Assembly: GCA_028699085.1 (NCBI GenBank)
Contig: JAQVVF010000005.1
Location: 79-64,078 of the forward strand
Origin: Patescibacteria group bacterium
GTDB taxonomy: Bacteria > Patescibacteriota > JABMPQ01 > JAQVVF01
Length of the DNA: 64,000 nucleotides
Direction: 5' to 3'
In this document: piece by piece, positions 1 through 64,000 of the stretch
Position numbering within the stretch: the first letter of the stretch is position 1
Layout: every line of letters starts with the position of its first letter
Made by a program: the position numbers and the translations under genes
The notes under the pieces: model-generated
Databases searched by the model: none
Told to the model about the DNA's origin: nothing
What the model saw: only the letters and a program-made list of their open reading frames with translations

Positions 1-63
1 TTCCTTTTTGCCCGCCTGCTTGGGCTTCGCCCCCAAAACTTTTCGGCGGTCGGTCGGCGGGAC
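1..63. repeat. GC-rich element, partial copy truncated by the window edge. It is the reverse complement of 7846..7908, with a 49-bp perfect match.
   Basis: Bases 1-49 (ttcctttttgcccgcctgcttgggcttcgcccccaaaacttttcggcgg) are the exact reverse complement of 7857..7905. About 65% GC, against a ~30% background. Confidence 0.7.
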
Positions 64-150
64 AGAAAACAAAAGAGAAGATAAAAGAGGAATAACGCTT
101 GCCCCACCCACCCGTGCGCGCGTTATGTCGAATGAACTCCCTAATTTTGT

Positions 151-179
151 TTGACTAAATGCTAAAAATTTCATATACT
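151..179 (+). promoter_or_regulatory. Putative sigma70-like promoter of the HTH-hsdR-hsdMS-rloC operon
   Basis: TTGACT at 151-156, a 17-nt spacer, then TATACT at 174-179. Located ~60 nt upstream of the first ATG at 239. Confidence 0.45.
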
Positions 180-238
180 AACTCTTGATAAGTGATGATT
201 TTAATACTATATAACTATAATAGTAAAACTATACGAAT

Positions 239-448
239 ATGTCAAACGAAAAATCCACAATTGGGGACAACATAAGAAAATACCGAAACAAACTCGGTAT
301 TTCTCAAGATGTGCTTTCAAAGAAAGCAGATTTGGCTTTTCATACAATCGCCAAGATTGAAGCTGGCTCTACTCCAAACCCCACAATTGATACAGTCAAA
401 AAAATAGCGGACGCTCTCGGCGTTTCGCTTGATGATTTAATGAAATAA
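239..448 (+). CDS. XRE-family helix-turn-helix transcriptional regulator (R-M controller/C-protein-like)
   Basis: 69 aa. Cro/C1-type HTH (GISQDVLSKKADLAFHTIAKIE). First gene of the R-M operon, 4 nt before hsdR. Confidence 0.8.
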   Translation: MSNEKSTIGDNIRKYRNKLGISQDVLSKKADLAFHTIAKIEAGSTPNPTIDTVKKIADALGVSLDDLMK

Positions 449-452
449 AATT

Positions 453-2966
453 ATGACAAATTCTAAAGAAGCAAAAGCACGAATAAAAATAAACAAATTG
501 CTTGAACAAGCGGGCTGGAGATTTTTTGATAATGAAAAAGGACAAGCAAACATTTCACTTGAACCAAATGTAAAACTTACCCAAAAGGACATTGACGCTT
601 TTGGTGAAGATTTTGAATCTACAAAAAACGGCTTTATTGATTTTTTATTGCTTGATGAAAAAGGTTTCCCACTTGTTATTTTGGAAGCCAAAAAAGAAGA
701 TAAAAATCCACTAGACGGAAAAGAACAAGCGAGAAAATATGCTCATACTGAAAATGCTCGTTTTGTAATTCTTTCAAACGGCAATCTTCATTATTTTTGG
801 GACTTGGAACGAGGCGATCCTGAAATTATCACGGAATTTCCAACGCAAGAATCTTTGAAGCACAGGCAAGATTTCAAACCCGACAATCAGCGTTTAGCAG
901 ACGAAGAAGTCAAAGAGGATTATATTGCGTTTACTCAAAATCCAAATTTCAAAGATGATCCTCGCTATCTCAACAAAGAAACACGAGAACAATATCTTTG
1001 GGACGAAAACTTGCGAATTTTACGCCCATATCAGCTCAAAGCGGTTCACGCTTTGCAAAAATCCGCCGAAGCTGGAAATGATCGTTTTCTTTTTGAAATG
1101 GCAACGGGAACAGGAAAAACGCTTATTTCCGCCGCCATTATTAAACTTTTTTTAAGAACAGGAAACGCAAAAAGAATTTTGTTTTTGGTTGACCGTTTGG
1201 AATTGGAAGATCAAGCACATAAAAACTTTGTCCGCTATTTGAGCAACGATTTTTCCTCTGTTATTTATAAGCAAAATCGTGATGACTGGAAAAAGGCGGA
1301 AGTGGTTATCACAACCGTTCAAAGTCTTTCATCGCAAGACAAATACAAAAAACTATTTTCACCAACTGATTTTGATTTAGTTATTGCTGATGAATCACAC
1401 CGAGCAATCGGCGGAAATTCGCGCGCAGTTTTTGAATACTTTATCGGCTACAAATTGGGCTTAACCGCAACACCGAAAGACTATTTGAAAAATGTTGATC
1501 CACAAAAGTTATCGCAAAAAGACCCGCGAGCTTGGGAAAGACGGCAATTGCTTGATACTTACACGACTTTTGGTTGCAAAAACGGCGAGCCGACTTTCCG
1601 CTTTAGTTTGCTTGACGGCGTGCGAGAAGGATTTTTGATCAATCCTATTGTTTCGGACGCTCGGACAGACATCACAACTGAATTGCTTTCAGAAAAAGGC
1701 TATGCGGTCATGATTGAAGATGAAGAAGGTGGCGAAAGCGAAGAAACATTTTTTCAAAAGGATTTTGAAAAGAAATTCTTTTCCGAAAAGACAAATCGTG
1801 TCTTTTGCCAAACATTTATCGAAAATTCTCTCAAAGACCCGATAAGCGGTGAAATCGGCAAAAGTATTATATTTTGTGTAAGCCAAAAACATGCTTCAAA
1901 AATTACCCAAACACTCAACCAAATGGCGAGCCAGCTTTGGCCCGACAAATACAATTCTGATTTTGCCGTGCAAATAACCTCAAACATTGCCGATAGCCAA
2001 CAATTCCCGATCAATTTTGCCAATAACAATTTAAGCGGGCATACAAAATTTTTAGAAAACTACAAATCAAGCAAAACCAGAATTTGTGTAACTGTCGGAA
2101 TGATGACGACTGGCTATGATTGCCAAGATATTTTGAATCTTGCGCTTATGCGTCCCGTCTTTTCGCCGACTGATTTTATCCAGATCAAAGGACGAGGAAC
2201 AAGAAAATTTACTTTTGAATATACCGACGAATACGGCGAAAAGCACAAAGCAATAAAAGATCATTTCAAATTTTTTGATTTTTTCGCTAACTGCGAATAC
2301 TTTGAAGAAAAATTTGATTATGACGAGGTTTTGCTGTTGCCTATCAAACAAAAAGGAACTGGTGGAGAAGGACCTGTCGGCGTTGATATTGATGAAATAG
2401 AAATTTTCAATCCCGACAAGGTAAAATCCCTCACCGAAATACCCGTTGGAATTGAGGGAATGAAAGTTGATCGAAAACTTTTTGAGAAAGCCCGCGAGGA
2501 ATTACAAAACGATCCCGAAGTAAAAACTGCCGTTGAAAGCGAGCAATGGGAAAAGGCGGTGCAGATAATGCGGAACAAATACGAAGACAAACCGCAATTA
2601 TTCCTAAATCTTGAAAAAATCCGCAAGAGTGAAAATCTTGATCGCCGTATTTCTTGGCGTGAATTTTTAGAGCGAGCTTTCGGCTTGATTGATGTTTTCA
2701 AATCCAAAGACGAGAAATTGGAAGAAGAATGCGAAAAATTTATTTCAATCTACAAACCCGAAAGCAAATATGTTCCACATATCAAAAATTATCTGAAGGC
2801 GTATGTTACGGATTCAGAAATTCGCGACATTATAGATTCCAAAGAATATGGGCGTTTTGCAACCAATCCAAAAGTTACGATGAAAGATTTTCGAGATCTG
2901 AATGGATATCGTGAAGTCGTCCCTGAATATGTAAAGGATTATGTAGCTATTAACGCTTTCATGTAA
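453..2966 (+). CDS. hsdR: Type I restriction enzyme R subunit (HsdR-like endonuclease/helicase)
   Basis: N-terminal HsdR_N/Mrr-like PD-(D/E)xK region (DFLLLDEKG...ILEAKK). SF2 helicase motifs: I ATGTGKT, II DESH, III LTATP. 837 aa. Operon with a methylase. Confidence 0.85.
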   Translation: MTNSKEAKARIKINKLLEQAGWRFFDNEKGQANISLEPNVKLTQKDIDAFGEDFESTKNGFIDFLLLDEKGFPLVILEAKKEDKNPLDGKEQARKYAHTENARFVILSNGNLHYFWDLERGDPEIITEFPTQESLKHRQDFKPDNQRLADEEVKEDYIAFTQNPNFKDDPRYLNKETREQYLWDENLRILRPYQLKAVHALQKSAEAGNDRFLFEMATGTGKTLISAAIIKLFLRTGNAKRILFLVDRLELEDQAHKNFVRYLSNDFSSVIYKQNRDDWKKAEVVITTVQSLSSQDKYKKLFSPTDFDLVIADESHRAIGGNSRAVFEYFIGYKLGLTATPKDYLKNVDPQKLSQKDPRAWERRQLLDTYTTFGCKNGEPTFRFSLLDGVREGFLINPIVSDARTDITTELLSEKGYAVMIEDEEGGESEETFFQKDFEKKFFSEKTNRVFCQTFIENSLKDPISGEIGKSIIFCVSQKHASKITQTLNQMASQLWPDKYNSDFAVQITSNIADSQQFPINFANNNLSGHTKFLENYKSSKTRICVTVGMMTTGYDCQDILNLALMRPVFSPTDFIQIKGRGTRKFTFEYTDEYGEKHKAIKDHFKFFDFFANCEYFEEKFDYDEVLLLPIKQKGTGGEGPVGVDIDEIEIFNPDKVKSLTEIPVGIEGMKVDRKLFEKAREELQNDPEVKTAVESEQWEKAVQIMRNKYEDKPQLFLNLEKIRKSENLDRRISWREFLERAFGLIDVFKSKDEKLEEECEKFISIYKPESKYVPHIKNYLKAYVTDSEIRDIIDSKEYGRFATNPKVTMKDFRDLNGYREVVPEYVKDYVAINAFM

Positions 2967-2971
2967 AAATT

Positions 2972-5428
2972 ATGCTTAATCAAGATACAAAACGAAAAAT
3001 TGACTCTGCCCGTAATATCCTTGTCGGCAAAGTTCCTGATCCAAAAGCACAGGTTGAGCAAATCACGACTGCTCTCATCTATAAATTTATGGATGATATG
3101 GACAAGGAAGCTCAAGAGCTTGGCGGTAAGGCAAGGTATTTTACAAATGGCTACGAAAAATATTCGTGGACAAAATTGATGGATGTAAAACTTGGTGGGC
3201 ATGAACGCTTGAACCTGTATTTTGAAGCAGTGAGCAGTCTTGGTCGCAATCAGCACATGCCACAAATTTTTAGAGATATTTTCGGCGATAAATCATTGCC
3301 ACCCTATCGTGATCCGCAAACCCTCACTCTTTTTTTGAAAGAGATAAATGGCTTTAATTTTGATCACAGCGAAGATTTGGGTGACGCTTATGAATACCTG
3401 CTTAATGTTATTGGCACATCTGGCGAAGCGGGACAATTTCGCACGCCTCGCCAAATTATTGATTTTATAGCAACAGCGGTTGATCCAAAAAAAGGTGATA
3501 CAGTTTGCGATCCTGCCTGCGGAACGGCTGGCTTCTTGATTTCTGCCTACAAACATATTTTAAAACAGCATGACGGTTTAGATGATCCCGAAAAAACAGA
3601 AAAACCGCTTACTCCAGACGAAAAGAAAAATTTGATGAATCATTTTGTCGGCTACGATATTGATCCAGGAATGGTGCGGATTGCTACGGTAAATATGTAT
3701 TTGCACAATTTTCCTGAACCGAAAATTTTTGAATACGACACGCTCACTTATGAGGACAGGTGGGACGAAACTTTTGATGTGATTCTCGCCAATCCGCCAT
3801 TTATGACACCAAAGGGCGGAATTCGTCCGCACAAGCGTTTTAGTATTCAAGCGAACCGATCGGAAGTCCTTTTTGTTGATTATATTGCCGACCATTTGAA
3901 TCTAAACGGCAAGGCGGGCGTGATTGTTCCCGAAGGGATTATTTTCAATAATCAAGTTGCATACAAGAATTTGCGAAAAAAATTAGTGGAAAGTTGTTTG
4001 ATTGCCGTCGTGAGTTTGCCTCAAGGTATTTTTATCAAGCCGGGCGGAAAAGGAAATGTCAAAACTGGTGTTTTGATTTTTGACAAAGAACTGGTCAAAA
4101 AAACCAAAGATGTTTTATTTGTGAAAATCAGCAATGACGGTTTTGATCTTGGCGCGCAAAGACGAGTAATTGATAAAAATGATTTGCCCTTGGCTTTGGG
4201 AATTATCAAAAGATATAAATCTGCGTTGAAAAACGGCAAGGATTTTGAATTAGACGAAGAAGAAAACAAAATTGCGCATATTGTTGCCAAAGAAAAAATT
4301 GCTGAAACTGGCGACTATAATTTAACAAATGAACGATATAAAGAAACGGCTGAGCGAATAAATCAAAAATATCCAATGGTTGAATTGGGCGAGGTTTGTG
4401 AGATGTATCAACCAAAAACAATCACCTCAAAAGAAATAAAATCAGAAGGAAAATATAAGGTTTTTGGGGCAAATGGAGTTATTGGATATTACGACAAGTA
4501 TAATCACGAAGATAGCGAGGTTCTTATCACTTGTCGTGGGGCAACTTGTGGGACACTTAATTTATCTGAGCCAAATTCTTGGATTACTGGAAATGCAATG
4601 GTAATAAAGCCAAAGGATGATCGACTTAGCAAGCAGTTTCTTTTTTACATTCTGAAACAATCAAACTTTAAATCGGTAATTTCTGGATCAGCTCAACCTC
4701 AAATAACAAGGACATCATTATCACCTTTAGAAATACCACTTCCGCCGATTGAAATTCAAAAAGAAATCGTTGAGCAGATTGAGGTCAAGCAAAATGCCAT
4801 AGATCACGCCAAGGCGATTATCCAAAATCTAGAGAGAGAGAGACGCTATTTTGGTCAATCACTTAGAAAATTAGAAGGCGTTGAATGGGTGGAATTGGGT
4901 GAAATTTTTGAAAAAGTGAGTGATCAAATCAATCCACAAAATAATTCTGGTTCAGTCGTCTATATTGGACTAGAAAACATTGAATCAAATTCAGGAAATA
5001 TAGTTGGGGAAATAAATACCGAAATGAAATCAATTAGAAGCATTAAAAATGTATTTAAAGAATCAGATATTCTGTATGGAAAACTAAGACCGAATTTAAA
5101 CAAGGTATGGTTATCAGATCGAAAAGGCATTTGCTCTACTGATATTCTGGTTTTAAGGAAAAAGAAAGAAGAAATGAATCCGTGGCTTTACACAATTATT
5201 TTAAGAAGTGAGGAATTTAACACTGAGGTTTTGAAAGGGCTAAAAGGTGCGCAATTGCCAAGAGTGAGTTTTGAGTACTTATCTAAAATCAAAATCCCAT
5301 ACTTGGTAGAAGAATTACAAGAAAGATATTTGAGCGATTTAAAAAATGAGGAAGAAGCAATAAATGCAAACAAAAAAATGATTGAAATTTACGAACAAAA
5401 AATTTCTGATGTGTTAAGCGAAATATAA
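2972..5428 (+). CDS. Type I R-M methyltransferase fused to specificity subunit (HsdM-HsdS fusion)
   Basis: N-terminal HsdM_N region. AdoMet motif DPACGTAGFL. N6-adenine MTase motif NPPF. The C-terminal ~350 aa contain two HsdS-like target-recognition domains (LITCRGATCG...; YGKLRPNLNKVW...) separated by a conserved EIQKEIVEQIE spacer. Confidence 0.8.
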   Translation: MLNQDTKRKIDSARNILVGKVPDPKAQVEQITTALIYKFMDDMDKEAQELGGKARYFTNGYEKYSWTKLMDVKLGGHERLNLYFEAVSSLGRNQHMPQIFRDIFGDKSLPPYRDPQTLTLFLKEINGFNFDHSEDLGDAYEYLLNVIGTSGEAGQFRTPRQIIDFIATAVDPKKGDTVCDPACGTAGFLISAYKHILKQHDGLDDPEKTEKPLTPDEKKNLMNHFVGYDIDPGMVRIATVNMYLHNFPEPKIFEYDTLTYEDRWDETFDVILANPPFMTPKGGIRPHKRFSIQANRSEVLFVDYIADHLNLNGKAGVIVPEGIIFNNQVAYKNLRKKLVESCLIAVVSLPQGIFIKPGGKGNVKTGVLIFDKELVKKTKDVLFVKISNDGFDLGAQRRVIDKNDLPLALGIIKRYKSALKNGKDFELDEEENKIAHIVAKEKIAETGDYNLTNERYKETAERINQKYPMVELGEVCEMYQPKTITSKEIKSEGKYKVFGANGVIGYYDKYNHEDSEVLITCRGATCGTLNLSEPNSWITGNAMVIKPKDDRLSKQFLFYILKQSNFKSVISGSAQPQITRTSLSPLEIPLPPIEIQKEIVEQIEVKQNAIDHAKAIIQNLERERRYFGQSLRKLEGVEWVELGEIFEKVSDQINPQNNSGSVVYIGLENIESNSGNIVGEINTEMKSIRSIKNVFKESDILYGKLRPNLNKVWLSDRKGICSTDILVLRKKKEEMNPWLYTIILRSEEFNTEVLKGLKGAQLPRVSFEYLSKIKIPYLVEELQERYLSDLKNEEEAINANKKMIEIYEQKISDVLSEI

Positions 5429-5430
5429 CT

Positions 5431-7845
5431 ATGATTAGCAAAATCTCAAAACTCGATAAAGTTGCTAAATTTTCTTCCATTACACAAGAGAAGGTTTTTC
5501 AATATGGTGGGAAAGGACAAAACTGCAATATCGTCTTTGGATTTAATGGATCTGGGAAAACCACTCTATCAAATGCAATTTCATTTTTCGCCGACAACTC
5601 CTTTATTAGTGAGGACGAAAAGAAAGAAATATATGATGATATAAAAAATGGTGATGATTCTATCGTTGAATTAAGCACACAAGGAAATTCAACAATAAAA
5701 TACCCTGCCAACAGCGCACATAGTAAAAATATTTATATTTTCAATTCCAACTTTGTCGCTACTCATGTTTTTAACGGCACGAAAGGAAAATTGAAAAAAT
5801 TTTCGAATATAGGCGGTGAAATTAAAAACAAGGAAATTGATAATATCAATCAGCAAATTGAAGTGCTTGACGAGGAGAAGAAAAAGCTAGAAAACGAAAA
5901 TACAAAATTAGGCGAAAAGCACGAGGAAATTACAAAAACCAGAAGCAAAAGTTTTGGTAAAACTTTGACCGATAAAAACAAAAGACTTTTAACTCAAGAT
6001 TTAACTAATGTTCAATTACCCACAGAAACTATTGAAAATCTTGAAGTAAAACTCGCTACATTTTCTGCCGATTATGAATTGAGCAAAAAACAGACTGAGT
6101 TAAACGCCGACCTTGAAGAATTACGACAACTAAATTTTAGCTCATTGGATTTTGATTTTCCAAAATTAGACGAGCTACTGGCAAAAAATATTCAACAACT
6201 GTCAAAAGAAGTTTTGGAAAAAAAGATAAAGGAAGTGCAAAATCTTTTTTCGGATGACCAACATAAACAAAGTGTTGAGAAATGGTTTAGATTTGGAAAG
6301 GATGTTTTAGAGAACACAAACGGGAATGACAAAAAACACTGCCCGATTTGTAATACAGATATATCAGAGCGAATGAGTTTAATTTTGAAGGATTATCAAG
6401 GATATTTTGATGAAAGTTATGAAAATTTTATTAACGATTTAAAGCTAAAAAGTGATGATATTTCAACGAATACCGTCACTTTAGAACAACACGAGCTAAA
6501 TGCTAGTAAATTAGAAAAACTGCAAATCAAGTATGCAAAACTGCTAGGCGAGCTTTCTTTTGAAAAATTTGATTTTAAAGATATTAAAGCTGACCTTGTT
6601 GAGTTAAAAGAAAGTTTTGTTTCAAAAAATGGGAATGTTCAAGACAATTTTTCAAAACCAAAGAATATAGAAAATAATATTACTGCCCTCAATCTTGCCT
6701 TGACAGCGTTTCAAGAACTCAGGAACAATGTTTTGAAACTTTTAGAATCAAAGAAATTAAACACGCACACTATTGAGGGACAAATCAGACAAACCTATAA
6801 CGAAATTATCCTACTAGAATTTAATCAAACTGATAAACTTGGGGCAATAAAGAAGTACAAAGTCAATAAAAATAGAATTGAGGCTATCATAGACAGCAAA
6901 GAGGCAGGTCTTCCTTTTTGGAAAAACAAATTGCTAGAAGAATTAAGGAAGCTCAAAGCTGAATCAAAGAGTATTTCCAGATATTTAAACAAAATGGGGA
7001 TAGATCATTTTGATATTGATATTAACGAAGAAAAACAAGACGAAAATATTATAATCAAATACAAAAATTCGACAAATGAGAAAAATAAGCTCAAAAATTG
7101 TTTGAGCGACGGCGAAAAAACAGCGTTAGCTTTCGCGTATTTTTTAAGTAAATTTGAAAATGAAATAAACACACCAGAAAAAGTGAAAGATTCTGTTGTG
7201 GTTATAGATGATCCGATTTCTAGCTTGGACGATAACAGACTTTACAGCACCGCTCATTTAATTTGGCGCAACTTTGAGGAAGCAAAGCAACTCATCGTAT
7301 TGAGTCATAACTTTCTTTTCTTGAAGTTTTTCAATTCTTTTTATTGTGGAAAAGCAAACTGTTTATTCTTGGATAGTGAAAAGATTACTGATTTGCCAGA
7401 TGAATTAAAAAACTTTGAAACGCCTTATTTTTATATGCTTAAGACAATCATTGATTTCTTGGATCAGAATAATCAAAATGTAAATTACAATGAAGCGAAA
7501 CGATACTTACCGAATTTCATTAGACGAGTTTTGGAAACATTTCTATCATTTAAGTTTTCAAGAACAGTCAACAAATCTGGCGGACATAGAAGTCCTGGAT
7601 TAAACGAATTTGATGAAAATATTGATAATACTGATATGGATGATAAAATAAAGAAAGAGTTGAAAGATAAAATAGCAGAAATAAACAGAATTGCAGATGC
7701 ACATTCTCACGGAAACGCTCATCACACGCAAGAAAATTTTTATATTTCCGAAACCGATCTCAAAACATTATCCCAAAGTGCAATCTCTGTTATTGAAACA
7801 ATGGATAATTTGCACAAGACTTGTTTTGTTAAAATTGAAAATTAG
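5431..7845 (+). CDS. RloC/PrrC-like ABC-type ATPase with a coiled-coil zinc hook and a putative C-terminal anticodon-nuclease domain
   Basis: 804 aa. Walker A GFNGSGKTT. Long K/E-rich coiled coil with a central CPICNTD (CxxC hook). ABC signature LSDGEK. Walker B/D-loop VVVIDDPISSLD. C-terminal region with R/H-rich motifs (NFIRRVLETF; AHSHGNAHH). Located immediately after hsd genes (restriction-linked ORF). Confidence 0.7.
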   Translation: MISKISKLDKVAKFSSITQEKVFQYGGKGQNCNIVFGFNGSGKTTLSNAISFFADNSFISEDEKKEIYDDIKNGDDSIVELSTQGNSTIKYPANSAHSKNIYIFNSNFVATHVFNGTKGKLKKFSNIGGEIKNKEIDNINQQIEVLDEEKKKLENENTKLGEKHEEITKTRSKSFGKTLTDKNKRLLTQDLTNVQLPTETIENLEVKLATFSADYELSKKQTELNADLEELRQLNFSSLDFDFPKLDELLAKNIQQLSKEVLEKKIKEVQNLFSDDQHKQSVEKWFRFGKDVLENTNGNDKKHCPICNTDISERMSLILKDYQGYFDESYENFINDLKLKSDDISTNTVTLEQHELNASKLEKLQIKYAKLLGELSFEKFDFKDIKADLVELKESFVSKNGNVQDNFSKPKNIENNITALNLALTAFQELRNNVLKLLESKKLNTHTIEGQIRQTYNEIILLEFNQTDKLGAIKKYKVNKNRIEAIIDSKEAGLPFWKNKLLEELRKLKAESKSISRYLNKMGIDHFDIDINEEKQDENIIIKYKNSTNEKNKLKNCLSDGEKTALAFAYFLSKFENEINTPEKVKDSVVVIDDPISSLDDNRLYSTAHLIWRNFEEAKQLIVLSHNFLFLKFFNSFYCGKANCLFLDSEKITDLPDELKNFETPYFYMLKTIIDFLDQNNQNVNYNEAKRYLPNFIRRVLETFLSFKFSRTVNKSGGHRSPGLNEFDENIDNTDMDDKIKKELKDKIAEINRIADAHSHGNAHHTQENFYISETDLKTLSQSAISVIETMDNLHKTCFVKIEN

Positions 7846-8215
7846 TCCCGCCGTCCCGCCGAAAAGTTTTGGGGGCGAAGCCCAAGCAGGCGGGCAAAAA
7901 GGAAGGGGGTTGGGGGGAAGGAATTTTTGCCCGCCTGCTTCCGTTCCCGTTCCGTTTGAGCAAAGGAAAAGCGGAAGGGGGGTTTGGGGGGAATTCCGCC
8001 ACGCCCGAGCGAAATCAAATTGTGGACAGCCCCGCCGTCCTGCTCGTTAAGAGCAGAACCCCGCACAAAAGTTTTCTTTTCCTTTTAGAAGAAAAAAATC
8101 GGCGCGCGCAAATCAAAAATTGTGAAGAAAACTTTTTTGCGGGGTGGCGAGGTTTCCGAGCGACGGCGGGGCTGGCTTCCTTATTGGGGGTTTTGCTCAA
8201 AAAAAGTTCGAACAT
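7846..8215. repeat. GC-rich (~60% GC) hairpin-dense element. Possible MITE/att-like element or structured RNA.
   Basis: Perfect 15-bp stem at 7886..7938 (gcaggcgggcaaaaa/tttttgcccgcctgc). Long imperfect hairpin 8025..8067 pairing with 8130..8176. 7857..7905 is the reverse complement of 1..49. No plausible ORF. Confidence 0.6.
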
Positions 8216-8255
8216 CAATCAAAAAACACCGTTTTTTATAAAAAAATATTTTTAT

Positions 8256-8738
8256 ATGGAAAATAACAAACAATCTACACAATGTTGTCCAAAATTTAAT
8301 CCAGAACTTTGGGATAATAAAATTATTACTTGGAATAACAAAAAATTTATCAAAGATAAAGTTTTCACCTTGTTCCACATGCCAATTAATTTTGGTTCAG
8401 TTATGAAAAGAATAACTGAAAAGGTAGAAAAAAATAAAGTTAATATTCCTGGTTATCTTTGCCTATCAGATCATACTTCAAAATGGAATATGGATGTTTA
8501 TTTAGCAGTTGATAAAGAAGTACCTGATGCTGAAAATATTACTTTAAATGGAAAATACTTAAGTAAAGTTTATGAAGGAAATTTTAAAGATACAGGCAAA
8601 TGGAGTGAAGATTTTAAAAATTTTGCTAAAGAAAAAGGTTTTAATATCAAAAAATGGTATATGTGGTATACGACTTGTCCAAAATGCGCCAAAAAATATG
8701 GCAAGAATTATGTAGCAATAATTGCCCAAATTGGCTAA
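8256..8738 (+). CDS. Hypothetical Cys-containing protein (CCPKF..., CPKCAKKYG zinc-ribbon-like end)
   Basis: 160-aa ORF starting at the ATG at 8256. The longer 7869 start lies in a non-coding GC-rich repeat. No recognised family. Confidence 0.45.
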   Translation: MENNKQSTQCCPKFNPELWDNKIITWNNKKFIKDKVFTLFHMPINFGSVMKRITEKVEKNKVNIPGYLCLSDHTSKWNMDVYLAVDKEVPDAENITLNGKYLSKVYEGNFKDTGKWSEDFKNFAKEKGFNIKKWYMWYTTCPKCAKKYGKNYVAIIAQIG

Positions 8739-8796
8739 CTATATCAAAAATATTTTTTGGATAATTTGATTTTAAAAAAATAAATAACGAAAATTT

Positions 8797-9528
8797 ATGT
8801 TAAAAAACAAAACTGCCATTGTAACTGGTGCTGGTCAAGGTATTGGCAAGGGAATTGCCGTAGCTTTGGCAAAAGAAGGTTGCAATATTGTTGTTTCAGA
8901 TATCAATCAGGAAACTTGTGATCAAACTTTTGCTGAGATTACGAAATTGGGAGTTCAATCTATTGCTGTAAAATGTGATGTTTCAAAAAAAACAGAAGTT
9001 AATAATCTTTCAAAAGTTGTCGCAGAAAAATTTAATAAGATTGATATTTTAGTTAATAACGCTGGTATTTTTCCATTTGTTCCTTTTGCCAAAATGACTG
9101 AAGCTGATTGGGACAAAGTTTTAAATATTAATTTAAAAAGCATGTTCCTAACTTCCCAGGCTATTTCTTTGAATATGCCAGAAGGTGGAAAAATTGTTAA
9201 CATCTCCTCAGTTGCTTCTTTCATTGGTTTCGAAGGTTTAGTTCACTATTGCGCTTCCAAAAGTGGTGTTAATGGCTTGGTTAGAGCTTTAGCTTTAGAA
9301 TTAGCCCCTAGAAAAATCAATGTCAATGCTGTTGCCCCAGGAGCTATTGAAACTCCAGGTGCAAAATCGGACGAAAAAACAAAACAGCAAACTTTAATGA
9401 TGATTCCTCAAAAAAGAATGGGTAAACCAGAGGATATTGCTAATACTGTTGTCTTTTTAGCATCTGATAAATCAGATTATATTACCGGACAAGTTATAGT
9501 TGTTGATGGTGGTTGGACATTAAGATAA
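8797..9528 (+). CDS. SDR-family oxidoreductase (FabG-like)
   Basis: TGAGQGIGKG Rossmann motif. NNAG. YxxxK (YCASK) catalytic motif. 243 aa. Confidence 0.85.
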   Translation: MLKNKTAIVTGAGQGIGKGIAVALAKEGCNIVVSDINQETCDQTFAEITKLGVQSIAVKCDVSKKTEVNNLSKVVAEKFNKIDILVNNAGIFPFVPFAKMTEADWDKVLNINLKSMFLTSQAISLNMPEGGKIVNISSVASFIGFEGLVHYCASKSGVNGLVRALALELAPRKINVNAVAPGAIETPGAKSDEKTKQQTLMMIPQKRMGKPEDIANTVVFLASDKSDYITGQVIVVDGGWTLR

Positions 9529-9535
9529 TTATTTT

Positions 9536-10276
9536 ATGCTTAGTGCATTACTACTTACAACAATATCTGGACTGTCAACAGTTATTGGTGGCTTGGCAAT
9601 TTATATTATCAAGAATAAAAACAAATATTATAGTTTAGGAATGGGTTTTGCTGCTGGAGTAATGATTTATATCTCTTTTGTCGAATTACTTGGTAAGAGT
9701 ATAATAAAAATTGGATATGGAAAATCAATACTGTCATTTTTTATTGGGATTATTATAATTTTTCTTATTGATATTTTGATACCTCATCTCTATCAGGAAG
9801 AAAAAAAGATTATAACTAAACAAGGTAAGACTTTTACAAAAAGTGCGATTCTAATAACAATTGGTATCGCAATCCATAACTTTCCAGAAGGCATAGCAGT
9901 ATTCTATTCTTCTCTTGCTGGTTTAAGTTTTGGATTATTTATTACATTAGCAATAATATTGCATAATATTCCCGAAGGTTTTTCAATTGCAATGGCTGTC
10001 AATAAAGCCACAAATAACAGAAGAAGAGCAATCTGGTTTTGCTTTATTTCTGGTATTGCTGAACCAATCGGTGCCTTATTATCCATTATCTTTTTGTATC
10101 GTTTCATTGATCAAAATTTATTAAACATTATTTTAGCTGGAGTCGCTGGAGTTATGATTTTTATTAGTTTTGATGAATTATTGCCTCAAGCTTATACGCA
10201 AAAAAGTGCCCATCTAACAATTGGCGGCATAATAAGCGGTATGGCAATAATGTCAATCAGCTTATATTTCCTTTAA
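9536..10276 (+). CDS. zupT: ZIP-family zinc transporter (ZupT-like)
   Basis: Multi-TM protein with HNFPEG and HNIPEG signature motifs. Confidence 0.8.
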   Translation: MLSALLLTTISGLSTVIGGLAIYIIKNKNKYYSLGMGFAAGVMIYISFVELLGKSIIKIGYGKSILSFFIGIIIIFLIDILIPHLYQEEKKIITKQGKTFTKSAILITIGIAIHNFPEGIAVFYSSLAGLSFGLFITLAIILHNIPEGFSIAMAVNKATNNRRRAIWFCFISGIAEPIGALLSIIFLYRFIDQNLLNIILAGVAGVMIFISFDELLPQAYTQKSAHLTIGGIISGMAIMSISLYFL

Positions 10277-10278
10277 TT

Positions 10279-11595
10279 ATGTCTCACAAAGAAAAAATTT
10301 TAGATATTATAAAACAATTAAAAAATTTAAAATCAAAGAATCAACCTGTTTCTTTTTCCAAAAAAACAGTTTCTCATTTTGTTCCATCAGCACACACATC
10401 AAGAGAAAAACTGCCCAAATTAGATTTAAAGTCTTTAGATTCTTTACTTAATATTGATCCAAAAAAAAATATTGGTATTGCTGAACCTGGTCTTACTTTC
10501 TCGGAATTATTAATAGAATCATTGAAATATAATTTAATTCCAGCTGTTGTCCCAGAATTAAAGACCATTACTTTAGGAGGTGCAATTTCCGGATGTTCAA
10601 TAGAATCAATGTCCTACAAGTATGGAGGATTCCATGATAGTTGTTTAGAATATGAAATAATCACTAGCAATGGAGAAATCATTATCTGCTCAAAAGATAA
10701 TAACCAAGATATTTTTGATATGATTCATGGTTCATATGGAACATTAGGAATAATTTCCAAAATAAAATTTAAATTATTGCCTGCCAAACCATATGTTCAT
10801 TTACTTTACAAAAAATATAATAATTTTGAGCAGTATTGGAATGATTTGCAAAAATACTGCCAGGAAAAACAATTTGATTTTATTGATGGAATAATTTATA
10901 ACACAAATTTATTTATTCTTTGTTTAGGCAATATGGAAGATTCTGCTCCTTTTACATCGAAATATGATTGGCTAAAAGTCTTTTATAAAGCTACTGCCAA
11001 GAAAGAAGAAGATTATTTTAAAATTTACGATTATTTTTATCGTTATGATGCTGATTGCCATTGGCTATCAAAAAAAATTCCGTTAATGGAAACATTTTTT
11101 GGCAGATTATTTTTTGGAAAGTTTGTTTTAGGATCAAGCAACTTAATAAAACTCTCCAAAAAGTTTGGGCCAAAAATTAATAAAGGCAAGAAACCAGATG
11201 TTGTTGTTGATGTTTTTATTCCTAACAATAATTTTCCACAATTTTATAATTGGTATAAAAAAGATTTTAATTTTTTTCCACTATGGATTGTGCCATACAG
11301 AGCTCCAAAAATCTACCCTTGGGTTTCTAACAGTTTAGCTAGCAAAATTGAAGATGCTTTTTTCATTGATGCTGCAATCTATGGTAAAGAAAACAATGAA
11401 AAAAATATTGATTATGCTAAAATGCTTGAAGATAAAGTTTTTGAACTTAATGGCATTAAGACTCTAATTTCACAAAACCATTATTCTAGAACAAGATTCT
11501 GGGAAATTTATAATTTTGAAAATTTTAAAAAAGTTAAACAAAAAACAGATCCAAATAATTTGTTTAATGATTTATATAAAAAAATGGTTAGATAG
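10279..11595 (+). CDS. FAD-binding oxidoreductase (FAD_binding_4 / ALO- or DprE1-like)
   Basis: PCMH-type FAD-binding domain (LGGAISGCS...GSYGTLGII). The C-terminal ...DPNNLFN end is typical of FAD-linked oxidases. Confidence 0.7.
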   Translation: MSHKEKILDIIKQLKNLKSKNQPVSFSKKTVSHFVPSAHTSREKLPKLDLKSLDSLLNIDPKKNIGIAEPGLTFSELLIESLKYNLIPAVVPELKTITLGGAISGCSIESMSYKYGGFHDSCLEYEIITSNGEIIICSKDNNQDIFDMIHGSYGTLGIISKIKFKLLPAKPYVHLLYKKYNNFEQYWNDLQKYCQEKQFDFIDGIIYNTNLFILCLGNMEDSAPFTSKYDWLKVFYKATAKKEEDYFKIYDYFYRYDADCHWLSKKIPLMETFFGRLFFGKFVLGSSNLIKLSKKFGPKINKGKKPDVVVDVFIPNNNFPQFYNWYKKDFNFFPLWIVPYRAPKIYPWVSNSLASKIEDAFFIDAAIYGKENNEKNIDYAKMLEDKVFELNGIKTLISQNHYSRTRFWEIYNFENFKKVKQKTDPNNLFNDLYKKMVR

Positions 11596-11615
11596 TTTAG
11601 TAAATAAAAAAAAGT

Positions 11616-12239
11616 ATGAAAACAAAAATGTACGCGTTACCAGCCTTGCCTTATGATTATAAGGCTTTAGTCCCGTTTCTTTCTGAAGAGCAATTAAAAA
11701 TTCATCATGACAAGCATCACAAAGCATACGTCGATAAAGCAAATGAAGTTTTAGGAAAATTAGAAATTGCCCGAAGAGAGGGGACAAAAATTGATGTTAA
11801 AGCAGTATCAAAAAATCTATCATTTCAAGCAGCTGGCGCATTATTGCACTCATTATTTTGGAAAAATTTAGCTCCAAAAGATCAAACGCAAACAGAACCA
11901 ACAAAAATTATTGGCGATGAAATTACAAAAGAATTTAGTAGCTTTGAAAGATTTAGAAAAGAATTTACAGATTGTGCAATCAATTGTGAAGGATCAGGCT
12001 GGGCAACACTTGCCTATGATCGACAGACAAATCATCTCGTAATTATGCAAATTGAAAAGCATAATATTAATATTATTCCAGGTCTAGATTTACTTTTAGT
12101 TTTAGATGTCTGGGAGCATGCTTATTATCTTGATTATAAAAATGAACGTCCAAAATATGTCGAAGCTTTCTGGCAAAATGTTAACTGGCAAGAAGTAGAG
12201 ATCAGATTAGACAAGGCGATACTTACCTTAAAGCAATAA
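11616..12239 (+). CDS. sodA: Fe/Mn superoxide dismutase
   Basis: LPYDYKALVPFLSEEQLKIHHDKHH N-terminal motif and DVWEHAYYLDY C-terminal signature. Confidence 0.9.
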   Translation: MKTKMYALPALPYDYKALVPFLSEEQLKIHHDKHHKAYVDKANEVLGKLEIARREGTKIDVKAVSKNLSFQAAGALLHSLFWKNLAPKDQTQTEPTKIIGDEITKEFSSFERFRKEFTDCAINCEGSGWATLAYDRQTNHLVIMQIEKHNINIIPGLDLLLVLDVWEHAYYLDYKNERPKYVEAFWQNVNWQEVEIRLDKAILTLKQ

Positions 12240-12291
12240 TTAAATAAATAAAAAATCTGCTAATCACTAGCAGATTTTATTTACAAAAGAA

Positions 12292-12702
12292 CTAGATTTT
12301 ATTTGATAGAACTTTTTTAATTCTATGCATCAAATCAGCAATCTGCCATGGTTTTGAAATTGTGAATCTAGCTCCGGAATTTACTGCATCAGCAAGACTT
12401 TTGCTATCACTACCTGACAATATCGCCGTAATAACTATTTTTCGATATTCAGTTTGTTTTTTAGACAGAAAGCGGATTATTTTTATCAAATCAAGACCCA
12501 TTAGTCTAGGTAAGGATAGATCTATCAGAATCAAATCCGGAATATTATCTTCCAACCATTTTAAAGTATCAAAACCATCATTTTCAATATGCACCATATA
12601 TCCTTCTCGCTCTAATAGATCCTTAAGCCTCTGAACAAACAGCGTTTTACCTTCGCTATCAGCAATCAAAATTAGTTTAGGACGTTGTATTTCCTGGCTC
12701 AT
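12292..12702 (-). CDS. Orphan response-regulator receiver (CheY-like) domain protein
   Basis: REC-domain pattern (LILIADSE...DLILIDLSLP...K). 136 aa. Canonical AAGGAGGA SD 5 nt upstream of the ATG. Confidence 0.75.
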   Translation of the reverse strand: MSQEIQRPKLILIADSEGKTLFVQRLKDLLEREGYMVHIENDGFDTLKWLEDNIPDLILIDLSLPRLMGLDLIKIIRFLSKKQTEYRKIVITAILSGSDSKSLADAVNSGARFTISKPWQIADLMHRIKKVLSNKI

Positions 12703-12760
12703 TTTTTCCTCCTTGATTTTAAAGAACTTCTTTCTATTTTAATCCAAAAATAAATAAAAG

Positions 12761-12786
12761 CAAAAAAAATAGATCAAAAATGATCT
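12761..12786 (-). terminator. Putative rho-independent terminator downstream of the tRNA cluster (hairpin readable on both strands)
   Basis: Palindrome agatcaaaaatgatct at 12771..12786, followed on the minus strand by a T-run. Confidence 0.45.
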
Positions 12787-12814
12787 GTTTTTTATTAAAA
12801 TAATTTTATTTAAA

Positions 12815-12887
12815 CGGGCCGGACGGGACTTGAACCCGCGACCTTCTCCGTGACAGGGAGACGTGAACTCCGCTTCACTACCGGCCC
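12815..12887 (-). tRNA. tRNA-Asp (GTC)
   Basis: Cloverleaf with anticodon loop CTGTCAC, GGTTCAAGTCC T-arm and 7-bp acceptor stem GGGCCGG/CCGGCCC. No encoded CCA. Confidence 0.85.
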
Positions 12888-12927
12888 AAATTTATTTCTC
12901 AATGGTTTGCATCACAGATTATATCAA

Positions 12928-13001
12928 TAGCAGGGGACGGATTCGAACCGTCGACCGCCACTTTATGAGTGTGGTGCTCTAACCAACTGAGCTACCCTGC
13001 C
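12928..13001 (-). tRNA. tRNA-Met (CAT), elongator type. Could alternatively be tRNA-Ile2 (lysidine).
   Basis: Anticodon loop CTCATAA, D-arm GTAGCTCAGTTGGTTAGAGC and T-arm GGTTCGAATCC. The anticodon stem lacks the three G-C pairs of an initiator. Confidence 0.75.
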
Positions 13002-13090
13002 TCAAAACAAATAACTAAATTATAAATTAAAAATGACAAAATTTAGAATCGTAAATTTTTCATTTATAATTTAGTTATTTTTAATTCAAA

Positions 13091-13164
13091 ATTGCGGGGG
13101 GCGGATTTGAACCGCCGACCTTCAGGTTATGAGCCTGACGAGCTTCCAAGCTGCTCTACCCCGC
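13091..13164 (-). tRNA. Initiator tRNA-fMet (CAT)
   Basis: The sequence CGCGGGGTAGAGCAGC...GGCTCATAACC...GGTTCAAATCCGCCCCCCGCAA closely resembles bacterial tRNAfMet, including a C1:A72 mismatch. Confidence 0.85.
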
Positions 13165-13605
13165 GATAATACGTATATTATATATTAAACAATAAAAAAA
13201 GCAAGTTCACTTGCTCCTATCGATTATTGATGCAATATAAAATTATTTAGGTCCGAAAAAATATTTTAATAACGGCAAAATAGCATAAAAAATAAATGCC
13301 AGAATTGCCACTAAAATAAGATAAACTCTCAAAATTTTTGCTTCTTCTAACATTTGATCCAAAGTCTAATTACATAAATCAAAGTAAACAACAAAACAAT
13401 TGTCGTGCATGCAAAAAATAATAGTAGTTTTTCTGTTAATTCCATGACTTTAGTGATTAGTAAATAAGTAATTAGTAAGTAGTAAGTCATCTATATTATA
13501 AATAATATTTAAAAAGATGGCAACCTTTTAATTAATGATAATTCTTGTTAAACTGATAGAGAGCGATAACTAGTTACTAGTCACTTATTTACTAATTACA
13601 AAAAT

Positions 13606-14817
13606 ATGCTTACATTTTTACTTATCTTGACATTGATCTTGGTTTTAACTTGTGGCTTTTTAGCTTTCAATTTAATTAAAATTAATAAAAAGTTAGCAGA
13701 GCCTACGGATAATGAGAATGACAAAATTTTGCACGAGCGCATCGATAATTTAAATCAATATGTATCTCAGAATTTAAATCAAACTAACAAATCAATTTCT
13801 GAAAATTTGAATCAAGTTACCAAAACAATGTTAGCCCAAATAAGCTCTCAAACTACTCAACTCAATGAGCGCTTAAAAGAGAATAGTGAATTAATCCAAA
13901 AATCTCAAGGAACTGTTGGTTCGCGTTTAGACAATGCTGCCAAAGTCGTTAGTTCTGTCCAGACAAAATTAGCGCAAATGGAAGAATCAAATAAAAAGAT
14001 TTTTGAAGTCGGTAAAGATATTAGAGGTTTGCAAGAAATTTTGAAAGCTCCAAAACTTCGTGGATCTTTGGGAGAATTATTTTTAGGTGATTTATTATCT
14101 CAGACTTTTTCTAAAAATCATTATCAAGAACAATACATGTTCAAATCAGGTGAAAAAGTTGATGCCGTTATCAAGTTAAAAGATAATATGCTTGTTCCAA
14201 TTGATGCAAAGTTTCCATTAGAAAATTTCCATAAGATGATCAATTTAGCCAAGAATGATCAGGAAAAAAAGATGTACAAAAAAATGTTTAAAGACGACGT
14301 CAAAAAACACATTACCGCAATTTCCAAAAAATATATTTTGCCAGATGAAGGCACAATTGATTATGCTTTGATGTATATTCCAGCTGAAAATGTTTACTAT
14401 GAAACAATAATCAGAGATGAAGATGAAAATAATTTAGTTAATTTTGCTTATACCAAAAAAGTATTTCCAGTTTCTCCAAATTCACTCTACATCTATGTCC
14501 AAGCAATTTTACTTGGCTTAAAAGGCATGCAAATTGAAGAAGGAGCTAAAGACATGATGAATTATATTCAAAGATTGCAAGGTGATTTCAATAAGTTTGA
14601 AGATGACTTTAGTGTTCTGGGAAGTCACTTAAATAATGCCCACAAAAAATTTGATGATAGTGAAAAAAGATTAGGCAAGTTTCATGACAAACTAATCGAA
14701 ATTGATAGCAGAATTCCTCAGCCTGAAAAAATAGTTGTAGATAAAAAAGCTTTACCAATTAAGCCAGAAGTTGCTGTGCAAGTTACAGGGCAAGAAAACA
14801 TTAATTTATATAATTAA
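13606..14817 (+). CDS. rmuC: DNA recombination protein RmuC
   Basis: N-terminal TM segment, long coiled coil and an RmuC core (LRGSLGELFLGDLL...). 403 aa. Confidence 0.75.
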   Translation: MLTFLLILTLILVLTCGFLAFNLIKINKKLAEPTDNENDKILHERIDNLNQYVSQNLNQTNKSISENLNQVTKTMLAQISSQTTQLNERLKENSELIQKSQGTVGSRLDNAAKVVSSVQTKLAQMEESNKKIFEVGKDIRGLQEILKAPKLRGSLGELFLGDLLSQTFSKNHYQEQYMFKSGEKVDAVIKLKDNMLVPIDAKFPLENFHKMINLAKNDQEKKMYKKMFKDDVKKHITAISKKYILPDEGTIDYALMYIPAENVYYETIIRDEDENNLVNFAYTKKVFPVSPNSLYIYVQAILLGLKGMQIEEGAKDMMNYIQRLQGDFNKFEDDFSVLGSHLNNAHKKFDDSEKRLGKFHDKLIEIDSRIPQPEKIVVDKKALPIKPEVAVQVTGQENINLYN

Positions 14818-17678
14818 TGCTTAAAGATCTCAATTTACAACAACGCCAAGCAGTCATGCATCAAAAAGGTCCACTCCTAATTGTTGCAGGCGCTGGCACA
14901 GGAAAAACAACAGCCATTACTAAAAAATTGGCTTATTTAATATTGGAAAAAAAAGTAAAACCAGAAAATATTTTAGCTTTAACTTTCACTGAAAAAGCAG
15001 CTGCTGAAATGGAGGAGAGAGTAGACAAATTAATGCCTTATGGCTATACCGATCTTTGGATTGAAACTTTTCATAGTTTTTGTGACCGGATTTTGAAAGA
15101 TAATGCTCTGGATATGGGGCTAGATCCAAATTACAAATTATTAACATCCGCAGAGCAATGGATGTTCATCAAATCAAAAATTTTTGATTTTGATTTAAAA
15201 TATTATCGACCATTAGGAAATCCAAATTCTTTTATTTCAGAATTAATCAAACATTTTTCGCGTGCCAAAGATGAAAATATTTTGCCAGATGAATATTTAA
15301 AATTTGTCAAAAAATTAAAACCAAACGATGATCTTGATCAGGAAGAAATTGATAAGATATCGGAAATAGCCAAAGCTTACAAGCAATACCAAGAATTAAT
15401 GGTTAAAGAAAGCCAAATGGATTTTGGAGATTTGATTATTCAAACTTTAAGCTTATTAAAAAAAAGAAAGCATCTTCTCAAAAAATATCAAAAACAATTC
15501 CAATATATTTTAGTTGATGAATTTCAAGATACTAATTTCGCTCAATATCAATTATTGCAGCTTTTAGCTCCTCCTCAATTGAATTTAACCGTTGTCGGAG
15601 ATGATGATCAAGCAATCTACAAATTCCGTGGCGCTTCTGTTAGCAATATTTTGCAATTTCAAAAAGATTTTCCCAAAAGCAAAAAAATTGTGCTAACAGA
15701 AAATTATCGTTCAGTTCAGCCGATTTTAGATTTAGCTTATAATTCAATTCAACTTAATAATCCAGATAGATTAGAGGCACAATATAAAATTAATAAAAAA
15801 TTAAAATCGCAAATTAAGTTAACAGACGATTTAGCAATTAATCATATTCATAAGGCAACTTATGAACAAGAAGCAGTAGAAGTCATTAAAAAAATTATTG
15901 AAATAAGACAGAAAGATAAGTCAAGCTGGTCAGACTTTGCTATTCTGGTTCGCGCTAATTCTTCTGCCGAAATTTTCATTAATTTATTATCTTCCAAGAA
16001 AATTCCATATCAATTTGTTGCTTCTCGCGGTCTTTATTCTCGTCCAGAAGTTATGGATTTGATTTCGTACTTACGGGTTGTCGCCAATTTTTATGATGAT
16101 ATTAATTTTTATCGCGTCTTAAGTTTACCAATCTTCAATCTAAATTCAGAAGATATTATTAGATTAGTTGCCTACAGTCGCCGTAAAAATTTAAGCATTT
16201 TTGATTTAGCTAGTACTCCAAGCAGAATAGTCGGCTTGAATAAAGAAAGCGCAGAAAAATTTAAAGTCGTTGTTGAATTAATTAAAAAGCACTCAAAACT
16301 TAGTCTAGAAAAAAATGCTGCTGAAGTTTTATTAGATTTTTTAAGAACATCAGGTTATCTAAAATATTTGCAGGCCAATAAAGATTTAGAAGCAGAAAAA
16401 AAGATTCTGAACATTTCTTTATTTTTTAAAAGAATACAAGAGTTGCAAGAGAACAAAAAATTAACAGTTCCAGAATTTATTGATCAATTAGATTTGATGA
16501 TTGAAGCAGGCGAAGATCCATCGCCAATCCAATTAGACGAAGGCCCAGATAGCGTTAAAATTCTAACCATCCATTCTGCAAAAGGTTTAGAGTTTGATAA
16601 TGTTTTTGTTGTTAACTTAGTTGAAGGAAAATTTCCATCTCGAAATAGAAAAGATTTAATTGAATTGCCAGAAAAATTAATCAAAGAACAATTACCAGGT
16701 ACAAATTCCAATATCCAAGAAGAAAGAAGACTCTTTTATGTTGCGATGACTCGCGCAAAAAAAAGATTATTTTTTACATCTGCCAACGATTATGGCGGTA
16801 AAAGAAAAAAGAAAATATCCAGATTTTTAGTAGAAATTAAAAAGAATATTGATAATTTAGATGATGCAACTTTGAATAATTTGCCTGATTTTAAGACTGA
16901 TGGTAGGGAGCAAAAAAATATTAATTTATCAGCAAAAAAAATAAAATATAAGTTGCCGATCAAATTTTCGTATACGCAGTTAAAAGCTTTTGAAACTTGT
17001 CCGCATCAATATCGCTTTCGTCATATTATTGGTTTACCATCATCAGGCGCTGCTTCTCAAAGCTATGGCAAAACAATGCATGCAGTTTTACAAAACTTTT
17101 TTTCAGATCTCCAAAAAGGAAAAAATCCAACCAAAAAAGATTTATTAAGTTATTACGAAAGTTTTTGGATCAATGATTTTTATCAAGATAAAAAGCACGA
17201 ACAAAAAAGATTTACCGAAGGCAAAAAAGCTTTATTAGAATTTTACAAAATAAATAAAAATAATTTAAAAGCGCCATTATTCTTAGAAAAAGGATTTAAT
17301 TTAAGAATTAAAGATACTTGCCTAAAAGGACAAATTGATCGTATCGATAAATTATCTGATGACACAGTGGAAATTGTGGACTATAAAACCGGCAAACTAC
17401 CAAAGAATGAGAAAGACGTTGAAAAAAATGAACAGTTGTTGATTTATTCTTATGCTTGCCAAAAAGTTTTAAATTTGAAACCATCAAAACTAAGTCTCTA
17501 TTTTATTGATCAAAACAAAAAATTTACTGCCAAGCAAAATCCTATTAAAGAAGAAAAAATAATTCAAAAAGTCCAAGAATTGATTGCTAAAATCAAAGAA
17601 TCTGAATTTAGCGCTAAGCCAGGCTTTGCTTGTAAATTTTGTGATTATAAAGATATCTGTGAATACGCTAGCAGGTAG
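14817..17678 (+). CDS. UvrD/PcrA-family ATP-dependent DNA helicase with C-terminal PD-(D/E)xK (Cas4/AddB-like) nuclease domain
   Basis: Walker A GAGTGKTT. UvrD motifs (DEFQDT, TIHSAKGLEF). C-terminal IDRID...DYKTGK plus CxxC..C cysteines (FeS-type nuclease). The start overlaps the rmuC stop (TAATG). Confidence 0.85.
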   Translation: MLKDLNLQQRQAVMHQKGPLLIVAGAGTGKTTAITKKLAYLILEKKVKPENILALTFTEKAAAEMEERVDKLMPYGYTDLWIETFHSFCDRILKDNALDMGLDPNYKLLTSAEQWMFIKSKIFDFDLKYYRPLGNPNSFISELIKHFSRAKDENILPDEYLKFVKKLKPNDDLDQEEIDKISEIAKAYKQYQELMVKESQMDFGDLIIQTLSLLKKRKHLLKKYQKQFQYILVDEFQDTNFAQYQLLQLLAPPQLNLTVVGDDDQAIYKFRGASVSNILQFQKDFPKSKKIVLTENYRSVQPILDLAYNSIQLNNPDRLEAQYKINKKLKSQIKLTDDLAINHIHKATYEQEAVEVIKKIIEIRQKDKSSWSDFAILVRANSSAEIFINLLSSKKIPYQFVASRGLYSRPEVMDLISYLRVVANFYDDINFYRVLSLPIFNLNSEDIIRLVAYSRRKNLSIFDLASTPSRIVGLNKESAEKFKVVVELIKKHSKLSLEKNAAEVLLDFLRTSGYLKYLQANKDLEAEKKILNISLFFKRIQELQENKKLTVPEFIDQLDLMIEAGEDPSPIQLDEGPDSVKILTIHSAKGLEFDNVFVVNLVEGKFPSRNRKDLIELPEKLIKEQLPGTNSNIQEERRLFYVAMTRAKKRLFFTSANDYGGKRKKKISRFLVEIKKNIDNLDDATLNNLPDFKTDGREQKNINLSAKKIKYKLPIKFSYTQLKAFETCPHQYRFRHIIGLPSSGAASQSYGKTMHAVLQNFFSDLQKGKNPTKKDLLSYYESFWINDFYQDKKHEQKRFTEGKKALLEFYKINKNNLKAPLFLEKGFNLRIKDTCLKGQIDRIDKLSDDTVEIVDYKTGKLPKNEKDVEKNEQLLIYSYACQKVLNLKPSKLSLYFIDQNKKFTAKQNPIKEEKIIQKVQELIAKIKESEFSAKPGFACKFCDYKDICEYASR

Positions 17679-17739
17679 ACAAATTTTGATTTATTTATTA
17701 TAATCATCTTAAGATCTATATATTTTTGTTTTTAAAAAA

Positions 17740-18108
17740 ATGACACTTCGTTCATATTTATTAGGTATGTTCTTCTCCACTATTGTCTGTTGGCTTGCTT
17801 TTGGCTTAATTTTATATTATGTTAACCCTTACAATTCTGGAGCATTGGGCTTAATTGCTTTTTATATTAGTTTATTTTTTGCCAGTATTGGCACTTTGAC
17901 ACTTATTGGATTCTATCTACGTGTTTGGTTTTCCAAAAATGAAATTTTATTTGCTCATGTCAATCCATCTTTCCGTCAAGCAATATTATTATCGATAATC
18001 TTAGTTGGTTCATTAGTTCTACAAGCTTTTAGACTTTTAACCTGGTGGGATGGATCGCTATTCGTTATAAGTATTGTATTAGTAGAATTTTATTTTATCT
18101 CAAGATAA
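17740..18108 (+). CDS. Hypothetical small integral membrane protein
   Basis: 122 aa with 3-4 predicted TM helices. No recognised family. Confidence 0.4.
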   Translation: MTLRSYLLGMFFSTIVCWLAFGLILYYVNPYNSGALGLIAFYISLFFASIGTLTLIGFYLRVWFSKNEILFAHVNPSFRQAILLSIILVGSLVLQAFRLLTWWDGSLFVISIVLVEFYFISR

Positions 18109-18111
18109 TTT

Positions 18112-19152
18112 ATGCAAGATTTACAACAATTGAAACAACAGGCCTTAAATGAAATACGAAACGCTAATTCGACATCAACAGTTGAACAAATTAGAATTAA
18201 ATTTTTAGGCCGAAAGTCTGGTTTAGTCACAAAAATAATTCAGACTTTGCCAAGTTTGAGCGTTGATCAAAAAAAGAGGCTCGGACCATTAGCCAATCAA
18301 GTCAAACATAATATTAATCAAGCTCTAAATAATAAAATCATCGCTTTAAAATCTCCTGATCATCAGACAGGCGAATTTTTTGATACGACCTTGCCAGGCA
18401 TTCGACCAGAAATAGGGCATTTGCATCCAATCACTTTAGTCTCTCGTGAAGTCGAAGAAATTTTTAAATCAATGGGCTTTCAAGTTCACGAAGGAAATGA
18501 GCTAACTGATTTGCATTATAATTTTTTAGCTTTGAATTTTCCAAAAGATCATCCTGCCATGGATAGTTACGACACTTTTTTTATCGAAAATAAAGAAAAA
18601 GATATCAAATTAGAAAACAAAAGAGTTATGCGCGCTCATACATCAAACATGCAAGTCAAAATAATGGAAAGCAAAAAACCGCCATTGCGCGTGATTGTTC
18701 CAGGCAGATGTTTTAGAAATGAATCAACTGATGCTTCACATGAACACACTTTTTATCAATGCGAAGGGTTCATTGTAGATGAAAAAATTTCTGTTGCAAA
18801 TTTAATTTATACTTTGAAAGAATTTTTAAAAGCTTATTTCAAAAAGGATGAAGTTAAAGTAAGACTTAGACCAGGCTATTTTCCATTTGTTGAGCCAGGA
18901 TTTGAATTAGATTTTGAATGTATGATTTGTGGGGGAAAAGGTTGTCCAGTCTGCAAACAAACTGGTTGGGTAGAGTTAATTCCTTGTGGTATGATTCAGC
19001 AAAATGTTTTTAAATCAGCAGGTTATCCAAAAAATAAATATACTGGATTTGCCTTTGGCATGGGTTTAACAAGACTTGCAATGATGAAATATGGAATTAC
19101 TGATATAAGACTTTTTATGTCCGGTGATTTAAGATTCAATAATCAATTTTAA
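18112..19152 (+). CDS. pheS: Phenylalanine--tRNA ligase alpha subunit
   Basis: Class II aaRS motifs (FRNESTDASHEHTFYQCEG; GFAFGMGLTRLAM). 346 aa. Confidence 0.95.
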   Translation: MQDLQQLKQQALNEIRNANSTSTVEQIRIKFLGRKSGLVTKIIQTLPSLSVDQKKRLGPLANQVKHNINQALNNKIIALKSPDHQTGEFFDTTLPGIRPEIGHLHPITLVSREVEEIFKSMGFQVHEGNELTDLHYNFLALNFPKDHPAMDSYDTFFIENKEKDIKLENKRVMRAHTSNMQVKIMESKKPPLRVIVPGRCFRNESTDASHEHTFYQCEGFIVDEKISVANLIYTLKEFLKAYFKKDEVKVRLRPGYFPFVEPGFELDFECMICGGKGCPVCKQTGWVELIPCGMIQQNVFKSAGYPKNKYTGFAFGMGLTRLAMMKYGITDIRLFMSGDLRFNNQF

Positions 19153-19154
19153 TT

Positions 19155-21488
19155 ATGAAAATATCTGTTAACTGGCTAAAAGATTACGTTAAAATTTCTG
19201 ATCCATACAAATCAGCAGAAAGCCTGACAATGGCAATAGCTGAAGTAGAGGATGTTGTAGATTTATCTAAAAAATTTGATGGCATTATTATTGGCGAGGT
19301 CAAAGAAAAAAAGAAGCATCCCAATGCGGATCGTTTGAATTTAGCCAAAGTAAATGTTGGCAAAGAAATTTTAGATATTGTTTGCGGCGCTTCCAATTTA
19401 GCGGTTAATCAAAAAATTGTTGTTGCAACTATAGGTACAAAATTACCAAATGGTTTAGTAATTAAGCCAGTTGCAATTAGAGGCGAAAAATCTTTTGGCA
19501 TGATCTGTTCTGAAGAAGAATTAGGCTTAGCTAAGAAATCAGAAGGCATTATGGTACTAGACAAGGGCGCAAAAGTTGGTGAAGAATTCAGCAAATACCT
19601 GAATTTAGATGATGTTATTTTTAATATTGATAACAAATCTCTGACTCATCGTTCTGATTTATTTTGCCATATTGGCATTGCTAGGGAAATTGCAGCAGCA
19701 GAATCAAAAAAAATATCATTGCCAAAACTTCCAAAAATTAAAAAAGTTGCTAATAAATTTTCAGTTGAAGTTAAGGACAAAAAACTTTGCCCAAGATATG
19801 AAGCAATAAAATTAGACAATATAAAAATAGAGGAATCTCCTCTGTGGATGCAAGCCAGATTAAATTCAGCAGGCATGAGGCCGATTAATAATATTGTTGA
19901 TATTACAAATTATGTGATGTTGGAATTCGGTCAGCCTTTGCACGCTTTTGATGCTGATAAAATTGGTAGCAAGATAATTGTTAGAAAGGCAAAAAAACAA
20001 GAAAACATAAAAACAATTGATGCTAAAATCAGGCAGTTAAGTGAGGAAATGTTAGTTATTGCAGATAGTAAAAAACCAGTTGCTATCGCTGGCGTAATGG
20101 GTGGTTTTGATTCTGAAGTTTCTAAAGATACAAAATCAATTATTCTAGAATCAGCTAATTTTTATGCTTATTCAATTAGGCAAACTGCCAGAAAATTAGG
20201 TTTGCATTCTGAAGCTGCCACTCGTTATGAAAAAAACATTGCGCCTGAACTAACAAATTATGCGCTACTTCGTGCCGTTCAATTATTTCAAGAAATCTGC
20301 AAAGCAAAAGTAGGAAGTATCGTCACCGACATTTATTCTGCTAGACAGAAAACAATTAAAATCAAATTAGATCCAGAAAAGTTTGCCGAATTTTTAGGTG
20401 AAAAAATTTCATTAACAAAAATTAAATCAATTTTGAAATCTTTAGAATTCAAAATCAGTGGTTCTAAAAATATAATTGTTGAAGTTCCATATTTTAGAAC
20501 TGATATCAATTATGAAGAGGATCTTTATGAGGAAATCGCTAGAATCTATGGCTACGACAATATCAAGCCACAGAGTTTGATTCAAAAATTAGAGCCAGTC
20601 TCAAGTTTAGCAGATTTAAAATTAGGAAATTCAGCTCGTGATATTTTAGCTGGTTTTGGTTTTTCTGAAAGCTATAATTATTCTTTTGTTTCTCAAAATT
20701 TATTACAGAAATCAGGATTTAATGTCACAGAAAATATCAAAGTCTTAAATCCGCAATCAAAAGATTTGCAATATTTAAGAACATCACTTTTGCCAGGTCT
20801 TCTAGATAATGTACGCTTAAATTCCAAAAGATTTGAAAGCATTAAGATCTTTGAAATTGGTCATGTTTATCAAGATTCAGAAAAAAAATATTTATCAGGA
20901 ATAATCTGCGGTAAAAAAGAAAAAATATTCTATAATCTAAAAGGAGTTTTGGAAGGCTTATTAATCAAATTAAATATTGCCTGTCAGTTTGTTCTATTGG
21001 AAAATACACCAAAATATTTAACTTCTGGCAAGTCAATTGAAATAAAGCAAGGATCGAAAATAATTGGCAAAATGGGATTAATAAATCAAAGCAATCTTGA
21101 TCAGATGGGAATCAAGAAAATAAAAGTTGCTTTTTTTGAATTAGACATTAATGAATTAGTTAGCGCCTCAAAAAAAGAAAAGAAATTTCAACAGATACCA
21201 AAATTTCCAGCGATAACGCAAGATTTAGCTTTTGTTTTAGACAAGACAATTCCAGCAGCAACATTAGAAAAAGAGATTTTAAAAATCGGCCAGCCATTAT
21301 TAATAAAAGCAAAATTATTTGATGTTTATACTGGCAAGCCTTTATTACCAAATGAAAGAAATCTAGCATATCATTTGATCTATCAAGATCCAAACAAAAC
21401 TTTGCAAGATCAAGAAGTCCAAACAATTCAGCAAAAGATCATTAATCAGATCAGTCAGAAATTTCAAGCCAAAATTAGAACGCACTAA
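19155..21488 (+). CDS. pheT: Phenylalanine--tRNA ligase beta subunit
   Basis: N-terminal tRNA-binding domain, B3/4 and B5 domains. 777 aa. Immediately downstream of pheS. Confidence 0.95.
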   Translation: MKISVNWLKDYVKISDPYKSAESLTMAIAEVEDVVDLSKKFDGIIIGEVKEKKKHPNADRLNLAKVNVGKEILDIVCGASNLAVNQKIVVATIGTKLPNGLVIKPVAIRGEKSFGMICSEEELGLAKKSEGIMVLDKGAKVGEEFSKYLNLDDVIFNIDNKSLTHRSDLFCHIGIAREIAAAESKKISLPKLPKIKKVANKFSVEVKDKKLCPRYEAIKLDNIKIEESPLWMQARLNSAGMRPINNIVDITNYVMLEFGQPLHAFDADKIGSKIIVRKAKKQENIKTIDAKIRQLSEEMLVIADSKKPVAIAGVMGGFDSEVSKDTKSIILESANFYAYSIRQTARKLGLHSEAATRYEKNIAPELTNYALLRAVQLFQEICKAKVGSIVTDIYSARQKTIKIKLDPEKFAEFLGEKISLTKIKSILKSLEFKISGSKNIIVEVPYFRTDINYEEDLYEEIARIYGYDNIKPQSLIQKLEPVSSLADLKLGNSARDILAGFGFSESYNYSFVSQNLLQKSGFNVTENIKVLNPQSKDLQYLRTSLLPGLLDNVRLNSKRFESIKIFEIGHVYQDSEKKYLSGIICGKKEKIFYNLKGVLEGLLIKLNIACQFVLLENTPKYLTSGKSIEIKQGSKIIGKMGLINQSNLDQMGIKKIKVAFFELDINELVSASKKEKKFQQIPKFPAITQDLAFVLDKTIPAATLEKEILKIGQPLLIKAKLFDVYTGKPLLPNERNLAYHLIYQDPNKTLQDQEVQTIQQKIINQISQKFQAKIRTH

Positions 21489-21547
21489 TCGCGCGAATGG
21501 CTTTCCACGAATTACACAAATATTATTTTAATATAATTTAAACAAAA

Positions 21548-21572
21548 AAGATGGAATAGCCGTCTTTTTTTA
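21548..21572 (+). terminator. Rho-independent terminator after pheT
   Basis: Hairpin gatggaatagccgtc followed by TTTTTTT. Confidence 0.5.
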
Positions 21573-21617
21573 TTCGCGTGATTAGAGGCCTTAAGGCATT
21601 AGTGAGATTTATGAGAT

Positions 21618-21643
21618 AAAAAAAGACCGAGGGTTAATCGGTC
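21618..21643 (-). terminator. Rho-independent terminator after the minus-strand orphan gene
   Basis: Minus-strand hairpin gaccgattaaccctcggtc followed by TTTTTTT. Located 7 nt past the TAG stop at 21650..21652. Confidence 0.5.
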
Positions 21644-21649
21644 AAAGAT

Positions 21650-22981
21650 CTATTGTTCCAAAACCATTGAATTTGTTTCATCAGCTCCTCGATTAGACAT
21701 TGCCTGCAAGAAAATTCTCATTGCGAGAAGTTGCTTGCTAGGCGCCAGAGAGTTATAATAGGTCCGCCAAGCCATGCTTTGCTGATCAGTACCGCGAATT
21801 GAAGCGATCAATTCGATCTCTTCTCGCATTTCCTGTTGATTATCAAGCATCTGGCCGACAAACTTGTCTTTGCGCTCTTCAATCAAATCTTCAGCAATCA
21901 TGATCAAAACATCCAAAGCAACTTCATCAGAAGTGATGTACAAACAGAAGTCTCTGTTATCATTATAGATTGCAGAATCATCCAACTCTGGATAGCACGC
22001 CTGCAATCTTTTTTGAATTTCTGTTGTATCAAGATGTTCAGGTGTTTTGTAGTCATCATGGTAAATCACCAGCTGGATTCGCTCGCGGTGCTTCGTGATG
22101 ATACAATCGACCTGCTGCTTGCCATCGAGATAAGGTGGCTTGCCGAAAAAGATCCGAGCAGTCTGTCCGTTTACTCCGGAATCGCTGAAGTCATGGTAGT
22201 ACAGACGAACTCCAAAGAGGGTCTTGTATGTACCTTTTTTGGCTTCATTGAAGTTCCTGCCGAACATCAACCTCACAGACATGAAAGCATCCAAGCTATA
22301 GAACGCTGCGATTACCGCTTCAGCGAAATACGCATCGTCCTTCTTGGTACGCTCGCCGGTCTGCAAGTAGTTGAGTCCTCGGAGCAAATCAGCCAAACCA
22401 TAAAGATTGCGCATCTCGTATTCATTACGACCGTCAAACTCTTTGCCGTAATCTTTGGCATCGATGAATGCAGTCATAACCTTGAGATGCTCATACCTTG
22501 GACTTTCACGCAATCGATCTTCATGCATCCTGAAAACAATGCCAGTAGCAGAAAACCCATTGTCAACGTCGCCGTGATGATCATAGAAAAAAACTCGCTG
22601 TCCGACCTTAAACTTTTCTGGAGTCCAAGGATCAAGCTTCCGGCCAGTGTCAAAGTGGACAATCATCACGCGAGAGCGCTTGACGCCATTTTGCACTGGA
22701 TTCTCAGCGGTTTCATTTTCTTCGTTATCATCATCAGCCTTCTTTACTTCATCAGAAAAAGGAATCCAACGATCTTGATCAGTGTGAAAAAATCCATCCT
22801 GCAGATATTCTTCGCCATTCTTGACAAACAGCAAACGAATTCTTGCATCTTTCCAAGACAATCCAAATGCTTCACAAAACATATACATTGCACAAGAAAC
22901 ATCGCGGTCAGGCAACTGATGCCCAACAAAAAGGAGATAATCAAGATGCAAAAAATAAAACAAATCCTTCTTTGTCACCAT
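21650..22981 (-). CDS. Hypothetical protein, probably horizontally acquired
   Basis: 443 aa when started at the ATG at 22979..22981, which is preceded by AGGAGGA. The ORF-track TTG start at 23032 is less likely. GC content is about 45%, against a ~30% background. No recognised domain. Confidence 0.5.
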   Translation of the reverse strand: MVTKKDLFYFLHLDYLLFVGHQLPDRDVSCAMYMFCEAFGLSWKDARIRLLFVKNGEEYLQDGFFHTDQDRWIPFSDEVKKADDDNEENETAENPVQNGVKRSRVMIVHFDTGRKLDPWTPEKFKVGQRVFFYDHHGDVDNGFSATGIVFRMHEDRLRESPRYEHLKVMTAFIDAKDYGKEFDGRNEYEMRNLYGLADLLRGLNYLQTGERTKKDDAYFAEAVIAAFYSLDAFMSVRLMFGRNFNEAKKGTYKTLFGVRLYYHDFSDSGVNGQTARIFFGKPPYLDGKQQVDCIITKHRERIQLVIYHDDYKTPEHLDTTEIQKRLQACYPELDDSAIYNDNRDFCLYITSDEVALDVLIMIAEDLIEERKDKFVGQMLDNQQEMREEIELIASIRGTDQQSMAWRTYYNSLAPSKQLLAMRIFLQAMSNRGADETNSMVLEQ

Positions 22982-23194
22982 CGTGTCCTCCTTCGAAGTC
23001 AATAATTCAGAGTGCTTACTTGCACAGGTCAAAATATATTAGCATATCTTTTTTATTTTGTCAATCAATACGTTATAATATCCCTTAATTAAGCCAAAAC
23101 AGAATATCACATATCCCCAAATTTTCCTTGCAAAATCATCATTATTTGTTATACTAATATTGTTTAGAAAACTCTAATTTTATGTTTAAAAAAT

Positions 23195-25237
23195 ATGGCA
23201 ACTCAGAAAAAAGATAAAAAAGATACGAATTCATACGGTGCTTCTTCAATTGCTGTTCTAAAAGGTCTTGAACCTGTTCGCAAACGTCCTGGTATGTATA
23301 TTGGCGGAACGGGCATTGAAGGTCTTCATCATTTGATTTGGGAAGTTGTTGATAATTCCATCGATGAAGCCATGGCTGGTTATTGTAAAAATATTACTGT
23401 TACATTGCATGAAGGCAATAAAGTTACAGTCACTGACGATGGTCGCGGTATTCCAGTTGAAATCCACAAAGCAACTAAAAAATCAACGCTAGAAACTGTT
23501 TTAACTGTTTTGCATGCTGGTGGAAAATTTGGTGGTGGCGGTTATAAAGTTTCTGGCGGTTTACATGGTGTTGGTGTTTCTGTTGTTAATGCGTTGTCAC
23601 AATATTTAAAAGCTGAAGTTACAAGAGATGGTTATATCTGGGAGCAAGAATATAAAAGAGGAAAGGCGCAAGGTAAAGTCAAAAAAGCAAAGAAAGCAAA
23701 AGGCACAGGTACAGTAATTACTTTTGAGCCAGATCCAGAAATTTTTCCCAAAATAGAATTTGATTGGAAAACAATTGTTACCCATTTGCGTCAGCAAGCT
23801 TATTTAACCAAAGGGGTTAAAATTTCCATAACTGATAAAAGAAAAGGACATGAGTTAGTACCAAATATTCCACGTTCTTTGACTTTTTATTTTGAAGGCG
23901 GAATTTTATCTTATGTAAAGTTTTTGAATCGAACAGAAAAAGTTGTTCATTCAAATCCATTTTATATTGAAAAAGCAAAAGATGATGTTATGGTTGAAGT
24001 TGCATTACAATATACGGAAGAGATCAAGGGCATTGAGATGACATTTGCTAATAACATTTATACTCCAGAAGGCGGTACTCATCTTATGGGCTTTAGAACT
24101 GCTGTGACAAGAGTTATCAATGATTATGCTCGAAAGAATGGTTATCTTAAAGAAAAAGAAGATAATCTAACTGGCGATGACGTAAGAGAAGGACAGACAG
24201 CAGTTGTTTCATTAAAGCTTCCAGATCCTCAATTTGAAGGCCAGACAAAGGCAAAATTAGGTAACTCTGAAATAAGACCAATAGTAAGTTCAATCGTTTA
24301 TGAATATTTTTCACAATTTTTAGAAGAACATCCACAAGACGCGCGTCAAATTATTGCTAAAACTTTATTAGCTTGCAAAGCTAGATTAGCAGCTAAGGCA
24401 GCTAAAGAAACCGTTATTCGTAAAGGCATTATGGAAGGATTGACCTTGCCAGGAAAACTAGCTGATTGCTCATCTAGAAAGCCAGAAGAATCAGAATTAT
24501 ATATCGTCGAGGGTGACTCCGCTGGAGGTTCTGCAAAACAAGGACGTGATAGAAATTTTCAAGCCATTCTTCCTTTACGCGGTAAAATTTTAAATGTTGA
24601 AAGAGCTAGAATTGATAAGATGTTATCTTCCAAAGAAATCAAAGCTTTAATTATTGCCATGGGCATGGGAGTAGGGGAAGAAAAAGAAGTTGAAAAGATG
24701 CGTTATCACCGAATCATCATCATGACTGATGCTGATGTCGACGGCGCTCACATTAGAACATTGCTATTAACTTTTTTCTATCGTTATTATTCAGAAATTA
24801 TCGACAAGGGCTATCTATATATTGCCCAGCCGCCATTATATCGAATTGAAAAAAATAAAAAGGTCAACTATGCTTATACTGATCAAGATAAAGAAAGATT
24901 ATTAAGTCAATTTGAAAAAGAAATTAGCAAGAAACCTAAAAAAAGCAAAATTGAAAAAGTTGGATTTATTGTCAAAGAATTAGAAGATGCAGAAACAGCT
25001 GGTGAAGAAAAAATCGCTGGTGTTAGCATCCAACGTTACAAAGGCTTAGGCGAAATGAATCCAGAACAGCTTTGGGAAACAACAATGGATCCAAAAAATC
25101 GTGTTATGCTTCAAGTCAAAGTTGAAGATGCAGCCAAGGCTGATGAGACTTTTGATATTCTAATGGGCAATGAAGTCGAACCAAGAAAAAGGTTTATCCA
25201 GACACATGCAGTAAAGGTCAAAAATTTGGATATATAA
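23195..25237 (+). CDS. gyrB: DNA gyrase subunit B
   Basis: GHKL ATPase (EVVDNSIDEAMAG), Toprim (EGDSAGGSAK) and C-terminal tail. 680 aa. Confidence 0.95.
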   Translation: MATQKKDKKDTNSYGASSIAVLKGLEPVRKRPGMYIGGTGIEGLHHLIWEVVDNSIDEAMAGYCKNITVTLHEGNKVTVTDDGRGIPVEIHKATKKSTLETVLTVLHAGGKFGGGGYKVSGGLHGVGVSVVNALSQYLKAEVTRDGYIWEQEYKRGKAQGKVKKAKKAKGTGTVITFEPDPEIFPKIEFDWKTIVTHLRQQAYLTKGVKISITDKRKGHELVPNIPRSLTFYFEGGILSYVKFLNRTEKVVHSNPFYIEKAKDDVMVEVALQYTEEIKGIEMTFANNIYTPEGGTHLMGFRTAVTRVINDYARKNGYLKEKEDNLTGDDVREGQTAVVSLKLPDPQFEGQTKAKLGNSEIRPIVSSIVYEYFSQFLEEHPQDARQIIAKTLLACKARLAAKAAKETVIRKGIMEGLTLPGKLADCSSRKPEESELYIVEGDSAGGSAKQGRDRNFQAILPLRGKILNVERARIDKMLSSKEIKALIIAMGMGVGEEKEVEKMRYHRIIIMTDADVDGAHIRTLLLTFFYRYYSEIIDKGYLYIAQPPLYRIEKNKKVNYAYTDQDKERLLSQFEKEISKKPKKSKIEKVGFIVKELEDAETAGEEKIAGVSIQRYKGLGEMNPEQLWETTMDPKNRVMLQVKVEDAAKADETFDILMGNEVEPRKRFIQTHAVKVKNLDI

Positions 25238-25282
25238 AAAAGAGACAAAGTCTCTTAGCATGGAATGAACATAATTAATTTT

Positions 25283-25465
25283 TTATTGTTTCGGTTTTTC
25301 TTTTTTCTGCGAAGGTGTTTCTTTATCGGACGGATTTACTAGATATGTTAATCCAGTTTTCGGATCACGCCGAGCTAAGCCAAGAGCGAATGCAATTACA
25401 AGCAGATCTTCAGCCTCTTGTTCTAAAAAAGTCATTGGCTTGACTTCGAGATCATTCTTAGCCAT
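25283..25465 (-). CDS. Hypothetical small protein (60 aa) with strong SD
   Basis: MAKNDLEVKPMTFLEQEAEDLLVIAFALGLARRDPK.... AGGAGGAA 4 nt upstream of the ATG at 25463..25465. Lies between gyrB and secE. Confidence 0.35.
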   Translation of the reverse strand: MAKNDLEVKPMTFLEQEAEDLLVIAFALGLARRDPKTGLTYLVNPSDKETPSQKKEKPKQ

Positions 25466-25593
25466 CTTGTTCCTCCTACTATTGCATAAGCATAGCATAG
25501 ACAAAACAAAAGCACTTGACAATATATTTTTAATAAATTATAATGGAACTAATAAATAGTGGTTCCAGCCGCTGTTTTTTAATAAAGAAACTT

Positions 25594-25791
25594 ATGAAGA
25601 TCAAAGAAATTTTTCCAAGAATTATTAATTATTTTAAAGAATCCAGAGAAGAATTAAAAAAAGTTGTTTGGCCAACTAGACAAGAATTATTTCGCCATAC
25701 TTTAATTGTGATTGGTGTTTCATTAGCAACTGCTGCATTTTTAGGAATCTTTGATTATGGTTTTTCTAAACTATTACAGTTATTTATTTAA
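25594..25791 (+). CDS. secE: Preprotein translocase subunit SecE
   Basis: 65 aa from the internal ATG at 25594. Single C-terminal TM and KKVVWPTRQEL motif. Immediately upstream of nusG (conserved synteny). Confidence 0.7.
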   Translation: MKIKEIFPRIINYFKESREELKKVVWPTRQELFRHTLIVIGVSLATAAFLGIFDYGFSKLLQLFI

Positions 25792-25820
25792 TTTTGATTT
25801 TTGAATTTTAATTAATATTT

Positions 25821-26366
25821 ATGCCAAAGCAAATTGGACCAAAAGAAAGACAATGGTATGTTTTGCACACATATTCTGGATACGAAGAGAATGTCTCAGA
25901 AAACTTAAAGCAAAGAATCGAGTCTATGAATATGCAGGACAAGATTTTTAATGTTTTAGTTCCAAAAGAAAAAAAGATCAAAATCAAGAATGGCAAAAGA
26001 AAAACAGTTGAAGAAAAAGTTTATCCAGGATATGTATTGGTTGAAATGATTGTAACAGACGAGTCATGGTATGTAGTTAGAAACACTCCTAACGTAACTG
26101 GTTTTATCGGTTCCGGAACAATTCCACTTCCTATTTCTGAAAAAGAATATGAATCATTGAAAAAGAGAATGGGAGTTGAAGAGCCAAAATTTAAAATTGA
26201 TGTTGCTGTTGGTGAGACAGTAAAAATTACTGATGGTCCATTCAAGGATTTTGATGGCAAGGTTAACAAAATTGACGAAGAAAAAGGAACAGTTAAAGTT
26301 CTTGTTAATATGTTTGGTCGTGAAACTCCAGTCGAATTAGATTTCTTGCAAATCAAGAAAATCTAA
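25821..26366 (+). CDS. nusG: Transcription termination/antitermination factor NusG
   Basis: NGN domain (WYVLHTYSGYE) and C-terminal KOW. 181 aa. Confidence 0.9.
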   Translation: MPKQIGPKERQWYVLHTYSGYEENVSENLKQRIESMNMQDKIFNVLVPKEKKIKIKNGKRKTVEEKVYPGYVLVEMIVTDESWYVVRNTPNVTGFIGSGTIPLPISEKEYESLKKRMGVEEPKFKIDVAVGETVKITDGPFKDFDGKVNKIDEEKGTVKVLVNMFGRETPVELDFLQIKKI

Positions 26367-26425
26367 TTTTAAAAATTATCATTTCTTGTTTTAGCTCGAA
26401 ATGACAGATAAATAAAAACAAAAAA

Positions 26426-26971
26426 ATGTTTTATCTAATTTTTCAAGCGCTTTATTTCATATTACCTGCTGGAATCGCTAACATGGCTCCAGTTTTTGCA
26501 AAAAAGATTAATTTCTTAAATATTCCTGTTGATTTCGGAAAAAGCTTTCGTGGTCAAAGAATTTTTGGTGATCACAAGACTTGGCGTGGATATTTTTCTG
26601 CAATTATAATTGGTGTGATCGTTTCTGGCATTCAAGCTTATCTATATTTCAGTTTTGAATTCTTTCAATCCTTGACAATCTTCCCATTTAGAGAGTATAA
26701 TTTTATACTCTTCGGTTTTTTGTCAGCATTAGGTGCGATGATCGGAGATACAGTTAAAAGTTTCTTTAAACGTCAAGCAAATGTGCAGCCAGGTCAAAAG
26801 TTTATTCCTTGGGATCAAATTGATTTTATTCTCGGTGCATTAATCTTTATTTCATTCTATTTTCGTCCAAACTGGCTAGTTTACGTAATCTTGTTGGTCC
26901 TTGTGCCGTTTCTCCATGTTTTAATTAATAGAATCGGATTCTGGCTAGGTATTCACAAGACAAAATGGTAG
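26426..26971 (+). CDS. CDP-archaeol synthase-like membrane protein (CarS/DUF46 family CTP-transferase)
   Basis: 181-aa polytopic membrane protein with GDHKTWRG and GDTVKSFFKRQ...PWDQIDF motifs, which resemble the CarS family. Confidence 0.6.
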   Translation: MFYLIFQALYFILPAGIANMAPVFAKKINFLNIPVDFGKSFRGQRIFGDHKTWRGYFSAIIIGVIVSGIQAYLYFSFEFFQSLTIFPFREYNFILFGFLSALGAMIGDTVKSFFKRQANVQPGQKFIPWDQIDFILGALIFISFYFRPNWLVYVILLVLVPFLHVLINRIGFWLGIHKTKW

Positions 26972-27092
26972 TTTCAAATTTAAAATGCAAAGATAAAAAT
27001 GCAAAATTACAATTTAAAATTAAAAATTTATTTAATTTTAAATTTTGCACTGTCATTTTACATTTTTATTTTTAAATTTTAATTTTATTATT

Positions 27093-27515
27093 ATGGCTAA
27101 AATTAAGACAGTAATCAAATTACAAATTCCAGCTGCAAAAGCAAATCCAGCTCCTCCAATTGGTCCGGCATTAGGCCAACATGGTTTGAATATTCAGGAA
27201 TTTTGTACAAAATTTAACGCTGCAACAAAAGATAAAGCAGGCGATATTATTCCAGTAGAAATTACAGTTTTTGAAGATCGAACTTATGATTTTATTTTAA
27301 AAACTCCTCCAGCTGCTGAATTATTAAAAAAAGCTGCCAAGATTCAAAAGGGTTCCGGAACACCAAACAAGCAAAAAGTTGGAGTAGTCACAAAGGCACA
27401 ATTGCAAGAAATTGCAAAAGTAAAAATGCCTGATCTAAATACTGACGATGTAGAGCAAGCAATGAAGATCATCGAAGGTACAGCAAAAAATATGGGTTTG
27501 ACCATCAAAGGATAA
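27093..27515 (+). CDS. rplK: 50S ribosomal protein L11
   Basis: [34 protein letters not shown]. Internal start at 27093; the upstream ORF extension is spurious. Confidence 0.9.
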
Positions 27516-27524
27516 GAAAAATAA

Positions 27525-28112
27525 ATGTTTATAAGGGAAATAAAAAAGTATTCAGATAATATTTTACCGCTTAAGTTTTATAAATTCTTAGAGCGAATAG
27601 GGTTGTCTCCAAACAAGCTTACCCTTTTCGCTCTTTTTTTTAAAATTTCGGTCCTTTATTTTTTCTATAACGGGCAAATTGTTCTCGGAGGAATATTTAT
27701 TGCTTGCGATTATTTTTTTGATTATTTAGATGGCACAATGGCAAGAAGATTGGACAGAGTTACTCCATTTGGTACATATTATGATACAGTTCTAGACAGA
27801 TTTTTCAGAACTGCAGGTTGGCCACTCTCATTGGCATTTGGCAGTATAATAACTTTCAAAATTGCAGCTCTTCTTATTGCTTTCAATTTACTCTTGATTT
27901 TCTCTTCAAGTGTGGTAGAATCATATAAATTGCGTCACTTCCCATTTATGTTGAATGTTTTTTATCTCATACCGTATGGCGCATTATTAAATCAAGTCGA
28001 GCTAGCTGCAACATTAGAAGCAATAGTTGCATTTATACTGCTAATAACTAATACAATTACAATAATTGTTTTAAATTTTAGAAATAATAGTGGAAGTCCA
28101 GCACATAAATAG
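27525..28112 (+). CDS. CDP-alcohol phosphatidyltransferase family membrane protein
   Basis: Perfect signature D-G-x2-A-R-x8-G-x3-D-x3-D (DGTMARRLDRVTPFGTYYDTVLD). Multi-TM. 195 aa. Confidence 0.75.
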   Translation: MFIREIKKYSDNILPLKFYKFLERIGLSPNKLTLFALFFKISVLYFFYNGQIVLGGIFIACDYFFDYLDGTMARRLDRVTPFGTYYDTVLDRFFRTAGWPLSLAFGSIITFKIAALLIAFNLLLIFSSSVVESYKLRHFPFMLNVFYLIPYGALLNQVELAATLEAIVAFILLITNTITIIVLNFRNNSGSPAHK

Positions 28113-28202
28113 TTATGTGCTGTGACGTTAAAACCACACGCTTTAAGTTAATTAATTAATCTTTTAATAAAAGTTAATTAAGAAAGCTTAAAGCAAACTA
28201 TA

Positions 28203-29003
28203 ATGGCAAAAGAAAAAGAAGTTAAAGAAGAAAAAAAAGAAGTTGCAGAAGTTGTTGAAGAGAAAAAAGTTGCAACAGAAGAAAAAGAGACAAAGAAAGT
28301 TAAAAAAGTTGTTAAAAAACAACCTCGCAAAAGAAGCAAGAGGTATTTAGCTTTGAAAAAAGAAATTAAAAATCAACGATATTCTGTTGAAGAAGCAATC
28401 GAATTAGCAAAGAAAACATCAACAACAAAATTTGATGGTTCTATCGAAGTTCATGTCAGACTAGGAATTGATATTGGAAAATCTGATCAAATGGTCCGAG
28501 GTTCTGTAAAATTTCCTAATGCTACGGGCAGAAAGATCAAAATTGCAGCATTTGTTGAGGAACAAAATCAAGCAGCTTGTAAAGAAGCTGGTGCAGAAAT
28601 TGTTGGTGGTGAAGAACTAATCAAACAAATCAAAGAAACCAAGAAATGTGATTTTGATATTTCAGTTGCTGAACCAAAAATGATGCCAAAATTAGGCCAG
28701 ATTGCAAAGATTTTAGGTCCAAAAGGTTTAATGCCAACTCCAAAAAATCAAACTGTTTCTCCGACTCCAGAAAAAACTATTAAAGAATTAATGGGTGGAA
28801 AAACAGCTTTTAAAAATGATGCTAATGGTATTATTCATATCATGATTGGCAAAGCTTCATTCGATTCTAAAAAATTAGTTGAAAATTTAAATATTTTTAT
28901 TGAAGAATTAAGAAAACTAAAACCAGAAAAAGTCAAAGGTGAATTTATTAAGAGACTTACTGTTTGTTCCACAATGGGACCTGGAGTAAAAGTCAGAGTT
29001 TAA
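28203..29003 (+). CDS. rplA: 50S ribosomal protein L1 with a ~40-aa Lys/Glu-rich N-terminal extension
   Basis: L1 core (KFDGSIEVHVRLGID..., GPKGLMPTPK). 266 aa. Confidence 0.9.
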   Translation: MAKEKEVKEEKKEVAEVVEEKKVATEEKETKKVKKVVKKQPRKRSKRYLALKKEIKNQRYSVEEAIELAKKTSTTKFDGSIEVHVRLGIDIGKSDQMVRGSVKFPNATGRKIKIAAFVEEQNQAACKEAGAEIVGGEELIKQIKETKKCDFDISVAEPKMMPKLGQIAKILGPKGLMPTPKNQTVSPTPEKTIKELMGGKTAFKNDANGIIHIMIGKASFDSKKLVENLNIFIEELRKLKPEKVKGEFIKRLTVCSTMGPGVKVRV

Positions 29004-29049
29004 TAAAATATAAATTAAATAAAAAAAGGCTAGTAATAGCCTTTTTATT

Positions 29050-29649
29050 TTAGGGTGCATTTTGTGTTTGTGATCTGATTAAATTAACAAATTCTTGGAT
29101 AGGTATATACATAATTCTTAAACCATTGAATTCTTTCAGAAAGGGCTGAATTTTTTCGTTTTCCATCCAAAAAGGTATCCAAAATTGTTTATTGCCATCA
29201 TTGATTTCTCTCAAGCAATAGAAAAGTCTTACAAACAATTCGCAAGCGCGAAAGATTCTACTCTCCATGCAATTTTCTTTTTGAATATCATAAATTAAAA
29301 GCAGTTTTTCTTGAAAATCAGCAGGTAAAAAGATAATCGCTTCTAAGAATTTTTCTCGCTCCAATCTTTCATCAGCTTCAGTTTTGTCCGGTTCTTGAAT
29401 ATCCCCAAAGCCATCCATTGCCTCTCCAAAATCATGAATTGTTCCCAAATCAGAAACAATTTCGCCATTAAACTTAACATCAGGATCGTATTTTTTGATC
29501 ATCGCTTTTGCCAGTTGAATAACAATGCCAAGCTTTATCGTATGCGCGGAAACATTTTCAAGATGTAATTTAGGAATATTTTTCCATCTTTGTTCATCTT
29601 GCAAGCCTTGTACAATTCTTACTAAACCTTCTTCAATCCGATGTGGCAT
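29050..29649 (-). CDS. HD-domain phosphohydrolase (YfbR-like 5'-deoxynucleotidase candidate)
   Basis: H...HD...D pattern (SAHT...IHDFGE...D). 199 aa. AAGGAGGA SD upstream. Confidence 0.6.
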   Translation of the reverse strand: MPHRIEEGLVRIVQGLQDEQRWKNIPKLHLENVSAHTIKLGIVIQLAKAMIKKYDPDVKFNGEIVSDLGTIHDFGEAMDGFGDIQEPDKTEADERLEREKFLEAIIFLPADFQEKLLLIYDIQKENCMESRIFRACELFVRLFYCLREINDGNKQFWIPFWMENEKIQPFLKEFNGLRIMYIPIQEFVNLIRSQTQNAP

Positions 29650-29826
29650 CCTCTTCCTCCTTTTCCCTCTTGTTTTTTTCTTAATTTTTTCTTAAAATAA
29701 AAAGAACACTCAAAATATCGATGATCAAAAAAAATGACAACGATTAGTTAAATTTAACATTTATTGAATAAGGAATCAATAATATAGTTATTTTAAATTT
29801 TTCGCTTTAAATTTTAATTTTGAAAT

Positions 29827-31266
29827 ATGTCAAACAAAAACAGCTGTCAAATTTACGTGTTGGAGGGATTAACGCCAGAAGTCCGAGCAGTCACTTTTGC
29901 CAAGTGTTCGCGTTCAGACAAATCTTTCAGGGAAATTGCCGCAGGCCTAACTGCCGAGAATTCTTCAAAATTCCATGAAAAATGGGTTGTTGGTTATGGC
30001 CATTCTTCAGTTGCTGAGCATGCTCCAATTTCGATTGCTATGGAAAATATTTCACTTCTTGCAGTAGAAGCAATCGAATCAAACCGTTTGGCTTCATATA
30101 CTGAAAAATCTTCTCGTTATCAAATTTATGATGAAGATCGAGTTTATTATCCAAAAGAATTTAAGCAAGATAAAGCGATCGACAAATTATTTCGCGATAC
30201 AATAAAATTACAGTTCGCTTTATATAAAAAAAGCATTAAGCCAATTCAAGAAATTATCTATCAAGAAAATCCAAAAGAAAAAGGCGAAGATCAAAAAGGT
30301 TATGAAGGCAGAGTAAGATCAAAATGGATTGATATGTGTCGTTATCTTTTGCCAAATGCTTGTTTTGCAAATTTAGGTATGACTGCAAATGCTAGAACTT
30401 ATGAAAATGCTTTAGTCAAATGGTTCTCGCATCCTTTATCTGAAGTACAAGAAATTGCGAAACAAGTAAAAAGAGAAGCTCTAAAAATTACTCCAACCTT
30501 AGTTAAATACGCTGATCCAAATAGCTATTTAATTGATTCTTACAAAATCTTGCCTAAAAAAGTAAAAACAATTTTAGGTGCAGAGAAAAAATATCTAGGC
30601 AAAGAAATTTTAGTTGAGTTAGTTGATTTTGATAAAGATGCTGAAAGAAAAGTATTAGCTGCGGTTATCTATCAATTCTCGAATATTCCATACAAAAAGG
30701 CTTATCAAAAAGCCAAAAGTTTAAAGAAAACTGACAAAGAAAAATTATTAGATAATATTCTAAAAAGAATCGGCAAGCATGACAAGCCATTACGTGCTTT
30801 AGAGCTTCCGTATTTTACTTTTGATTGCTTGATTGATCAAGGTGCTTATGCTGATTTAAAGAGAAATCGAATCATGACTCAACTACCACAAACTGTTACT
30901 ACAAAACATGGCTATTTTATTCCAAGAGCTTTTGTTTTGGCAGGTTTAGAAAAAGAATATAAAGAAGTTATGGAAGCAACAGATAAAGCCTTTAAAATAA
31001 TTTCCAAAAAGTTTCCTAATGAAGCAGGCTACATCGCTACAAAATCATATGGCCGTAGATTTTTGATGAAAATGAATCTTCGTGAATTATACTATTTCTG
31101 CTATTACAGAGGTGCAAATCCAGGTGGCCATGTTTCGTATCGTTTTGTCGGTACAAAAATGTATGAGCAAGCTTCTAAAAAATTTCCAACTTTAATGAAA
31201 TATCTACCATACATTTTTGATATGAATAGCAAAGAATTAAATAAATATTTTGAATATATTGCTTAA
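29827..31266 (+). CDS. ThyX-like (flavin-dependent thymidylate synthase family) protein, double length
   Basis: GHSSVAEH and NRLASYTEKSSRY resemble ThyX HxSVxEH and the RHRxxSxxxxSxRY motif (with H replaced by N). 479 aa, against ~250 aa for ThyX. Immediately upstream of tmk. Confidence 0.55.
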   Translation: MSNKNSCQIYVLEGLTPEVRAVTFAKCSRSDKSFREIAAGLTAENSSKFHEKWVVGYGHSSVAEHAPISIAMENISLLAVEAIESNRLASYTEKSSRYQIYDEDRVYYPKEFKQDKAIDKLFRDTIKLQFALYKKSIKPIQEIIYQENPKEKGEDQKGYEGRVRSKWIDMCRYLLPNACFANLGMTANARTYENALVKWFSHPLSEVQEIAKQVKREALKITPTLVKYADPNSYLIDSYKILPKKVKTILGAEKKYLGKEILVELVDFDKDAERKVLAAVIYQFSNIPYKKAYQKAKSLKKTDKEKLLDNILKRIGKHDKPLRALELPYFTFDCLIDQGAYADLKRNRIMTQLPQTVTTKHGYFIPRAFVLAGLEKEYKEVMEATDKAFKIISKKFPNEAGYIATKSYGRRFLMKMNLRELYYFCYYRGANPGGHVSYRFVGTKMYEQASKKFPTLMKYLPYIFDMNSKELNKYFEYIA

Positions 31267-31271
31267 ATTGT

Positions 31272-31904
31272 ATGAACAAAAATAGTTTTATTACTAATCC
31301 ATTTAAAGGCATATTTATTGCCTTTGAAGGATTAGATGGATCTGGGTTATCAACTCAAGTTGATTTATTAAATAAATATCTCAACAAACAAGGCTACAAA
31401 AGTTTTGCTACCAAAGAGCCAACCAATAATATAATTGGTGGTTTGATTCGAGGACTTCTCACTCATATCTGGAAAGCCAGCAATGAATGTTCGCAATTAT
31501 TGTTTACTGCAGATCGCGCCTTGCATTTAGAGAAAGAAATTATTCCAGCCTTAAAAAAGAAAAACATTATTATTACTGATCGCTATTTTTTCTCTACCGT
31601 TGCCTTTGGTTCGCTAAACATCAGAGATTTAGACTGGCTTGTTTCGCTTAATCAACATTTTATCTTGCCGGATTTAATTTTCTTAATTAAAGTTCCGCCA
31701 AAAGAATGTGTTAAGAGAATAAAGTCTTCAAGATTTCATAAAGAATTGTTTGAGGAAGAGATTAAGCTTAAAAAAATTTGGCGGACATATAACAAATTAG
31801 CTAAAATATTTCCGAATATTCACATTATTGACGGAAATCGTGATAAGAAAAAAGTTTTCGAAGAAATTTTTGAAATTGTAATAAAAAAATTAAAAAAGAA
31901 ATAG
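31272..31904 (+). CDS. tmk: Thymidylate kinase
   Basis: P-loop FEGLDGSGLSTQ, DRY motif and lid region. 210 aa. Confidence 0.85.
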   Translation: MNKNSFITNPFKGIFIAFEGLDGSGLSTQVDLLNKYLNKQGYKSFATKEPTNNIIGGLIRGLLTHIWKASNECSQLLFTADRALHLEKEIIPALKKKNIIITDRYFFSTVAFGSLNIRDLDWLVSLNQHFILPDLIFLIKVPPKECVKRIKSSRFHKELFEEEIKLKKIWRTYNKLAKIFPNIHIIDGNRDKKKVFEEIFEIVIKKLKKK

Positions 31905-31960
31905 TCTGTTAATTTTTGATATGGTATAATTCTGTAAGAATATAGAATATTGTTAAATTT

Positions 31961-33457
31961 ATGCAACAAAAATTAGAAACAATCATCGGATTAGAAATTC
32001 ATGTCCAGCTCAAAACAAAGTCCAAAATGTTTTGTTCATGTGATAATAATGCAGAAGGCAAGCAACCTAATTCTTTAGTATGTCCTGTTTGCATGGCTCA
32101 TCCTGGGACTTTACCAGTTATCAACCGCCAGGCAGTTGAATGGACAGTTATGACTGGTCTTGCTTTGAATTGTGATATCCCAGAAAATTCAAAATTTGAT
32201 CGCAAAAATTATTTTTATCCAGATCTTCCAAAGGGATATCAGATTTCTCAATACGATCAGCCTTTATGCATGGGAGGATATTTCGATATTTTAGTTAACA
32301 AACAAAACAAAAGAATTAATTTGGAAAGAATTCATCTTGAAGAAGATGCAGGAAAATTAACTCATTCTAAAAATATAGGTGCAAGTCTTGTTGATTATAA
32401 TCGAGCAAGTACTCCATTGATGGAGATTGTAACCAAGCCCGATTTTAGAAGTCCACTAGAAGCTAAAATATTTTTGCAAGAACTTCGTAATTTAGTTCGC
32501 TATATTAATGTTTCAGATGCTGATATGGAAAAGGGCCATCTCCGTTGTGACGCCAATATATCTATGAGACCTATTGGGACAACAGAATTATCTGCAAAGA
32601 CAGAATTAAAAAACATGAATTCATTCAAAGCAGTTGAAAAAGCTTTGACCTATGAAGTTAATCGTCAAACAAAGCTTTGGCAAGAAAATTGTCAGCCAAA
32701 ATATTCTGCAACCAGATTATGGAATGATGATCAGGAGCAAACAATCGAAATGAGAACAAAGGAAGCATCACATGATTATCGCTATTTCCCAGAGCCAGAT
32801 TTACCGCCTTTAAAATTAGATCAAGAATGGGTCAAAGATCTAAAACAGAAATTACCTGAACTTCCGCAAGCTAAAAAAAATAGATTTATTAAGCAATTTG
32901 GCTTATCAGAAAAAGAAGTTAATCTATTAATTTCAAACCGATTAATCTCTGAATATTTCGAAGATGTTCTAACGGAAACAAGAGCTTGGGTTGATGATTT
33001 AAAACAGAAAGAAGATGATTCGGAAAAGACTTACAAGGAATTAGTAAAAGTAGTTTCTAATTGGTTAACGTCAAAATTGTTTGCTTTATTAAATTCAGAA
33101 AAAATTTCAATTTCAAATTGCAAGATAACACCAGAAAATTTTGCTGAACTTTGCGCCATGCTTTATACTAACAAGATTTCTTCATCAGCAGGACAGCAAG
33201 TTCTAAAAATAATGTTTGATAAAGGTTCTGATCCATCTCAAGTTGTTGAAGAGCAAAATCTAGGTCAAGTATCTGACGAAAAAGAATTAGATACGATTTT
33301 AGATAAGTTAATTGCTGAAAATCCAAAACCAGTTGCTGATTTCAAAGCTGGCAACAAAAATGCTTTGCAATTTTTTATCGGGTTAGCCATGAAAGAAACA
33401 AAAGGCAAGGCAAATCCAAAAGTTGTTATTGATATTCTGACCAAAAAGCTATCTTGA
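31961..33457 (+). CDS. gatB: Asp-tRNA(Asn)/Glu-tRNA(Gln) amidotransferase subunit B
   Basis: MQQKLETIIGLEIHVQLKT...; GatB/YqeY C-terminal domain. 498 aa. Confidence 0.95.
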   Translation: MQQKLETIIGLEIHVQLKTKSKMFCSCDNNAEGKQPNSLVCPVCMAHPGTLPVINRQAVEWTVMTGLALNCDIPENSKFDRKNYFYPDLPKGYQISQYDQPLCMGGYFDILVNKQNKRINLERIHLEEDAGKLTHSKNIGASLVDYNRASTPLMEIVTKPDFRSPLEAKIFLQELRNLVRYINVSDADMEKGHLRCDANISMRPIGTTELSAKTELKNMNSFKAVEKALTYEVNRQTKLWQENCQPKYSATRLWNDDQEQTIEMRTKEASHDYRYFPEPDLPPLKLDQEWVKDLKQKLPELPQAKKNRFIKQFGLSEKEVNLLISNRLISEYFEDVLTETRAWVDDLKQKEDDSEKTYKELVKVVSNWLTSKLFALLNSEKISISNCKITPENFAELCAMLYTNKISSSAGQQVLKIMFDKGSDPSQVVEEQNLGQVSDEKELDTILDKLIAENPKPVADFKAGNKNALQFFIGLAMKETKGKANPKVVIDILTKKLS

Positions 33458-33563
33458 CTTGATAATAAAAACCTGTTATACTGCAAATAATGTGTATGCA
33501 AACAATGAACAGAAAATTTCGCTTCAATCACTTCTATCTCGGAGAATTATTTTAATCCCTTTA

Positions 33564-33589
33564 AAATCCGCTATCGAGCGGATTTTTTG
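33564..33589 (+). terminator. Rho-independent terminator after gatB
   Basis: Hairpin aatccgctatcgagcggatt followed by TTTTTT. Confidence 0.55.
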
Positions 33590-33639
33590 ATACTCGTGCA
33601 CCTTCCCAATTAATAGGAAAGAAAAGGAGGAAAAAGGAA

Positions 33640-34665
33640 ATGGCAACCGACAATATGCCTCAGATGTTTTTGGAAGATGTTGGTAGTTTGGTTCACTCGC
33701 ATGACGGTCAAAATGTTTGGTTGATCAAGGATTTAGATCAGCGCGAGGAATTTGAAGAATACATGTTGCCTCATGATATTTACGTCGTTGATTTTCCTGC
33801 GCTAGGAGTTGGCCAAAGATTTCTGTTAAGTCGTCATCTTTGCGGACCTGATAAGTTTTTCATGCTTCAGCAGATTGGTCATGCAATGGCAAAAATCTGC
33901 AAAAGAACGGGAATGTTTGATGGTGAAAAGCTGGCACAATTCATTATTCTTTACGGTGGTGAAGCCTACAACATGCATTTCTGTCAGCCACCTTTGGTTG
34001 ATGGAATCATGATTGATTCGACTTATATCAAATATGAACGAGTAGAGGATAGTACTCAGCAAAATGGTTTTAGGATCGAAAAACTCGCATTCTCCGGAAA
34101 ATGGTGGCAGGACAATATCTGGCTTTGTCTTGAAGAATGCGTTGCTTCTGGCAGTACAGTTGCGCATTTTGCAAAAGAAGGATTCGTAAATCATAAACCC
34201 AAGAAGCTTTTTATTTTTCCAGCTTGCGGTAGTTTCTTTGGCATTCAAGGAATCTATCAGGCTTGTTTGGAAAACGGAGTCGAGTTTGTTCCAGTATTCA
34301 ACTCTGCCTTGATTGATGTTGCGCCTGAAGGCTTGAAGCTTCCATATACTGATCTTGGCCTGCGTCCTCGTACGATCATGACTCGTGAATTCTGTGCTGC
34401 CGCGCGCCACCGCTATCAAGACACAAGCCTTTGTTTTGTGGGTGATATTGGAGATTCAATTCATCGTACCAAAAGATATATTATGGAAACTCTTGATGAC
34501 ATGCGATTGATTGGCTTTGATTTTGAAAGAGAGGATTGGAGCCGCTGGAATCCCAATGTTTTCTCCGAATATTTTCGCCAAAAGCTTGCAGAAGTATTTC
34601 CAGAAACGAGTCAACATTTTGAAACATTCTTATTCCGCGATTCTAGATTTCTGCTTTCCAAATAA
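33640..34665 (+). CDS. Hypothetical protein with a PRTase-like motif, probably horizontally acquired
   Basis: 341 aa. AAAGGAGGA SD. ~42% GC. IWLCLEECVASGST resembles the type I phosphoribosyltransferase signature but does not match it exactly. Confidence 0.45.
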   Translation: MATDNMPQMFLEDVGSLVHSHDGQNVWLIKDLDQREEFEEYMLPHDIYVVDFPALGVGQRFLLSRHLCGPDKFFMLQQIGHAMAKICKRTGMFDGEKLAQFIILYGGEAYNMHFCQPPLVDGIMIDSTYIKYERVEDSTQQNGFRIEKLAFSGKWWQDNIWLCLEECVASGSTVAHFAKEGFVNHKPKKLFIFPACGSFFGIQGIYQACLENGVEFVPVFNSALIDVAPEGLKLPYTDLGLRPRTIMTREFCAAARHRYQDTSLCFVGDIGDSIHRTKRYIMETLDDMRLIGFDFEREDWSRWNPNVFSEYFRQKLAEVFPETSQHFETFLFRDSRFLLSK

Positions 34666-34712
34666 TTTGTATACTATTATAAAACCGACTCTCATCGGTT
34701 TTTTCTTGGTTA

Positions 34713-35660
34713 TTATTTTAAAAAATTTTTAACTAATTTGTTTGCCTCATTATATTTTTCAATCCATTTTATTTTTTTATCTCTTTTAAACCAGCTTTCT
34801 TGCCGCCTAGCATATTGATGAGTATGAAATTTAATATTCTGAATAATTTCTGTTAAGATTTTTTTATCTTTAATTTTATTTAGCTTACCTTTAAATTCTC
34901 CATAACCAATTCCAGACATTGCTGGCAATTTCCAGGAATATTTTTTATTCAATTTCTTTAATTCTCTAACCAATCCGTTTTTAATCATTTGATCAACTCT
35001 TTTATCGATTCTTTTATATAATTTTTCGCGATCTACTTTAATACCAATTTGCAAAAAATTATATTTCTGTATACCTTTTTGTTGAAATTCAGAAAATGTT
35101 TTACCAGTCTTAATGCAAACTTCTAGAGCTCTAATAATTCTTCTTTTATTTTGTCGCTGTACAAAACTGGAAGCGTTATGATCAAGCTTCATTAATCTTG
35201 TCCATAATTTTTCAATATCCTGTTTTTCAAGATTTTTTCGAAATTCAAAATCAGGTGCGACTCTTGGAATCGTCAAGTTATCAACTAAAGCTTGAATGTA
35301 TAATCCTGTTCCGCCAACCAATATTGGCGTTTTGCCGCGTTTCAAAATATCATCAATAATTTTTTCAGCCTGTTCTTTAAATTCCGCAACAGAATAATTT
35401 TGATTAGGTTTAATAATATCAATCATATAGTGGTCAACATCGTCACTTACGACGATTTTTTGATTTTTGCCTTGCAACTTTTTAATTTTTACTTTTGACT
35501 TTTTAATTTTCGCAGTGCCGATATTCATGCCTTTATAGAATTGCCTTGAATCACAAGAAATAATCTCGCCATTATATTTTTTGGCTAATTTAATACCCAT
35601 TCCGGATTTACCGGAAGCTGTTGGGCCTAAAATGACGATAATTTTTGGTAATATTGACAT
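34713..35660 (-). CDS. miaA: tRNA dimethylallyltransferase
   Basis: P-loop GPTASGKS, ISCDSRQFYKGMNIGTAK. 315 aa. Confidence 0.9.
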   Translation of the reverse strand: MSILPKIIVILGPTASGKSGMGIKLAKKYNGEIISCDSRQFYKGMNIGTAKIKKSKVKIKKLQGKNQKIVVSDDVDHYMIDIIKPNQNYSVAEFKEQAEKIIDDILKRGKTPILVGGTGLYIQALVDNLTIPRVAPDFEFRKNLEKQDIEKLWTRLMKLDHNASSFVQRQNKRRIIRALEVCIKTGKTFSEFQQKGIQKYNFLQIGIKVDREKLYKRIDKRVDQMIKNGLVRELKKLNKKYSWKLPAMSGIGYGEFKGKLNKIKDKKILTEIIQNIKFHTHQYARRQESWFKRDKKIKWIEKYNEANKLVKNFLK

Positions 35661-35717
35661 ATAGAAAATTTTGTGATATAGTGTTTAGAAATTTATGACC
35701 ACTAAGAAGGAGGAAAA

Positions 35718-36170
35718 ATGGCTCATAACAGAAAGATAGCAGCAAAAGATCGAGACAAAGTAGTTAATTTCTGTAGAGAAAAGCTACAACAGATTTTACA
35801 TTTGATTGGACTCGAGTTAGAAGTCGGAAGCTATTTCGGAAAACTAGACAAGCACGGTGCTATTATTCTGGAAATTAAAAAGAGTCAAAATAATTCTGAT
35901 ATTGGTTTAGTCATCGGTCGATATGGCATTACACTATTCGCTATTAAAAAAATATTATCAGCAGCAACAATAAAAGAATTTGGTCATGATTATTACATTG
36001 AAATTAGAGCTGACAGATTTCGTTCTCGAGATCCAGTCAATTGCGTTTCTGTAGCTCAATTCATTGGCTGGGAAGTTCTTGAAGAACCAAACATAAATTC
36101 AAGAATCACATCAATATTTAACGAAGCGAAACAAGAACTCAAAAATTATGAACATTTGCACTCTGACTAG
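35718..36170 (+). CDS. KH-domain RNA-binding protein (Jag/KhpB-like core)
   Basis: GxxG KH motif in IGLVIGRYGITLFAIKKIL. 150 aa. AAGGAGGA SD. Confidence 0.5.
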   Translation: MAHNRKIAAKDRDKVVNFCREKLQQILHLIGLELEVGSYFGKLDKHGAIILEIKKSQNNSDIGLVIGRYGITLFAIKKILSAATIKEFGHDYYIEIRADRFRSRDPVNCVSVAQFIGWEVLEEPNINSRITSIFNEAKQELKNYEHLHSD

Positions 36171-36178
36171 GCTTGCGC

Positions 36179-37435
36179 CTAGTTTTTTATTTCTCCTTGC
36201 AAAATCCAAGCCATTGCTTTAGTTATTTTTACATTAACAATTTTACCAATCAAATCCTTATCAGAATTAAATTTAACTAATTTAAAAGTTCTAGTCCTGC
36301 CAATATCTTTTTTTTCAACCAGAATTTCGCAAGTTTTGCCTAAATATTTTTTATTATTTTTCAATGCTGTTTTTCTCAAAATATCATTCAAAAAATTTTC
36401 TCTCCTTTTCTTTTCGTCTTGTAAAATATCATCTTTCATTTTAAAAGATATCGTCCCAGGTCTTGGCGAATATTTAGCTAAAAAAGCCATATCATATTTT
36501 ACTTCTTTAAATAGTTTGCAAGTATCCAAAAATTGTTTTTTTGTTTCTCCTGGAAATCCAACAATGATATCTGTTGACAAACATGCATCTGGCAAATATT
36601 TTTTGATTGATTTAACAAGCTTCAAATATTTAGCATGAGTATATTTTCGATTCATCTTTTTTAAAATCACATCATTTCCCGCTTGAGCAGGCAAGTGAAT
36701 ATAATGGCAAACCCTTTTGCAATTTTTAATTGTTTTAATCAGTTTCAAGCTCATATCTTTTGGATGTGAGGTTACAAACCAAATCCAAAAATCGCCATCA
36801 ATATCATTTATTATTTTTAACAAAGCGGGGAAGTCAATTTTCTGATTATTAAACTTTCCTGAATAGCTGTTTACATTTTGTCCAAGCAAAGTTATAGCCT
36901 TATAACCTTGTTTAATAAGTGATTTTACTTCTTTGATTATTTCCTTTACTGATCTGCTAACTTCACGACCTCTTGAATATGGCACAACGCAATAAGAGCA
37001 AAAATTATTACATCCTGTCATTATTGGCACATAAGCATGAAATTTTGTTTGATATTTTGGCTGAAATTTTAAATAATTTAATGATCCAAGATCTTGTTGC
37101 AAAGTATTTTTATTTAAAATAATATCTGGCCATTTTTGTAAATCTTTAATATCCAAAACAAAATCTGCAAAATTTTTAAATCTTAATTTTTCTTTAACTG
37201 CAGAACATCCAGTTACAATCGCAACTTGCTTATTTTTCTTGGCATTTTTTAATGTCGAAATTGCTCTATTTTCAGCTGCCTGTCTTACAGAACAAGAATT
37301 TACAATTACAAAATCAGCTAAATTTTCTGAATTTACTTTCTTGAATTTTGCTGATAATAAAACCGTCTCAATTCTTTCCGAGTCAGAAATATTCATTTGA
37401 CACCCAAATGTTTTTATAAAAAATTTATTTTTCAT
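36179..37435 (-). CDS. miaB: tRNA methylthiotransferase (MiaB-like radical-SAM MTTase)
   Basis: UPF0004 N-terminal domain (FIKTFGCQMN), radical SAM CNNFCSYC and C-terminal TRAM. 418 aa. Confidence 0.85.
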   Translation of the reverse strand: MKNKFFIKTFGCQMNISDSERIETVLLSAKFKKVNSENLADFVIVNSCSVRQAAENRAISTLKNAKKNKQVAIVTGCSAVKEKLRFKNFADFVLDIKDLQKWPDIILNKNTLQQDLGSLNYLKFQPKYQTKFHAYVPIMTGCNNFCSYCVVPYSRGREVSRSVKEIIKEVKSLIKQGYKAITLLGQNVNSYSGKFNNQKIDFPALLKIINDIDGDFWIWFVTSHPKDMSLKLIKTIKNCKRVCHYIHLPAQAGNDVILKKMNRKYTHAKYLKLVKSIKKYLPDACLSTDIIVGFPGETKKQFLDTCKLFKEVKYDMAFLAKYSPRPGTISFKMKDDILQDEKKRRENFLNDILRKTALKNNKKYLGKTCEILVEKKDIGRTRTFKLVKFNSDKDLIGKIVNVKITKAMAWILQGEIKN

Positions 37436-37529
37436 ATCTTATTAAAATAACATAAAATTTTAGTCTTGACAAGGCAAGTTAATTATCATAATATTATACA
37501 TTGTAATTTCCAGCAAAGGAGGAGAAACG

Positions 37530-38102
37530 ATGAAAGAAATCCAACCAGTGAACCTTGATAATTATTATGATCTTGCCAAAATAAAAAAAGAGATTGCCAC
37601 AATGAACAAAAAAGTTAATCCTTGGTTAGTTGGTATTCTTTGCGCCATTTCAGCTATCTCATACTTCATTTTTGCGATAAGCGGTGAGAACAGGGTCATT
37701 GGCATCAGCAGTACGATCATTTTTTTGCTTACATTAGCCCCAACAGCATACTTTGGTATTCGTAAATTTGACCAAGTTATGGCTCGAAGTTTGATTGAAA
37801 ATCCTAGCACTTTATACAATAAGCTCTGCATTCAAATCTGTCTGTGGGCAGATTTCGTTAATGCGCAAATTGCTGAATTTAATAGCATTTTGATAAATCA
37901 ATCAGCTGGCGAGTTACAAATCGATTTACTCGAACAGGCGACTGCTCTCGAATCAAAAAAGCGCCAGTTAAACGTTTTTCTAGAAAATCTTTATCGAGTA
38001 AAATCAGTTGATTTTCATCCCAATAATCTTAAAATGATGATTGCTGAGCTAGAAGAAAAAATCAGATTTGAAAATCAAATCAAGGCCATTACAATCGAAT
38101 AA
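37530..38102 (+). CDS. Hypothetical membrane/coiled-coil protein
   Basis: 190 aa. Two TM helices then a coiled coil. AAAGGAGGAG SD. Confidence 0.4.
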   Translation: MKEIQPVNLDNYYDLAKIKKEIATMNKKVNPWLVGILCAISAISYFIFAISGENRVIGISSTIIFLLTLAPTAYFGIRKFDQVMARSLIENPSTLYNKLCIQICLWADFVNAQIAEFNSILINQSAGELQIDLLEQATALESKKRQLNVFLENLYRVKSVDFHPNNLKMMIAELEEKIRFENQIKAITIE

Positions 38103-38377
38103 TCGCACCTTTAAGACCATTTGGTCTTTTTTTATGCTTACAAATCATGCAAATTTAAATTGAATTACGCGGATAAGAAAATATTTTTGAGACTCGTGGT
38201 TGTTAAACATTTACGCGATTAGCAAGTAATGAAATTATCAACAGCTCGTTTGTTTTAATAGCTGTTTTATTGTATAATAAAATAAAGTTTAAAAACATTA
38301 AAAATAAAAATACAAGCTTAAAAAAGCATATCTAGAAATTACATTTTTAGATAATCTTAATTTAAGTTTTTAACAAA

Positions 38378-39211
38378 ATGCCAAACGGAGTTCCTCCAAC
38401 AAATTTACCTACAAATGATCAAAAAAATTCAGCTAATGAACCACCAAAAACAACATTCAAGCCATCTCCTGATAGAGTTAAAAATTTTCGTAAACAAATG
38501 GGAAAAATAAATCCAGAACCTGGAATGCCAAGTCGTCCAACACCACCAACACCACCGACTCCATCAGCACCTCAATCTCCAAAACCACAGCCACCAATGC
38601 CTCCAAAACCAACAACTCCAGAACCTCCTCAATTTGCACCAAAAGCACCTACACCAGCTCCAATGACGCCAAAGCCAACTCCTCCTCCGACTCCAGCACC
38701 AAAACCTAAAGCTCCAGTTCCTCCTCAGCCAAAAAGTCCAGAAATGCCAGAGCAAGCAGACGGTCCTTCAATTGAACAAGTTGAAAAGAAAAATTTAGTT
38801 GTTAAAATAATTATTTTAATTGTTGTTGTTGCTGCTTTAGCTGGATTAGTTTTGGGTGGAGTTTTTGCTTATAATAAATGGCTTAGTCCGTCTTCAAAAA
38901 CAAATACTACTAATACAAATTTGAATACTAATACGCAAGTTATTCCAGAAAACATAATTATTAATGAACAAATTAAAATCAAAGATTCAGATGGTGATAC
39001 AATTACTGATGAATGGGAAATAAAATATGGCCTTGATCCTAATGATCCAGCTGATGCAAATAAAGATAACGACAAAGATAAGCTAATAAATATCGAAGAA
39101 TTCAAATACAAAACAAATCCGAATAGCCAAGACACAGATGGAGATACATTTAGCGATTACATTGAAATACAAAAGGGCTTTAATCCAAACGGTGCCGGTA
39201 AATTAAAATAG
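38378..39211 (+). CDS. Pro/Thr-rich single-pass membrane protein with C-terminal thrombospondin type-3-like Ca-binding repeats
   Basis: (PTPP)n low-complexity region, TM helix (IIILIVVVAALAGLVLGGV) and DxDxDG repeats (DSDGDTITD, DTDGDTFSD). Confidence 0.5.
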   Translation: MPNGVPPTNLPTNDQKNSANEPPKTTFKPSPDRVKNFRKQMGKINPEPGMPSRPTPPTPPTPSAPQSPKPQPPMPPKPTTPEPPQFAPKAPTPAPMTPKPTPPPTPAPKPKAPVPPQPKSPEMPEQADGPSIEQVEKKNLVVKIIILIVVVAALAGLVLGGVFAYNKWLSPSSKTNTTNTNLNTNTQVIPENIIINEQIKIKDSDGDTITDEWEIKYGLDPNDPADANKDNDKDKLINIEEFKYKTNPNSQDTDGDTFSDYIEIQKGFNPNGAGKLK

Positions 39212-39214
39212 TAT

Positions 39215-39739
39215 ATGCAAAATTCTGGATTTAACAAATCAGCACTGTCATCAAGCAATCAGCAAAATCAAAAACCAAATCTAGAATTCCAATATTTACA
39301 ACAAAACAACAAGAAACATTCGATTCTTGTTGTTTTACTGATTATATTTTTAATTATTATTCTCGGTATTATTTGCGTAATTGCTTATGATTTTTTTCAA
39401 AAAAACAAGCAAGCAAATCTAACTGCAGATTTATATAATCAAGATATCGATGGCGATGGGTTGACGACAATTGAAGAGCTAAAATATGGTACTGACCAAA
39501 ATCAATATGATACAGATTTTGATAAAATGCCAGATGGCTGGGAGACAAGAAACAATTTAGATCCAAAAGATTATCTTGATGCAGTTAAGGATAATGATGA
39601 AGATGGCTTAACAAATCTTCAAGAGCTGCAATATAATTCCAACCCGAATATTAAAGATACTGATAATGATGGTTTTAACGATGGCGATGAAGTAAAAAAC
39701 AATTATAATCCTAATGGTGAAGGTAAAATCATTAAATAA
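39215..39739 (+). CDS. Membrane-anchored thrombospondin type-3-repeat protein, paralog of the upstream gene
   Basis: N-terminal TM plus DIDGDGLT, DNDEDGLTNLQELQY and DTDNDGFNDGDE repeats. The C-terminus aligns with that of 38378..39211. Confidence 0.5.
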   Translation: MQNSGFNKSALSSSNQQNQKPNLEFQYLQQNNKKHSILVVLLIIFLIIILGIICVIAYDFFQKNKQANLTADLYNQDIDGDGLTTIEELKYGTDQNQYDTDFDKMPDGWETRNNLDPKDYLDAVKDNDEDGLTNLQELQYNSNPNIKDTDNDGFNDGDEVKNNYNPNGEGKIIK

Positions 39740-41117
39740 AAACTTTAAAAATAAATTTATTTATGCCAAAATTATTTTAATTTTAGGCATAGTTTTGTTT
39801 TTACCAAAAATTTCATTTGCTAAAATTCCATTCAATATTTTGGTCAGCACTGGTTTCGGTGTTAATCCTCAATTAAAAGAATTTTCTAATACTGGAAAAG
39901 TTGCCAGCTATTTATCAAATATAAAACAATTACCAAAAAACAATAAAGGCATTAACGTTGCTTCTGGCGATGTTGATGGTGATGCTATTGACGAGATAAT
40001 AATCGCTCAAAGAGCTGGCGGAAATTCAGAAGTTTTAGTTTTTGAGAAAAACGGCAAATTTAAAAAACCAATTTTGAATCCGTATCCTAATTCAGTTACT
40101 GGAGTAAATATTGCTGCAGGTGATGTTGATAAAGATGGCAAAGACGAAATTATTACAGTTCCTGCAGAAGGTGGAATTGCACAAGTTAAAATATATCGCT
40201 TCAATAAAAAACAAGAAATTATCAAAGAATTCAAGGCTTTTAGTGAAGATAAATGTGGAGGATCTGTTGCCTCAGGAGATATTGATCATGACGACAAAGA
40301 TGAAATAATTGTTGGCAATGGACCAAAATGTCCTCCAAAAGTTCGCGTTTATGAATCTAACGGCACTAGATTGCCATTAGAGTTTTATGCTTTTAATCCA
40401 AATTTTTTGGGCGGAATTGATGTTGCTGCCGGCGATGTTGATAAAGATGGAATTGATGAAATTGGCACTTGCCAATCTCAGCAGCAAGCTTGGTGCAAAA
40501 TTTACAAATATAAAAATTATACTCCTTTAATTGGTTCATGGCTTGCCTATAGCAATTTTGAAGTTGGCGCTAGAATTGATTTTGCTGATTTGGATTCTGA
40601 TGGCCGCGATGAAGTAATTACTGGTACGGCTCATGGCACTCCGCAAGTCCGTTTTTTTGAAGCATCAGGCGCTCCAATCAATATTAATTTTTACCCATTT
40701 CCAAAAAATTATGATTCCGGTATTGATGTCGCTCCATTTTTCGCTAACAACAAATCACAGGAAAAAGTCATTTATGTTGAAGATGGCGACAGTATTTATT
40801 TAACTGATAGTAGGGAAATGCGCTATATCGGTGTTAATGCTCCGGAAGTTGGCAAAAAGTATTATGAGCAAGCAATTAATCTAAACAAAAGGTTAGTTGA
40901 ACACAAAAATATAACTCTAGAATATGATGTTGATCGCGAAGATCATATTGGCCGAGATTTAGCTTATGTCTTTGTTGGAAAAAAATTTATTAACAAAATT
41001 ATAGTCGCCAAAGGCTTAGCCAAGGTTGATACTTATAAGCCAAATGTAAAATATCGATCAGTATTTAAAAAAGCCCAGCGTCGAGCTCAAAGATTGCACC
41101 TTGGAATGTGGAAGTGA
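39714..41117 (+). CDS. Secreted FG-GAP/VCBS-repeat beta-propeller protein fused to a staphylococcal-nuclease (SNase/thermonuclease) domain
   Basis: Signal peptide (...LPKISFA|K). At least five GDVDxDGxDEII FG-GAP-type repeats. C-terminal SNase-like region (IGVNAPE..., RDLAYVFV, ...QRLHLGMW). Confidence 0.65.
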   Translation: MVKVKSLNKNFKNKFIYAKIILILGIVLFLPKISFAKIPFNILVSTGFGVNPQLKEFSNTGKVASYLSNIKQLPKNNKGINVASGDVDGDAIDEIIIAQRAGGNSEVLVFEKNGKFKKPILNPYPNSVTGVNIAAGDVDKDGKDEIITVPAEGGIAQVKIYRFNKKQEIIKEFKAFSEDKCGGSVASGDIDHDDKDEIIVGNGPKCPPKVRVYESNGTRLPLEFYAFNPNFLGGIDVAAGDVDKDGIDEIGTCQSQQQAWCKIYKYKNYTPLIGSWLAYSNFEVGARIDFADLDSDGRDEVITGTAHGTPQVRFFEASGAPININFYPFPKNYDSGIDVAPFFANNKSQEKVIYVEDGDSIYLTDSREMRYIGVNAPEVGKKYYEQAINLNKRLVEHKNITLEYDVDREDHIGRDLAYVFVGKKFINKIIVAKGLAKVDTYKPNVKYRSVFKKAQRRAQRLHLGMWK

Positions 41118-41159
41118 ATATATCGTCGAGAAAAAACAGTTCTGTATCCTAATGCAAGA

Positions 41160-42374
41160 TTAATCAATCAATTTCTTATAGCAAGGTATCGAATAAATAG
41201 ATCCGCAAATCAAAATAGGTAAATTATTTTTCAAAGCCAAATCAATGGCTTTTTTGATTGCTAAATTTAATTCCATGGTTTGTCCATTTTTATAATATTT
41301 TTTTAGTTGAACGGTACTGTACATCAAATCCATTTTTAGTTTAGGAAAAATAATTTCTAAAATTATTGGTTTCAAAATTTTCAAATTTTGTTTTGCATCT
41401 TTAGTTATTTTGGCAGAAAACAAAATGATTGCTTTTTTATATTTCAAATCTTTAAAAGTTTTTACCAAAGTTTTAAATCCGCCAGGATTATGCGCGCTAT
41501 CAATAATAATCGTTATTTTATTTTTACCAAGCTTTTTAAATCGCACATCGAATCTAGTTGGCCATTTAACTTTTAAAAATCCATTTTTAATTGCTTGTTC
41601 AGAAATTTTGTATTTCTCTTTTAGTTCATTTATCGCACTCAAGACAATGCCAGCATTTCGCCTCTGATGCTCACCTAAAAGTTTTAGTTTATACTTATTG
41701 CTTAATTTATCAGTCTTTATCAATTTAGCCTTTTTTTCTTTACAAACTTTTTTAATTACATTTAACGTTGTTCCTCGGTTCGAGGTAACGACAACAGAAT
41801 CAGACTTTATAATACCTGCTTTCTCTTTAGTAATCTTTGCAATTGTGTTACCTAAATATTCTTTATGGTCAATTGAGATATCGGTGATTGCAGAAATTCC
41901 AAGATTTAAAACATTAGTCGCATCTAATCTTCCGCCAAGACCAACTTCAAAGACTACAAAGTCAACTTTTTCGTCTCTAAAATATAATATTGCAATAACC
42001 GTTAAAATTTCAAACCAAGTTGGCTGATCATTTATCTCTTTTTTAACTTTTTTTACATAGGGCAAAATATATTCAAAATATTTCGCTAATCTTTTTTCAG
42101 AAATATCTTGATAATCAATCCTAATTCTTTCCGTCATTTTAAAAATATGTGGGGAAGTGAATAGTCCGACTTTGTATCCAGCTTGTGTCAAAATGCTCTG
42201 TAATGAGGCACTGACAGATCCTTTGCCATTTGTTCCAGCAACATGCACGCCTTTTAAATTATTTTCCGGATTACCAAGTTTCTCCAGCAATTTTTCAATT
42301 CTTCTCAGATCTAACCACGCCTTCTTTTTAGGAGGTGTGTCAAAAAGCTTTTCGTATTTTGTTAGGATTGACAT
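41160..42374 (-). CDS. folC: Folylpolyglutamate synthase/dihydrofolate synthase
   Basis: Mur-ligase family P-loop VHVAGTNGKGSV. 404 aa. Confidence 0.85.
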   Translation of the reverse strand: MSILTKYEKLFDTPPKKKAWLDLRRIEKLLEKLGNPENNLKGVHVAGTNGKGSVSASLQSILTQAGYKVGLFTSPHIFKMTERIRIDYQDISEKRLAKYFEYILPYVKKVKKEINDQPTWFEILTVIAILYFRDEKVDFVVFEVGLGGRLDATNVLNLGISAITDISIDHKEYLGNTIAKITKEKAGIIKSDSVVVTSNRGTTLNVIKKVCKEKKAKLIKTDKLSNKYKLKLLGEHQRRNAGIVLSAINELKEKYKISEQAIKNGFLKVKWPTRFDVRFKKLGKNKITIIIDSAHNPGGFKTLVKTFKDLKYKKAIILFSAKITKDAKQNLKILKPIILEIIFPKLKMDLMYSTVQLKKYYKNGQTMELNLAIKKAIDLALKNNLPILICGSIYSIPCYKKLID

Positions 42375-42463
42375 AAGTTATTAAAGTATAATTAAAAAAC
42401 CAGCCTTTTGCAAGAGCTGGTTCATATATCTTATGCCTTAAATCTTACATCTTATATCTAAAG

Positions 42464-43159
42464 TTAAGCCCATTTCCTAAAGAATTCTTTTGTTATCATG
42501 TATCTGTGAGAAATCCTTAATCCTGACAAATTTACTTTTTTTGATAAATAATTTAAACAAGTATTAAAAATTGTATAGCTTGCCCAAATTCCTGAAGCAA
42601 ATAATCCTCTCTCAACTGCCACAACAGGAATCAAAGCGATCCAAACTGATGCCGGAAGATTAAAGGCATACAAAAACGCCACTGATCCAACAGCATGAGC
42701 AGTAAATGTTGAGCCTAAACTTTTTAAAATCAATCTGTCCGCTTTAAATGCGCAAACAATTGGAATTAGCCAGTATAATGCAAAAAACCAAGCTTGCCTT
42801 CCTTCTGGTTTCAACCAAAAAAGAATCATACAAATAGCTGGAGTTGCAATTCTAAATAATTTAGAATCCTTCTTAATTCCAAAATAAATTGCTGCAAAAA
42901 CCATTGGAAATAATCTGATTATGTTTGTCACATCAAAAGCTTGATGATGAAAAACAGTATTAAATATTTTGACCGCAAGAACAGAAATCGCAGCAGGGAT
43001 TGCACCTAAAAATCCGCCTGACATTGGAGCAAAAAAATCAAAGCCAGTAAATGCTTGTGAAGATCCCATTATTTTTGCAAAAGGGAATTGAAGCAGAATA
43101 TATCCGATAATCGTAAATAAGATTACAAATAAAATTTTTCTAAATAAATTTGATTTCAT
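42464..43159 (-). CDS. Polytopic membrane protein, possible ECF-transporter S component (folate-family candidate given folC adjacency)
   Basis: 231 aa with ~6 TM helices. Adjacency to folC is the only functional hint. Confidence 0.35.
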   Translation of the reverse strand: MKSNLFRKILFVILFTIIGYILLQFPFAKIMGSSQAFTGFDFFAPMSGGFLGAIPAAISVLAVKIFNTVFHHQAFDVTNIIRLFPMVFAAIYFGIKKDSKLFRIATPAICMILFWLKPEGRQAWFFALYWLIPIVCAFKADRLILKSLGSTFTAHAVGSVAFLYAFNLPASVWIALIPVVAVERGLFASGIWASYTIFNTCLNYLSKKVNLSGLRISHRYMITKEFFRKWA

Positions 43160-43235
43160 AAAATAGTTGTAAGTTAGCAGTTATAAGTTACTAGTTAAAA
43201 ATTAAATTAGTGTGTCATAAAAATTAAATTAAATT

Positions 43236-44981
43236 CTACAAACTACGGCTTACAATTTCCTGCTTAACTTTTTCAATAAATTTATCAATTGCAAAATTTT
43301 CAACTTTTCCATCTCGAAGTCTAATTGGTAATTCAGAAGATTTCTCTTCACGTTCTCCAAAAACAATTGTGTATGGAACTTTTTGCTTTCTTGATCCGGC
43401 AATTTTTTTGCCAACACTTTCTTCGCGATTATCAACCTCAACTCTTATTCCTTGTTCTTTGAATTTCTTAGCCAGTTCGTTTGCTTTACCTCCAAATTTT
43501 TCAGAAACTGAAAGAATCAAAACTTGAACAGGGGAGAGCCAAACTGGAAATTTTCCAGCATAATGTTCAATCAAAATTCCTAAAAATCTTTCTGGCGAGC
43601 CAACAATTGCTCGATGAACCATGACAGGTGTTTGCTCTTTTCCATCTTTGTCATTATATTTTAGGCCAAATCTTTGAGGCATAATAAAATCTAGTTGAAT
43701 CGTTGAAATTTGCCATTCTCTGCCTAAAGAGTCTTTTGTTAAAAAATCCATTTTAGGGCCATACAAGGCAGCTTCACCCAAAGCTTTCGTATAGATAATT
43801 TTATTGTCGTTCAAAAATTTTTCTAGTAATTTTTGTGATTTTTCCCAGATCTCTGGATCTCCTAAATATTTTTCCTTTTTTGCTGGGTCCCATAAAGACA
43901 ATCTTATTGAACATTCCATGCCATATGTTTTCAAGGCTTTTTTAACAATTTCGAGAACTGATGAAAATTCATCCACAATCTGATCTTCTCTGCAAAAGCT
44001 ATGTCCGTCATCTTGGCAAAAGCATCGAAGTCTTGTTAAACCATTTAGCTCGCCTGGTTTTTCATCGCGATATAAATTTGCAAAATCAGCAATTCTGATT
44101 GGCAAATCTTTATAACTACGAGGTTGAGAAGCAAAGACTTGAGTATGCTGTGGGCAATTCATTGGTTTCAAGAAAAATTCCTCTTTAGTATAATTTGAAA
44201 TAACCTTAAACATATTCTCTTTAAATTTGTCGTAATGTCCTGAAATTTTAAAAAGTTCTGCTCGATTCATATTCGGACTCCAAACTTCTTGATAGCCAAT
44301 ACTTTTTTGCAATTCATTTATATGGTTAACGATTTCTCTTCGAACAATAGCGCCTTTAAAAGTATAAACTGGCATACCTGCACCAATTAGATCAGAGAAA
44401 ATAAACAAATCCATTTCTTTTCCTAATTTTCGATGATCTCTTTTTTCAGCTTCTAATTTTTGTACCTCATATTTTCTTAGTTCTTTAGCATCCAAAAATG
44501 CCAAGCCATAAATTCTCTGCAACATTTTATTTTTTTCATTGCCTCTCCAATACGCGCCAGCAACACGCTCTAATTTAAAGCTTTTTGGATTGATTTCAGA
44601 TGTATTCTCTACATGAGGACCTAAACACAAATTCTCGAACCAATCTGATTTATAAAAGCTTACATCTTTTTCGCCAGCAGTTTTTAAGTCTTTAATCAAT
44701 TCAGTCTTGTATGGATCATCTTTGTATAAATTTAAAGCCTCATCAAATGACATTTGATGTTGAACAAAAGGAATTCTTTGCTTAATTAATTCTTGCATTC
44801 TCTTTTCTATCCACTCAAAATCCTTTTCAGAAATTTTTTCAGGTAAATCATAATCCTGATAAAAGCCATTTTCAATTGTTGGTCCAACACCAAGTTTAGC
44901 TTTTGGATATTTTTCCAAAATAGCCATCGTCATCAGGTGGGATAAAGAATGTCGAATTTTTTGTATTTGATTATTTTCCAT
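43236..44981 (-). CDS. thrS: Threonine--tRNA ligase
   Basis: Class II catalytic core, zinc site and anticodon-binding domain. 581 aa. The N-terminal TGS domain appears absent. Confidence 0.9.
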   Translation of the reverse strand: MENNQIQKIRHSLSHLMTMAILEKYPKAKLGVGPTIENGFYQDYDLPEKISEKDFEWIEKRMQELIKQRIPFVQHQMSFDEALNLYKDDPYKTELIKDLKTAGEKDVSFYKSDWFENLCLGPHVENTSEINPKSFKLERVAGAYWRGNEKNKMLQRIYGLAFLDAKELRKYEVQKLEAEKRDHRKLGKEMDLFIFSDLIGAGMPVYTFKGAIVRREIVNHINELQKSIGYQEVWSPNMNRAELFKISGHYDKFKENMFKVISNYTKEEFFLKPMNCPQHTQVFASQPRSYKDLPIRIADFANLYRDEKPGELNGLTRLRCFCQDDGHSFCREDQIVDEFSSVLEIVKKALKTYGMECSIRLSLWDPAKKEKYLGDPEIWEKSQKLLEKFLNDNKIIYTKALGEAALYGPKMDFLTKDSLGREWQISTIQLDFIMPQRFGLKYNDKDGKEQTPVMVHRAIVGSPERFLGILIEHYAGKFPVWLSPVQVLILSVSEKFGGKANELAKKFKEQGIRVEVDNREESVGKKIAGSRKQKVPYTIVFGEREEKSSELPIRLRDGKVENFAIDKFIEKVKQEIVSRSL

Positions 44982-45043
44982 AATTTTTAATATTATATAG
45001 CCAGATTAACAGATTTACAAGATTATTTCAAATCCCAAACGCT

Positions 45044-46177
45044 TTATTTTGTAATTATTTCCACGTTTCCAGATCCTCCTGGTACAGTCTTTTGCCAAAT
45101 AGGCGAAAAATAAATATCTACATTTTCAATATCTTCCTGGTATTTTTTATAATAAGTTTTTATTTCATCATAATTAAATCCAGTAATTTTTTCTTTATCC
45201 AATGCTTCTTTAGGTAATACTGGTTTTAAAAAAGCAGAGCAAGATATTTTAAAAATCGCTTGGTTTTTTTGTGGATTCAACTCAATTATTTCAGCTTTTA
45301 AATTATTTTCATCAAGTTCTGCAAATTCTTTTTCACCAATAATTTGTCCTTTTAATTTTGCAATTGCCAGATTTTCTAGCATTTCTTTATTTAACAAAAC
45401 TCCAGCAATTTTTAATTTTAAATCAGCTTTCAATTTATCTGCCTCTTCATTCGCATTGGCTGATGTCTTAAAGCTTGAAATTTCTTTTTTAAAAAGCTGA
45501 TCCCAAAGCTCTTCATTATCTTTTTGTTCATTTTTGATATCAGTCAAAAATTTAGAAAATAAATCATCAACTATTTTATTTCGTAAATTATTTATATCGT
45601 CATCAGAAACAATTTTGCCAGTCTTTTCGCCTCCAGTAAATTCTTCTTTATTTTCAGCATAAACTAAATCTTTCCAGCCAGACCAAAGTTTTACAAAAGT
45701 AAATTTTGTTGGTTTCAAATTTCCGGCAATGCCTTTTTGGCTGGCAATAACTTTCATTTCAACCTTATCTTTCGGTTTTAAAATCAAAGGCCCAGTTGTC
45801 TTAAAAATTATTTCTGAATTATCAGGTTTTAATTGTGAAGAAGCAACTAATGTTAATGCTTTATCTTGTTTGTTATAAACAGTAACTTTTCCAGAAGCAA
45901 AATCATCAACCTTTTTTTCTTTAATGTCTGTAATCTCTTCAGAACCTGCAATTTCTTTTTCCACAAATCTGCCACTAACAGATGTAGCATTAATTTTTTC
46001 TTTGCCAACTGCAATTTCAAAAGTCGTATCAATTTTTTCCTTGCGCAATTCTAAAGTTATCTTGGCTTTAGAGAAAGAAGTATAGAAGACAAAAACTAGT
46101 ACTAAGAAACTTATAATTCCAAAAACAAATATTATTTTATAAGGTGAGCGTGAAGGTCCAATTTTGCCTAAGTTCAT
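45044..46177 (-). CDS. Hypothetical membrane-anchored protein
   Basis: N-terminal TM then a 350-aa K/E-rich domain. No recognised family. Confidence 0.4.
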   Translation of the reverse strand: MNLGKIGPSRSPYKIIFVFGIISFLVLVFVFYTSFSKAKITLELRKEKIDTTFEIAVGKEKINATSVSGRFVEKEIAGSEEITDIKEKKVDDFASGKVTVYNKQDKALTLVASSQLKPDNSEIIFKTTGPLILKPKDKVEMKVIASQKGIAGNLKPTKFTFVKLWSGWKDLVYAENKEEFTGGEKTGKIVSDDDINNLRNKIVDDLFSKFLTDIKNEQKDNEELWDQLFKKEISSFKTSANANEEADKLKADLKLKIAGVLLNKEMLENLAIAKLKGQIIGEKEFAELDENNLKAEIIELNPQKNQAIFKISCSAFLKPVLPKEALDKEKITGFNYDEIKTYYKKYQEDIENVDIYFSPIWQKTVPGGSGNVEIITK

Positions 46178-46692
46178 ATATTTAAAAACCTAAAAAAATT
46201 AAAAATATTAATACGCTTCTTCCTAATTATTCTTCTGCGAATTCTTATATTAAGGCCAATAATCCCAGGCCAATTTTTCTTAAGCCAGATTTTTGATTTC
46301 AAAAAGTAATCATCTAATCCACGGCTTGACATTTCTTTTCTAATTATACCGCCTTGATGAGGGTGGCGAAATGATTGGGCTAGGGGAGAAGAAAAGCCAT
46401 GTGCATAATGAACAAGTTCATGAATAATTGTTGCATCAACTACATACTGAGGTATTTTTTCATCTTTAAAATAAGAGGTTAAAGTTATAATTGTTTGATT
46501 ATTTTCTGGATTAAGCTTGATTGATCCAAGTCTTGCTTTAGCTTTTCGCCCAAACAAAATCACAATATCATTTTTGATTTGTATATCAGAAAAATAATTT
46601 TGTAAAAAAAATATCAGCCGTTGTTTTAGCCAATTATTATCTCTAACCATTAGTTTCTGCTTTAATAATGCTAATATTGCCAGTACCAACAA
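46174..46692 (-). CDS. DUF45/YgjP-like (SprT-like) zinc metallohydrolase
   Basis: HExxH motif in IIHELVHYAHGFSS. 172 aa. The true start is possibly the internal ATG at 46650, which reduces the overlap with dnaE. Confidence 0.6.
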   Translation of the reverse strand: MLVLAILALLKQKLMVRDNNWLKQRLIFFLQNYFSDIQIKNDIVILFGRKAKARLGSIKLNPENNQTIITLTSYFKDEKIPQYVVDATIIHELVHYAHGFSSPLAQSFRHPHQGGIIRKEMSSRGLDDYFLKSKIWLKKNWPGIIGLNIRIRRRIIRKKRINIFNFFRFLNI

Positions 46693-49600
46693 TCATTTCA
46701 AGTTGGCTCAATACTTTCGGATCATATAGAATGCATGACTTTGCCTTAATTTTTTTAAAACTGCCATCATGATACGGAACATTAAGAAAAACAGCAGTAG
46801 AGCCTAAATTATTCAAAATAATCGGTTTTAAATCTTCAATAATTCTTGAATTTGCAGTTTTTGGGATATTAATTTCAATTGATTTCGGAATTTCTTCTTT
46901 AGCGACTTCAATATCCTTGTCAGAAATTATTTTAACTTTATCTGCCAAAATTTTGACTTCGCCATCGCGATCATTAACTTTGCCATCAATCAAAACAATC
47001 TTTTCTTCTTGCCAAATAAGCGGATTCTTTTTCAAAACAGAAGGAAAGACAACAATCTCGCAACTTCCTGTTAAATCTTCAATCTCAACAAATAGCATTG
47101 GTTCATTCTTTTTAGTAAATATTTTCTTGGTCTTTGCAATTACTCCGCCAACTTTAATTTTCTGTTCATTCATGCTTACGTTCAACTGATTAATCGGAAT
47201 TGCGACAGCATTCAAATAATCTTTATATTCATCAACCGGATGTTCAGAAACATAAAGTCCTAATAATTCTTTTTCCCAAAGCAAGCGCTCTTTTTTAGAA
47301 GCAGGTTCTGCAGGATCTAATTTTAAATTAATAGTTGAAACATTTTCTTTTTTATTTCCAAACAAATCAGTCTGGCCAGAATCTAATTCTTTTTGAATCG
47401 ATTTTGAAAAACTTAATATCTTATCAATATTTTGCAATACTTGATTTCTCTCAATTAATGAATCCAAGGCACCAGACTTTGCCAAAGCTTCAATCGATTT
47501 TTTGTTCAAGTCTTTATGTCGAACACGTCGAACAAAATCAGAAAAATCCTTAAATTTACCAGCTTTCTTTCTCTCTTTATAGATTGCGGAAGCTATAGTT
47601 TCGCCAACATTTTTGATCGCATTGAATGCGAATCTAATACATTTGCCACGTTCTTTAACTACACCAAAATTCGGAAAACTTTCGTTTACATCAGGAGGTA
47701 AAACTTCAATTCCCATTTCCTCACATTCAGTTATCTCAATTGCAATTCGATCCATATTCTGTTGATCAGAGGTAAGCAATGAAGCCATAAATTCAACTGG
47801 ATAATGAGATTTCAAATATGCAGTTCTATAGCCAATCAAGGCATAGCAGGCTGCATGAGATCGATTAAATCCATAGCCTGCAAAAGGCTCAATAAATGCA
47901 AAAACTTTTCTAGCAACGTCTTCTAAAATTCCATTTGCAACACAACCTTTTATAAACTTATCTTTTTGTTCTTCCAACAATTCTTTAATTTTCTTACCAA
48001 CTGCTTTGCGCAAAACATCAGCCTCGCCTAAAGTAAAGCCAGCCAAATCTCTGGCAATCTGCATCAATTGTTCCTGATATACTGCAATACCAAAAGTTTT
48101 TTTCAAAATTGGTTCAAGTTTTGGATGAACATATTCAACTTTTTTTCTACCATGTTTGCCATCAATATAAGAAGGTATCCACTCCATTGGACCTGGACGA
48201 TATAAAGCAACCATTGCAATCAAATCTTCAAAGTTAGTTGGTTTTAATAATTTCAGATATCTTCTCATGCCAGCAGATTCCAATTGGAATACGCCTACAG
48301 TCTGCGCTTTTTGCAACAAATCATAAGTTATCTTGTCATCCATTGCCAAATCAGTCATATCAACTTTAACTCCATGGACAGCCTCAATAATTTCCAAAGC
48401 CTTTTCAATAATTGTTAAGTTTGCTAGTCCTAAAAAGTCCATTTTTAATAAACCTAAATTTTCAATGGCATGCATTTCATATTGAGTCGTGATTTCTTCA
48501 TCTCCTCGAGTAGAAAATTGATAAGGCGTATAAGTATCAAGTGGATCTTTAGTAATCACAACTCCGCAAGCATGAGTCGAAGAATGTCTGGCAACGCCTT
48601 CCAGCTTTTTAGCGGAATCAAAAAGCACTTTTGCTTGTGGGTCTCCGTTATAAAATGCTGTCAATTCAGGATTTATCTTAAGCGCTTCAGAAATTGTCGA
48701 GCCAAGTGGGATCATCTTTGCTGCTTTATCGCAATAATCATAAGGATGACTTAAGACCCGGCCAGCATCTCGAACAGCAGCTTTAGCAGCCATTTTTCCA
48801 AAAGTAACAATTTGAGCGACATGATCAGCTCCATATTTCCTTTTTACATATTGCAAAACTTCACCGCGTCTTGTATCAGCAAAATCCATATCGATATCAG
48901 GCATGCTTATTCTTTCAGGATTCAAAAATCTCTCGAATAATAAATCGTTTTTAATCGGATCCAAGTCAGTAATTCTCAATAAATAGGCGATTAATGAACC
49001 AGCAGCTGAACCTCTTCCTGGCCCGACAACAATTCCGGTATCTTTTGCCCAATTCACAAAATCAGAAACAATCAAAAAATATGAAGCAAATCCAGTTTTC
49101 TCAATGACTGACAATTCATAATCTAATCTTTCAGTGATAACTTTATCCAAACTTTCTCGATTTTTACCAAACCTTCTTAGCAACCCTTGTTCACACAAAT
49201 TTTTCAAATAGTCCATTGGCGTCAATTCTTTAGGCACAATGAAATAGGGAAGCTTAGTCTTGCCTAATTCAATTTCAACATTGCACTGTTCAGCAATCTT
49301 TAAAGTATTTGAAATTGCTTCAGGAGTATTTGCAAAAGATCTTTCCATTTCTTCTGTAGGCTTCATTGAAAAATCTTCACCCATCATTGACATCCTATTT
49401 TTGTCATCAACTTTTTTCTGCAATTGGATACAAAGCAAAATATCTTGAATTCGATCATCTTCCTTTTTTAAATAATGGATATCATTAGTTGCAACTAAAG
49501 GAGCGTCAATTTCTTTTGCAATTGCAATTAATTTTTCGTTTGCTTCTGCCTGTTTTTTTATTGTTGGATGATGTTGTAATTCTAAATAATAATTTTCTTT

Positions 49601-50095
49601 TCCAAAAATTTCTTGATATTTTAAAGCAGTTTCTTTTGCTTGCTTTACATTACTCAAAGCTTCGCGTGCAATTTGTCCTTCAATGCAAGCTGTTAATCCA
49701 ATCAAGCCTTTGCAATTACTTGAAAGCAATTCAAAATCTATTCTTGGCTTATAATAAAAACCTTCAACATGCGCCTTTGAGATTAACTTCAATAAGTTTC
49801 TATAGCCTTCTTGATTTTTTGCAAGCAAAATCAGATGATAGGGTCTTGTATCGATATGAGCTCTTTTATCCTGCATTCTATTTGGAGCAACATAAGTTTC
49901 TACTCCTAATATTGGCTTAATACCGGCATTTTTGCAGGCCTGATAAAATTCAACTATCCCATACATCACGCCGTGATCAGTCAAAGCAGCAGCAGGCATG
50001 CCTAATTCTTTTGCATGCAAAACCAGCTCGTCAATTTTTGGCAAGCCATCAAGTAGGGAGTAGTGACTGTGTGTATGAAGATGGACAAAACTCAT
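46643..50095 (-). CDS. dnaE: DNA polymerase III alpha subunit
   Basis: PHP domain (MSFVHLHTHSHYSLLDG), polymerase core and OB fold. 1150 aa. Confidence 0.95.
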   Translation of the reverse strand: MSFVHLHTHSHYSLLDGLPKIDELVLHAKELGMPAAALTDHGVMYGIVEFYQACKNAGIKPILGVETYVAPNRMQDKRAHIDTRPYHLILLAKNQEGYRNLLKLISKAHVEGFYYKPRIDFELLSSNCKGLIGLTACIEGQIAREALSNVKQAKETALKYQEIFGKENYYLELQHHPTIKKQAEANEKLIAIAKEIDAPLVATNDIHYLKKEDDRIQDILLCIQLQKKVDDKNRMSMMGEDFSMKPTEEMERSFANTPEAISNTLKIAEQCNVEIELGKTKLPYFIVPKELTPMDYLKNLCEQGLLRRFGKNRESLDKVITERLDYELSVIEKTGFASYFLIVSDFVNWAKDTGIVVGPGRGSAAGSLIAYLLRITDLDPIKNDLLFERFLNPERISMPDIDMDFADTRRGEVLQYVKRKYGADHVAQIVTFGKMAAKAAVRDAGRVLSHPYDYCDKAAKMIPLGSTISEALKINPELTAFYNGDPQAKVLFDSAKKLEGVARHSSTHACGVVITKDPLDTYTPYQFSTRGDEEITTQYEMHAIENLGLLKMDFLGLANLTIIEKALEIIEAVHGVKVDMTDLAMDDKITYDLLQKAQTVGVFQLESAGMRRYLKLLKPTNFEDLIAMVALYRPGPMEWIPSYIDGKHGRKKVEYVHPKLEPILKKTFGIAVYQEQLMQIARDLAGFTLGEADVLRKAVGKKIKELLEEQKDKFIKGCVANGILEDVARKVFAFIEPFAGYGFNRSHAACYALIGYRTAYLKSHYPVEFMASLLTSDQQNMDRIAIEITECEEMGIEVLPPDVNESFPNFGVVKERGKCIRFAFNAIKNVGETIASAIYKERKKAGKFKDFSDFVRRVRHKDLNKKSIEALAKSGALDSLIERNQVLQNIDKILSFSKSIQKELDSGQTDLFGNKKENVSTINLKLDPAEPASKKERLLWEKELLGLYVSEHPVDEYKDYLNAVAIPINQLNVSMNEQKIKVGGVIAKTKKIFTKKNEPMLFVEIEDLTGSCEIVVFPSVLKKNPLIWQEEKIVLIDGKVNDRDGEVKILADKVKIISDKDIEVAKEEIPKSIEINIPKTANSRIIEDLKPIILNNLGSTAVFLNVPYHDGSFKKIKAKSCILYDPKVLSQLEMIVGTGNISIIKAETNG

Positions 50096-50098
50096 AAT

Positions 50099-50701
50099 TT
50101 ACTTTCTACGTCCTTGAAAATAATATATTGTGCCAACAGCCAATATTGCTATGCCAGCAATCAATAAAATGACAAACAAAACCCAACTAAAGATTAGATG
50201 CGATAATGAGACAAAAAGATCGACAATCATTCTGCCAAAACTGGTTGCATCAAGCAAAAAGATAATTAAGAAAAAAATAAGAAATATTAAAACAAACTTT
50301 TTAATAAAAACTTTAGGCTTTGGTAAAAAAGTGCTCAAATATAACTTTATTTTTTTCATAGCAGACATTTTTTTCTTTTCAAAATCAACTAAATCTTTAA
50401 TTGCCTGATAATAAAAAGCTAAATCATTTTTTATTTCATAATTTGATGCAGAAAAATTTGCTTTTTCGATTGCTTTTTGATACGCGCTTCTAGCTTGTTT
50501 CAAATCTTCATATTCTGAAAAAACAAAGCTTAGAGCCTGAACTTTTCTTTCAAAATCTTCACCGGGCAAATCAAAATTTTCTACAATTTGCTTAAAAATT
50601 TTTTCAGTCTCGACCAAAGACATCAAATCTCCGCCAGCAGTTTTTTCAGCTAGATATTTTTCTACTCTTTCCCATGATAATTCCTTGTTGTTTGTCGGCA
50701 T
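50099..50701 (-). CDS. Hypothetical protein with C-terminal TM helices
   Basis: 200 aa. Soluble N-terminal domain and two C-terminal TM helices. Confidence 0.4.
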   Translation of the reverse strand: MPTNNKELSWERVEKYLAEKTAGGDLMSLVETEKIFKQIVENFDLPGEDFERKVQALSFVFSEYEDLKQARSAYQKAIEKANFSASNYEIKNDLAFYYQAIKDLVDFEKKKMSAMKKIKLYLSTFLPKPKVFIKKFVLIFLIFFLIIFLLDATSFGRMIVDLFVSLSHLIFSWVLFVILLIAGIAILAVGTIYYFQGRRK

Positions 50702-50801
50702 TTATTTTTCAAAATATAAAATATCCTTCAAATCATTATATAATAAAACCAAGTTAAACTCAAACAAACAAAAAGCGGATCTTTCGATCCGCTTTAACAT
50801 C

Positions 50802-53800
50802 CTATTGAGCTATTTTTGTAAATTCTGCGCTATTTAAAAATTCATTCTTGATGTCCTGTATTGATTTTCCTGATTGCTTCCAATAATTCACGCCTGAAAT
50901 ATCTGCAGCTCTTGCATACAAAGTTTCATATAATTCTTCGATTTGTGCTTCTTTGTCTTTGATTGCTTTTAATCTATCGTCATACTCTTTGCTCATAGCC
51001 AGCTCTTTTCTCATTTCTTTTGCATTAGGCAATGCAACCAATTTTTCTATACCTGTTTCGTCACCGCCTCGCTTTAATACTATTTGATATGCTAGGTCAG
51101 CTTCAGCTATCTTCTTTTCTTTTGGCTGCATTTTATTTATATTACCAACAGCTTCTGGACTGACCGAAATTGCAAATTTAGCTCCTGAAATATCAATCTG
51201 TTTATTGTCATTTCTTTCTATTTGCTTTGTCCAGTAATCAACTCCATTTTTATCAACAAATTTCTTTATATTATCTTTATATATTCTATCATGAATGCGT
51301 CGATACAAATTTTCGACAGCTTTTTTTGTACCCAATTTTGCTGCCGTTGCTTGCAGCCTCTTATCAAATTCTTTATATTTTCTGTCATTAAGCAACGTAA
51401 AATGTACCCCTCTCAAACTCAGAGGCTCTTGGTTATTTGTCGGTTTGTAGAAAAAATTTGCTCCACCTCCACGCAAACTTTTATCAGGTTGTACATATTT
51501 ATTAACCTGAAAATTATCTCCAAAGACTAAATTATAATAATAGAGAATTGTCTGAAATCTATTCAGCGTTTTAAAGTCACCAATATCTGAACATCTATCA
51601 GATAAGCTAACTTGGAAATAATATGGTTTTTGTCCAGCCACGTAACCTTGATCATTTTTGTCTGAAAATTCGCCGCCTTTTAGATTTTCAAGCACTGTAT
51701 AATATTTATTTTCATTATTTTCATAGTAGGTTTTTGCGTTCTGCAAATTTCCGCCGACTGCAATGCCATTATTATTAATCACAGCATCAGTAGTATATTT
51801 AAAATCTAGATCTTTATTTTTGTATTCATCCTTGCCAGTTTCCCATTTAATAACAACTCTGTCAGCTCCTCGCTGTATTAACTGAGGATTTTTTAATAAA
51901 TCAGCATCATTGCTCGGGCAAAACGCTTGATCTTCGCTTAATGCAGTAACTTTTATTGGAGCAGCATTAGCTAAAGGATGAACAAAAGTAAGCTTTGCTT
52001 CATATTCTCCAGGGTTTTGATATACGTGTTCAGGATTTGCTACATCTTGCAATGTTGTACCATCACCAAAATCCCAAGTATATGGTACGCCTGTCAGATC
52101 AATATCTTTATATAAATTCTCAAAACTAAAACTGACCGTTAGAGGAGCCTTGCCAGCATTTGGGTTGGCATTGATTTTTACTCCACTGGCGTATATCCAT
52201 GGCCCATTTACATATTTTGTATTTCCATCAGCATCTCTGACTGCCAAAGCTGTACTATAAATCCCAGAGTTTTTATATTTAAAAGTAGGGCTTGATTCAT
52301 CGCTATCAAGCAATTGGTACTCAGAAATCGGCTCCTGATTATACATTTCATCAGATTTTGCGAATTCCCAGTCATATTTATAAGGTCCTTTTCCGCCCGT
52401 TACTGTTGCCGTAAATTTAACATCCATTGGCGCAAGTCCTTGAGTTGGTGTCGCATCAATTGACACATTCAATGCACCCAAATCAACTTCTCCTCCGGGT
52501 GGTTCTGGCAGAGGTTCATCTCCAAGTTCGCCAGTTTTTACGGTAAAATCAAGTCGATCTAAATATATACTAGTTGGCAACGTAACCATCTCCTTTGATA
52601 CAGAGGTATTTGCAGGTACTGCGTTTGGGTCATCCGGAGTAATAATTTGAATATTCGAAATGCCTGGATTTAATGCCTTTATTTTTGCTCCTTGATAACA
52701 TTTTGTCCCAAAACCACCGCTACTGCAATCAACTTCTACAGTATCTAGTTTAATTAAATTTTCAGCAAAATTAGTTTTTGTATCTTCCTTCTGTGCTTGT
52801 TTAAAATCAATCGTGTCAGATTGTGGAATTGTAAAAAAATTTACATCCTCACTACCTTTAAAAGAAACAATATTTTCCAGAGGTTTATTATATTCAACTC
52901 CATTAGGATTACCAGTATTAGTATTAAATTCATATCCTAATGCATATTTTAAACCGCTTGCAGTCTGTTGAAAAATATCCTGATTAAAGTTATAAACAAA
53001 ATTATAATTAATATCTCTTACCAAATCCACTTTTCGCCAAGTCGCTCCTTTGTCAAAGCTAAAAAATAATTTTAAATCACTTGCTTTAATAGAGTCTCGA
53101 TATTCAGCAAGGGGATAATATATTCTATCTAGCCACAATTTACCTTCAATTCCTTTTATGCTTTTTCCGCTAATATTTATTTCATTTGCACCAGCATGAG
53201 TTTCTGATAATTCTTTAGAAAGTATTAATTTATTTGTTAATTTTTCTTCAAAAAATGGTTTTGCAGTTCCGAGCCCAGCATTAGTTATGTTATTAAAAAC
53301 TGCTTCGTCACTTGTTAGGTCGCTGTCTACGGTAATTTCTAAAGAATTACTTGGTATTCCGCAAATTCCAGCACTAATTGTCGATTTTCCTTTAAAAACC
53401 GGTATGATGCTGCCATTGGCTGTCATTAAAAGCACTTTAGGTTGACTCGATTTCCATCTTAAAAGATCAGACCAAGTAATTGAATTATAATTAACAAAAT
53501 CATCGCCAATACTAGATCCATCAAAATCTCCAGTATCTGGATTAATTGGCTTGCCATTTATGCTAATTTGAATTGCGTTTCTTAGTCTATCAATGCCAAA
53601 TCTTAACCAAGAAGATTGGACGCTATTATCAACAATTGTTACTTTCTGAGGGTTTGGAGTGATTTCAATTGTATCAATTTTGTTTGCTAGAGAAGTAGAG
53701 CATAAATAATTTGTTGATTCTGTATTAAGGTCTTTACTAAAACTATTTTCGTTACTTGCTAGCTCAATATTATTATATTCTTCCGTTACATTTTGAAAAT

Positions 53801-54098
53801 TACCATTTGCGTCAACAATTGTAGTCTCTTCTGTTAGGCCGACTAGCTTGCCTTCATTTCCAAGAACTAAATCATTTGCATCATCAAAAGCCTCCGAAAA
53901 TTCAATTGTTCCTGTTCCCAATCTAGCTACACCAAAATACCAGATTGCAGTTCCAATTCCAATAGCAACTAAAATAGCAAAAACGATTCCAGTTGCGATT
54001 CTAGTCCTGCTTCTAGTCGCAGTTTTTGTTGATAACTCTTCTTGATTATTCATATTTTTTTTATTATGCGTCAATGATTTTTGCCATTTTTTTGGCAT
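50802..54098 (-). CDS. Large membrane-anchored surface protein with PKD domains and C-terminal DUF4214-like repeats
   Basis: 1098 aa. N-terminal TM. PKD-like segments (GGKGPYKYDWEF; YTWDFGDGT...GEY). Two C-terminal (D/G)VNYW...EF repeats. Confidence 0.6.
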   Translation of the reverse strand: MPKKWQKSLTHNKKNMNNQEELSTKTATRSRTRIATGIVFAILVAIGIGTAIWYFGVARLGTGTIEFSEAFDDANDLVLGNEGKLVGLTEETTIVDANGNFQNVTEEYNNIELASNENSFSKDLNTESTNYLCSTSLANKIDTIEITPNPQKVTIVDNSVQSSWLRFGIDRLRNAIQISINGKPINPDTGDFDGSSIGDDFVNYNSITWSDLLRWKSSQPKVLLMTANGSIIPVFKGKSTISAGICGIPSNSLEITVDSDLTSDEAVFNNITNAGLGTAKPFFEEKLTNKLILSKELSETHAGANEINISGKSIKGIEGKLWLDRIYYPLAEYRDSIKASDLKLFFSFDKGATWRKVDLVRDINYNFVYNFNQDIFQQTASGLKYALGYEFNTNTGNPNGVEYNKPLENIVSFKGSEDVNFFTIPQSDTIDFKQAQKEDTKTNFAENLIKLDTVEVDCSSGGFGTKCYQGAKIKALNPGISNIQIITPDDPNAVPANTSVSKEMVTLPTSIYLDRLDFTVKTGELGDEPLPEPPGGEVDLGALNVSIDATPTQGLAPMDVKFTATVTGGKGPYKYDWEFAKSDEMYNQEPISEYQLLDSDESSPTFKYKNSGIYSTALAVRDADGNTKYVNGPWIYASGVKINANPNAGKAPLTVSFSFENLYKDIDLTGVPYTWDFGDGTTLQDVANPEHVYQNPGEYEAKLTFVHPLANAAPIKVTALSEDQAFCPSNDADLLKNPQLIQRGADRVVIKWETGKDEYKNKDLDFKYTTDAVINNNGIAVGGNLQNAKTYYENNENKYYTVLENLKGGEFSDKNDQGYVAGQKPYYFQVSLSDRCSDIGDFKTLNRFQTILYYYNLVFGDNFQVNKYVQPDKSLRGGGANFFYKPTNNQEPLSLRGVHFTLLNDRKYKEFDKRLQATAAKLGTKKAVENLYRRIHDRIYKDNIKKFVDKNGVDYWTKQIERNDNKQIDISGAKFAISVSPEAVGNINKMQPKEKKIAEADLAYQIVLKRGGDETGIEKLVALPNAKEMRKELAMSKEYDDRLKAIKDKEAQIEELYETLYARAADISGVNYWKQSGKSIQDIKNEFLNSAEFTKIAQ

Positions 54099-54111
54099 TT
54101 TTTAAATTTAT

Positions 54112-57015
54112 TTATTTCAAAACATTCACAAACTCATCACTCTTTAAAAAATCTTCTTTAATTTGCGGAATGGTTTTATTTGATCCCGCCCAATAATCGA
54201 CTCCAGCAACATCAGCAGGTCTTGCATATAGAGTTTCATAAATTTCTGCAATTGCTGCTTTTCTGCCACCTTCTTTTTCTATAGTTTCTAATCTATTATT
54301 GTATTCAAAACTATTTGCCAAATCTTCGCGCATTCTTTTTTGAGAATCCTTAAAAGTATCAATCAAATAGTTAACTCCGTCTTGATCACCGCCACGTTTC
54401 AAAACAACATTGTAAGAAAATTCTGCATTTGCCTCATCTTTTGAAGCAAATAATTCTTGCAATTGGTTTCGAGCTTCTATACTTGCTGAAATAGCAAATT
54501 TTGCGCCTTCTTTTGAGATACGGTCTTTTTGTCTAATTTTCGTCATTTGTCGATACCAATAATTTACTCCATTATCATCAGCAAACTTGTAGAGATTATC
54601 GTCATAAATTCTATCTAAGCTTTTTTTGTATAACCAGGCTACTAATTTTTTAGTTGTTTTTTTCTTATTCAAATAATTGTTGAATTCTTTGTATCTTCTA
54701 TCATTTAACATCATGAACCTAATACCAGGCAAAGTAATATCTGTATTATACCAGAAATCTACTCCGCCATTTTGAACATTTTTCCATGTATAATCTTTGT
54801 TCAAATCATATTTTCGATCAAAAATCCAATTATAGTAATAGAGGATTGTTCTTTTTCTATTTAATGTTTTAAAATCACCTATAGTATTTTGTCTTTCAGT
54901 ATCTAAAAAGATATCGCTATTTCCAGCTTTGAATTGATAATAATATTGCATTCTGCCATCACTAAATCCATCTTGATCATAACCATCTTTTTTACCGCCT
55001 TGAAGATCTCTTAAAACAGCATAATATTTCGAATCTTTAGTGTCATAATAAACTTTAGCTGTTTTATCCAAATTATTTTTATCAGTTCCATAATTAAACT
55101 TCAAAGTCTTCGCATCAAAAGAGCTTTTTAATTGATTTTTTGTCTCATCATTAGCTCCAGCTAATTTTACTATGACTCTGTTATGACCTCTGTAAATATA
55201 TGTTGAAGTGCCAACGCCTTGATTCTCCGTACCTGGATCATCATCGCCGTCAACTTCATCAGTCTTTATCGCAGTATACGAAATATTCAATTTATCAAGA
55301 TTTAAATATGCATCAGGCAAAACCAAAAAACCAAATTCCTTTTTAGAAAGTACTCTTCTGCCTTCGCCACCATCAGGGGATAAAAAAGTTACTTTTATTT
55401 TCCCATAGCCTACTTTTATTCCTGCTATAATATGGCTTACTGAATTCAAATGATCAGATGGATGACCAGCTTGATCAGTCACTCTGATAATATGATTTTC
55501 ATTTTGACCAGGAACTTGTAAAATCTCAGGGGTAAGGTTTTCAATAATCACATTATCGCTATTAAAATTATCTGTTCCTGCCGGGTCTTGAGTCGGCCAG
55601 TAGTTTTTCTTCAGAAAAAAATAATCTTTAGCATTTTCATTGCCTGCTGTGATAATACCTGCATTTATTAAATCCTCTTCTAACATTTGATTTCTATCAC
55701 TATTATTCTGTATTTCCATTAAAGGTGAGGATGTCATGCCGATTTCAAATCCGCCAGCCTGTCCATTTTGTCCGCCAGGCATTAGATCTGGTGGTGCCAA
55801 ATTTGGGATCTCTTGCTGTGGAATATCTGCTTGGATCCGTCTTAAATTGTATAAACCATTGTCATCAGATTGAATTATTGTAGCCCATTTTAGGGCATGA
55901 CCTTGTGAATTTGTGAAATCATAGCGAAATTTTTTAGCTCCAATTTTATTAATAATATAATCGGATTCTTCACTCAAGTTTTTCCAGTTCTGCCTATCTT
56001 CAGAAAATGCTGATGGTATGTACCATGTTTTTCCGTCATCATTAGATGCTAATAAAGTTATATCGCCTTTTATTTGGTCAGAATCCTGTAGTAAAATTCC
56101 TTCTAGCTCTGAAATATTAACATCAATTTCTGCTTGAGTAATATTATATTTGTCATCCAAATTAGTCGAAATATTTTTTGAGACTGTCTGCCCTTGAATA
56201 AAACTAGTATCAAGGACTTGACCTACCGGATTAAATTGATCAAATTCGCTTATGTCTACAGCAACTTGAGTACTGGCTTTTTTTTGTCCGCAAGCATTGA
56301 CTTGTAATGTTGTAAATCCATCTGGAGCTATCGGTAAAACAGATAATCTTGTTGATCCAAACATATCATTATAGACAACAGCTGCCGTCGGATTTGTTGA
56401 TTGCACCATTGCTTGTGAATAGTTACTGCCTTCGCCATTTTGATCGAAAATTTCATATTCAAATTTATAAGGTAAGTCGCTCTTTTTACCTAATTTAGCG
56501 CCTGTAAAATTCATTGTATTTGTTTGGACTCCGGCTTTTTCTACTTTGAGATTTCTGATATCTACCATATTAGCTAAAGAAATGTCATCAATACATGCTG
56601 GTACATCGCTATCGCCACTAGAATTTGGAGCACAGATTTTTCCGCAAATTTGTTTTGTTAGTCTAGCAGTTTGGTCATTTTCGGTTAATTCTTTTGTCGT
56701 CAAGCTAATTTGCTTACTCGGATTTAATAATAATTTTCCATCTTTTAATACCATTTGAGAATCACTACTATCTCCATCAATGTTATTAAAATTCAAAAAA
56801 TCTTCAGTTTTTGAACAAATATATGTATTATCATCTTGTTTTTGGCATCCAGCAGGCGGAACAACTCCAGCAAAAAATATTGCTGTGCCAATTGCTGTAA
56901 TCACAACTAAAGCAGTTACTAATCCAACAACAACTCTAGATCTGCTAGAGACTCTTGTTTTGGTTTTTACATTATTCATATGTTTTTTATTATTAGTTTT
57001 GTTTTTGTTATTCAT
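54112..57015 (-). CDS. Large membrane-anchored surface protein, paralog of 50802..54098
   Basis: 967 aa. N-terminal TM. Shared C-terminal architecture (DFKTLNR..ILYYYN; GVNYW/GVDYW repeats). Confidence 0.6.
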   Translation of the reverse strand: MNNKNKTNNKKHMNNVKTKTRVSSRSRVVVGLVTALVVITAIGTAIFFAGVVPPAGCQKQDDNTYICSKTEDFLNFNNIDGDSSDSQMVLKDGKLLLNPSKQISLTTKELTENDQTARLTKQICGKICAPNSSGDSDVPACIDDISLANMVDIRNLKVEKAGVQTNTMNFTGAKLGKKSDLPYKFEYEIFDQNGEGSNYSQAMVQSTNPTAAVVYNDMFGSTRLSVLPIAPDGFTTLQVNACGQKKASTQVAVDISEFDQFNPVGQVLDTSFIQGQTVSKNISTNLDDKYNITQAEIDVNISELEGILLQDSDQIKGDITLLASNDDGKTWYIPSAFSEDRQNWKNLSEESDYIINKIGAKKFRYDFTNSQGHALKWATIIQSDDNGLYNLRRIQADIPQQEIPNLAPPDLMPGGQNGQAGGFEIGMTSSPLMEIQNNSDRNQMLEEDLINAGIITAGNENAKDYFFLKKNYWPTQDPAGTDNFNSDNVIIENLTPEILQVPGQNENHIIRVTDQAGHPSDHLNSVSHIIAGIKVGYGKIKVTFLSPDGGEGRRVLSKKEFGFLVLPDAYLNLDKLNISYTAIKTDEVDGDDDPGTENQGVGTSTYIYRGHNRVIVKLAGANDETKNQLKSSFDAKTLKFNYGTDKNNLDKTAKVYYDTKDSKYYAVLRDLQGGKKDGYDQDGFSDGRMQYYYQFKAGNSDIFLDTERQNTIGDFKTLNRKRTILYYYNWIFDRKYDLNKDYTWKNVQNGGVDFWYNTDITLPGIRFMMLNDRRYKEFNNYLNKKKTTKKLVAWLYKKSLDRIYDDNLYKFADDNGVNYWYRQMTKIRQKDRISKEGAKFAISASIEARNQLQELFASKDEANAEFSYNVVLKRGGDQDGVNYLIDTFKDSQKRMREDLANSFEYNNRLETIEKEGGRKAAIAEIYETLYARPADVAGVDYWAGSNKTIPQIKEDFLKSDEFVNVLK

Positions 57016-57116
57016 TATTATTGATTAATTAAATAATTATAAAATAAAATAAAGCAAAACTAAACAACAAAACGTATCATTAACGTAGCAATTTTATCAA
57101 TAAAATTAGTAAAGGA

Positions 57117-57413
57117 TTAGGCAGTTTCTACTGGCCCTTTTATTTCCTTTGCAACTCTTTTTGCTCTTCTTTTGAATTCTGAAACACCGCTTTTTGTTTG
57201 TTCTGAAATCTCTTGAGCTTTTTTCATTCCAGCTTTTTTCCAAGCATCAGCTTTTTCCATACCAACTTTTTTCCATTCATTAGCTTTTTCTTTTAATTCT
57301 TTTCTGGTTTCTTCGCCAGATTTTGGTGCAAACAAAATTCCTAAAGCAGCGCCAATTACAGCACCAATGACAATTCCTCCGACAACACCGCCACCATTGC
57401 AATTACATGACAT
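57117..57413 (-). CDS. YtxH-like small membrane-associated protein
   Basis: N-terminal glycine-zipper TM (GGIVIGAVIGAALGILFAPKSGEETR) and K/E-rich tail. Confidence 0.55.
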   Translation of the reverse strand: MSCNCNGGGVVGGIVIGAVIGAALGILFAPKSGEETRKELKEKANEWKKVGMEKADAWKKAGMKKAQEISEQTKSGVSEFKRRAKRVAKEIKGPVETA

Positions 57414-57449
57414 AAAATTAATGTTAATTTTTTTTATATTAAAAAATTC

Positions 57450-57755
57450 TTATTCTCCTTTAAAAGCGCCAACAATGCTTCTAACTTTTTTGAAAACCTG
57501 TGACAATGATGCAATCGGTTTTAATAAATTATTGTTGATATCTTGAATAGTTGTTGTTAAGCCATTAACAGTTGTTGTCAAATCTTTGACCATTGGATCA
57601 ATTTCATTTAATTTTCTGTTGACATCTTCTACAGTCTTTTTTGATTCTTGGACAATCTTAGTTAAGTTAAAGACTAAATGACATAAAAATCCCGTAAATG
57701 CCAAAATCGCGATGCTTGATGCAATCAGCAAGATATCGTTGCTTGTTTCTAACAT
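57450..57755 (-). CDS. DUF948-like small membrane protein
   Basis: N-terminal TM then coiled coil. 101 aa. Adjacent to the YtxH-like gene (common pairing). Confidence 0.45.
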   Translation of the reverse strand: MLETSNDILLIASSIAILAFTGFLCHLVFNLTKIVQESKKTVEDVNRKLNEIDPMVKDLTTTVNGLTTTIQDINNNLLKPIASLSQVFKKVRSIVGAFKGE

Positions 57756-57900
57756 GTTTTTTAATTTATTTTTTTAAAGTTTTTTAATTACTAATAATAT
57801 AACACATTTTATTTTTACTAACAAATTACAAAAAGTTAACATCTTTTAAATTTTTAGAATTTATGATAGATTAAAGTCGACAAAATTAAAACAAAAATAT

Positions 57901-58755
57901 ATGGACAACAAAAAACAAGTTTCACGTGAGGAATATATAAAATATCAACAAGAGCAAATAGAGAAAGAATTTGATCGAAAAAGGATGTTCCTGAAATATC
58001 AGAAAAGATTTATGATTGCAATAATTATCATTGTTGTAGTAGGAGTTTTAGGAACAATAGGATTTTTTCTTTATCGCTTATTTAATCCTATTGAACAGCC
58101 AATAAATACTCAAATCGTTGATGCTCCTCCAGCTGGTTTTGCAATTACAACCAAACAAGTTGAAATTATTCCAGAAAGTGCTAATAGATATGATGCTTTT
58201 CTTAGGATAATTGATACTGACCAAAATTGGGGAGTTGCAAAGCTGGATTATACAATTTCATTACGAAGTACAGATAAAGCAGTTGTTGGTGAGCGTACAG
58301 GCACAACGTTCATCTTGCCAAATCAAGAAAAATCAATTATTGAACTTGGTATTGATACGACTAATAAAGCAACAACAGCTACCACAGATTTTGAAATCAA
58401 AGAAGTTCAAAAATTAACGGAATCACCAGCATTAAATTTTGCTACAGAAAATTTAGCCTATCAAGTCACCGATGATAAAAGTAAAGTTACTGGTACGATT
58501 GTAAATCAAACAGTATTTGGTTTTAGTGAAATTATCATCAATGTTTTAGTTTATAACGAGCAAAATAATTTAGTTGGCTATAATTTTACAACAGTCAATG
58601 ATCTCACTCCGAATCAGAGAAGAGATTTTACAGTTTTCTGGCGAAAAAATCTTAATGTTAAAAAACCAAGAATCGTTGTTGAATCATATGTTAATCCTTT
58701 TAACTCAATGCCGTTTTTAGATATCTACAGCCAAGGACAGATGCTGGAATATTAA
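57901..58755 (+). CDS. Hypothetical membrane-anchored protein
   Basis: TM helix near residue 40 then a ~230-aa extracytoplasmic domain. Confidence 0.4.
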   Translation: MDNKKQVSREEYIKYQQEQIEKEFDRKRMFLKYQKRFMIAIIIIVVVGVLGTIGFFLYRLFNPIEQPINTQIVDAPPAGFAITTKQVEIIPESANRYDAFLRIIDTDQNWGVAKLDYTISLRSTDKAVVGERTGTTFILPNQEKSIIELGIDTTNKATTATTDFEIKEVQKLTESPALNFATENLAYQVTDDKSKVTGTIVNQTVFGFSEIIINVLVYNEQNNLVGYNFTTVNDLTPNQRRDFTVFWRKNLNVKKPRIVVESYVNPFNSMPFLDIYSQGQMLEY

Positions 58756-58757
58756 TC

Positions 58758-58905
58758 GAATTTCTAATTTTCAATTTCTAATTTCTATTGAATATTTAAT
58801 TTCTAATTTTCAAACCTAAAGTTTAGAAAAATTAGGATGAATTTTGTTTAGAAATTAATTATTTAAAATTTAATAGAAATTTAAAATTAGAAATTAGAAA
58901 TTTCA
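58758..58905. repeat. AT-rich imperfect inverted repeat built from TTCTAATT/AATTAGAA boxes around a central ctaaagtttag palindrome
   Basis: Left arm 58758..58812 is ~75% identical to the reverse complement of right arm 58851..58905. Intergenic, directly upstream of ftsW/rodA. Confidence 0.5.
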
Positions 58906-58909
58906 TCAT

Positions 58910-60010
58910 ATGCTCAAGTTTCTCCAAATATTTAAAAAACTTGATTGGTTTTTATTTTCATCAATGCTTTTATTGGCTATTTTAGGTTTAGCTGCAATTA
59001 TCAGCACTACTTATCAAGATGGGTTACAAGATTTCGTCATTAAGCAGATAATCGCAGTTGTTCTCGGCTTAGTACTGTTTTTTATATTAATTATCCTAGA
59101 TTATCGAATATTTCAAAACTATGCTTATGTTTTATATGGAATTTTCGCGATCTCTCTTGTTTTAGTGCTTTTTCTAGGCACAATCTTCCAGGGAACTAAA
59201 GGTTGGTTTAATCTCGGTTTCTTCCAATTTCAGCCTGCAGAATTCATGAAAATTGCCTTAATTATTATTCTAGCTCGATATTTTGTTTATGCAAAAAAAC
59301 AAAGTACTTTGAAACATATAATTATATCAGGAACAATTATGGCGATTCCTTCCTTCTTGATTATGCTTCAGCCTGATATGGGTTCAGCATTAGTTTTAGT
59401 TGTCATTTGGTTTGGTATGTTATTGATTTCTGGATTAAAGCGTTCTTATGTCTTAACAATTGTATTTATTGGCTTAGCGCTTGCATCAGTTGTTTGGAAT
59501 TTCTTTTTATATGATTACCAAAAGAATAGAATCACAAGCTTTATAAATCCAGAAAATGATCCGTTAGGTCAAGGATATAATATGATTCAAGCCAAGATAG
59601 CAATTGGTTCAGGAGAACTATCTGGCCAAGGGCTTGGACATGGCAGTCAAAGCCAGCTCAAATTTTTGCCAGCTCAACACACTGATTTTATCTTTGCTGT
59701 AATTTCTGAAGAGCTTGGTTTTATCGGTAGCGCATTTTTATTAATTTTATTTTTTGTCCTAATTTTTAGAATTTTGAGAACAGCCATGAAAGCTCGAGAT
59801 GAATTTGGGCTAATGGTATGTTGTGGCATAGCAATTGGTTTCACTTTCCAAATTTTAGTTAATATTGGAATGAATTTGAGTATTATGCCAATTGCTGGAG
59901 TTCCTCTTCCTCTTGTCAGCTATGGTGGCAGTGCTATGATTGCCAGCTTAATCTCTTTAGGGATAGTCCAAAGTATTTTTGTGCGCTATAAAGGATTAGA
60001 GTTTAAATAG
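58910..60010 (+). CDS. ftsW: SEDS-family peptidoglycan glycosyltransferase (FtsW/RodA)
   Basis: 10-TM FtsW/RodA/SpoVE family (...GSALVLVVIWFGMLLISG...). 366 aa. Confidence 0.85.
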   Translation: MLKFLQIFKKLDWFLFSSMLLLAILGLAAIISTTYQDGLQDFVIKQIIAVVLGLVLFFILIILDYRIFQNYAYVLYGIFAISLVLVLFLGTIFQGTKGWFNLGFFQFQPAEFMKIALIIILARYFVYAKKQSTLKHIIISGTIMAIPSFLIMLQPDMGSALVLVVIWFGMLLISGLKRSYVLTIVFIGLALASVVWNFFLYDYQKNRITSFINPENDPLGQGYNMIQAKIAIGSGELSGQGLGHGSQSQLKFLPAQHTDFIFAVISEELGFIGSAFLLILFFVLIFRILRTAMKARDEFGLMVCCGIAIGFTFQILVNIGMNLSIMPIAGVPLPLVSYGGSAMIASLISLGIVQSIFVRYKGLEFK

Positions 60011-60053
60011 TATTCTCCTTGAAAAAAAAGTTATTCAATATATAATAAATAGT

Positions 60054-60383
60054 ATGCTAGAAGATAATAGCAAACAACATAACCATAAAATATTAGAAAA
60101 AGTCAAATGGCTTTCAATTTGTCCATTTTGTAATACAAAATTCAGCATTGATCAGGCTAGAATTATTTCTGAAAAAAAGGACTCTTTCCTTTTGCATGCC
60201 TATTGTCAAAAATGCAAATGCTCAGTTTTGGCTAGTTTAATAGCAAATCCAATGGGTGTCAGTTCAATCGGCTTAGTTACAGATCTTACATATGAGGATG
60301 TCTTAAGGTTTAAAAAGGCCAAAGAAATAGATTCTGATGATATCATTTATGCTTATCAAGACTTGCAAAAAACAAAACTCTAA
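60054..60383 (+). CDS. Hypothetical zinc-ribbon protein
   Basis: CPFC...CQKCKC cysteine pairs. 109 aa. Confidence 0.4.
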   Translation: MLEDNSKQHNHKILEKVKWLSICPFCNTKFSIDQARIISEKKDSFLLHAYCQKCKCSVLASLIANPMGVSSIGLVTDLTYEDVLRFKKAKEIDSDDIIYAYQDLQKTKL

Positions 60384-60510
60384 ATTTTGAAAATTAGTAT
60401 TGCTAAAAAAAATAAAGATGCTATAATTATTCTTGATTGATTTTGCAAAAAATAGTCTTTTTTATTTTATTAAATTTATAATCGTTAGCGGTTCTTAAGT
60501 TAATCCATTC

Positions 60511-60538
60511 TGTTAACTGTTAACTGTTAACTGTTTAC
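60511..60538. repeat. Tandem heptamer repeat (TGTTAAC x3 + TGTTTAC) forming overlapping TTAACTGTTAA palindromes, 7 nt upstream of rplY
   Basis: Read directly from the sequence. A related TAACAGTTAA lies upstream of atpE at 62539..62550. Confidence 0.6.
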
Positions 60539-60544
60539 CAATCT

Positions 60545-61240
60545 ATGTCAGAACTAAAATTAGAAGCAAAAACTAGAGATCTTAAAAAATCTTTGAATGA
60601 ATCAAGAAAAAATAAGATGATTCCAGCTGTATTATATGGAAAGAACTTCAAACCTCTACATATTGAGCTAGTTTACAACAATTTTGTCAAGGTTTATAAA
60701 GAAGCAGGCGAGAGTACAGTTTTGAGCCTTGATATTGATGGCAAAAAAGAAAATACTCTTATCAAAGATCTACAATTTGATCCGATCAAAGACACTGTTA
60801 TTCATATTGATTTTCTAAGAGTTGATATGAATCAAAAAATTACAGCTAATGTTGAATTAAAATTTATCGGTCTTTCAAAAGCTGTTAAGGATTTAGAAGG
60901 TATCTTAGTTAAAAATATTAATGAAATTGAAGTTGAATGTTTACCAGCAAATTTGCCAAAAGAAATCATTGTTGATATTTCATCTCTAAATACATTTGAA
61001 GATGTTATTAAAATAAAAGATCTTCCACTTCCTCAAGATGTTCACACTGCATTAGATCAAGAAGAAGTCGTGGCAACAGTTACTCCTCCTCGTTCAGAAG
61101 AAGAGCTTGAATCTTTGAAAGAAGATGTTGAAGAAGATGTTGAAAAAGTTGAAGGCGTCAAGAAGGAAGAGCCAGAAGCAGAAAGCACAGAAACTGAAGG
61201 CGCTGCTACTCCAGAGAAAAAAGAAGCTAAAAAAGAATAA
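60545..61240 (+). CDS. rplY: 50S ribosomal protein L25/general stress protein Ctc with an acidic C-terminal tail
   Basis: KTRDLKK...IPAVLYGK...VLSLDIDGK L25 core plus beta-barrel. 231 aa. Confidence 0.85.
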   Translation: MSELKLEAKTRDLKKSLNESRKNKMIPAVLYGKNFKPLHIELVYNNFVKVYKEAGESTVLSLDIDGKKENTLIKDLQFDPIKDTVIHIDFLRVDMNQKITANVELKFIGLSKAVKDLEGILVKNINEIEVECLPANLPKEIIVDISSLNTFEDVIKIKDLPLPQDVHTALDQEEVVATVTPPRSEEELESLKEDVEEDVEKVEGVKKEEPEAESTETEGAATPEKKEAKKE

Positions 61241-61289
61241 TTTTAAGGCAAAAGCCAGATGATGGTTTTTGCCTTTATTTTTTTAAAAG

Positions 61290-61550
61290 ATGTCTCAAAA
61301 ACAAACAATCACGCCAAAAGAATTTTCTGCTATTCGACTTTCATTGCAATTTGGTTATACGATTGTTATTCCATTAGTAATCTTCTTGCTGATTGGCATT
61401 TTTCTAGATAATAGATTCAAGACATCTCCATTATTCATTTTTATCGGCGTTATTTTCTCTATCGTTATCTCAACAATAGGAATTTATAAAGCAATTTTAC
61501 CTTTTTTAGAAATATCTAAAAAATCGGATAATTCTAAAGATAAAAAATAA
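61290..61550 (+). CDS. Small two-TM protein, possibly ATP synthase protein I (AtpZ/AtpI-like)
   Basis: 86 aa. Hydrophobic. Immediately upstream of atpB. Confidence 0.35.
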   Translation: MSQKQTITPKEFSAIRLSLQFGYTIVIPLVIFLLIGIFLDNRFKTSPLFIFIGVIFSIVISTIGIYKAILPFLEISKKSDNSKDKK

Positions 61551-61586
61551 AGTAGGGAACAAAAATTTTTGTTCTAAATATATAAT

Positions 61587-62513
61587 ATGAAGATATCTTT
61601 AGTCGCAGAAGAATTATTTCATATCGGAGGTTTTCCTATTACAAATACTTTAATAGTTTCTTGGATTGTAATGGCGGTTTTGGTTATTGTTTCAGTTTTG
61701 GCAACTAGGAATATGAAGCTTGTTCCTACAGGTTTGCAGAATTTGATGGAAACAGTAATCGAAGCCTTATTCAAGCTTTTTAATACTATTACTCAAAGTG
61801 AAAAATTAACTCGCAAATTTTTTCCGCTTGTTGCCACAATATTTTTATTTGTAATAATGTCAAATTGGACAGAAGCTTTGCCAGGATTAGATAGTATCGG
61901 TTTAAAACCGCAACATGAAGTAAAATCAGAAAAAACAATTAGTTCTGGTTTACCAAGCTTAATCGCAATTGCTAAAGCTAATAAGGATACAGAAATTAAA
62001 CAAGAAGAATCAATAAATTCGTACGAAAATTCTGAAAAAGCTGATACTTTGCATATTGAATCAGAGCCAGGCGAGGAAGATGCCGAAGGCGCAACTGAAT
62101 CAAAGGATGAAGAACATATTATTCCTTTTCTTCGTTCTCCAAGTTCTGATTTAAATTTCACTTTAGCTTTAGCGATAATCGCTGTTGTAAGTATCCAAGT
62201 TTTTGGAGTTGCGCTTGTTGGCTTCAAGCATTATTCAAAAAAATTCTTTAATTTTTCTGGGCCAATCCAATTTGCTGTTGGATTGCTGGAGCTTGTTTCT
62301 GAGTTTTCGAAATTACTTTCATTCTCTCTTCGTCTCTTCGGTAATATTTTTGCTGGTGAAGTTTTGTTGATTGTTATTTCATTTTTAGTTCCATATTTAG
62401 TTCCGATTCCATTTATGGGTATGGAATTATTTGTTGGTTTTATTCAAGCCTTAATTTTTTCAATGTTAACTTTAGTTTTTCTTACAATGGCTGCAACAGC
62501 TGAAGAGCATTAA
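61587..62513 (+). CDS. atpB: F0F1 ATP synthase subunit a
   Basis: LSFSLRLFGNIFAGE signature. 308 aa, with an ~80-aa acidic insertion. Confidence 0.9.
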   Translation: MKISLVAEELFHIGGFPITNTLIVSWIVMAVLVIVSVLATRNMKLVPTGLQNLMETVIEALFKLFNTITQSEKLTRKFFPLVATIFLFVIMSNWTEALPGLDSIGLKPQHEVKSEKTISSGLPSLIAIAKANKDTEIKQEESINSYENSEKADTLHIESEPGEEDAEGATESKDEEHIIPFLRSPSSDLNFTLALAIIAVVSIQVFGVALVGFKHYSKKFFNFSGPIQFAVGLLELVSEFSKLLSFSLRLFGNIFAGEVLLIVISFLVPYLVPIPFMGMELFVGFIQALIFSMLTLVFLTMAATAEEH

Positions 62514-62604
62514 AATTATTTATTAATTAGTAATTTTCCTAACAGTTAATTGCCGACTTAAAATAAATTCTTTAGTCGAAAGCTTTTAGCTGTTAGACAA
62601 TAAC

Positions 62605-62832
62605 ATGGATTTAGCAGTAGCAAAGGTCGTGTTCGCTGGCATTACAATTGCCATCGGCGCAGTCGGCCCAGCATTGGGCATCGGATTATTAGCTGGAAAA
62701 GGTTTACAAGCAATTGGTCGCAATCCTGAAGCAGCTCCAAAAATTCAAACAGCTATGATTTTAGCTATGGCTTTTACTGAAGCTATCGCTATTTATGCAT
62801 TAGTTGTTGCATTGATTATCAAGTTTGTTTAG
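62605..62832 (+). CDS. atpE: F0F1 ATP synthase subunit c
   Basis: GIGLLAGKGLQAIGRNPEA...AFTEAIAIYALVVAL. 75 aa. Confidence 0.9.
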   Translation: MDLAVAKVVFAGITIAIGAVGPALGIGLLAGKGLQAIGRNPEAAPKIQTAMILAMAFTEAIAIYALVVALIIKFV

Positions 62833-62939
62833 TAACTTTTATAGATCAGCACAAGCAATAATTTGTTGCTTGTGTGAATTTGTAAAGATTACGACGAATA
62901 TTTTTAATTTTTCATTTTTACTTTTTAATTTTCAAACAT

Positions 62940-63452
62940 ATGGAAGTCTTTACTCAACTAGGGATCAAGCCATTATTACTAGTAGCCCAAATTATCAACT
63001 TTTTAATATTGATGTTTTTATTAAAAAGGTTTTTATATAAACCAATTTTAAAAATGCTTGATGACAGAAAAAAGAAAATCGAAGAAAGTATGCAACAAGC
63101 AAAAGACATCGAACAGCAATTACAAAATGCAGAAAAAATGAAATTAGAAAAGCAAGAAGATGCAAAGAAGCAGGCTTCCAAAATCCTTGATCAAGCCAAA
63201 AAAGATGCTGAAATGATTAGGAAAGATATCTTGACAAAGTCAGATGATGATGCAAAGAGGGTTATCAAAAAAGCAACTGACGAGATGAAAGGCGAGAAAG
63301 AAAAATTACTTAGTGACGTCAAAAAGCAGGCTGCTGATCTTACAATGTTAGCAACTCAGACAGTATTGAAAAAAGGATTGGATGAGCAAAAGCAACGAGA
63401 ATTAATTGGTGAAGCAATCAAAGAAATCGACAATTTTAAAATTAAGTCTTAA
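62940..63452 (+). CDS. atpF: F0F1 ATP synthase subunit b
   Basis: N-terminal TM then a long charged helix. 170 aa. Confidence 0.8.
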   Translation: MEVFTQLGIKPLLLVAQIINFLILMFLLKRFLYKPILKMLDDRKKKIEESMQQAKDIEQQLQNAEKMKLEKQEDAKKQASKILDQAKKDAEMIRKDILTKSDDDAKRVIKKATDEMKGEKEKLLSDVKKQAADLTMLATQTVLKKGLDEQKQRELIGEAIKEIDNFKIKS

Positions 63453-63460
63453 GTAAATTT

Positions 63461-64000
63461 GTGTCAAAAAGTTTATCAGAGATAAAACAATACGTACAAG
63501 CTTTATATGATCTTGCAAGTTCTGAAAATATCTTAGATAAGATAAATTTAGAATTGCGACTTTTTATTGCTAAGACAAATGAAGATTTAAAATTAAAAAA
63601 ATATCTTTCCAATCCAATCGAAAATATCGTTAGCAAAAAAGCGACAATCAAGGATTTATTTCAGGATCAATTATCAACTTATACTCACAATTTTATTTAT
63701 ATCTTTTTGAAAAAAAATGAACTAGAAATTCTAGAAGCAGCACAAAAATATTTTGAAAAATTGATCAAAGAAAGAAAGAACGTTATTGATGCAAAAATTA
63801 TTTCTGCAATTCCATTAACAAAAGATGAAGAAAACATTATTAAAGAAAAATTAGCTACTCAAACTAATAAGAAAATTAATTTAAATATTGCTGTTGATCC
63901 AAATATTTTAGGCGGTTTAGTTATTCAAACAAGGGATCAAATGGTTGATGCCAGTCTTTTAGGTAAAATCAACAATCTCCGTCAAAATGTTTTATCATAA
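63461..64000 (+). CDS. atpH: F0F1 ATP synthase subunit delta (OSCP)
   Basis: OSCP-like helices. C-terminal ...GGLVIQTRDQMVDASLLGKI. GTG start. Confidence 0.8.
   Translation: MSKSLSEIKQYVQALYDLASSENILDKINLELRLFIAKTNEDLKLKKYLSNPIENIVSKKATIKDLFQDQLSTYTHNFIYIFLKKNELEILEAAQKYFEKLIKERKNVIDAKIISAIPLTKDEENIIKEKLATQTNKKINLNIAVDPNILGGLVIQTRDQMVDASLLGKINNLRQNVLS

What the first reader, a model, noticed from the sequence alone, without database searches (positions are those of the whole stretch)
7846..8215. GC-rich, highly structured ~370-bp element with nested hairpins. Candidate MITE, att-like site or novel ncRNA.
The element contains a perfect 15-bp stem (7886..7900 with 7924..7938) around a G-rich loop (gggggttgggggg). 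It also has a long interrupted hairpin (cagccccgccgtc...ccccgcacaaaagttttc paired with gaaaacttttttgcgggg...gacggcggggctg) whose loop contains GGCGCGCGC. Its 5' portion recurs inverted at the window start. It has no credible ORF and no resemblance to RNase P, tmRNA, SRP or 6S consensus that I can see. Such GC islands are conspicuous in a 30%-GC genome.
Basis: seen in the sequence. Interest (0 to 1): 0.65.

Follow-up and report, generated by a model that had tools for sequence, protein, structure and literature searches.

The report
End repeat of a mobile defence cassette
The GC-rich hairpin block is the outer end of an 8-kb restriction-modification cassette inserted at the tip of a serine tRNA gene in a Patescibacteria genome; the cassette belongs to a widespread, apparently undescribed family that keeps the same end repeats and regulator gene but swaps its defence genes.

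Summary
Window 7845-8231 is 53% GC in a 32% GC genome. It holds a perfect 17-bp hairpin and a long branched hairpin, and its first 49 nt recur inverted at window 1-49.

It is not a free-standing MITE and matches no Rfam family. It is the distal terminal repeat of an insertion of at least 8.2 kb carrying an HTH regulator, a type I R-M system and an RloC/PrrC-like ATPase.

Two contigs from a 99.1%-identical population show the empty site. There the 3' end of tRNA-Ser(UGA), ...CTCTCCG, runs directly into the sequence that follows window 8231.

The outermost 55 bp (M4) resembles the tRNA T-arm and 3' end, and it is the part present in every family variant examined. The inner hairpin modules M1-M3 are optional, and their stems are kept by compensatory changes.

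In at least ten related units a large serine recombinase gene lies between a tRNA gene and the inverted copy of the repeat. The window's exact 69-aa HTH occurs in 472 collection blocks and heads many different cargos. One chromosomal locus shows direct cargo replacement.

The recombinase and left junction lie off-window, and the role of M1-M3 is inferred. I rate it a new variant of a known kind.

The parts
1..65 (-). Inner part of the HTH-proximal inverted copy of the repeat (IR-L; module M1, cut by the window start). The rest of IR-L, and any recombinase gene and tRNA-Ser, lie off-window to the left.
   Evidence: 1-49 is a 100% reverse complement of 7856-7904. nhmmer matches M1 positions 5-60 on the minus strand. 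In L222, which is 91% identical to window 1-4404, the full IR-L, a ~250-nt spacer and the start of a large serine recombinase follow.
66..150 (+). Conserved spacer M0, with a small hairpin AACGC..CTTGCCCCACCCACCCGT..GCGTT at about 94-124 and the motif GAACTCCCT. It is found only on the HTH side.
   Evidence: Conserved upstream of the HTH gene in about 20 loci. 87-93% identical in L204-L223.
151..238 (+). Promoter-like site TTGACT-17-TATACT (151-179) followed by repeated ACTATA motifs (candidate operator) ahead of the HTH gene. A second promoter-like site on the minus strand (245-217, TTGACA-17-TATTAT) points outward through IR-L.
   Evidence: Consensus scan; alignment of upstream regions. Function not tested.
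239..448 (+). 69-aa XRE/C-protein-like HTH regulator, the conserved first gene of the cassette.
   Evidence: Pfam HTH_3 1e-15 and PADLOC Control_protein 7e-12. 941 clusters at E<=1e-12, the best 120 at >=86% identity. The exact sequence occurs in 472 collection blocks.
453..2966 (+). Cargo gene 1: type I restriction subunit (HsdR-like).
   Evidence: ResIII, HSDR_N; PADLOC REase_I 5e-56.
2972..5428 (+). Cargo gene 2: fused type I methyltransferase plus specificity subunit.
   Evidence: N6_Mtase 9e-55, Methylase_S 3e-32; PADLOC MTase_I 8e-91.
5431..7845 (+). Cargo gene 3: AAA_13 ATPase of the RloC/PrrC-like class (PADLOC PDC-S06). Its stop codon TAG is at 7843-7845.
   Evidence: AAA_13 1e-59; PDC-S06 1e-47; PrrC 4e-17.
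7845..7954 (+). Module M1 of the distal repeat (IR-R): small GGGC-GAA-GCCC hairpin, then a perfect 17-bp stem (7884-7900/7924-7940) with the loop GGAAGGGGGTTGGGGGGAAGGAA, which is unchanged in all full-length copies aligned.
7955..8025 (+). Module M2: hairpin GCGGAA / TTCCGC around the loop GGGGGGTTTGGGGGGAA. In this copy the lower stem is broken because the 5' arm is of subfamily A and the 3' arm of subfamily B, a recombinant joined in the loop.
   Evidence: Alignments. L138 and L204 have the matching B-type 5' arm. Helix 1 has 7 of 13 pairs with changes on both sides.
8026..8176 (+). Module M3: branched structure with an outer stem (8027-8039/8162-8174), a small hairpin (about 8043-8055), a 21-bp inner stem (8058-8078/8125-8145) and a loop holding the invariant GGCGCGCGC.
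   Evidence: Across the three M2-M3 helices tested, 46 pairs are 97.4% paired and 16 have changes on both sides; 0 of 500 shuffles reach this.
8177..8231 (+). Module M4: terminal segment present in every family variant examined. It is the element-side arm of the right insertion junction (attR) and resembles a tRNA 3' end (GTTCGAA ... CCG).
   Evidence: Present in all variants, including ends with M4 only. Sharp boundary. Parallel tRNA and M4 junctions. Empty site.
8229..8231 (+). CCG shared by the element end and the tRNA-Ser(UGA) 3' end; the crossover lies in or next to it.
   Evidence: L225 278-4310 aligns to window 8229-12259 at 99.08%. L224 and L225 read ...CCCACCCTCTCCG|TTTTTTATAAAAAAATATTTTTATATGG.
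8232..8258 (+). Host flank: the sequence that follows tRNA-Ser(UGA) in the empty site, ahead of the Bact_hydrolase gene (ATG at 8259).

Best explanation
Window 7845-8231 is the distal end of a site-specific integrative defence element of at least 8.2 kb, inserted at the 3' end of tRNA-Ser(UGA) in a Patescibacteria genome.

Shown:
- The whole block from the window start to 8231 is absent from a 99.1%-identical population. There the tRNA end ...CTCTCCG abuts TTTTTTAT...
- The element end ...AACACCG shares only CCG with the tRNA end. There is no target duplication.
- The last 55 bp (M4) are present in every family variant examined. They carry the T-loop motif GTTCGAA.

Shown in relatives, inferred for this window:
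- The other side of the cargo carries an inverted copy of the same repeat. Beyond it come a ~250-nt spacer, a large serine recombinase gene reading outward, and the target tRNA.
- That recombinase inserted the element, with M4 as one arm of its attachment site.

Inferred for the inner 330 bp (M1-M3):
- They are optional GC-rich hairpin modules kept by compensatory changes.
- They begin at the stop codon of the last cargo gene. I take them to form the structured 3' end or insulator of the cargo transcript. In the inverted copy they would form the leader between the cargo promoter region and the recombinase gene.
- Together with the highly conserved HTH gene, they give the conserved frame in which different defence cargos are exchanged by recombination.
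For: Empty site and boundaries:
- Empty site.
- Sharp, conserved outer boundary in more than 30 copies.

Distribution:
- 42 of the 120 loci hit in genome contigs carry true copies. They come from at least 15 named CPR lineages.
- The host is a Patescibacteria MAG.

Recombinase and tRNA context:
- A large serine recombinase (Resolvase + Recombinase + Zn_ribbon_recom) lies next to the HTH-proximal copy in L204 (two units), L081, L206, L026, L207, L034, L054, L215 and L222.
- Its 3' end abuts a tRNA 3' end in seven loci (Ser x5, Asn, Tyr).
- The same ~60-nt sequence follows both the tRNA ...CCGCCA and, inverted, the proximal M4 ...CACCGCCA.
- In L204 the second unit's recombinase module follows directly on the M4-like end of the first.
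- GTTCGAA lies 11 nt from CCG in the tRNA and 16 nt from it in M4. From memory, a 5-bp shift is what distinguishes attB from attP half-sites of serine integrases.

Cargo turnover:
- An identical HTH heads unrelated cargos.
- L214 and L220 are 99.93% identical through the tRNA-Ser, IR-L and HTH. They carry different cargo, and identity resumes inside M4.
- The window copy itself is a recombinant of two subfamilies.

Structure:
- 46 pairs are 97.4% paired and 16 have changes on both sides; 0 of 500 shuffles reach this, and slid controls give at most 4.
- G-U versus A-C cells are 55 versus 8 on the outward-reading strand, which is the sense strand of the cargo (IR-R) and of the recombinase (IR-L).
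Against: - No recombinase gene, left junction or tRNA-Ser is visible in the window, because it starts inside IR-L. tblastn finds no recombinase anywhere in the 64 kb.
- Several units lack a recombinase altogether (L112, L162, L208, L209, L214, L220), so this copy could be an immobilised derivative.
- No circular or excised form was seen.
- The putative attachment site has only weak dyad symmetry.
- The internal inverted copy of the M4 junction next to the recombinase gene is not explained by a simple integrase model.
- No canonical intrinsic terminator was found in the element.
- In one subfamily the same kind of hairpin sits with a C-rich loop on the outward strand. This weakens any strand-specific RNA role for M1 and M2.
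- The G-U bias partly reflects a few inherited changes.
Confidence: 0.75

Rival explanations
1. The block is primarily a gene for a structured non-coding RNA with its own function, for example a regulator of the recombinase or of the R-M/abortive-infection cargo. Its position at the cassette ends is secondary.
For: - Strong covariation in three helices.
- Loops unchanged in all aligned copies.
- Folding z-scores near -5.
- Excess of G-U over A-C intermediates on the strand that is sense for both the cargo (IR-R) and the recombinase (IR-L).
- A strong promoter-like site points outward through IR-L (245-217, 11 of 12 matches).
Against: - No Rfam match even at permissive thresholds.
- Modules M1-M3 are dispensable: ends with M4 only occur in units that have a recombinase (L215, L206).
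- The modules occur in different combinations.
- The G-loop hairpin type occurs inverted in another subfamily.
- The window copy has a broken M2 stem.
- No expression data are available.
Confidence: 0.12
2. The two inverted copies are sites for inversion of the whole cargo segment, by the adjacent serine recombinase (as Gin or Hin act on flanking inverted sites) or by homologous recombination. The element would be a switch.
For: - Inverted orientation of nearly identical copies (95-100% within a unit).
- A serine recombinase gene lies just outside one copy.
- L114 shows the opposite orientation of cargo relative to the recombinase.
- Related loci near the Bact_hydrolase gene carry the cassette in either orientation (window versus L162).
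Against: - The promoter and HTH gene lie inside the segment, so flipping would not switch the cargo on or off.
- At least 10 units share one orientation and only one has the other.
- The recombinase is of the large integrase type, and its 3' end sits on a tRNA gene, which fits integration.
- The empty site shows insertion, not inversion.
Confidence: 0.08
3. The repeats have no site-specific or RNA role. They are only conserved homology arms, together with the HTH gene, that let incoming DNA replace the resident cargo by general recombination.
For: - Cargo replaced between 99.9%-identical flanks (L214 versus L220).
- The window copy is chimeric.
- The window is 91% identical to L222 over the first 4.4 kb and then differs.
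- Extreme conservation of the HTH gene.
Against: - It does not explain the tRNA-like end, the sharp boundary, the insertion exactly at a tRNA 3' end or the linked recombinase.
- It does not explain why stems are kept by compensatory changes.
- In L214 versus L220 the right crossover lies inside the 45-nt M4, and the inner modules travelled with the cargo.
Confidence: 0.04
4. The block is a MITE or the arm of a composite transposon moved by a DDE transposase.
For: A short, non-coding, GC-rich, hairpin-rich repeat flanks a gene set in inverted orientation and is found in many genomes.
Against: - No target-site duplication: the empty and filled sites differ by a clean insertion with a 3-nt overlap.
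- No dispersed solo copies in 64 kb.
- The block's two ends are unrelated to each other.
- No transposase was seen in any cargo examined.
- Insertion is at tRNA 3' ends next to a serine recombinase.
Confidence: 0.01

Closest known systems
Genomic islands and prophages integrated by large serine recombinases (phiC31, Bxb1, A118-type integrases)
   Same: The recombinase has Resolvase, Recombinase and zinc-ribbon domains. Insertion is site-specific with only a 2-3 nt overlap and no duplication. The recombinase gene lies at one end. Units occur in tandem.
   Different: The cargo is bracketed by 200-450-bp inverted repeats made of hairpin modules. An intact inverted copy of the end junction lies next to the recombinase gene. 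The target is the extreme 3' end of tRNA-Ser, and the element end resembles it. There are no phage genes. The recombinase was not seen in this window.
Staphylococcal and enterococcal cassette chromosomes (SCC, ECC; PMC6222049)
   Same: These are recombinase-borne cassettes that carry variable accessory or defence genes, including type I R-M. They insert at one conserved site, stack in tandem and exchange cargo.
   Different: SCC uses CcrAB at the rlmH 3' end with short terminal repeats. Here the target is a tRNA, the terminal repeats are long and structured, and a 69-aa regulator gene is the fixed first gene. The hosts are CPR bacteria.
R-M gene complexes flanked by long inverted repeats (Furuta, Abe and Kobayashi 2010, PMC2853133)
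   Same: R-M genes lie between long inverted repeats and are judged mobile from genome comparison.
   Different: As I recall that paper (its title and abstract were seen; the text was not read), it catalogues individual cases, some with short target duplications. Here one repeat family is shared across many phyla with interchangeable cargo, a defined tRNA target and a linked serine recombinase.
Tycheposons (10.1101/2020.12.28.424599)
   Same: These are tRNA-adjacent, cargo-carrying modular elements in streamlined genomes. A minority carry a large serine recombinase.
   Different: They use mostly tyrosine recombinases and often carry replication genes. No conserved inverted hairpin repeats or conserved HTH-first architecture turned up in the passages I searched.
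Integron gene cassettes with attC sites
   Same: Variable cargo sits in a conserved frame. The structured, imperfectly palindromic recombination site lies at the 3' end of the cargo, and its stems rather than its sequence are conserved.
   Different: Integrons use a tyrosine recombinase and single-stranded attC hairpins of 60-140 nt. Cassettes lie in one orientation in arrays and usually lack a promoter. Here the recombinase is of the serine type, the repeats are inverted, and the cargo is a whole operon with its own regulator.
C-protein-controlled R-M systems (for example PvuII, AhdI; PMC2175313, PMC2275141)
   Same: A small HTH gene comes first in the operon, with repeated operator-like motifs in front. 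This is the arrangement used to delay restriction after entry into a new cell.
   Different: The same regulator here precedes type I, II, IIG and non-R-M cargos. No binding test was done.

Membership tests
Large-serine-recombinase integrative element | Encodes a recombinase with Resolvase, Recombinase and zinc-ribbon domains | tested here: inconclusive
   Met in at least 10 related units, including L222, which is 91% identical to window 1-4404. No such gene occurs in the 64-kb window. The expected position is left of the window start.
Large-serine-recombinase integrative element | Insertion at a specific site, with an empty site known and only a very short overlap and no target duplication | tested here: met
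   L224 and L225 (99.08% identical flank) read tRNA-Ser(UGA)...CTCTCCG|TTTTTTAT. The window reads ...AACACCG|TTTTTTAT. The overlap is CCG.
Large-serine-recombinase integrative element | Left junction (attL) at the same target, formed by the other arm of the attachment site | not testable with these tools
   It lies off-window. In L034, L026, L206 and L215 the tRNA 3' end is followed by the same ~60-nt sequence that follows the proximal M4.
Large-serine-recombinase integrative element | Attachment-site half-sites with the outer recognition motif 5 bp further out in attP than in attB (recalled from the literature) | tested here: inconclusive
   GTTCGAA lies 11 nt from CCG in the tRNA and 16 nt from it in M4, which fits. 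The other arms show no matching motif, and dyad symmetry is at most 50%.
MITE | Terminal inverted repeats at the element's own two ends | tested here: not met
   The ends at 7845 and 8231 are unrelated. The hairpins are internal.
MITE | Target-site duplication | tested here: not met
   Comparison of empty and filled sites shows none. None was found at L034 either.
MITE | Many dispersed copies in one genome | tested here: not met
   There are only two copies in 64 kb, and both lie at the cassette ends. The whole genome was not available.
Known RNA family (Rfam 15) | Score at or above a family's gathering threshold | tested here: not met
   Only three tRNAs were found in the window. Permissive search of 7780-8300 gave only generic hairpin hits far below threshold.
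Structured RNA or single-strand element in general | Base pairs kept by compensatory changes beyond controls | tested here: met
   16 of 46 pairs have changes on both sides and 97.4% of cells are paired. 0 of 500 shuffles reach this, and slid controls give at most 4 pairs. Most changes separate two subfamilies, so there are few independent events.
Structured RNA or single-strand element in general | Transcribed as a discrete RNA | not testable with these tools
   No expression data. Only promoter-like matches are available.
Integron attC | Linked tyrosine integrase IntI and cassettes in one orientation, each with a single 3' site | tested here: not met
   The linked recombinase is of the serine type. 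The sites are inverted pairs around an operon.
C-protein-controlled R-M operon | Small HTH gene first in the operon, matching controller-protein profiles | tested here: met
   Pfam HTH_3 1e-15; PADLOC Control_protein 7e-12. DNA binding to the ACTATA repeats was not tested.

The most novel reading that the evidence does not exclude
The paired structured repeats, the highly conserved HTH gene and the neighbouring large serine recombinase form a natural cassette-exchange platform. The recombinase would act on the two inverted M4 ends to swap whole defence operons between elements across CPR phyla and perhaps into other bacteria and DPANN archaea. The M2-M3 fold would be a transcribed regulatory RNA that couples cargo establishment to recombinase expression.
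Probability: 0.12. Interest if true: 0.8.

Novelty: new variant of a known kind. Interest (0 to 1): 0.55.

Why it matters
CPR bacteria mostly lack CRISPR and are thought to rely on restriction-modification. How they acquire and renew those systems is poorly known.

This locus gives a concrete vehicle:
- a compact element with a precisely mapped tRNA-Ser target;
- a recognisable 55-bp end;
- a linked serine recombinase in relatives;
- a regulator gene so conserved that the identical 69-aa protein occurs in hundreds of assemblies in front of different defence cargos.

It provides a search handle for defence genes in uncultured lineages (HTH plus M4). It also gives a candidate attP/attB/recombinase set for genetic tools in CPR bacteria. 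Finally, it is a natural example of cargo turnover at a fixed frame.

The long, covarying hairpin repeats with loops unchanged in all aligned copies are not explained by known integrase biology and remain the open part.

Tried and rejected
- **Rfam.** Gathering thresholds on the whole window and permissive thresholds on 7780-8300 found no family.
- **BLAST collections.** Searches against plasmid and phage collections found nothing.
- **IMG/VR scans.** The stem pattern gave three isolated hits, not examined further. The end pattern gave none, so nothing points to a phage-borne element.
- **Exact-protein look-ups.** HsdR, Bact_hydrolase and GyrB are not on record, so the source contig could not be extended to the left.
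- **Target duplication at L034.** None was found. The apparent shared AATTTT belongs to a conserved spacer.
- **First tRNA scan.** It looked unconvincing until the recombinase was found. The tRNA lies beyond the recombinase, not next to the repeat.
- **Metagenome scan with Bact_hydrolase.** Only relatives at 75% identity or less were found and no empty site. It did show cassettes near the same gene in L138, L158 and L162.
- **G-quadruplex idea for the G-rich loops.** Each loop has only two G runs and they lie about 55 nt apart. This rests on reading the sequence only, so I dropped it.
- **Intrinsic terminators.** None were found in the element.
- **Dyad symmetry of the putative attachment site.** It is weak.
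- **Covariance model.** I did not build one, because nhmmer profiles of four modules already separated true copies from chance hits.
- **Literature.** Six searches found no description of this family.
Full report
**1. The observation**

Window 7845-8231 is 53% GC, against 32% for the rest of the window.
- It holds a perfect 17-bp hairpin, 7884-7900 with 7924-7940, around a G-rich loop.
- It holds a second hairpin, GCGGAA/TTCCGC, around GGGGGGTTTGGGGGGAA.
- It holds a long branched hairpin: 8027-8039 with 8162-8174, and 8058-8078 with 8125-8145. The loop of the latter contains GGCGCGCGC.

Both strands fold much better than shuffled sequence (z about -5). Window 1-49 is an exact reverse complement of 7856-7904. 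No other copy or fragment occurs in the 64 kb.

The stem is 17 bp rather than 15 bp, and the element runs to 8231 rather than 8215.

**2. What lies between the two copies**

The two inverted copies bracket 7.8 kb at 35% GC. This segment holds four genes:
- a 69-aa XRE/controller-type HTH gene (239-448);
- a type I restriction subunit (453-2966);
- a fused methyltransferase-specificity gene (2972-5428);
- an AAA_13 ATPase of the RloC/PrrC-like class (5431-7845).

The stop codon of the last gene touches the first base of the repeat.

**3. Relatives**

There was no Rfam match and no hit in the plasmid or phage collections.

BLAST and module profiles show that 42 of these are true copies. Full-length copies are 81-86% identical to the window's copy.

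Hosts named in the records:
- CPR lineages: Uhr-, Berkel-, Magasanik-, Nomura-, Falkow-, Peregrini-, Morani-, Harrison-, Yanofsky- and Roizmanbacteria, Saccharibacteria and Parcubacteria.
- A few contigs binned as other phyla, and one binned as a Pacearchaeota archaeon. These short contigs could be binning errors.

The window's GyrB is 100% identical to a protein of a 'Patescibacteria group bacterium' MAG on a 70,387-nt contig, so the host is a CPR bacterium.

**4. Anatomy of the repeat**

Alignment of full copies and profile searches resolve four modules.

| Module | Window | Content |
|---|---|---|
| M1 | 7845-7954 | 17-bp hairpin |
| M2 | 7955-8025 | second G-loop hairpin |
| M3 | 8026-8176 | branched hairpin |
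| M4 | 8177-8231 | terminal segment |

M4 is the only module present in every variant. Ends occur as M1-M2-M3-M4, M2-M3-M4, M1-M4, M1-M3 or M4 alone. A third subfamily carries other hairpins. One of these is the same stem-loop type with the C-rich strand facing outward.

The outer boundary is sharp. More than 30 copies end ...CAAAAAACACCG, mostly followed by CCA. After that they continue into unrelated sequence or into a conserved spacer.

The stems are maintained by compensatory changes. On 16 distinct copies, 46 pairs are 97.4% paired and 16 pairs have changes on both sides. None of 500 column shuffles reaches these values, and sliding the partners gives at most 4 such pairs. Most of these changes separate two subfamilies, A and B. 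These are 72-78% identical to each other and 92-100% identical within. The number of independent events is therefore small.

The window's copy is a recombinant. M1 and the 5' arm of M2 are A-type. The 3' arm of M2, M3 and M4 are B-type. The join lies in the M2 loop, which is identical in both subfamilies, and this leaves the lower M2 stem unpaired.

**5. The frame and its cargo**

A homologue of the 69-aa HTH lies next to the inner side of one copy, reading away from it, in about 20 of the first loci. A conserved spacer and promoter-like region lie between them.

The protein is extremely conserved:
- 941 clusters have E <= 1e-12, and the best 120 are at least 86% identical.
- The window's exact sequence is indexed in 472 blocks of the assembly collection.

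The cargo behind it varies. Examples seen:
- type I R-M with an AAA_13, KAP or SEC-C partner;
- EcoRI-type methylase with GmrSD/HNH and an AAA_15/21 ATPase;
- Dam methylases with AlwI;
- N4/N6 methylases;
- a C5 methylase;
- T5orf172 and Ymh proteins with type IIG-like enzymes;
- an OLD-family nuclease;
- an Hsp70-type set.

Direct replacement is visible at one chromosomal locus. L214 and L220 are 99.93% identical over 4.3 kb that include a tRNA-Ser, IR-L and the HTH gene. They then carry unrelated cargo, and identity resumes inside M4 of the distal repeat.

The window is 91% identical to L222 over its first 4.4 kb and then diverges. It is 79-84% identical to L223, which has the same overall architecture.

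**6. The recombinase**

Just outside the HTH-proximal copy, separated by about 250 nt and reading outward, lies a gene of about 515 aa. Its product has Resolvase, Recombinase and zinc-ribbon domains, which makes it a large serine recombinase. It is present in L204 (two tandem units), L081, L206, L026, L207, L034, L054, L215 and L222. L059 has a decayed copy.

Its 3' end abuts the 3' end of a tRNA gene in seven loci: Ser five times, Asn once and Tyr once.

The ~60 nt that follow the tRNA's ...CCGCCA also follow, in inverted orientation, the proximal M4's ...CACCGCCA. The recombinase gene is thus bracketed by inverted [tRNA-like end + spacer] units. In several loci the two spacers match each other more closely than they match those of other loci.

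M4 resembles the 3' part of the tRNA: it has GTTCGAA and then an acceptor-like ...CCG(CCA). In L204 the recombinase module of the second unit follows directly on the M4-like end of the first. This is what is expected if the distal end regenerates a target.

Some units have no recombinase. In L214 and L220 only a scar remains between the tRNA-Ser and IR-L.

**7. The empty site**

The FAD-binding protein encoded 2 kb to the right of the element (10279-11595) has an exact match on two Logan contigs from different runs. L225 positions 278-4310 match window 8229-12259 at 99.08%.

In L225, tRNA-Ser(GGA) and tRNA-Ser(UGA) precede the Bact_hydrolase gene. The tRNA-Ser(UGA) end runs directly into the window's flank:

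    L225:    ...GGGTTCGAATCCCACCCTCTCCG|TTTTTTATAAAAAAATATTTTTATATGG
    window:  ...GTTCGAACATCAATCAAAAAACACCG|TTTTTTATAAAAAAATATTTTTATATGG

The sequence after the bar is window 8232-8259. Everything from the window start to 8231 is therefore an insertion at the 3' end of tRNA-Ser(UGA). The overlap is three nucleotides and there is no duplication.

GTTCGAA lies 11 nt from the shared CCG in the tRNA and 16 nt from it in M4. From memory, a 5-bp outward shift of the outer recognition motif distinguishes attP from attB half-sites of serine integrases. This fits but is not a test, and the other arms show little symmetry.

A relative at about 88% nucleotide identity (L226) has no cassette. It has a 110-nt GC-rich hairpin insert at the same CCG position behind both tRNA-Ser genes.

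**8. Interpretation**

Shown:
- The block is the distal terminal repeat of a site-specifically inserted defence element.
- Its last 55 bp form the element side of the junction.

Inferred from relatives:
- A large serine recombinase at the other end did the insertion.
- M4 is one arm of its attachment site.

Least certain is the role of M1-M3. These modules start at the cargo's stop codon. They are on the sense strand of the cargo at the distal end and of the recombinase at the proximal end. They show more G-U than A-C intermediates on that strand (55 versus 8 cells). I therefore favour a role as transcribed structure: a 3' end or insulator for the cargo, and a leader for the recombinase. I also see them as conserved sequence where cassettes recombine.

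Several observations count against a strict RNA role:
- the modules are optional;
- one hairpin type occurs inverted in another subfamily;
- no canonical terminator was found.

The internal inverted copy of the M4 junction beside the recombinase gene is unexplained. So is the single unit with reversed cargo (L114). Both leave room for inversion or recombinase-mediated cassette exchange.

**9. Comparison and novelty**

The class is known: a serine-recombinase island at a tRNA gene that carries defence genes. The closest parallels are SCC/ECC cassettes, tycheposons and the R-M units flanked by long inverted repeats catalogued by Furuta et al. (PMC2853133).

The new features are:
- the long modular hairpin repeats in inverted pairs;
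- the tRNA-like end;
- the highly conserved regulator as fixed first gene;
- the breadth across CPR lineages.

Six literature searches found no description of this family. A paper on Patescibacteria gene exchange notes a type I R-M island, but a term search of its text found no mention of recombinases, integrases or inverted repeats. The library is incomplete, so prior description cannot be excluded.

Noticed in passing
L226 7291-7400 and 7600-7707: In a relative at about 88% nucleotide identity, both tRNA-Ser genes are followed by a nearly identical 110-nt GC-rich hairpin insert (TCTTCGCCCGCCGAAGC...GGACAAAGTCCG). It sits exactly at the ...CTCTCCG position where the window's element is inserted. 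A GIY-YIG gene follows. Similar CTTCGCCC... sequences follow M4 in L059 and L078. These may be miniature elements using the same target.
   Followed up: partly
L138 3490-3595 and 7601-7706: A 106-nt stretch starting at the CACCG end of M4 and running into the flank is duplicated (95%) 4 kb upstream, next to a degenerate M4-like sequence. The proximal repeat of that cassette is decayed and no recombinase is present.
   Followed up: partly
L114 735-1659: Two tandem copies of the repeat in the same orientation lie next to the recombinase gene. The cargo's last gene (RloC-like fragments), rather than the HTH gene, faces them. This is the only unit with reversed cargo orientation.
   Followed up: no
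L216 10001-16948: The window's exact HTH protein heads a non-R-M cargo: a GrpE-like protein, an 837-aa Hsp70-family protein, two unknowns, an AAA ATPase and DUF6804. It is flanked by full repeats and is possibly an uncharacterised defence system.
   Followed up: no
proteins P0113 and P0055: HTH homologues at 90-91% identity are named by their sources as coming from Chlorobium phaeobacteroides BS1 (a cultured isolate) and a Massilibacteroides MAG. The family may therefore reach beyond CPR bacteria and into a tractable organism.
   Followed up: no
window 21650-23032 (minus strand): An orphan gene of about 445-460 aa at 42-46% GC in a 32% GC genome has a long overlapping ORF on the opposite strand. 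It has no Pfam, NCBIfam or Rfam match and is probably another acquired gene.
   Followed up: partly
window 33500-34700: A second GC-rich stretch (40-42% GC) holds a 341-aa ORF (33640-34665) and an antisense ORF, with no family match.
   Followed up: no
window 58756-58902: AT-rich imperfect inverted repeat (arms of 51-57 nt, 79-82% complementary, built from AATTTCTAATTT units) in an intergenic region.
   Followed up: no
window 39714-41117: A protein with FG-GAP repeats (156-nt DNA periodicity at 39948-40462) is fused to a C-terminal staphylococcal-nuclease domain.
   Followed up: no
window 50802-57015 (minus strand): Two adjacent large proteins (1098 and 967 aa) have only PKD and C-terminal DUF4214 matches.
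   Followed up: no
window 13449-13603: A 48-nt imperfect inverted repeat (77% complementary) built from TAGT/TAAGT units lies just upstream of the tRNA-Met/Met/Asp cluster at 12814-13166.
   Followed up: no

Follow-up and report, generated by a model that had tools for sequence, protein, structure and literature searches.

The 64-kb stretch of DNA analysed here (the window) belongs to a lineage of Patescibacteria (CPR), and NCBI labels identical and homologous proteins 'Patescibacteria group bacterium'. Start signals in the window fall into two discrete classes: among the 56 genes compared, seven follow a Shine-Dalgarno (SD) sequence and 49 are SD-less (Table 1), giving about 12% of sampled genes with a near-maximal SD, AAGGAGG(A), and about 88% with none. 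All six AAGGAGG heptamers found on the two strands, along with one AGGAGG, lie upstream of the ATG of the seven SD-led genes. An earlier note on this DNA had placed a textbook AAGGAGG(A) 4–7 nt before all seven ATGs; the motif stands, as the full heptamer in six cases and as AGGAGG before the gene that begins at 25465, and the spacing to the ATG, counted from the last letter of GGAGG, is corrected to 4–9 nt, the gene at 33640 having 9.

Table 1. SD-led units in the window and the class with which they are contrasted (dG, predicted pairing with a canonical anti-SD, kcal/mol).
Feature	Position	Strand	Details
Unit 1, SD-led	12292-12714	-	SD AAGGAGG 12708-12714, spacer 5 nt, dG -11.4
Unit 1 gene, single-domain response regulator (REC)	12292-12702	-	ATG at 12702; 136 aa; PF00072, E=8e-16
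Unit 1 terminator-like hairpin	12278-12252	-	
Unit 2, SD-led	21625-23064	-	SD AAGGAGG 22987-22993, dG -11.7
Unit 2 promoter-like site	23064-23036	-	TTGACA-17-TAATAT
Unit 2 gene	21650-22981	-	ATG at 22981; 443 aa; GC 43%
Unit 2 terminator-like hairpin	21643-21625	-	
Unit 3, SD-led	25240-25477	-	SD AGGAGG 25472-25477, dG -10.2
Unit 3 ORF	25283-25465	-	ATG at 25465; 60 aa
Unit 3 terminator-like hairpin	25256-25240	-	
Unit 4, SD-led	29023-29740	-	SD AAGGAGG 29656-29662, dG -11.6
Unit 4 promoter-like site	29740-29712	-	TTGTCA-17-TATTTT
Unit 4 gene, HD/YfbR-like phosphohydrolase	29050-29649	-	ATG at 29649; 199 aa; PF12917, E=2e-9
Unit 4 terminator-like hairpin	29046-29023	-	
Unit 5, SD-led	33624-34702	+	SD AAGGAGG 33624-33630, dG -11.6
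Unit 5 gene, predicted phosphoribosyltransferase-fold protein	33640-34665	+	ATG at 33640; 341 aa; GC 41%
Unit 5 terminator-like hairpin	34681-34702	+	
Unit 6, SD-led	35654-36184	+	SD AAGGAGG 35707-35713, dG -11.7
Unit 6 promoter-like site	35654-35682	+	TTGACA-17-TATAGT
Unit 6 gene, weak KH-domain match	35718-36170	+	ATG at 35718; 150 aa; Pfam, below gathering cutoff
Unit 6 terminator-like hairpin	36165-36184	+	
Unit 7, SD-led	37466-38128	+	SD AAGGAGG 37516-37522, dG -11.6
Unit 7 promoter-like site	37466-37494	+	TTGACA-17-TAATAT
Unit 7 gene, predicted membrane protein	37530-38102	+	ATG at 37530; 190 aa
Unit 7 terminator-like hairpin	38113-38128	+	
Contrast class, 49 SD-less genes	239-63997	.	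dG -6.0 or weaker (mean +0.27)

Every SD-led gene forms a monocistronic unit complete in itself, made up of leader, SD and ORF, with a terminator-like hairpin no more than about 30 nt beyond the gene (seven of seven); most units also have a sigma-70-like promoter site, whose -35 hexamer in unit 6 overlaps the start codon of miaA on the opposite strand. Four of the seven genes are opposite in orientation to both of their neighbours in the window. The AlphaFold2 model of the unit 5 protein (pLDDT 86) is matched by Foldseek to uracil/hypoxanthine PRTases (E ~1e-5). The term 'orphan', applied earlier to these genes, does not suit the three with Pfam matches (REC and YfbR-like HD above cutoff, the weak KH match below it), nor the five whose orthologues lie in synteny in a sister genome.

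The SD-less class comprises rplK, rplA, rplY, secE, nusG, gyrB, pheS/T, thyX, tmk, gatB, miaA/B, thrS, dnaE, atp genes and a type I restriction-modification (RM) island, and covers both the first and the internal genes of operons. Several hypotheticals without Pfam matches sit in it beside the core genes, so that the earlier statement that core genes lack an SD holds for a broader class. Upstream of these genes the sequence is A-rich from -6 to -3, with T at -1 and almost no G from -10 to -1. Scored against the 9-nt tail of a canonical anti-SD, which the lineage's own 16S rRNA is assumed to share, the seven SD-led genes have predicted pairing energies of -10.2 to -11.7 kcal/mol, and the other 49 of -6.0 or weaker (mean +0.27); the distribution is bimodal, with no gene between -6.0 and -10.2. 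No alternative in-frame start with a strong SD occurs in the first 66 codons of the 49 SD-less genes, where the strongest scores -7.1. The 5' ends of SD-led genes have an MFE of -5.9 kcal/mol versus -4.5 for SD-less genes (p=0.09), and a role for the SD as compensation for more structured 5' ends is weakly supported.

That such a pattern should arise from purine runs in an AT-rich genome, with genes or starts chosen to suit the motif, is hardly credible. Shuffled sequence contains about as many heptamers (4.3 +/- 2.1, versus 6 observed), and neither the 60-aa ORF of unit 3 nor the KH-like ORF of unit 6 has an orthologue, as chance would predict; but positions 3–9 nt before an ATG that opens at least 60 codons make up only 1.9% of the window, and all six heptamers occupy such positions (P ~5e-11). 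Pfam moreover recognises domains in three of the genes (in two of them above the gathering cutoff), conserved orthologues exist for five, and independent gene calls in public collections give the same starts. The division between SD-led and SD-less genes recurs in four independent assemblies, the window included, and this replication in sister genomes refutes the artefact.

Comparison with the sister assemblies L002, L062, L066 and L068/L070 (roughly 80 kb, partly overlapping and drawn, like the window, from one chromosomal neighbourhood; sister genome size 645 kb) shows how durable the SDs are. Five SD-led genes (REC, 443 aa, HD, 341 aa and 190 aa) are syntenic in a sister genome, three of them in a further sister assembly as well. 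The REC orthologue in L070 (10001-10414; 65% amino acid identity) keeps AAGGAGG, the unit 7 orthologue in L002 (49%) has GAGGAGG, and for unit 5 both L002 and L062 have an orthologue with GGAGG preserved and a GC content of 41–42%. Three genomes share, letter for letter, a 31-nt promoter block and the SD of unit 2, and the unit 4 leader, about 60 nt long, is nearly identical in three genomes whose proteins are only 58–67% identical. Across all 13 orthologous leaders GGAGG is invariant, while the SD-to-ATG spacers have diverged and the four-fold sites of SD-led genes, near saturation, are only 27–41% identical between the window and L002; the SD therefore appears to be under selection. The genes themselves evolve faster than their neighbours: the five SD-led orthologues are 49–81% identical at the amino acid level, versus 82–97% for 23 SD-less proteins (lowest 82%), and against L066 the ranges are 54–67% and 83–99%. 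L066 has three SD-led genes among 20 (-11.6 to -12.2; the others -3.1 or weaker), in L068/L070 the SD-led genes are REC, 442-aa and HD plus three tandem Cys-rich paralogues, and in L062 the 341-aa orthologue is the only SD-led gene.

The earlier note had suggested a horizontally acquired pool that retains donor signals. In the passive form of this reading, the seven genes would be recent arrivals from donors of higher GC that use SDs, whether host bacteria, phages or plasmids, and would keep donor ribosome-binding sites and composition, with the SD doing no particular job here. Composition is indeed atypical for the genome: mean GC is 0.372 in SD-led versus 0.323 in SD-less genes (p=0.0013), GC3 0.317 versus 0.237 (p=0.0015), the TTA share of Leu codons 17% versus 48%, and Lys content 6.9% versus 10.8%. 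A GC of 35–45% for all seven, as first proposed, is too high for three genes at 33.7–34.0%, inside the core range; as a group the seven are raised. Outside sources are also suggested by the 341-aa family, which is found in unrelated genomic contexts in organisms that use SDs and have 36% and 50% GC, by the absence of the HD gene from L062, and by two slots between conserved core genes in which the SD-led gene is replaced across species by a non-homologous SD-led gene, namely unrelated Cys-rich secreted proteins in sister genomes (unit 3) and two zinc-ribbon ORFs in a sister MAG (unit 6). As passive leftovers of recent transfer, however, the genes should not show synteny in five of seven cases, conserved promoters and leaders, or a GGAGG that outlasts near-saturated four-fold sites; their SDs are all alike in being near-maximal, not heterogeneous, and GC3 remains raised in every lineage compared, without decay. 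The 443-aa family, with 6 members in a set of 5.8e9 proteins, is confined to this lineage; a search of 1.84 billion proteins yields only 3 strong cluster representatives of it, so that nothing like a donor pool can be seen. Searches for relatives of the SD-led genes on viral contigs, and for PHROG or PADLOC links, found none. The RM island (GC 37–38%), which is likely acquired DNA and the best candidate for recent transfer in the window, lacks any SD. Passive recent transfer thus goes unsupported by the synteny and the invariant GGAGG, and we regard it as unlikely.

The SDs are embedded in purine-rich tracts (purine content from -20 to -1, 0.84 versus 0.52 in SD-less genes) that are long, almost purely purine and carry several GGA triplets, such as CAAGAGGGAAAAGGAGGAAGAGG before the HD gene. 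These features, with conservation of the whole 60-nt HD leader, remainder as well as SD, would suit an operator bound by a regulatory protein that acts on RNA, for instance a CsrA-like one recognising GGA or one of the KH type, instead of or besides a ribosome-binding site, the shared tract marking a post-transcriptional regulon. The position 4–9 nt before the ATG and the exact complementarity to ...CCUCCUU are nevertheless those of a textbook SD; the tracts of different genes share nothing conserved outside GGAGG, and a CsrA-family protein was not found among the window proteins scanned. We consider such an operator quite improbable.

The seven genes probably belong to a separate, selected, SD-dependent initiation class for accessory genes in an otherwise SD-less genome. 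The earlier note's other proposal, a distinct translational regime for accessory genes, is the one favoured by a discrete selected SD class in four assemblies. The lineage would retain a canonical 16S tail (...CCUCCUU) able to pair with mRNA, and on native genes ribosomes would be recruited by A/U-rich, unstructured leaders, with no SD pairing involved. As to biological purpose, we infer that a very strong SD, upheld by selection, gives efficient recruitment independent of native context to an accessory set of nucleotide-salvage-type enzymes (HD nucleotidase-like, PRTase-fold), REC, membrane and small secreted proteins; the SD would be a maintained feature rather than a leftover. Genes of this class may be strongly expressed at all times, or they may be switched through anti-SD availability. 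Some of these genes may have come from outside, and an older foreign origin is possible for some, because unrelated genomes that use SDs contain the 341-aa family, codon usage is atypical and slots are replaced. An indirect sign of an active anti-SD may be seen in coding sequence, where GGAGG (16 versus 32.6 expected) and AGGAGG (2 versus 11.9) are rarer than in synonymous-codon shuffles; the control words GGTGG and CCTCC show no depletion, although other G-rich purine pentamers also stand at 0.5–0.8 of expectation and the depletion is not fully specific. Against a selected SD class it can be said that pairing is assumed from a canonical tail and that the anti-SD motif is missing from some CPR, namely Parcubacteria (Tsurumaki et al. 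2022, PMC9297842).

The seven leaders, with textbook AAGGAGG, A-rich flanks and 4–9 nt spacing as in the SD initiation of Firmicutes and E. coli, would count as strong ribosome-binding sites for any bacterium that uses SDs. In such bacteria SDs of graded strength precede most genes, above all the ribosomal protein genes and others that are highly expressed, whereas in the window ribosomal protein and other native genes have none. In Actinobacteria and Deinococcus, leaderless and leadered mRNAs coexist and are partitioned by gene class, and the window likewise has two discrete initiation modes divided in that way. Its SD-less genes are, however, not leaderless, since operon-internal genes are SD-less too and the first genes gyrB and secE have promoter-like sites tens of nucleotides upstream.

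Genomic islands and recent transfers resemble the SD-led genes in raised GC3, shifted codon usage, patchy families and slot turnover. The SD-led genes, by contrast, stand singly, each in its own slot between core genes, with no mobility genes or flanking repeats found beside them; their synteny extends across species and their regulatory regions are conserved, and the one island-like block in the window, the type I RM genes, is SD-less.

Within the same superphylum, the Parcubacteria without an anti-SD make SD-independent initiation plausible in CPR, lineages of which also have reduced ribosomes; the anti-SD-less group overlaps the group lacking uL1 (PMC9297842). The window lineage, by contrast, retains uL1, and loss of the anti-SD would leave its conserved strong SDs without explanation. 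A Peribacteria locus has no strong SD in 15 ORFs.

The closest known parallel is the Bacteroidia, where Flavobacterium johnsoniae combines SD-blind ribosomes with a strong-SD rpsU, and where exceptionally strong SDs respond to ribosomes lacking bS21 (Jha et al. 2021, PMC7797042; McNutt et al. 2023, PMC9976891; PMC13000453). There, as in the window, nearly all genes do without an SD and rely on upstream adenines, exceptionally strong conserved SDs (functional in Bacteroidia) are found on a very small class, and SD strength is all-or-none rather than graded. By extension, the anti-SD might normally be sequestered on the 30S platform, leaving native genes without SDs for that reason; strong-SD mRNAs would be efficient only on ribosomes with a free anti-SD, for example those lacking bS21, and the accessory set would be switched on together under particular conditions. 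The shared architecture, the all-or-none SD strength and the upstream depletion of G, which fits active avoidance of SD pairing, speak for such specialised ribosomes. Yet rpsU, rpsR, rpsF and the 16S gene all lie outside the 64-kb window, and the intragenic depletion of SD words suggests that such words are visible to elongating ribosomes, as would be expected more readily of a free anti-SD. Sequestration in this lineage is hypothetical, and a regulon of this kind seems doubtful. Unlike the Bacteroidia, the source of the window is labelled Patescibacteria and has -35/-10 promoters of sigma-70 type; pairing reaches about -11 to -12 kcal/mol for the 9-nt tail, extended pairing not being seen. 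Its strong SDs serve about 12% of sampled genes rather than essentially one as in F. johnsoniae, and those genes are stand-alone, fast-evolving and accessory, rather than rpsU or rpsR; both differences also weigh against specialised ribosomes. A minority of accessory genes with near-perfect, conserved SDs in an otherwise SD-less genome suggests that a single cell initiates translation by two routes.

The protein genes of the window fall into two discrete start-signal classes, and the division is conserved across species. Over the whole window, six AAGGAGG heptamers (three per strand) and one AGGAGG each lie just 5' of an ATG, with GGAGG-to-ATG spacers of 5, 5, 6, 6, 9, 4 and 7 nt, a textbook placement for a Shine-Dalgarno (SD) sequence; the range is 4-9 nt rather than the 4-7 nt given in the earlier note. 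AAGGAGG occurs at chance level (6 copies vs 4.3 +/- 2.1 in shuffled sequence). Positions 3-9 nt before an ATG that opens at least 60 codons make up 1.9% of the window, so that the placement of all six heptamers within this fraction has a probability of ~5e-11.

Features of the window and of its counterparts in sister genomes, with the source of each assignment where one applies
Feature	Coordinates	Strand	Start or remark	Source
REC gene, SD-led	12292-12702	-	start 12702	motif scan
443-aa gene, SD-led	21650-22981	-	start 22981	motif scan
60-aa gene, SD-led	25283-25465	-	start 25465	motif scan
HD gene, SD-led	29050-29649	-	start 29649	motif scan
341-aa gene, SD-led	33640-34665	+	start 33640	motif scan
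KH-like gene, SD-led	35718-36170	+	start 35718	motif scan
190-aa gene, SD-led	37530-38102	+	start 37530	motif scan
Type I restriction-modification (RM) block with AAA_13 ATPase	453-7845			Pfam/NCBIfam
FabG-like SDR, ZupT, FAD oxidase, SOD, RmuC, UvrD/PcrA, PheS/T, GyrB	window			Pfam/NCBIfam
SecE, NusG, CarS-like protein, L11, CDP-alcohol transferase, L1	window			Pfam/NCBIfam
Fused ThyX, Tmk, GatB, MiaA, MiaB, ThrS, DnaE	window			Pfam/NCBIfam
Large PKD/DUF4214 surface proteins, FtsW, L25, start of atp operon	window			Pfam/NCBIfam
Two small hydrophobic ORFs	13243-13490	-	between rmuC and the tRNA-Met/Met/Asp cluster	
uvrD	14817-17678		intein-free	
gyrB	23195-25237		intein-free	
nusG, CarS-like, rplK, CDP-OH transferase, rplA	26426-28112		gene order as listed	
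L1 gene	28203-29003		called 266 aa	
thyX	29827-31266		479 aa	
Skew peak and orientation switch	~34000-41000			
TTGACA -35 of the KH-like gene	35654-35660			
33-nt repeat x2.3	57216-57290		within YtxH-like gene	
AATTTCT/TAGAAAT repeats	58759-58902		upstream of ftsW	
CTGTTAA x3.7, perfect tandem repeat	60510-60535		directly upstream of rplY	
Cys-rich secreted family, sister MAG	L068 5025-6290			
Cys-rich secreted family, 645 kb genome	L066 7289-7633			
GyrB of GCA_964574655.1	L068 6312-9671		1119 aa, intein-splicing domain	
UvrD of the 645 kb genome	L066 16767-20744		1325 aa, Hint/intein domains	

The canonical tail of 16S rRNA, ...CCUCCUU, is exactly complementary to AAGGAGG. When pairing energies are computed against the canonical anti-SD (ACCUCCUUA), from which the lineage's own tail may differ, the seven leaders lie at -10.2 to -11.7 kcal/mol and the other 49 genes at -6.0 kcal/mol or weaker (mean +0.27), with no intermediate values, confirming that core genes lack an SD and that seven genes have a strong one. 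None of the 49 SD-less genes has, among its first 66 codons, another in-frame start with a strong SD. Upstream of these genes A reaches 63, 78, 69 and 51% at positions -6 to -3, T reaches 69% at -1, and G stays at 0-8% from -10 to -1; in the region sampled, then, 49 of 56 genes are without an SD and enriched for upstream adenines. This class spans operon-internal genes, ribosomal protein genes, the RM island and several hypotheticals with no Pfam match, so that the divide is not simply one of known versus orphan genes. The word 'orphan', which the earlier note used for the seven, fits them only in part: Pfam recognises a domain in three of them, with REC and a YfbR-like HD scoring above the gathering cutoff and a weak KH below it, and five are syntenic in a sister genome.

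Leaderless transcription was considered as an account of the SD-less starts and rejected, because operon-internal genes are SD-less as well and promoters are some distance away: promoter-like sites precede the ATG of first genes by 12-55 nt, and a -10-like box is found 7 nt from the ATG in one gene only (60054). Whether the SD offsets structured 5' ends was also assessed, and the trend was weak and not significant. A TTGACA-type promoter, which a first scan had suggested as a second mark of the SD class, was dropped because core genes (secE, gyrB) have equally good sigma-70-like sites.

The analysis covers ~64 kb of one chromosomal neighbourhood and the matching regions of three relatives, which are independent assemblies with a common gene order: a sister MAG (GCA_964574655.1, contig CAZNOH010000004; loci L002, L068 and L070), a 645 kb JGI/NCBI contig (L066) and an ENA contig (L062). 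Among the matches listed from a metagenome scan with the CDP-alcohol transferase alignment, a listing filled by low-complexity patterns, there was at least one further locus, of 1.4 kb, and exact-protein look-ups at the window ends gave a 1.7 kb contig at most. The split between SD-led and SD-less genes recurs in all three assemblies. On the 645 kb contig, three of the 20 called genes (HD, a 114-aa Cys-rich secreted protein and a 533-aa homologue of the 443-aa gene) pair at -11.6 to -12.2 kcal/mol and the remainder at -3.1 or weaker; on the ENA contig the 341-aa orthologue is the sole SD-led gene. The sister MAG has SD-led orthologues of the REC, 443-aa (here 442 aa), HD, 341-aa and 190-aa genes, together with an SD-led 611-aa membrane protein, two zinc-ribbon ORFs and three tandem Cys-rich secreted paralogues; for two of its genes the called start must be moved to the SD-led ATG. 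Three more distant relatives (L003, L005 and L007, with MiaA 37-52% identical) are likewise SD-poor, having one or two small ORFs with an SD in corresponding slots. By a crude count over all loci compared, strong SDs precede 38-53% of genes in Firmicutes-type loci, mostly 0-8% (17% in one) in Bacteroidota loci, and 11-25% in this lineage.

The SD-led genes are predicted to be stand-alone transcription units. Each of the seven is followed within ~30 nt by a terminator-like hairpin, and a promoter-like site of sigma-70 type precedes most of them by 28-62 nt. Four (21650, 25283, 29050 and 35718) are opposite in orientation to both neighbouring genes, as are all three on the 645 kb contig; the REC gene opposes its protein-coding neighbour but runs in the same direction as the tRNA cluster next to it, and the 341-aa and 190-aa genes are each co-oriented with one neighbour. 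The SD-led genes also evolve faster: amino acid identity to the sister MAG is 49, 58, 65, 80 and 81% for the five orthologues, all below the lowest of 23 SD-less proteins (82%), among which a Pfam-less 122-aa protein is at 97%. Their GC is raised as a group (mean 0.372 vs 0.323, p=0.0013), but not in every gene to the 35-45% first proposed, three of the seven having only 33.7-34.0%. GC3 is 0.317 vs 0.237 in the SD-less class (p=0.0015), TTA accounts for 17% vs 48% of leucine codons, and C- and G-ending codons and arginine are more frequent and lysine less so.

Strong SDs are carried by REC, HD, phosphoribosyltransferase-fold, KH-like, membrane and unknown proteins. The structural model of the 341-aa protein is confident (pLDDT 86), and its PDB matches are uracil and hypoxanthine phosphoribosyltransferases (E ~1e-5); that of the 443-aa protein (pLDDT 60) is too poor for a fold search, and a PDB sequence search with this protein gave nothing credible. 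Certain slots between conserved neighbours vary in content. The rplA/thyX slot of the ENA contig is without the HD gene, and the miaA/miaB slot holds the KH-like gene in the window but the two zinc-ribbon ORFs in the sister MAG, with the terminator beside it and the start of miaA conserved. At this slot the miaA start codon, in reverse complement, falls within the TTGACA -35 hexamer of the promoter-like site assigned to the KH-like gene (ATGTCAA becomes TTGACAT on the other strand), so that this divergent promoter would be embedded in the first codons of miaA, an arrangement kept in the sister MAG. The secE-adjacent slot holds the 60-aa ORF in the window and Cys-rich secreted proteins elsewhere. 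The latter, to which the 60-aa ORF is unrelated, have an MRK(T/A)GLL signal peptide and a CCW.D motif and occur in one to three tandem copies, each with a strong SD; for the middle copy the public gene call begins too early, the SD-led ATG lying 23 codons in.

Comparison of orthologous leaders bears on whether these signals are maintained. All 13 leaders compared, from five genes in four assemblies, retain GGAGG, whereas the spacer between it and the ATG varies in both sequence and length. Between the window and L002, four-fold degenerate sites are 27-41% identical in SD-led genes and ~47-65% in neighbouring genes, and the SD is conserved beyond neutral expectation. For the 443-aa gene, a 31-nt promoter block and the SD are identical in three genomes whose proteins are 54-81% identical; for the HD gene, a leader of ~60 nt is nearly identical in three genomes, with proteins at 58-67%. 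SD-like words are also rarer in coding sequence than in synonymous-codon shuffles (GGAGG 16 vs 32.6, AGGAG 27 vs 48, AGGAGG 2 vs 11.9), and GGTGG (0.96) and CCTCC (1.16) are not depleted; since other G-rich purine pentamers are low as well (0.5-0.8), we count this depletion as supportive only. Judged by its conservation, the SD core is under purifying selection, that is, selected and not left over.

The seven genes had been proposed to be a horizontally acquired pool retaining the signals of its donors, and their atypical composition and codon usage are those expected of an island. Five of them nevertheless occupy the corresponding sites in a sister genome, and replacement in sister genomes is seen for the 60-aa and KH-like genes only. 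No integrase or transposase adjoins any of the seven; other mobility genes and flanking repeats are also lacking, and no donor was identified. Among 5.8 billion proteins the 443-aa family has six members, and among 1.84 billion it has three strong cluster representatives; it is confined to the lineage, so that no outside donor is visible. The RM block, a typical mobile function made up of an HsdR-like protein, a fused methylase/specificity protein and the ATPase behind a small HTH gene, has a GC of 31-38% (~37-38% in the two RM enzyme genes) and third-position composition like that of the SD class, yet none of its genes has an SD, so that foreign composition alone brings no SD in this genome. 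Together with the synteny of five of the seven genes and the retention of GGAGG, these observations argue against the donor-signal proposal. The 341-aa gene may have a separate history: its family has 15 members, some beside cbb3 oxidase or ABC transporter genes in unrelated SD-using genomes of 36% and 50% GC, which makes an old transfer, in one direction or the other, likely for this gene. No link to phages was seen: scans of viral contigs with the 443-aa, 341-aa, HD and 190-aa proteins gave zero relatives, and PHROGs and PADLOC gave generic REC or zinc-ribbon matches only.

The window (32% GC) encodes ~56 proteins and three tRNAs, the latter being its only Rfam matches; it contains no 16S gene. 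'Patescibacteria group bacterium' is the NCBI name on a protein identical to the REC product and on a homologue of the 443-aa protein. The depositor labels of the nearest MAGs conflict (Saccharibacteria, Patescibacteria or Gammaproteobacteria), and we treat the source as a poorly classified lineage of Patescibacteria/CPR. A Bacteroidota origin, prompted by the A-rich contexts, was ruled out by the protein names and nearest relatives.

Several other features of the region were recorded. Genes for a CarS-like protein (CDP-archaeol synthase family, PF01864) and a CDP-alcohol phosphatidyltransferase lie within the secE-nusG-rplK-rplA cluster, in an order kept in all three sister assemblies. GyrB and UvrD contain inteins in sister genomes, with no counterpart in the window. 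ThyX has two Thy1 stretches and is apparently a tandem-fused flavin-dependent thymidylate synthase, its length kept in sister genomes, and the Pfam domain of L1 begins only at residue 70, the long N-terminal extension being retained in those genomes (271-276 aa). The two small hydrophobic ORFs, one of ~32 aa from a MELTEK... start and the other of 36-39 aa (MLEEAKIL...), recur nearly unchanged in the sister MAG, and both are without an SD. Cumulative GC skew peaks near 34 kb, and genes are mostly on the + strand at 0-34 kb, mostly on the - strand at 41-57 kb and on the + strand again after 58 kb; this pattern could mark a replication terminus or reflect only coding-strand purine bias. The homologous region is at 275-297 kb of the 645 kb contig. 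Repeats lie in or beside the YtxH-like, ftsW and rplY genes.

In the reading that we favour, the 16S tail of the lineage would be canonical and able to pair. Ribosomes would be recruited to native mRNAs via unstructured, A/U-rich leaders, and in accessory units a maximal SD within a purine tract would provide strong, context-independent recruitment. Such recruitment may be constitutive or may be switched by anti-SD availability. We think it improbable that the SD class is a parallel ribosome-recruitment system with the anti-SD as its switch, a translational regulon of fast-evolving accessory or host-interaction functions turned on when the 16S tail is freed by ribosome heterogeneity, for example in bS21-free ribosomes. 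If true, it would widen the 'specialised ribosome' principle of Bacteroidia from one autoregulated gene to a gene class, in an unrelated ultra-small symbiont. In F. johnsoniae, rpsU is switched through ribosomes without bS21 (PMC7797042, PMC9976891, PMC13000453), and the anti-SD motif is absent from some CPR (Parcubacteria) (PMC9297842).

These results address the open question of why most bacteria retain the anti-SD even where their genes do not use it. To our knowledge, the autoregulation of rpsU in Bacteroidia is so far the sole case in which the role of a few strong SDs, in a genome otherwise lacking them, has been worked out. The present lineage is a second, independent case with a different logic, in which a class of stand-alone, rapidly evolving accessory genes keeps a perfect SD under selection and ribosomal and housekeeping genes have none; full-text searches of a literature library turned up no earlier description of this division in Patescibacteria, nor of accessory genes marked as a class by an SD. 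With leaders that are brief and clearly delimited, and with the contrasting class adjacent in the same genome, the question can be tested in cell-free systems. For annotation, a strong SD marks flexible, lineage-specific genes in these CPR genomes, and gene finders trained on one start signal will misplace starts of the other class, as happened twice in the sister MAG, for HD and for a 113-aa protein. Among the products of the SD class, the enzymes of nucleotide-salvage type and the small Cys-rich secreted proteins could plausibly serve a host-dependent lifestyle.

Among known systems, that of the Bacteroidia comes closest. This lineage does not belong to that class, given its Patescibacteria protein names and its promoter-like sites of TTGACA/TATAAT type. 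The two are alike in the wide absence of SDs and in the use of upstream adenines as a positive signal, seen here in the sampled region. In Bacteroidia the anti-SD is sequestered in a pocket of bS21, bS18 and bS6. There, strong SDs are restricted to rpsU and/or rpsR, in an autoregulation of anti-SD-occluding proteins, whereas here they precede accessory genes, with rpsU, rpsR, rpsF and the 16S gene lying outside the sequence covered; and while Bacteroidia have one such gene per genome, roughly one gene in eight is led by a strong SD here.

Follow-up and report, generated by a model that had tools for sequence, protein, structure and literature searches.

Predicted CarS-family and CDP-alcohol phosphotransferase genes interleaved with secE-nusG-rplK-rplA in a clade of Patescibacteria

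Why are two genes for membrane-lipid enzymes, one of them of a family that serves as a marker of archaeal lipids, found among translation and secretion genes of a bacterium, and what might their products make? The question is raised by a 64,000-nt stretch of DNA (the window) from a Patescibacteria group bacterium (GCA_028699085.1, contig JAQVVF010000005.1, positions 79-64,078). The host belongs to the ultra-small Patescibacteria. Between positions 25594 and 29003 of the window, the + strand carries secE (25594..25791, 65 aa; PF00584 76 bits, TIGR00964 75.6 bits), nusG (25821..26366, 181 aa; TIGR00922 206 bits vs. a cut-off of 135.7), a gene for a predicted CarS-family CTP:lipid-phosphate cytidylyltransferase (26426..26971, 181 aa; MDD3887769.1), rplK, encoding ribosomal protein L11 (27093..27515, 140 aa; TIGR01632 199.8 bits vs. 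141.9), a gene for a predicted class-I CDP-alcohol phosphotransferase (CAPT; 27525..28112, 195 aa; MDD3887771.1), and rplA, encoding ribosomal protein L1 (28203..29003, 266 aa; TIGR01169 277 bits vs. 216). The successive intergenic gaps are 29, 59, 121, 9 and 90 nt, and the profile matches of all six ORFs exceed curated cut-offs. A preliminary description of this DNA had reported six ORFs on one strand and a secE-nusG-rplK-rplA cluster broken twice by lipid genes, and both observations held. The two lipid genes are of known kinds and are already annotated by NCBI; the gene order is unreported.

The secE-nusG and rplKA(JL-rpoBC) operons of typical bacteria have secE, nusG, rplK and rplA arranged and oriented as in the window. 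Unlike those operons, the window cluster interleaves two membrane-enzyme genes, has gyrB upstream and lacks rplJ, rplL and rpoBC after rplA, where a convergent HD-domain gene is found instead. The same interleaved order was observed in at least seven independent Patescibacteria assemblies (loci L001, L002, L004, L082/L083, L084, L085 and L088), including contigs of 547 and 645 kb, and it persists even where CarS falls to 46% and CAPT to 33% identity. In each case the same two genes, not unrelated membrane proteins, occupy the same two positions. Because the order recurs in independent assemblies, the double insertion is neither chance nor a chimera. An assembly or binning artefact, in which archaeal DNA was fused to a bacterial contig, might be suspected since the nearest CarS homologues include many from DPANN archaea. 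It is exceedingly improbable: each lipid gene has bacterial-type genes (nusG, rplK, rplA) on both sides and on its own strand, separate assemblies of at least seven samples gave the same structure, and composition is uniform across the cluster and the window (GC 0.32 for both). In sister lineages nusG-rplK-rplA is uninterrupted, and Kerfeldbacteria-like loci have the order gyrB-CarS-secE-nusG-rplK-rplA with no CAPT gene. CarS and CAPT became fixed within secE-nusG-rplK-rplA in one Patescibacteria clade, for which their placement is a clean synteny marker.

The identity of the CarS-like protein was assessed by profile, fold and conserved residues. It matched PF01864 over positions 1-175 of 175 (110.8 bits vs. 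22) and marginally passed the CDP-archaeol synthase equivalog NF003114 (149.9 vs. 148). It is of the same full-length Pfam family as the CarS enzymes of Aeropyrum pernix (ApCarS, 5GUF; E 5e-13) and Archaeoglobus fulgidus (AfCarS), is 31-33% identical to them and, like them, has a small fold (about 180 aa, five transmembrane helices). The AlphaFold2 model (pLDDT 94.4) predicts the five helices and the cytoplasmic cavity of ApCarS, and 5GUF was its sole Foldseek match in the PDB below E 1e-3 (TM 0.72/0.81, rmsd 2.8 A). Nineteen columns were at least 95% conserved among 83 CPR and DPANN CarS sequences, and all are identical in ApCarS. Unlike the archaeal enzymes, the window protein is encoded by a bacterium, presumably one with acyl lipids, from a gene set between nusG and rplK with no GGGPS or DGGGPS gene seen nearby.

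CdsA, as characterized in E. coli and T. maritima (4Q2E), catalyzes the same type of reaction, belongs to the same superfamily and probably shares the physiological role of the window CarS. CdsA proteins are larger (about 270-285 aa) and have nine helices, a domain for dimerisation and a KDx5PGHGGx2DRxD signature (PMC7018664), in place of which the window protein carries S-x2-KR-x6-PG-x7-DQ-x-D. It was rejected as a CdsA, scoring 23.8 bits against the NF008635 cut-off of 385 with only a weak partial match to PF01148 (32 bits). The PGHGG motif is absent from the protein, from the window and from 966 kb of related loci.

The CAPT scored 54.4 bits against PF01066 (cut-off 22). Direct reading of its sequence confirmed the intact DG-x2-AR-x8-G-x3-D-x3-D motif noted in the preliminary description; all eight residues are present (D66-x2-D69-G70-x2-A73-R74-x8-G83-x3-D87-x3-D91), and they are invariant or nearly so across a small subfamily of 26 representative clusters (E <= 1e-10 among 1.84 billion). 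Prokaryotic PIP and AIP synthases, as well as AF2299 and DIPP synthase (DIPPS), have the same eight-residue motif on TM2-TM3 and the same six-helix fold. The AlphaFold2 model (pLDDT 93.0) matched PIPS, AF2299 and DIPPS in Foldseek at TM 0.67-0.70, compared to just 0.42-0.51 for PgsA and PSS. No NCBIfam equivalog cut-off was reached. PgsA and PssA identities were rejected (pgsA 23 bits vs. 109, pssA 21.5 vs. 107). PIPS and AIPS identities were rejected as well, since the profiles match the N-terminal half of the protein only and at low scores (NF040950 69.3 vs. 180, NF045883 52.8 vs. 170). Counterparts of the inositol-phosphate-binding residues R155 and R195 of MtPIPS, mapped by numbering and profile alignment rather than by superposition, are also absent; the CAPT has no Arg in residues 139-185 (TM5-TM6), and none is conserved there in the subfamily. 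The assignments of a CarS/DUF46-like protein and a CAPT made in the preliminary description are therefore supported by profile, fold and conserved residues.

CarS and CAPT genes are linked well beyond this clade. Of 75 CarS loci, 49 have a CAPT-motif gene no more than three genes away, and 27 have one directly next to CarS; the linkage is seen in both Patescibacteria and DPANN, often with 4-nt overlaps. In a set of 100 ORFs that flank CarS in bacteria, PF01066 was the most frequent family. The partner CAPTs vary in subtype (PgsA-like, AIPS-like, PssA and the window type), as would follow from CarS providing one CDP-lipid donor to all of them. These results are consistent with a two-step route. 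The CarS-family enzyme would convert CTP and a lipid phosphate, probably phosphatidate-like, to a CDP-activated lipid, in the role held by CdsA in ordinary bacteria. The CAPT would then move the lipid-phosphate from the CDP-lipid onto a polar alcohol, giving a finished phospholipid.

It is distinctly unlikely that the two proteins serve separate pathways, with the CAPT using a soluble CDP-alcohol, as do AF2299 and DIPPS, for an envelope polymer or solute, and the CarS-like protein having another CTP-dependent membrane-lipid role, for example on polyprenyl phosphate or polyprenol. Dolichol and phytol kinases are presumably members of the same superfamily as the CarS-like protein. In line with separate roles, AF2299 is the best solved match of the CAPT profile, DIPPS reaches TM 0.70, the acceptor half of the CAPT is poorly conserved in addition to the lack of an equivalog match, a distant CAPT relative adjoins a GT2 glycosyltransferase gene, and a prenyl synthase gene adjoins CarS in L085. 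However, separate roles would make the adjacency of CarS and CAPT over many lineages and CAPT subtypes hard to explain. The characterised PF01864 members are all CDP-archaeol synthases, and the closest structural matches of the CAPT include PIP synthases, which use lipid donors.

Patescibacteria are thought to be unable to make lipids de novo, and the substrate of the two-step route is therefore likely the acyl (ester) backbone of a lipid obtained from other cells. Complete lipid synthesis is missing from CPR genomes, and CPR-enriched fractions contained acylglycerol lipids only (lipidomics, PMC7242380). Among about 50 ORFs surveyed with Pfam, CarS and CAPT were the only lipid genes in the 64-kb window, over which this genome was covered and which contains no cdsA; cdsA may be absent from the genome as a whole, as the suggestion in the preliminary description of CarS in place of CdsA would imply. 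Acyl-lipid enzymes do recur next to CarS elsewhere. In L036 and L062, genes for a PlsC-like acyltransferase and an AMP-binding (acyl-activating) enzyme adjoin CarS, a patatin phospholipase gene is additionally near it in L060, and DAGK_prokar occurred twice in the census of bacterial CarS neighbours. The PlsC-like gene of L036 was the sole match in a scan of the window and 966 kb of related loci for CdsA, PlsY and PlsC motifs. We favor, with modest confidence, a two-step route by which scavenged lipid is activated as CDP-lipid and given a new head group, and which is expressed together with growth-rate genes. If CarS indeed stands in for CdsA on this route, head-group replacement would be the part of membrane biogenesis that these lipid-scavenging symbionts have kept. 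GGGPS and DGGGPS are missing from Woesearchaeota (PMC8421398), the lineage with the nearest archaeal CarS, and CarS and CAPT look like a salvage system there as well.

Several findings count against the favored reading. Characterised CarS enzymes prefer DGGGP, an isoprenoid ether, over phosphatidate, and an E. coli cdsA mutant is not rescued by AfCarS (review PMC9385802). Patescibacteria widely carry CarS homologues, which as a group are indistinguishable from those of DPANN archaea, with a mean identity of 0.43 both between domains and within bacteria. A bacterial-specific subtype was rejected on this basis, as no column discriminates the two groups; the sequences thus give no indication that the substrate has changed. 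The neighbor-joining tree of CarS interleaves bacterial and DPANN sequences, but it is star-like and has no support values, and no direction of transfer is claimed from it. In L085, a gene for an archaeal-type short-chain prenyl diphosphate synthase (IdsA/GGPP-synthase-like) lies between CarS and rplK. Lastly, the CAPT falls in the PIPS/AF2299/DIPPS branch, some members of which use soluble CDP-alcohol donors.

Some of these findings also fit a genuine archaeal-type route, in which CarS activates DGGGP or archaetidic acid and the lipids of the cell are archaeal-type or mixed. The ether lipid would either be a product of the bacterium itself, whose GGGPS and DGGGPS genes would then lie elsewhere in the genome, or come from an archaeal host. 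The CDP-archaeol synthase equivalog was passed, if barely, the catalytic core is identical to that of ApCarS, the CarS sequences carry no domain signature, and L085 has its GGPP-synthase-like gene. Homologues of GGGPS and DGGGPS have been reported from a Parcubacteria genome (PMC7852524), and some Patescibacteria parasitise methanogens (PMC12281837, PMC10936435). However, we consider such a route quite unlikely. No gene for GGGPS, UbiA-type DGGGPS or G1PDH was found in the 64-kb window, and none of the three enzymes was among the families occurring at least twice beside bacterial CarS genes, where the recurrent neighbours are the acyl-lipid enzymes described above. The lipidomics of CPR-enriched fractions likewise argues against it. 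A short-chain prenyl synthase is also required for the undecaprenyl carrier lipid, and the UppS of Minisyncoccus is annotated as GGPP-specific. The tie to mixed archaeal/bacterial lipid pathways drawn in the preliminary description was thus not borne out by the window, by the neighbours of CarS or by CPR lipidomics.

FCB-group bacteria provide a comparison, as Ca. Cloacimonetes also have homologues of archaeal membrane-lipid enzymes. Their gene set is complementary to the one described here: they carry GGGPS and DGGGPS and depend on CdsA, with no CarS (Villanueva et al. 2021, PMC7852524), whereas the bacterium described here has CarS, with neither GGGPS nor DGGGPS found in the 64-kb window or among recurrent CarS neighbours. 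The literature examined contained no paper discussing CarS in CPR/Patescibacteria, and CarS is not treated in Coleman 2019. A tentative extension of the salvage reading is that CarS, acting on scavenged acyl phosphatidate, is the sole CDP-lipid synthase of this clade and of much of the Patescibacteria, and that repeated transfers carried the family between Patescibacteria and DPANN. In that case CDP-activation would ignore the bacterial/archaeal lipid divide, and CarS would be promiscuous for lipid tails. Substitution of CarS for CdsA would mean that, in a bacterial radiation of very large size, an enzyme used as a marker of archaeal lipids acts on lipids of bacterial type. It would weaken CarS as metagenome evidence for "archaeal lipids" and provide natural enzymes for probing how strict the lipid divide is at CDP-activation.

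The placement of the lipid genes in the ribosomal cluster suggests growth-rate-coupled expression of membrane remodelling. A putative sigma-70-like promoter (25516..25544, + strand; TTGACA-17-TATAAT, a 12/12 consensus match) lies about 50 nt upstream of secE, and its activity is inferred from that match. At the other end, a palindromic hairpin flanked by A/T runs (29023..29046) lies between the convergent rplA and HD-domain genes and is likely a bidirectional terminator. Before it, no terminator-like site was found on the + strand inside the cluster. The lipid genes would most likely be transcribed with the cluster, on an RNA that starts at the promoter (25516-25544) and ends at the hairpin (29023-29046), and head-group synthesis would then track the expression of translation and secretion genes.

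However, CarS itself contains another 12/12 promoter-like site, both hexamers of which are kept in L082, and two spacers on the + strand contain stable hairpins. The A/U-rich CarS-rplK spacer (26972..27092) folds into a long hairpin (MFE -24.4 kcal/mol, z = -4.0). The corresponding L082 spacer differs in sequence, which is not conserved even in this 92%-identical relative, but is also strongly structured (z = -6.6). The A/U-rich hairpin of the spacer before rplA (28113..28202) is conserved in L082 (z -3.3 in the window, -4.3 in L082). Apart from a chance snoRNA match, Rfam searches of the cluster returned no known RNA, ribosomal leaders included, whether at gathering scores or at E <= 1. The internal promoter-like site and the two hairpins count against full coupling. 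They would be accounted for if the order were an inert accident of genome shuffling, with self-promoted lipid genes and no regulatory coupling. The length of the two window spacers (121 and 90 nt), the different position of CarS in Kerfeldbacteria-like genomes, upstream of secE, and the break in the cluster past rplA fit such an accident as well. We regard it as rather unlikely, since the order has held while CarS and CAPT diverged, the rplK-CAPT gap in the window is 9 nt and the cluster has no internal + strand terminator-like site. Intergenic gaps span 3-84 nt in the more distant interleaved loci and 3-53 nt in L002 and L084, where little space is left for separate promoters. Co-transcription of CarS and CAPT with the ribosomal genes, as proposed in the preliminary description, is plausible; the upstream promoter, the lack of an internal terminator and the short gaps in relatives argue for it, and its exclusivity is qualified by the internal promoter-like site and the spacer hairpins.

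The secE orthologue of L082 likewise encodes 65 aa. The rplA product has a Lys/Glu-rich N-terminal extension of about 42 aa that is common to L082.

Six open reading frames lie on the forward strand between positions 25594 and 29003 of the window. Pfam and NCBIfam profiles identified them as secE, nusG, a CarS-like gene, rplK, a class-I CDP-alcohol phosphotransferase (CAPT) gene and rplA, separated in that order by 29, 59, 121, 9 and 90 nt. All four housekeeping genes passed their bacterial NCBIfam equivalog cut-offs, and the CAPT motif is complete. The preliminary description had reported that secE-nusG-rplK-rplA is interrupted twice, by a CarS-type and a CAPT-type gene, and the observation was therefore correct in every detail. 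Exact copies of both proteins are present in NCBI (CarS, MDD3887769.1; CAPT, MDD3887771.1; 70-kb MAG contig, 'Patescibacteria group bacterium'). Because both were already named by the NCBI annotation pipeline, the gene identities are not new, and the proteins are members of known families. No paper was found on CarS in CPR/Patescibacteria or on this gene order, and the interleaved order appears to be unreported.

The window has a GC content of about 0.32 and a gene set typical of small genomes (pheST, gyrB, thyX, tmk, gatB, miaA, thrS, dnaE, ftsW and atp genes). The classical ribosomal cluster is also truncated here, as rplJ-rplL-rpoBC do not follow rplA; the region downstream (29004-31904) instead holds a convergent HD/YfbR-like 5'-deoxynucleotidase gene and then thyX-tmk-gatB. 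The rplA product, L1, is extended at its N-terminus by some 42 residues rich in Lys and Glu (28203-28330); this extension is shared by a close relative, L082 (275 aa), and is absent from the more distant loci L002, L004, L084, L085 and L088 (225-228 aa).

The interleaved arrangement is genuine, and it is conserved: independent assemblies repeat the order gyrB-secE-nusG-CarS-rplK-CAPT-rplA, namely L082 (a 645-kb contig with proteins 92-99% identical to those of the window), the GenBank MAGs L002 and L004, L084, L085 (a 547-kb contig) and L088, where the C-terminus of CarS is seen upstream of rplK. Misassembly was excluded by this recurrence together with uniform composition. Across the relatives sharing the order, NusG is 83-86% identical, while identity falls to 46-52% for CarS and to 33-38% for CAPT; in the more distant members the intergenic gaps are 3-84 nt. 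The CarS proteins of these loci cluster together in a neighbour-joining tree, which carries no support values. In three Kerfeldbacteria-like loci (L042, L053 and L068) the order is gyrB-CarS-secE-nusG-rplK-rplA, with CarS abutting or overlapping gyrB and no CAPT gene between rplK and rplA. Carrying both insertions is thus a trait derived in one clade, while the association of CarS with this chromosomal neighbourhood is wider than that clade.

The CarS-like protein matched PF01864 end to end (110.8 bits) and narrowly passed the NCBIfam equivalog for CDP-2,3-bis-(O-geranylgeranyl)-sn-glycerol synthase (149.9 against a cut-off of 148). Its match to the CdsA family was weak and partial (PF01148, 32 bits), and the CdsA equivalog was not reached (23.8 against 385). 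The single significant solved-structure match to its AlphaFold2 model (pLDDT 94.4) was Aeropyrum pernix CarS (ApCarS; 5GUF; TM 0.72/0.81, 31% identity). Homologues are common, with 1167 protein clusters at E <= 1e-3 and at least 535 loci in species-representative genomes, and 32 of the best 83 loci are bacterial. When ApCarS was aligned with 83 bacterial and DPANN homologues, 19 columns were at least 95% conserved, and ApCarS has the identical residue in all 19.

The lipid used by CarS was considered from several directions. None of cdsA, the pls genes, GGGPS, DGGGPS or G1P dehydrogenase is encoded within the 64-kb window. Several observations count in favour of an acyl lipid. In another group of Patescibacteria (L036, 3830-5940; L060, 3595-5930; L062), CarS stands in a group with an acyltransferase, an AMP-binding protein and trigger factor that looks like an acyl-lipid salvage operon; in L036 and L062 it lies downstream of a PlsC-like 1-acylglycerol-3-phosphate acyltransferase and an AMP-binding acyl-activating enzyme, and L060 adds a patatin-like phospholipase. 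Among the ORFs flanking bacterial CarS genes, DAGK_prokar occurred twice, and neither PcrB/GGGPS nor the UbiA family recurred. Complete lipid synthesis is missing from CPR genomes, and CPR-enriched cell fractions contained acylglycerol lipids only and were rich in lysolipids (PMC7242380). The nearest archaeal holders of CarS are Woesearchaeota, which lack GGGPS and DGGGPS (PMC8421398); in both radiations, CarS and CAPT without core-lipid synthesis resemble a salvage module. Counting against an acyl lipid, characterised CarS enzymes prefer the isoprenoid ether lipid substrate DGGGP, and Archaeoglobus fulgidus CarS failed to complement a cdsA mutant of E. coli (PMC9385802). No column of the alignment separates bacterial from archaeal CarS; mean identity is 0.43 both within bacteria and between the two domains, and 0.46 within archaea. 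In L085, CarS and rplK are separated by a gene for a short-chain prenyl diphosphate synthase of archaeal type (L085 6585-7631; best NCBIfam match methanogen IdsA, 218 bits, below cut-off); an enzyme of this kind is needed for the undecaprenyl carrier as well. On balance, it is more likely that CarS acts on acyl phosphatidate or is promiscuous for the lipid tail.

CAPT passed PF01066 (54.4 bits) with the motif D66xxD69G70xxA73R74x8G83xxxD87xxxD91. Its predicted structure (pLDDT 93.0) resembled mycobacterial PIP synthases, AF2299 and DIPP synthase (TM 0.67-0.70), whereas TM was only 0.42-0.51 against PgsA and PS synthase. No NCBIfam equivalog cut-off was reached; the best, archaetidylinositol-phosphate synthase (69 against 180), matched the N-terminal half only. 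PIP synthases are defined by an arginine pair that binds the acceptor phosphate, R155 and R195 in the mycobacterial enzyme (PMC4634129). The window CAPT, in contrast, has no counterpart of this pair: its residues 139 to 185 include no Arg, and its subfamily has no conserved one. On the missed cut-offs and the absent Arg pair, a PIPS or AIPS identity for CAPT was rejected. The subfamily is small and fast-evolving, with 26 representative clusters at E <= 1e-10 in an exhaustive HMMER search. A more distant member, next to a VTT/DedA-domain protein, likewise has a CarS gene in its vicinity.

Of 75 CarS loci, 49 have a gene with the CAPT motif no more than three genes away, and in 27 the two genes are immediate neighbours, often with a 4-nt overlap. 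In a set of 100 ORFs flanking bacterial CarS genes, PF01066 occurred more often than any other family. Since several subtypes are represented among these partner CAPTs (PgsA-like, near-AIPS, PssA in DPANN, and the window type), the data fit CarS as the supplier of a common CDP-lipid donor. The best explanation is a head-group module of CarS and CAPT that, in one Patescibacteria clade, became fixed within the secE-nusG-rplKA cluster. It would be important if, as proposed, an archaeal-type enzyme here takes over the CdsA step of bacteria and acts on acyl lipids that were scavenged. Four Falkowbacteria-/Parcubacteria-like loci (L010, L011, L046 and L008) carry a CarS-CAPT-methyltransferase unit (e.g. 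L010 5998-7726), whose Methyltransf_31 protein of about 186 aa might modify the head group.

Transcription signals were assessed by sequence matching. A sigma-70-like promoter match (TTGACA-17-TATAAT, 12/12) lies upstream of secE (25516-25544), no forward-strand terminator-like site was found inside the cluster, and a palindromic hairpin bordered by runs of A and T (29023-29046) separates rplA from the convergent HD-domain gene; together these favour a putative single transcription unit. However, a second 12/12 match inside the CarS coding sequence (26672-26701) and two long A/U-rich spacer hairpins would count against strict coupling. Both hexamers of the internal site are unchanged in L082, while the bases between them differ. 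The hairpins occupy two spacers that the insertions created, the CarS-rplK spacer (26972-27092; z = -4.0, and -6.6 in L082) and the CAPT-rplA spacer (28113-28202; z = -3.3, and -4.3 in L082), and are absent in relatives with short spacers. The CAPT-rplA spacer sequence is conserved between the window and L082, whereas the CarS-rplK spacer of L082 is unrelated to that of the window and rich in CGAAT/ATTCG words. The hairpins may have a regulatory role or may represent small palindromic repeat elements. The cluster gave no match to a known leader RNA. Directly 3' of the promoter-like site upstream of secE is a 38-nt element, ATGGAACTAATAAATAGTGGTTCCAGCCGCTGTTTTTT (25543-25580; L082 about 7660-7700), containing a hairpin GGAAC-N11-GTTCC with a T run after it. 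The window and L082 copies are 100% identical, although the intergenic DNA on either side is not alignable, and the L082 copy stands some 140 nt farther from secE.

Several other features were noted. The ThyX homologue (29827-31266; 479 aa, also in L082) has two Thy1 stretches and looks like a tandem fusion; L084 and L085 carry thyA-folA in place of thyX. In L082, a CTP-dependent riboflavin kinase (PF01982, an archaeal-type enzyme) lies between pheS and pheT (344-724), and the equivalent window ORF (17740-18108) had no Pfam match. A ZIP transporter is flanked by an SDR (FabG/glucose-dehydrogenase-like) and a FAD_binding_4 oxidoreductase with weak N-terminal matches to GlcD and DprE1 (8797-11595); the two enzymes may form a pair like DprE1/DprE2. 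Positions 453-7845 encode a type I restriction-modification system with an HsdR-like helicase, a methylase fused to the specificity subunit (818 aa) and an AAA_13 ATPase (804 aa).
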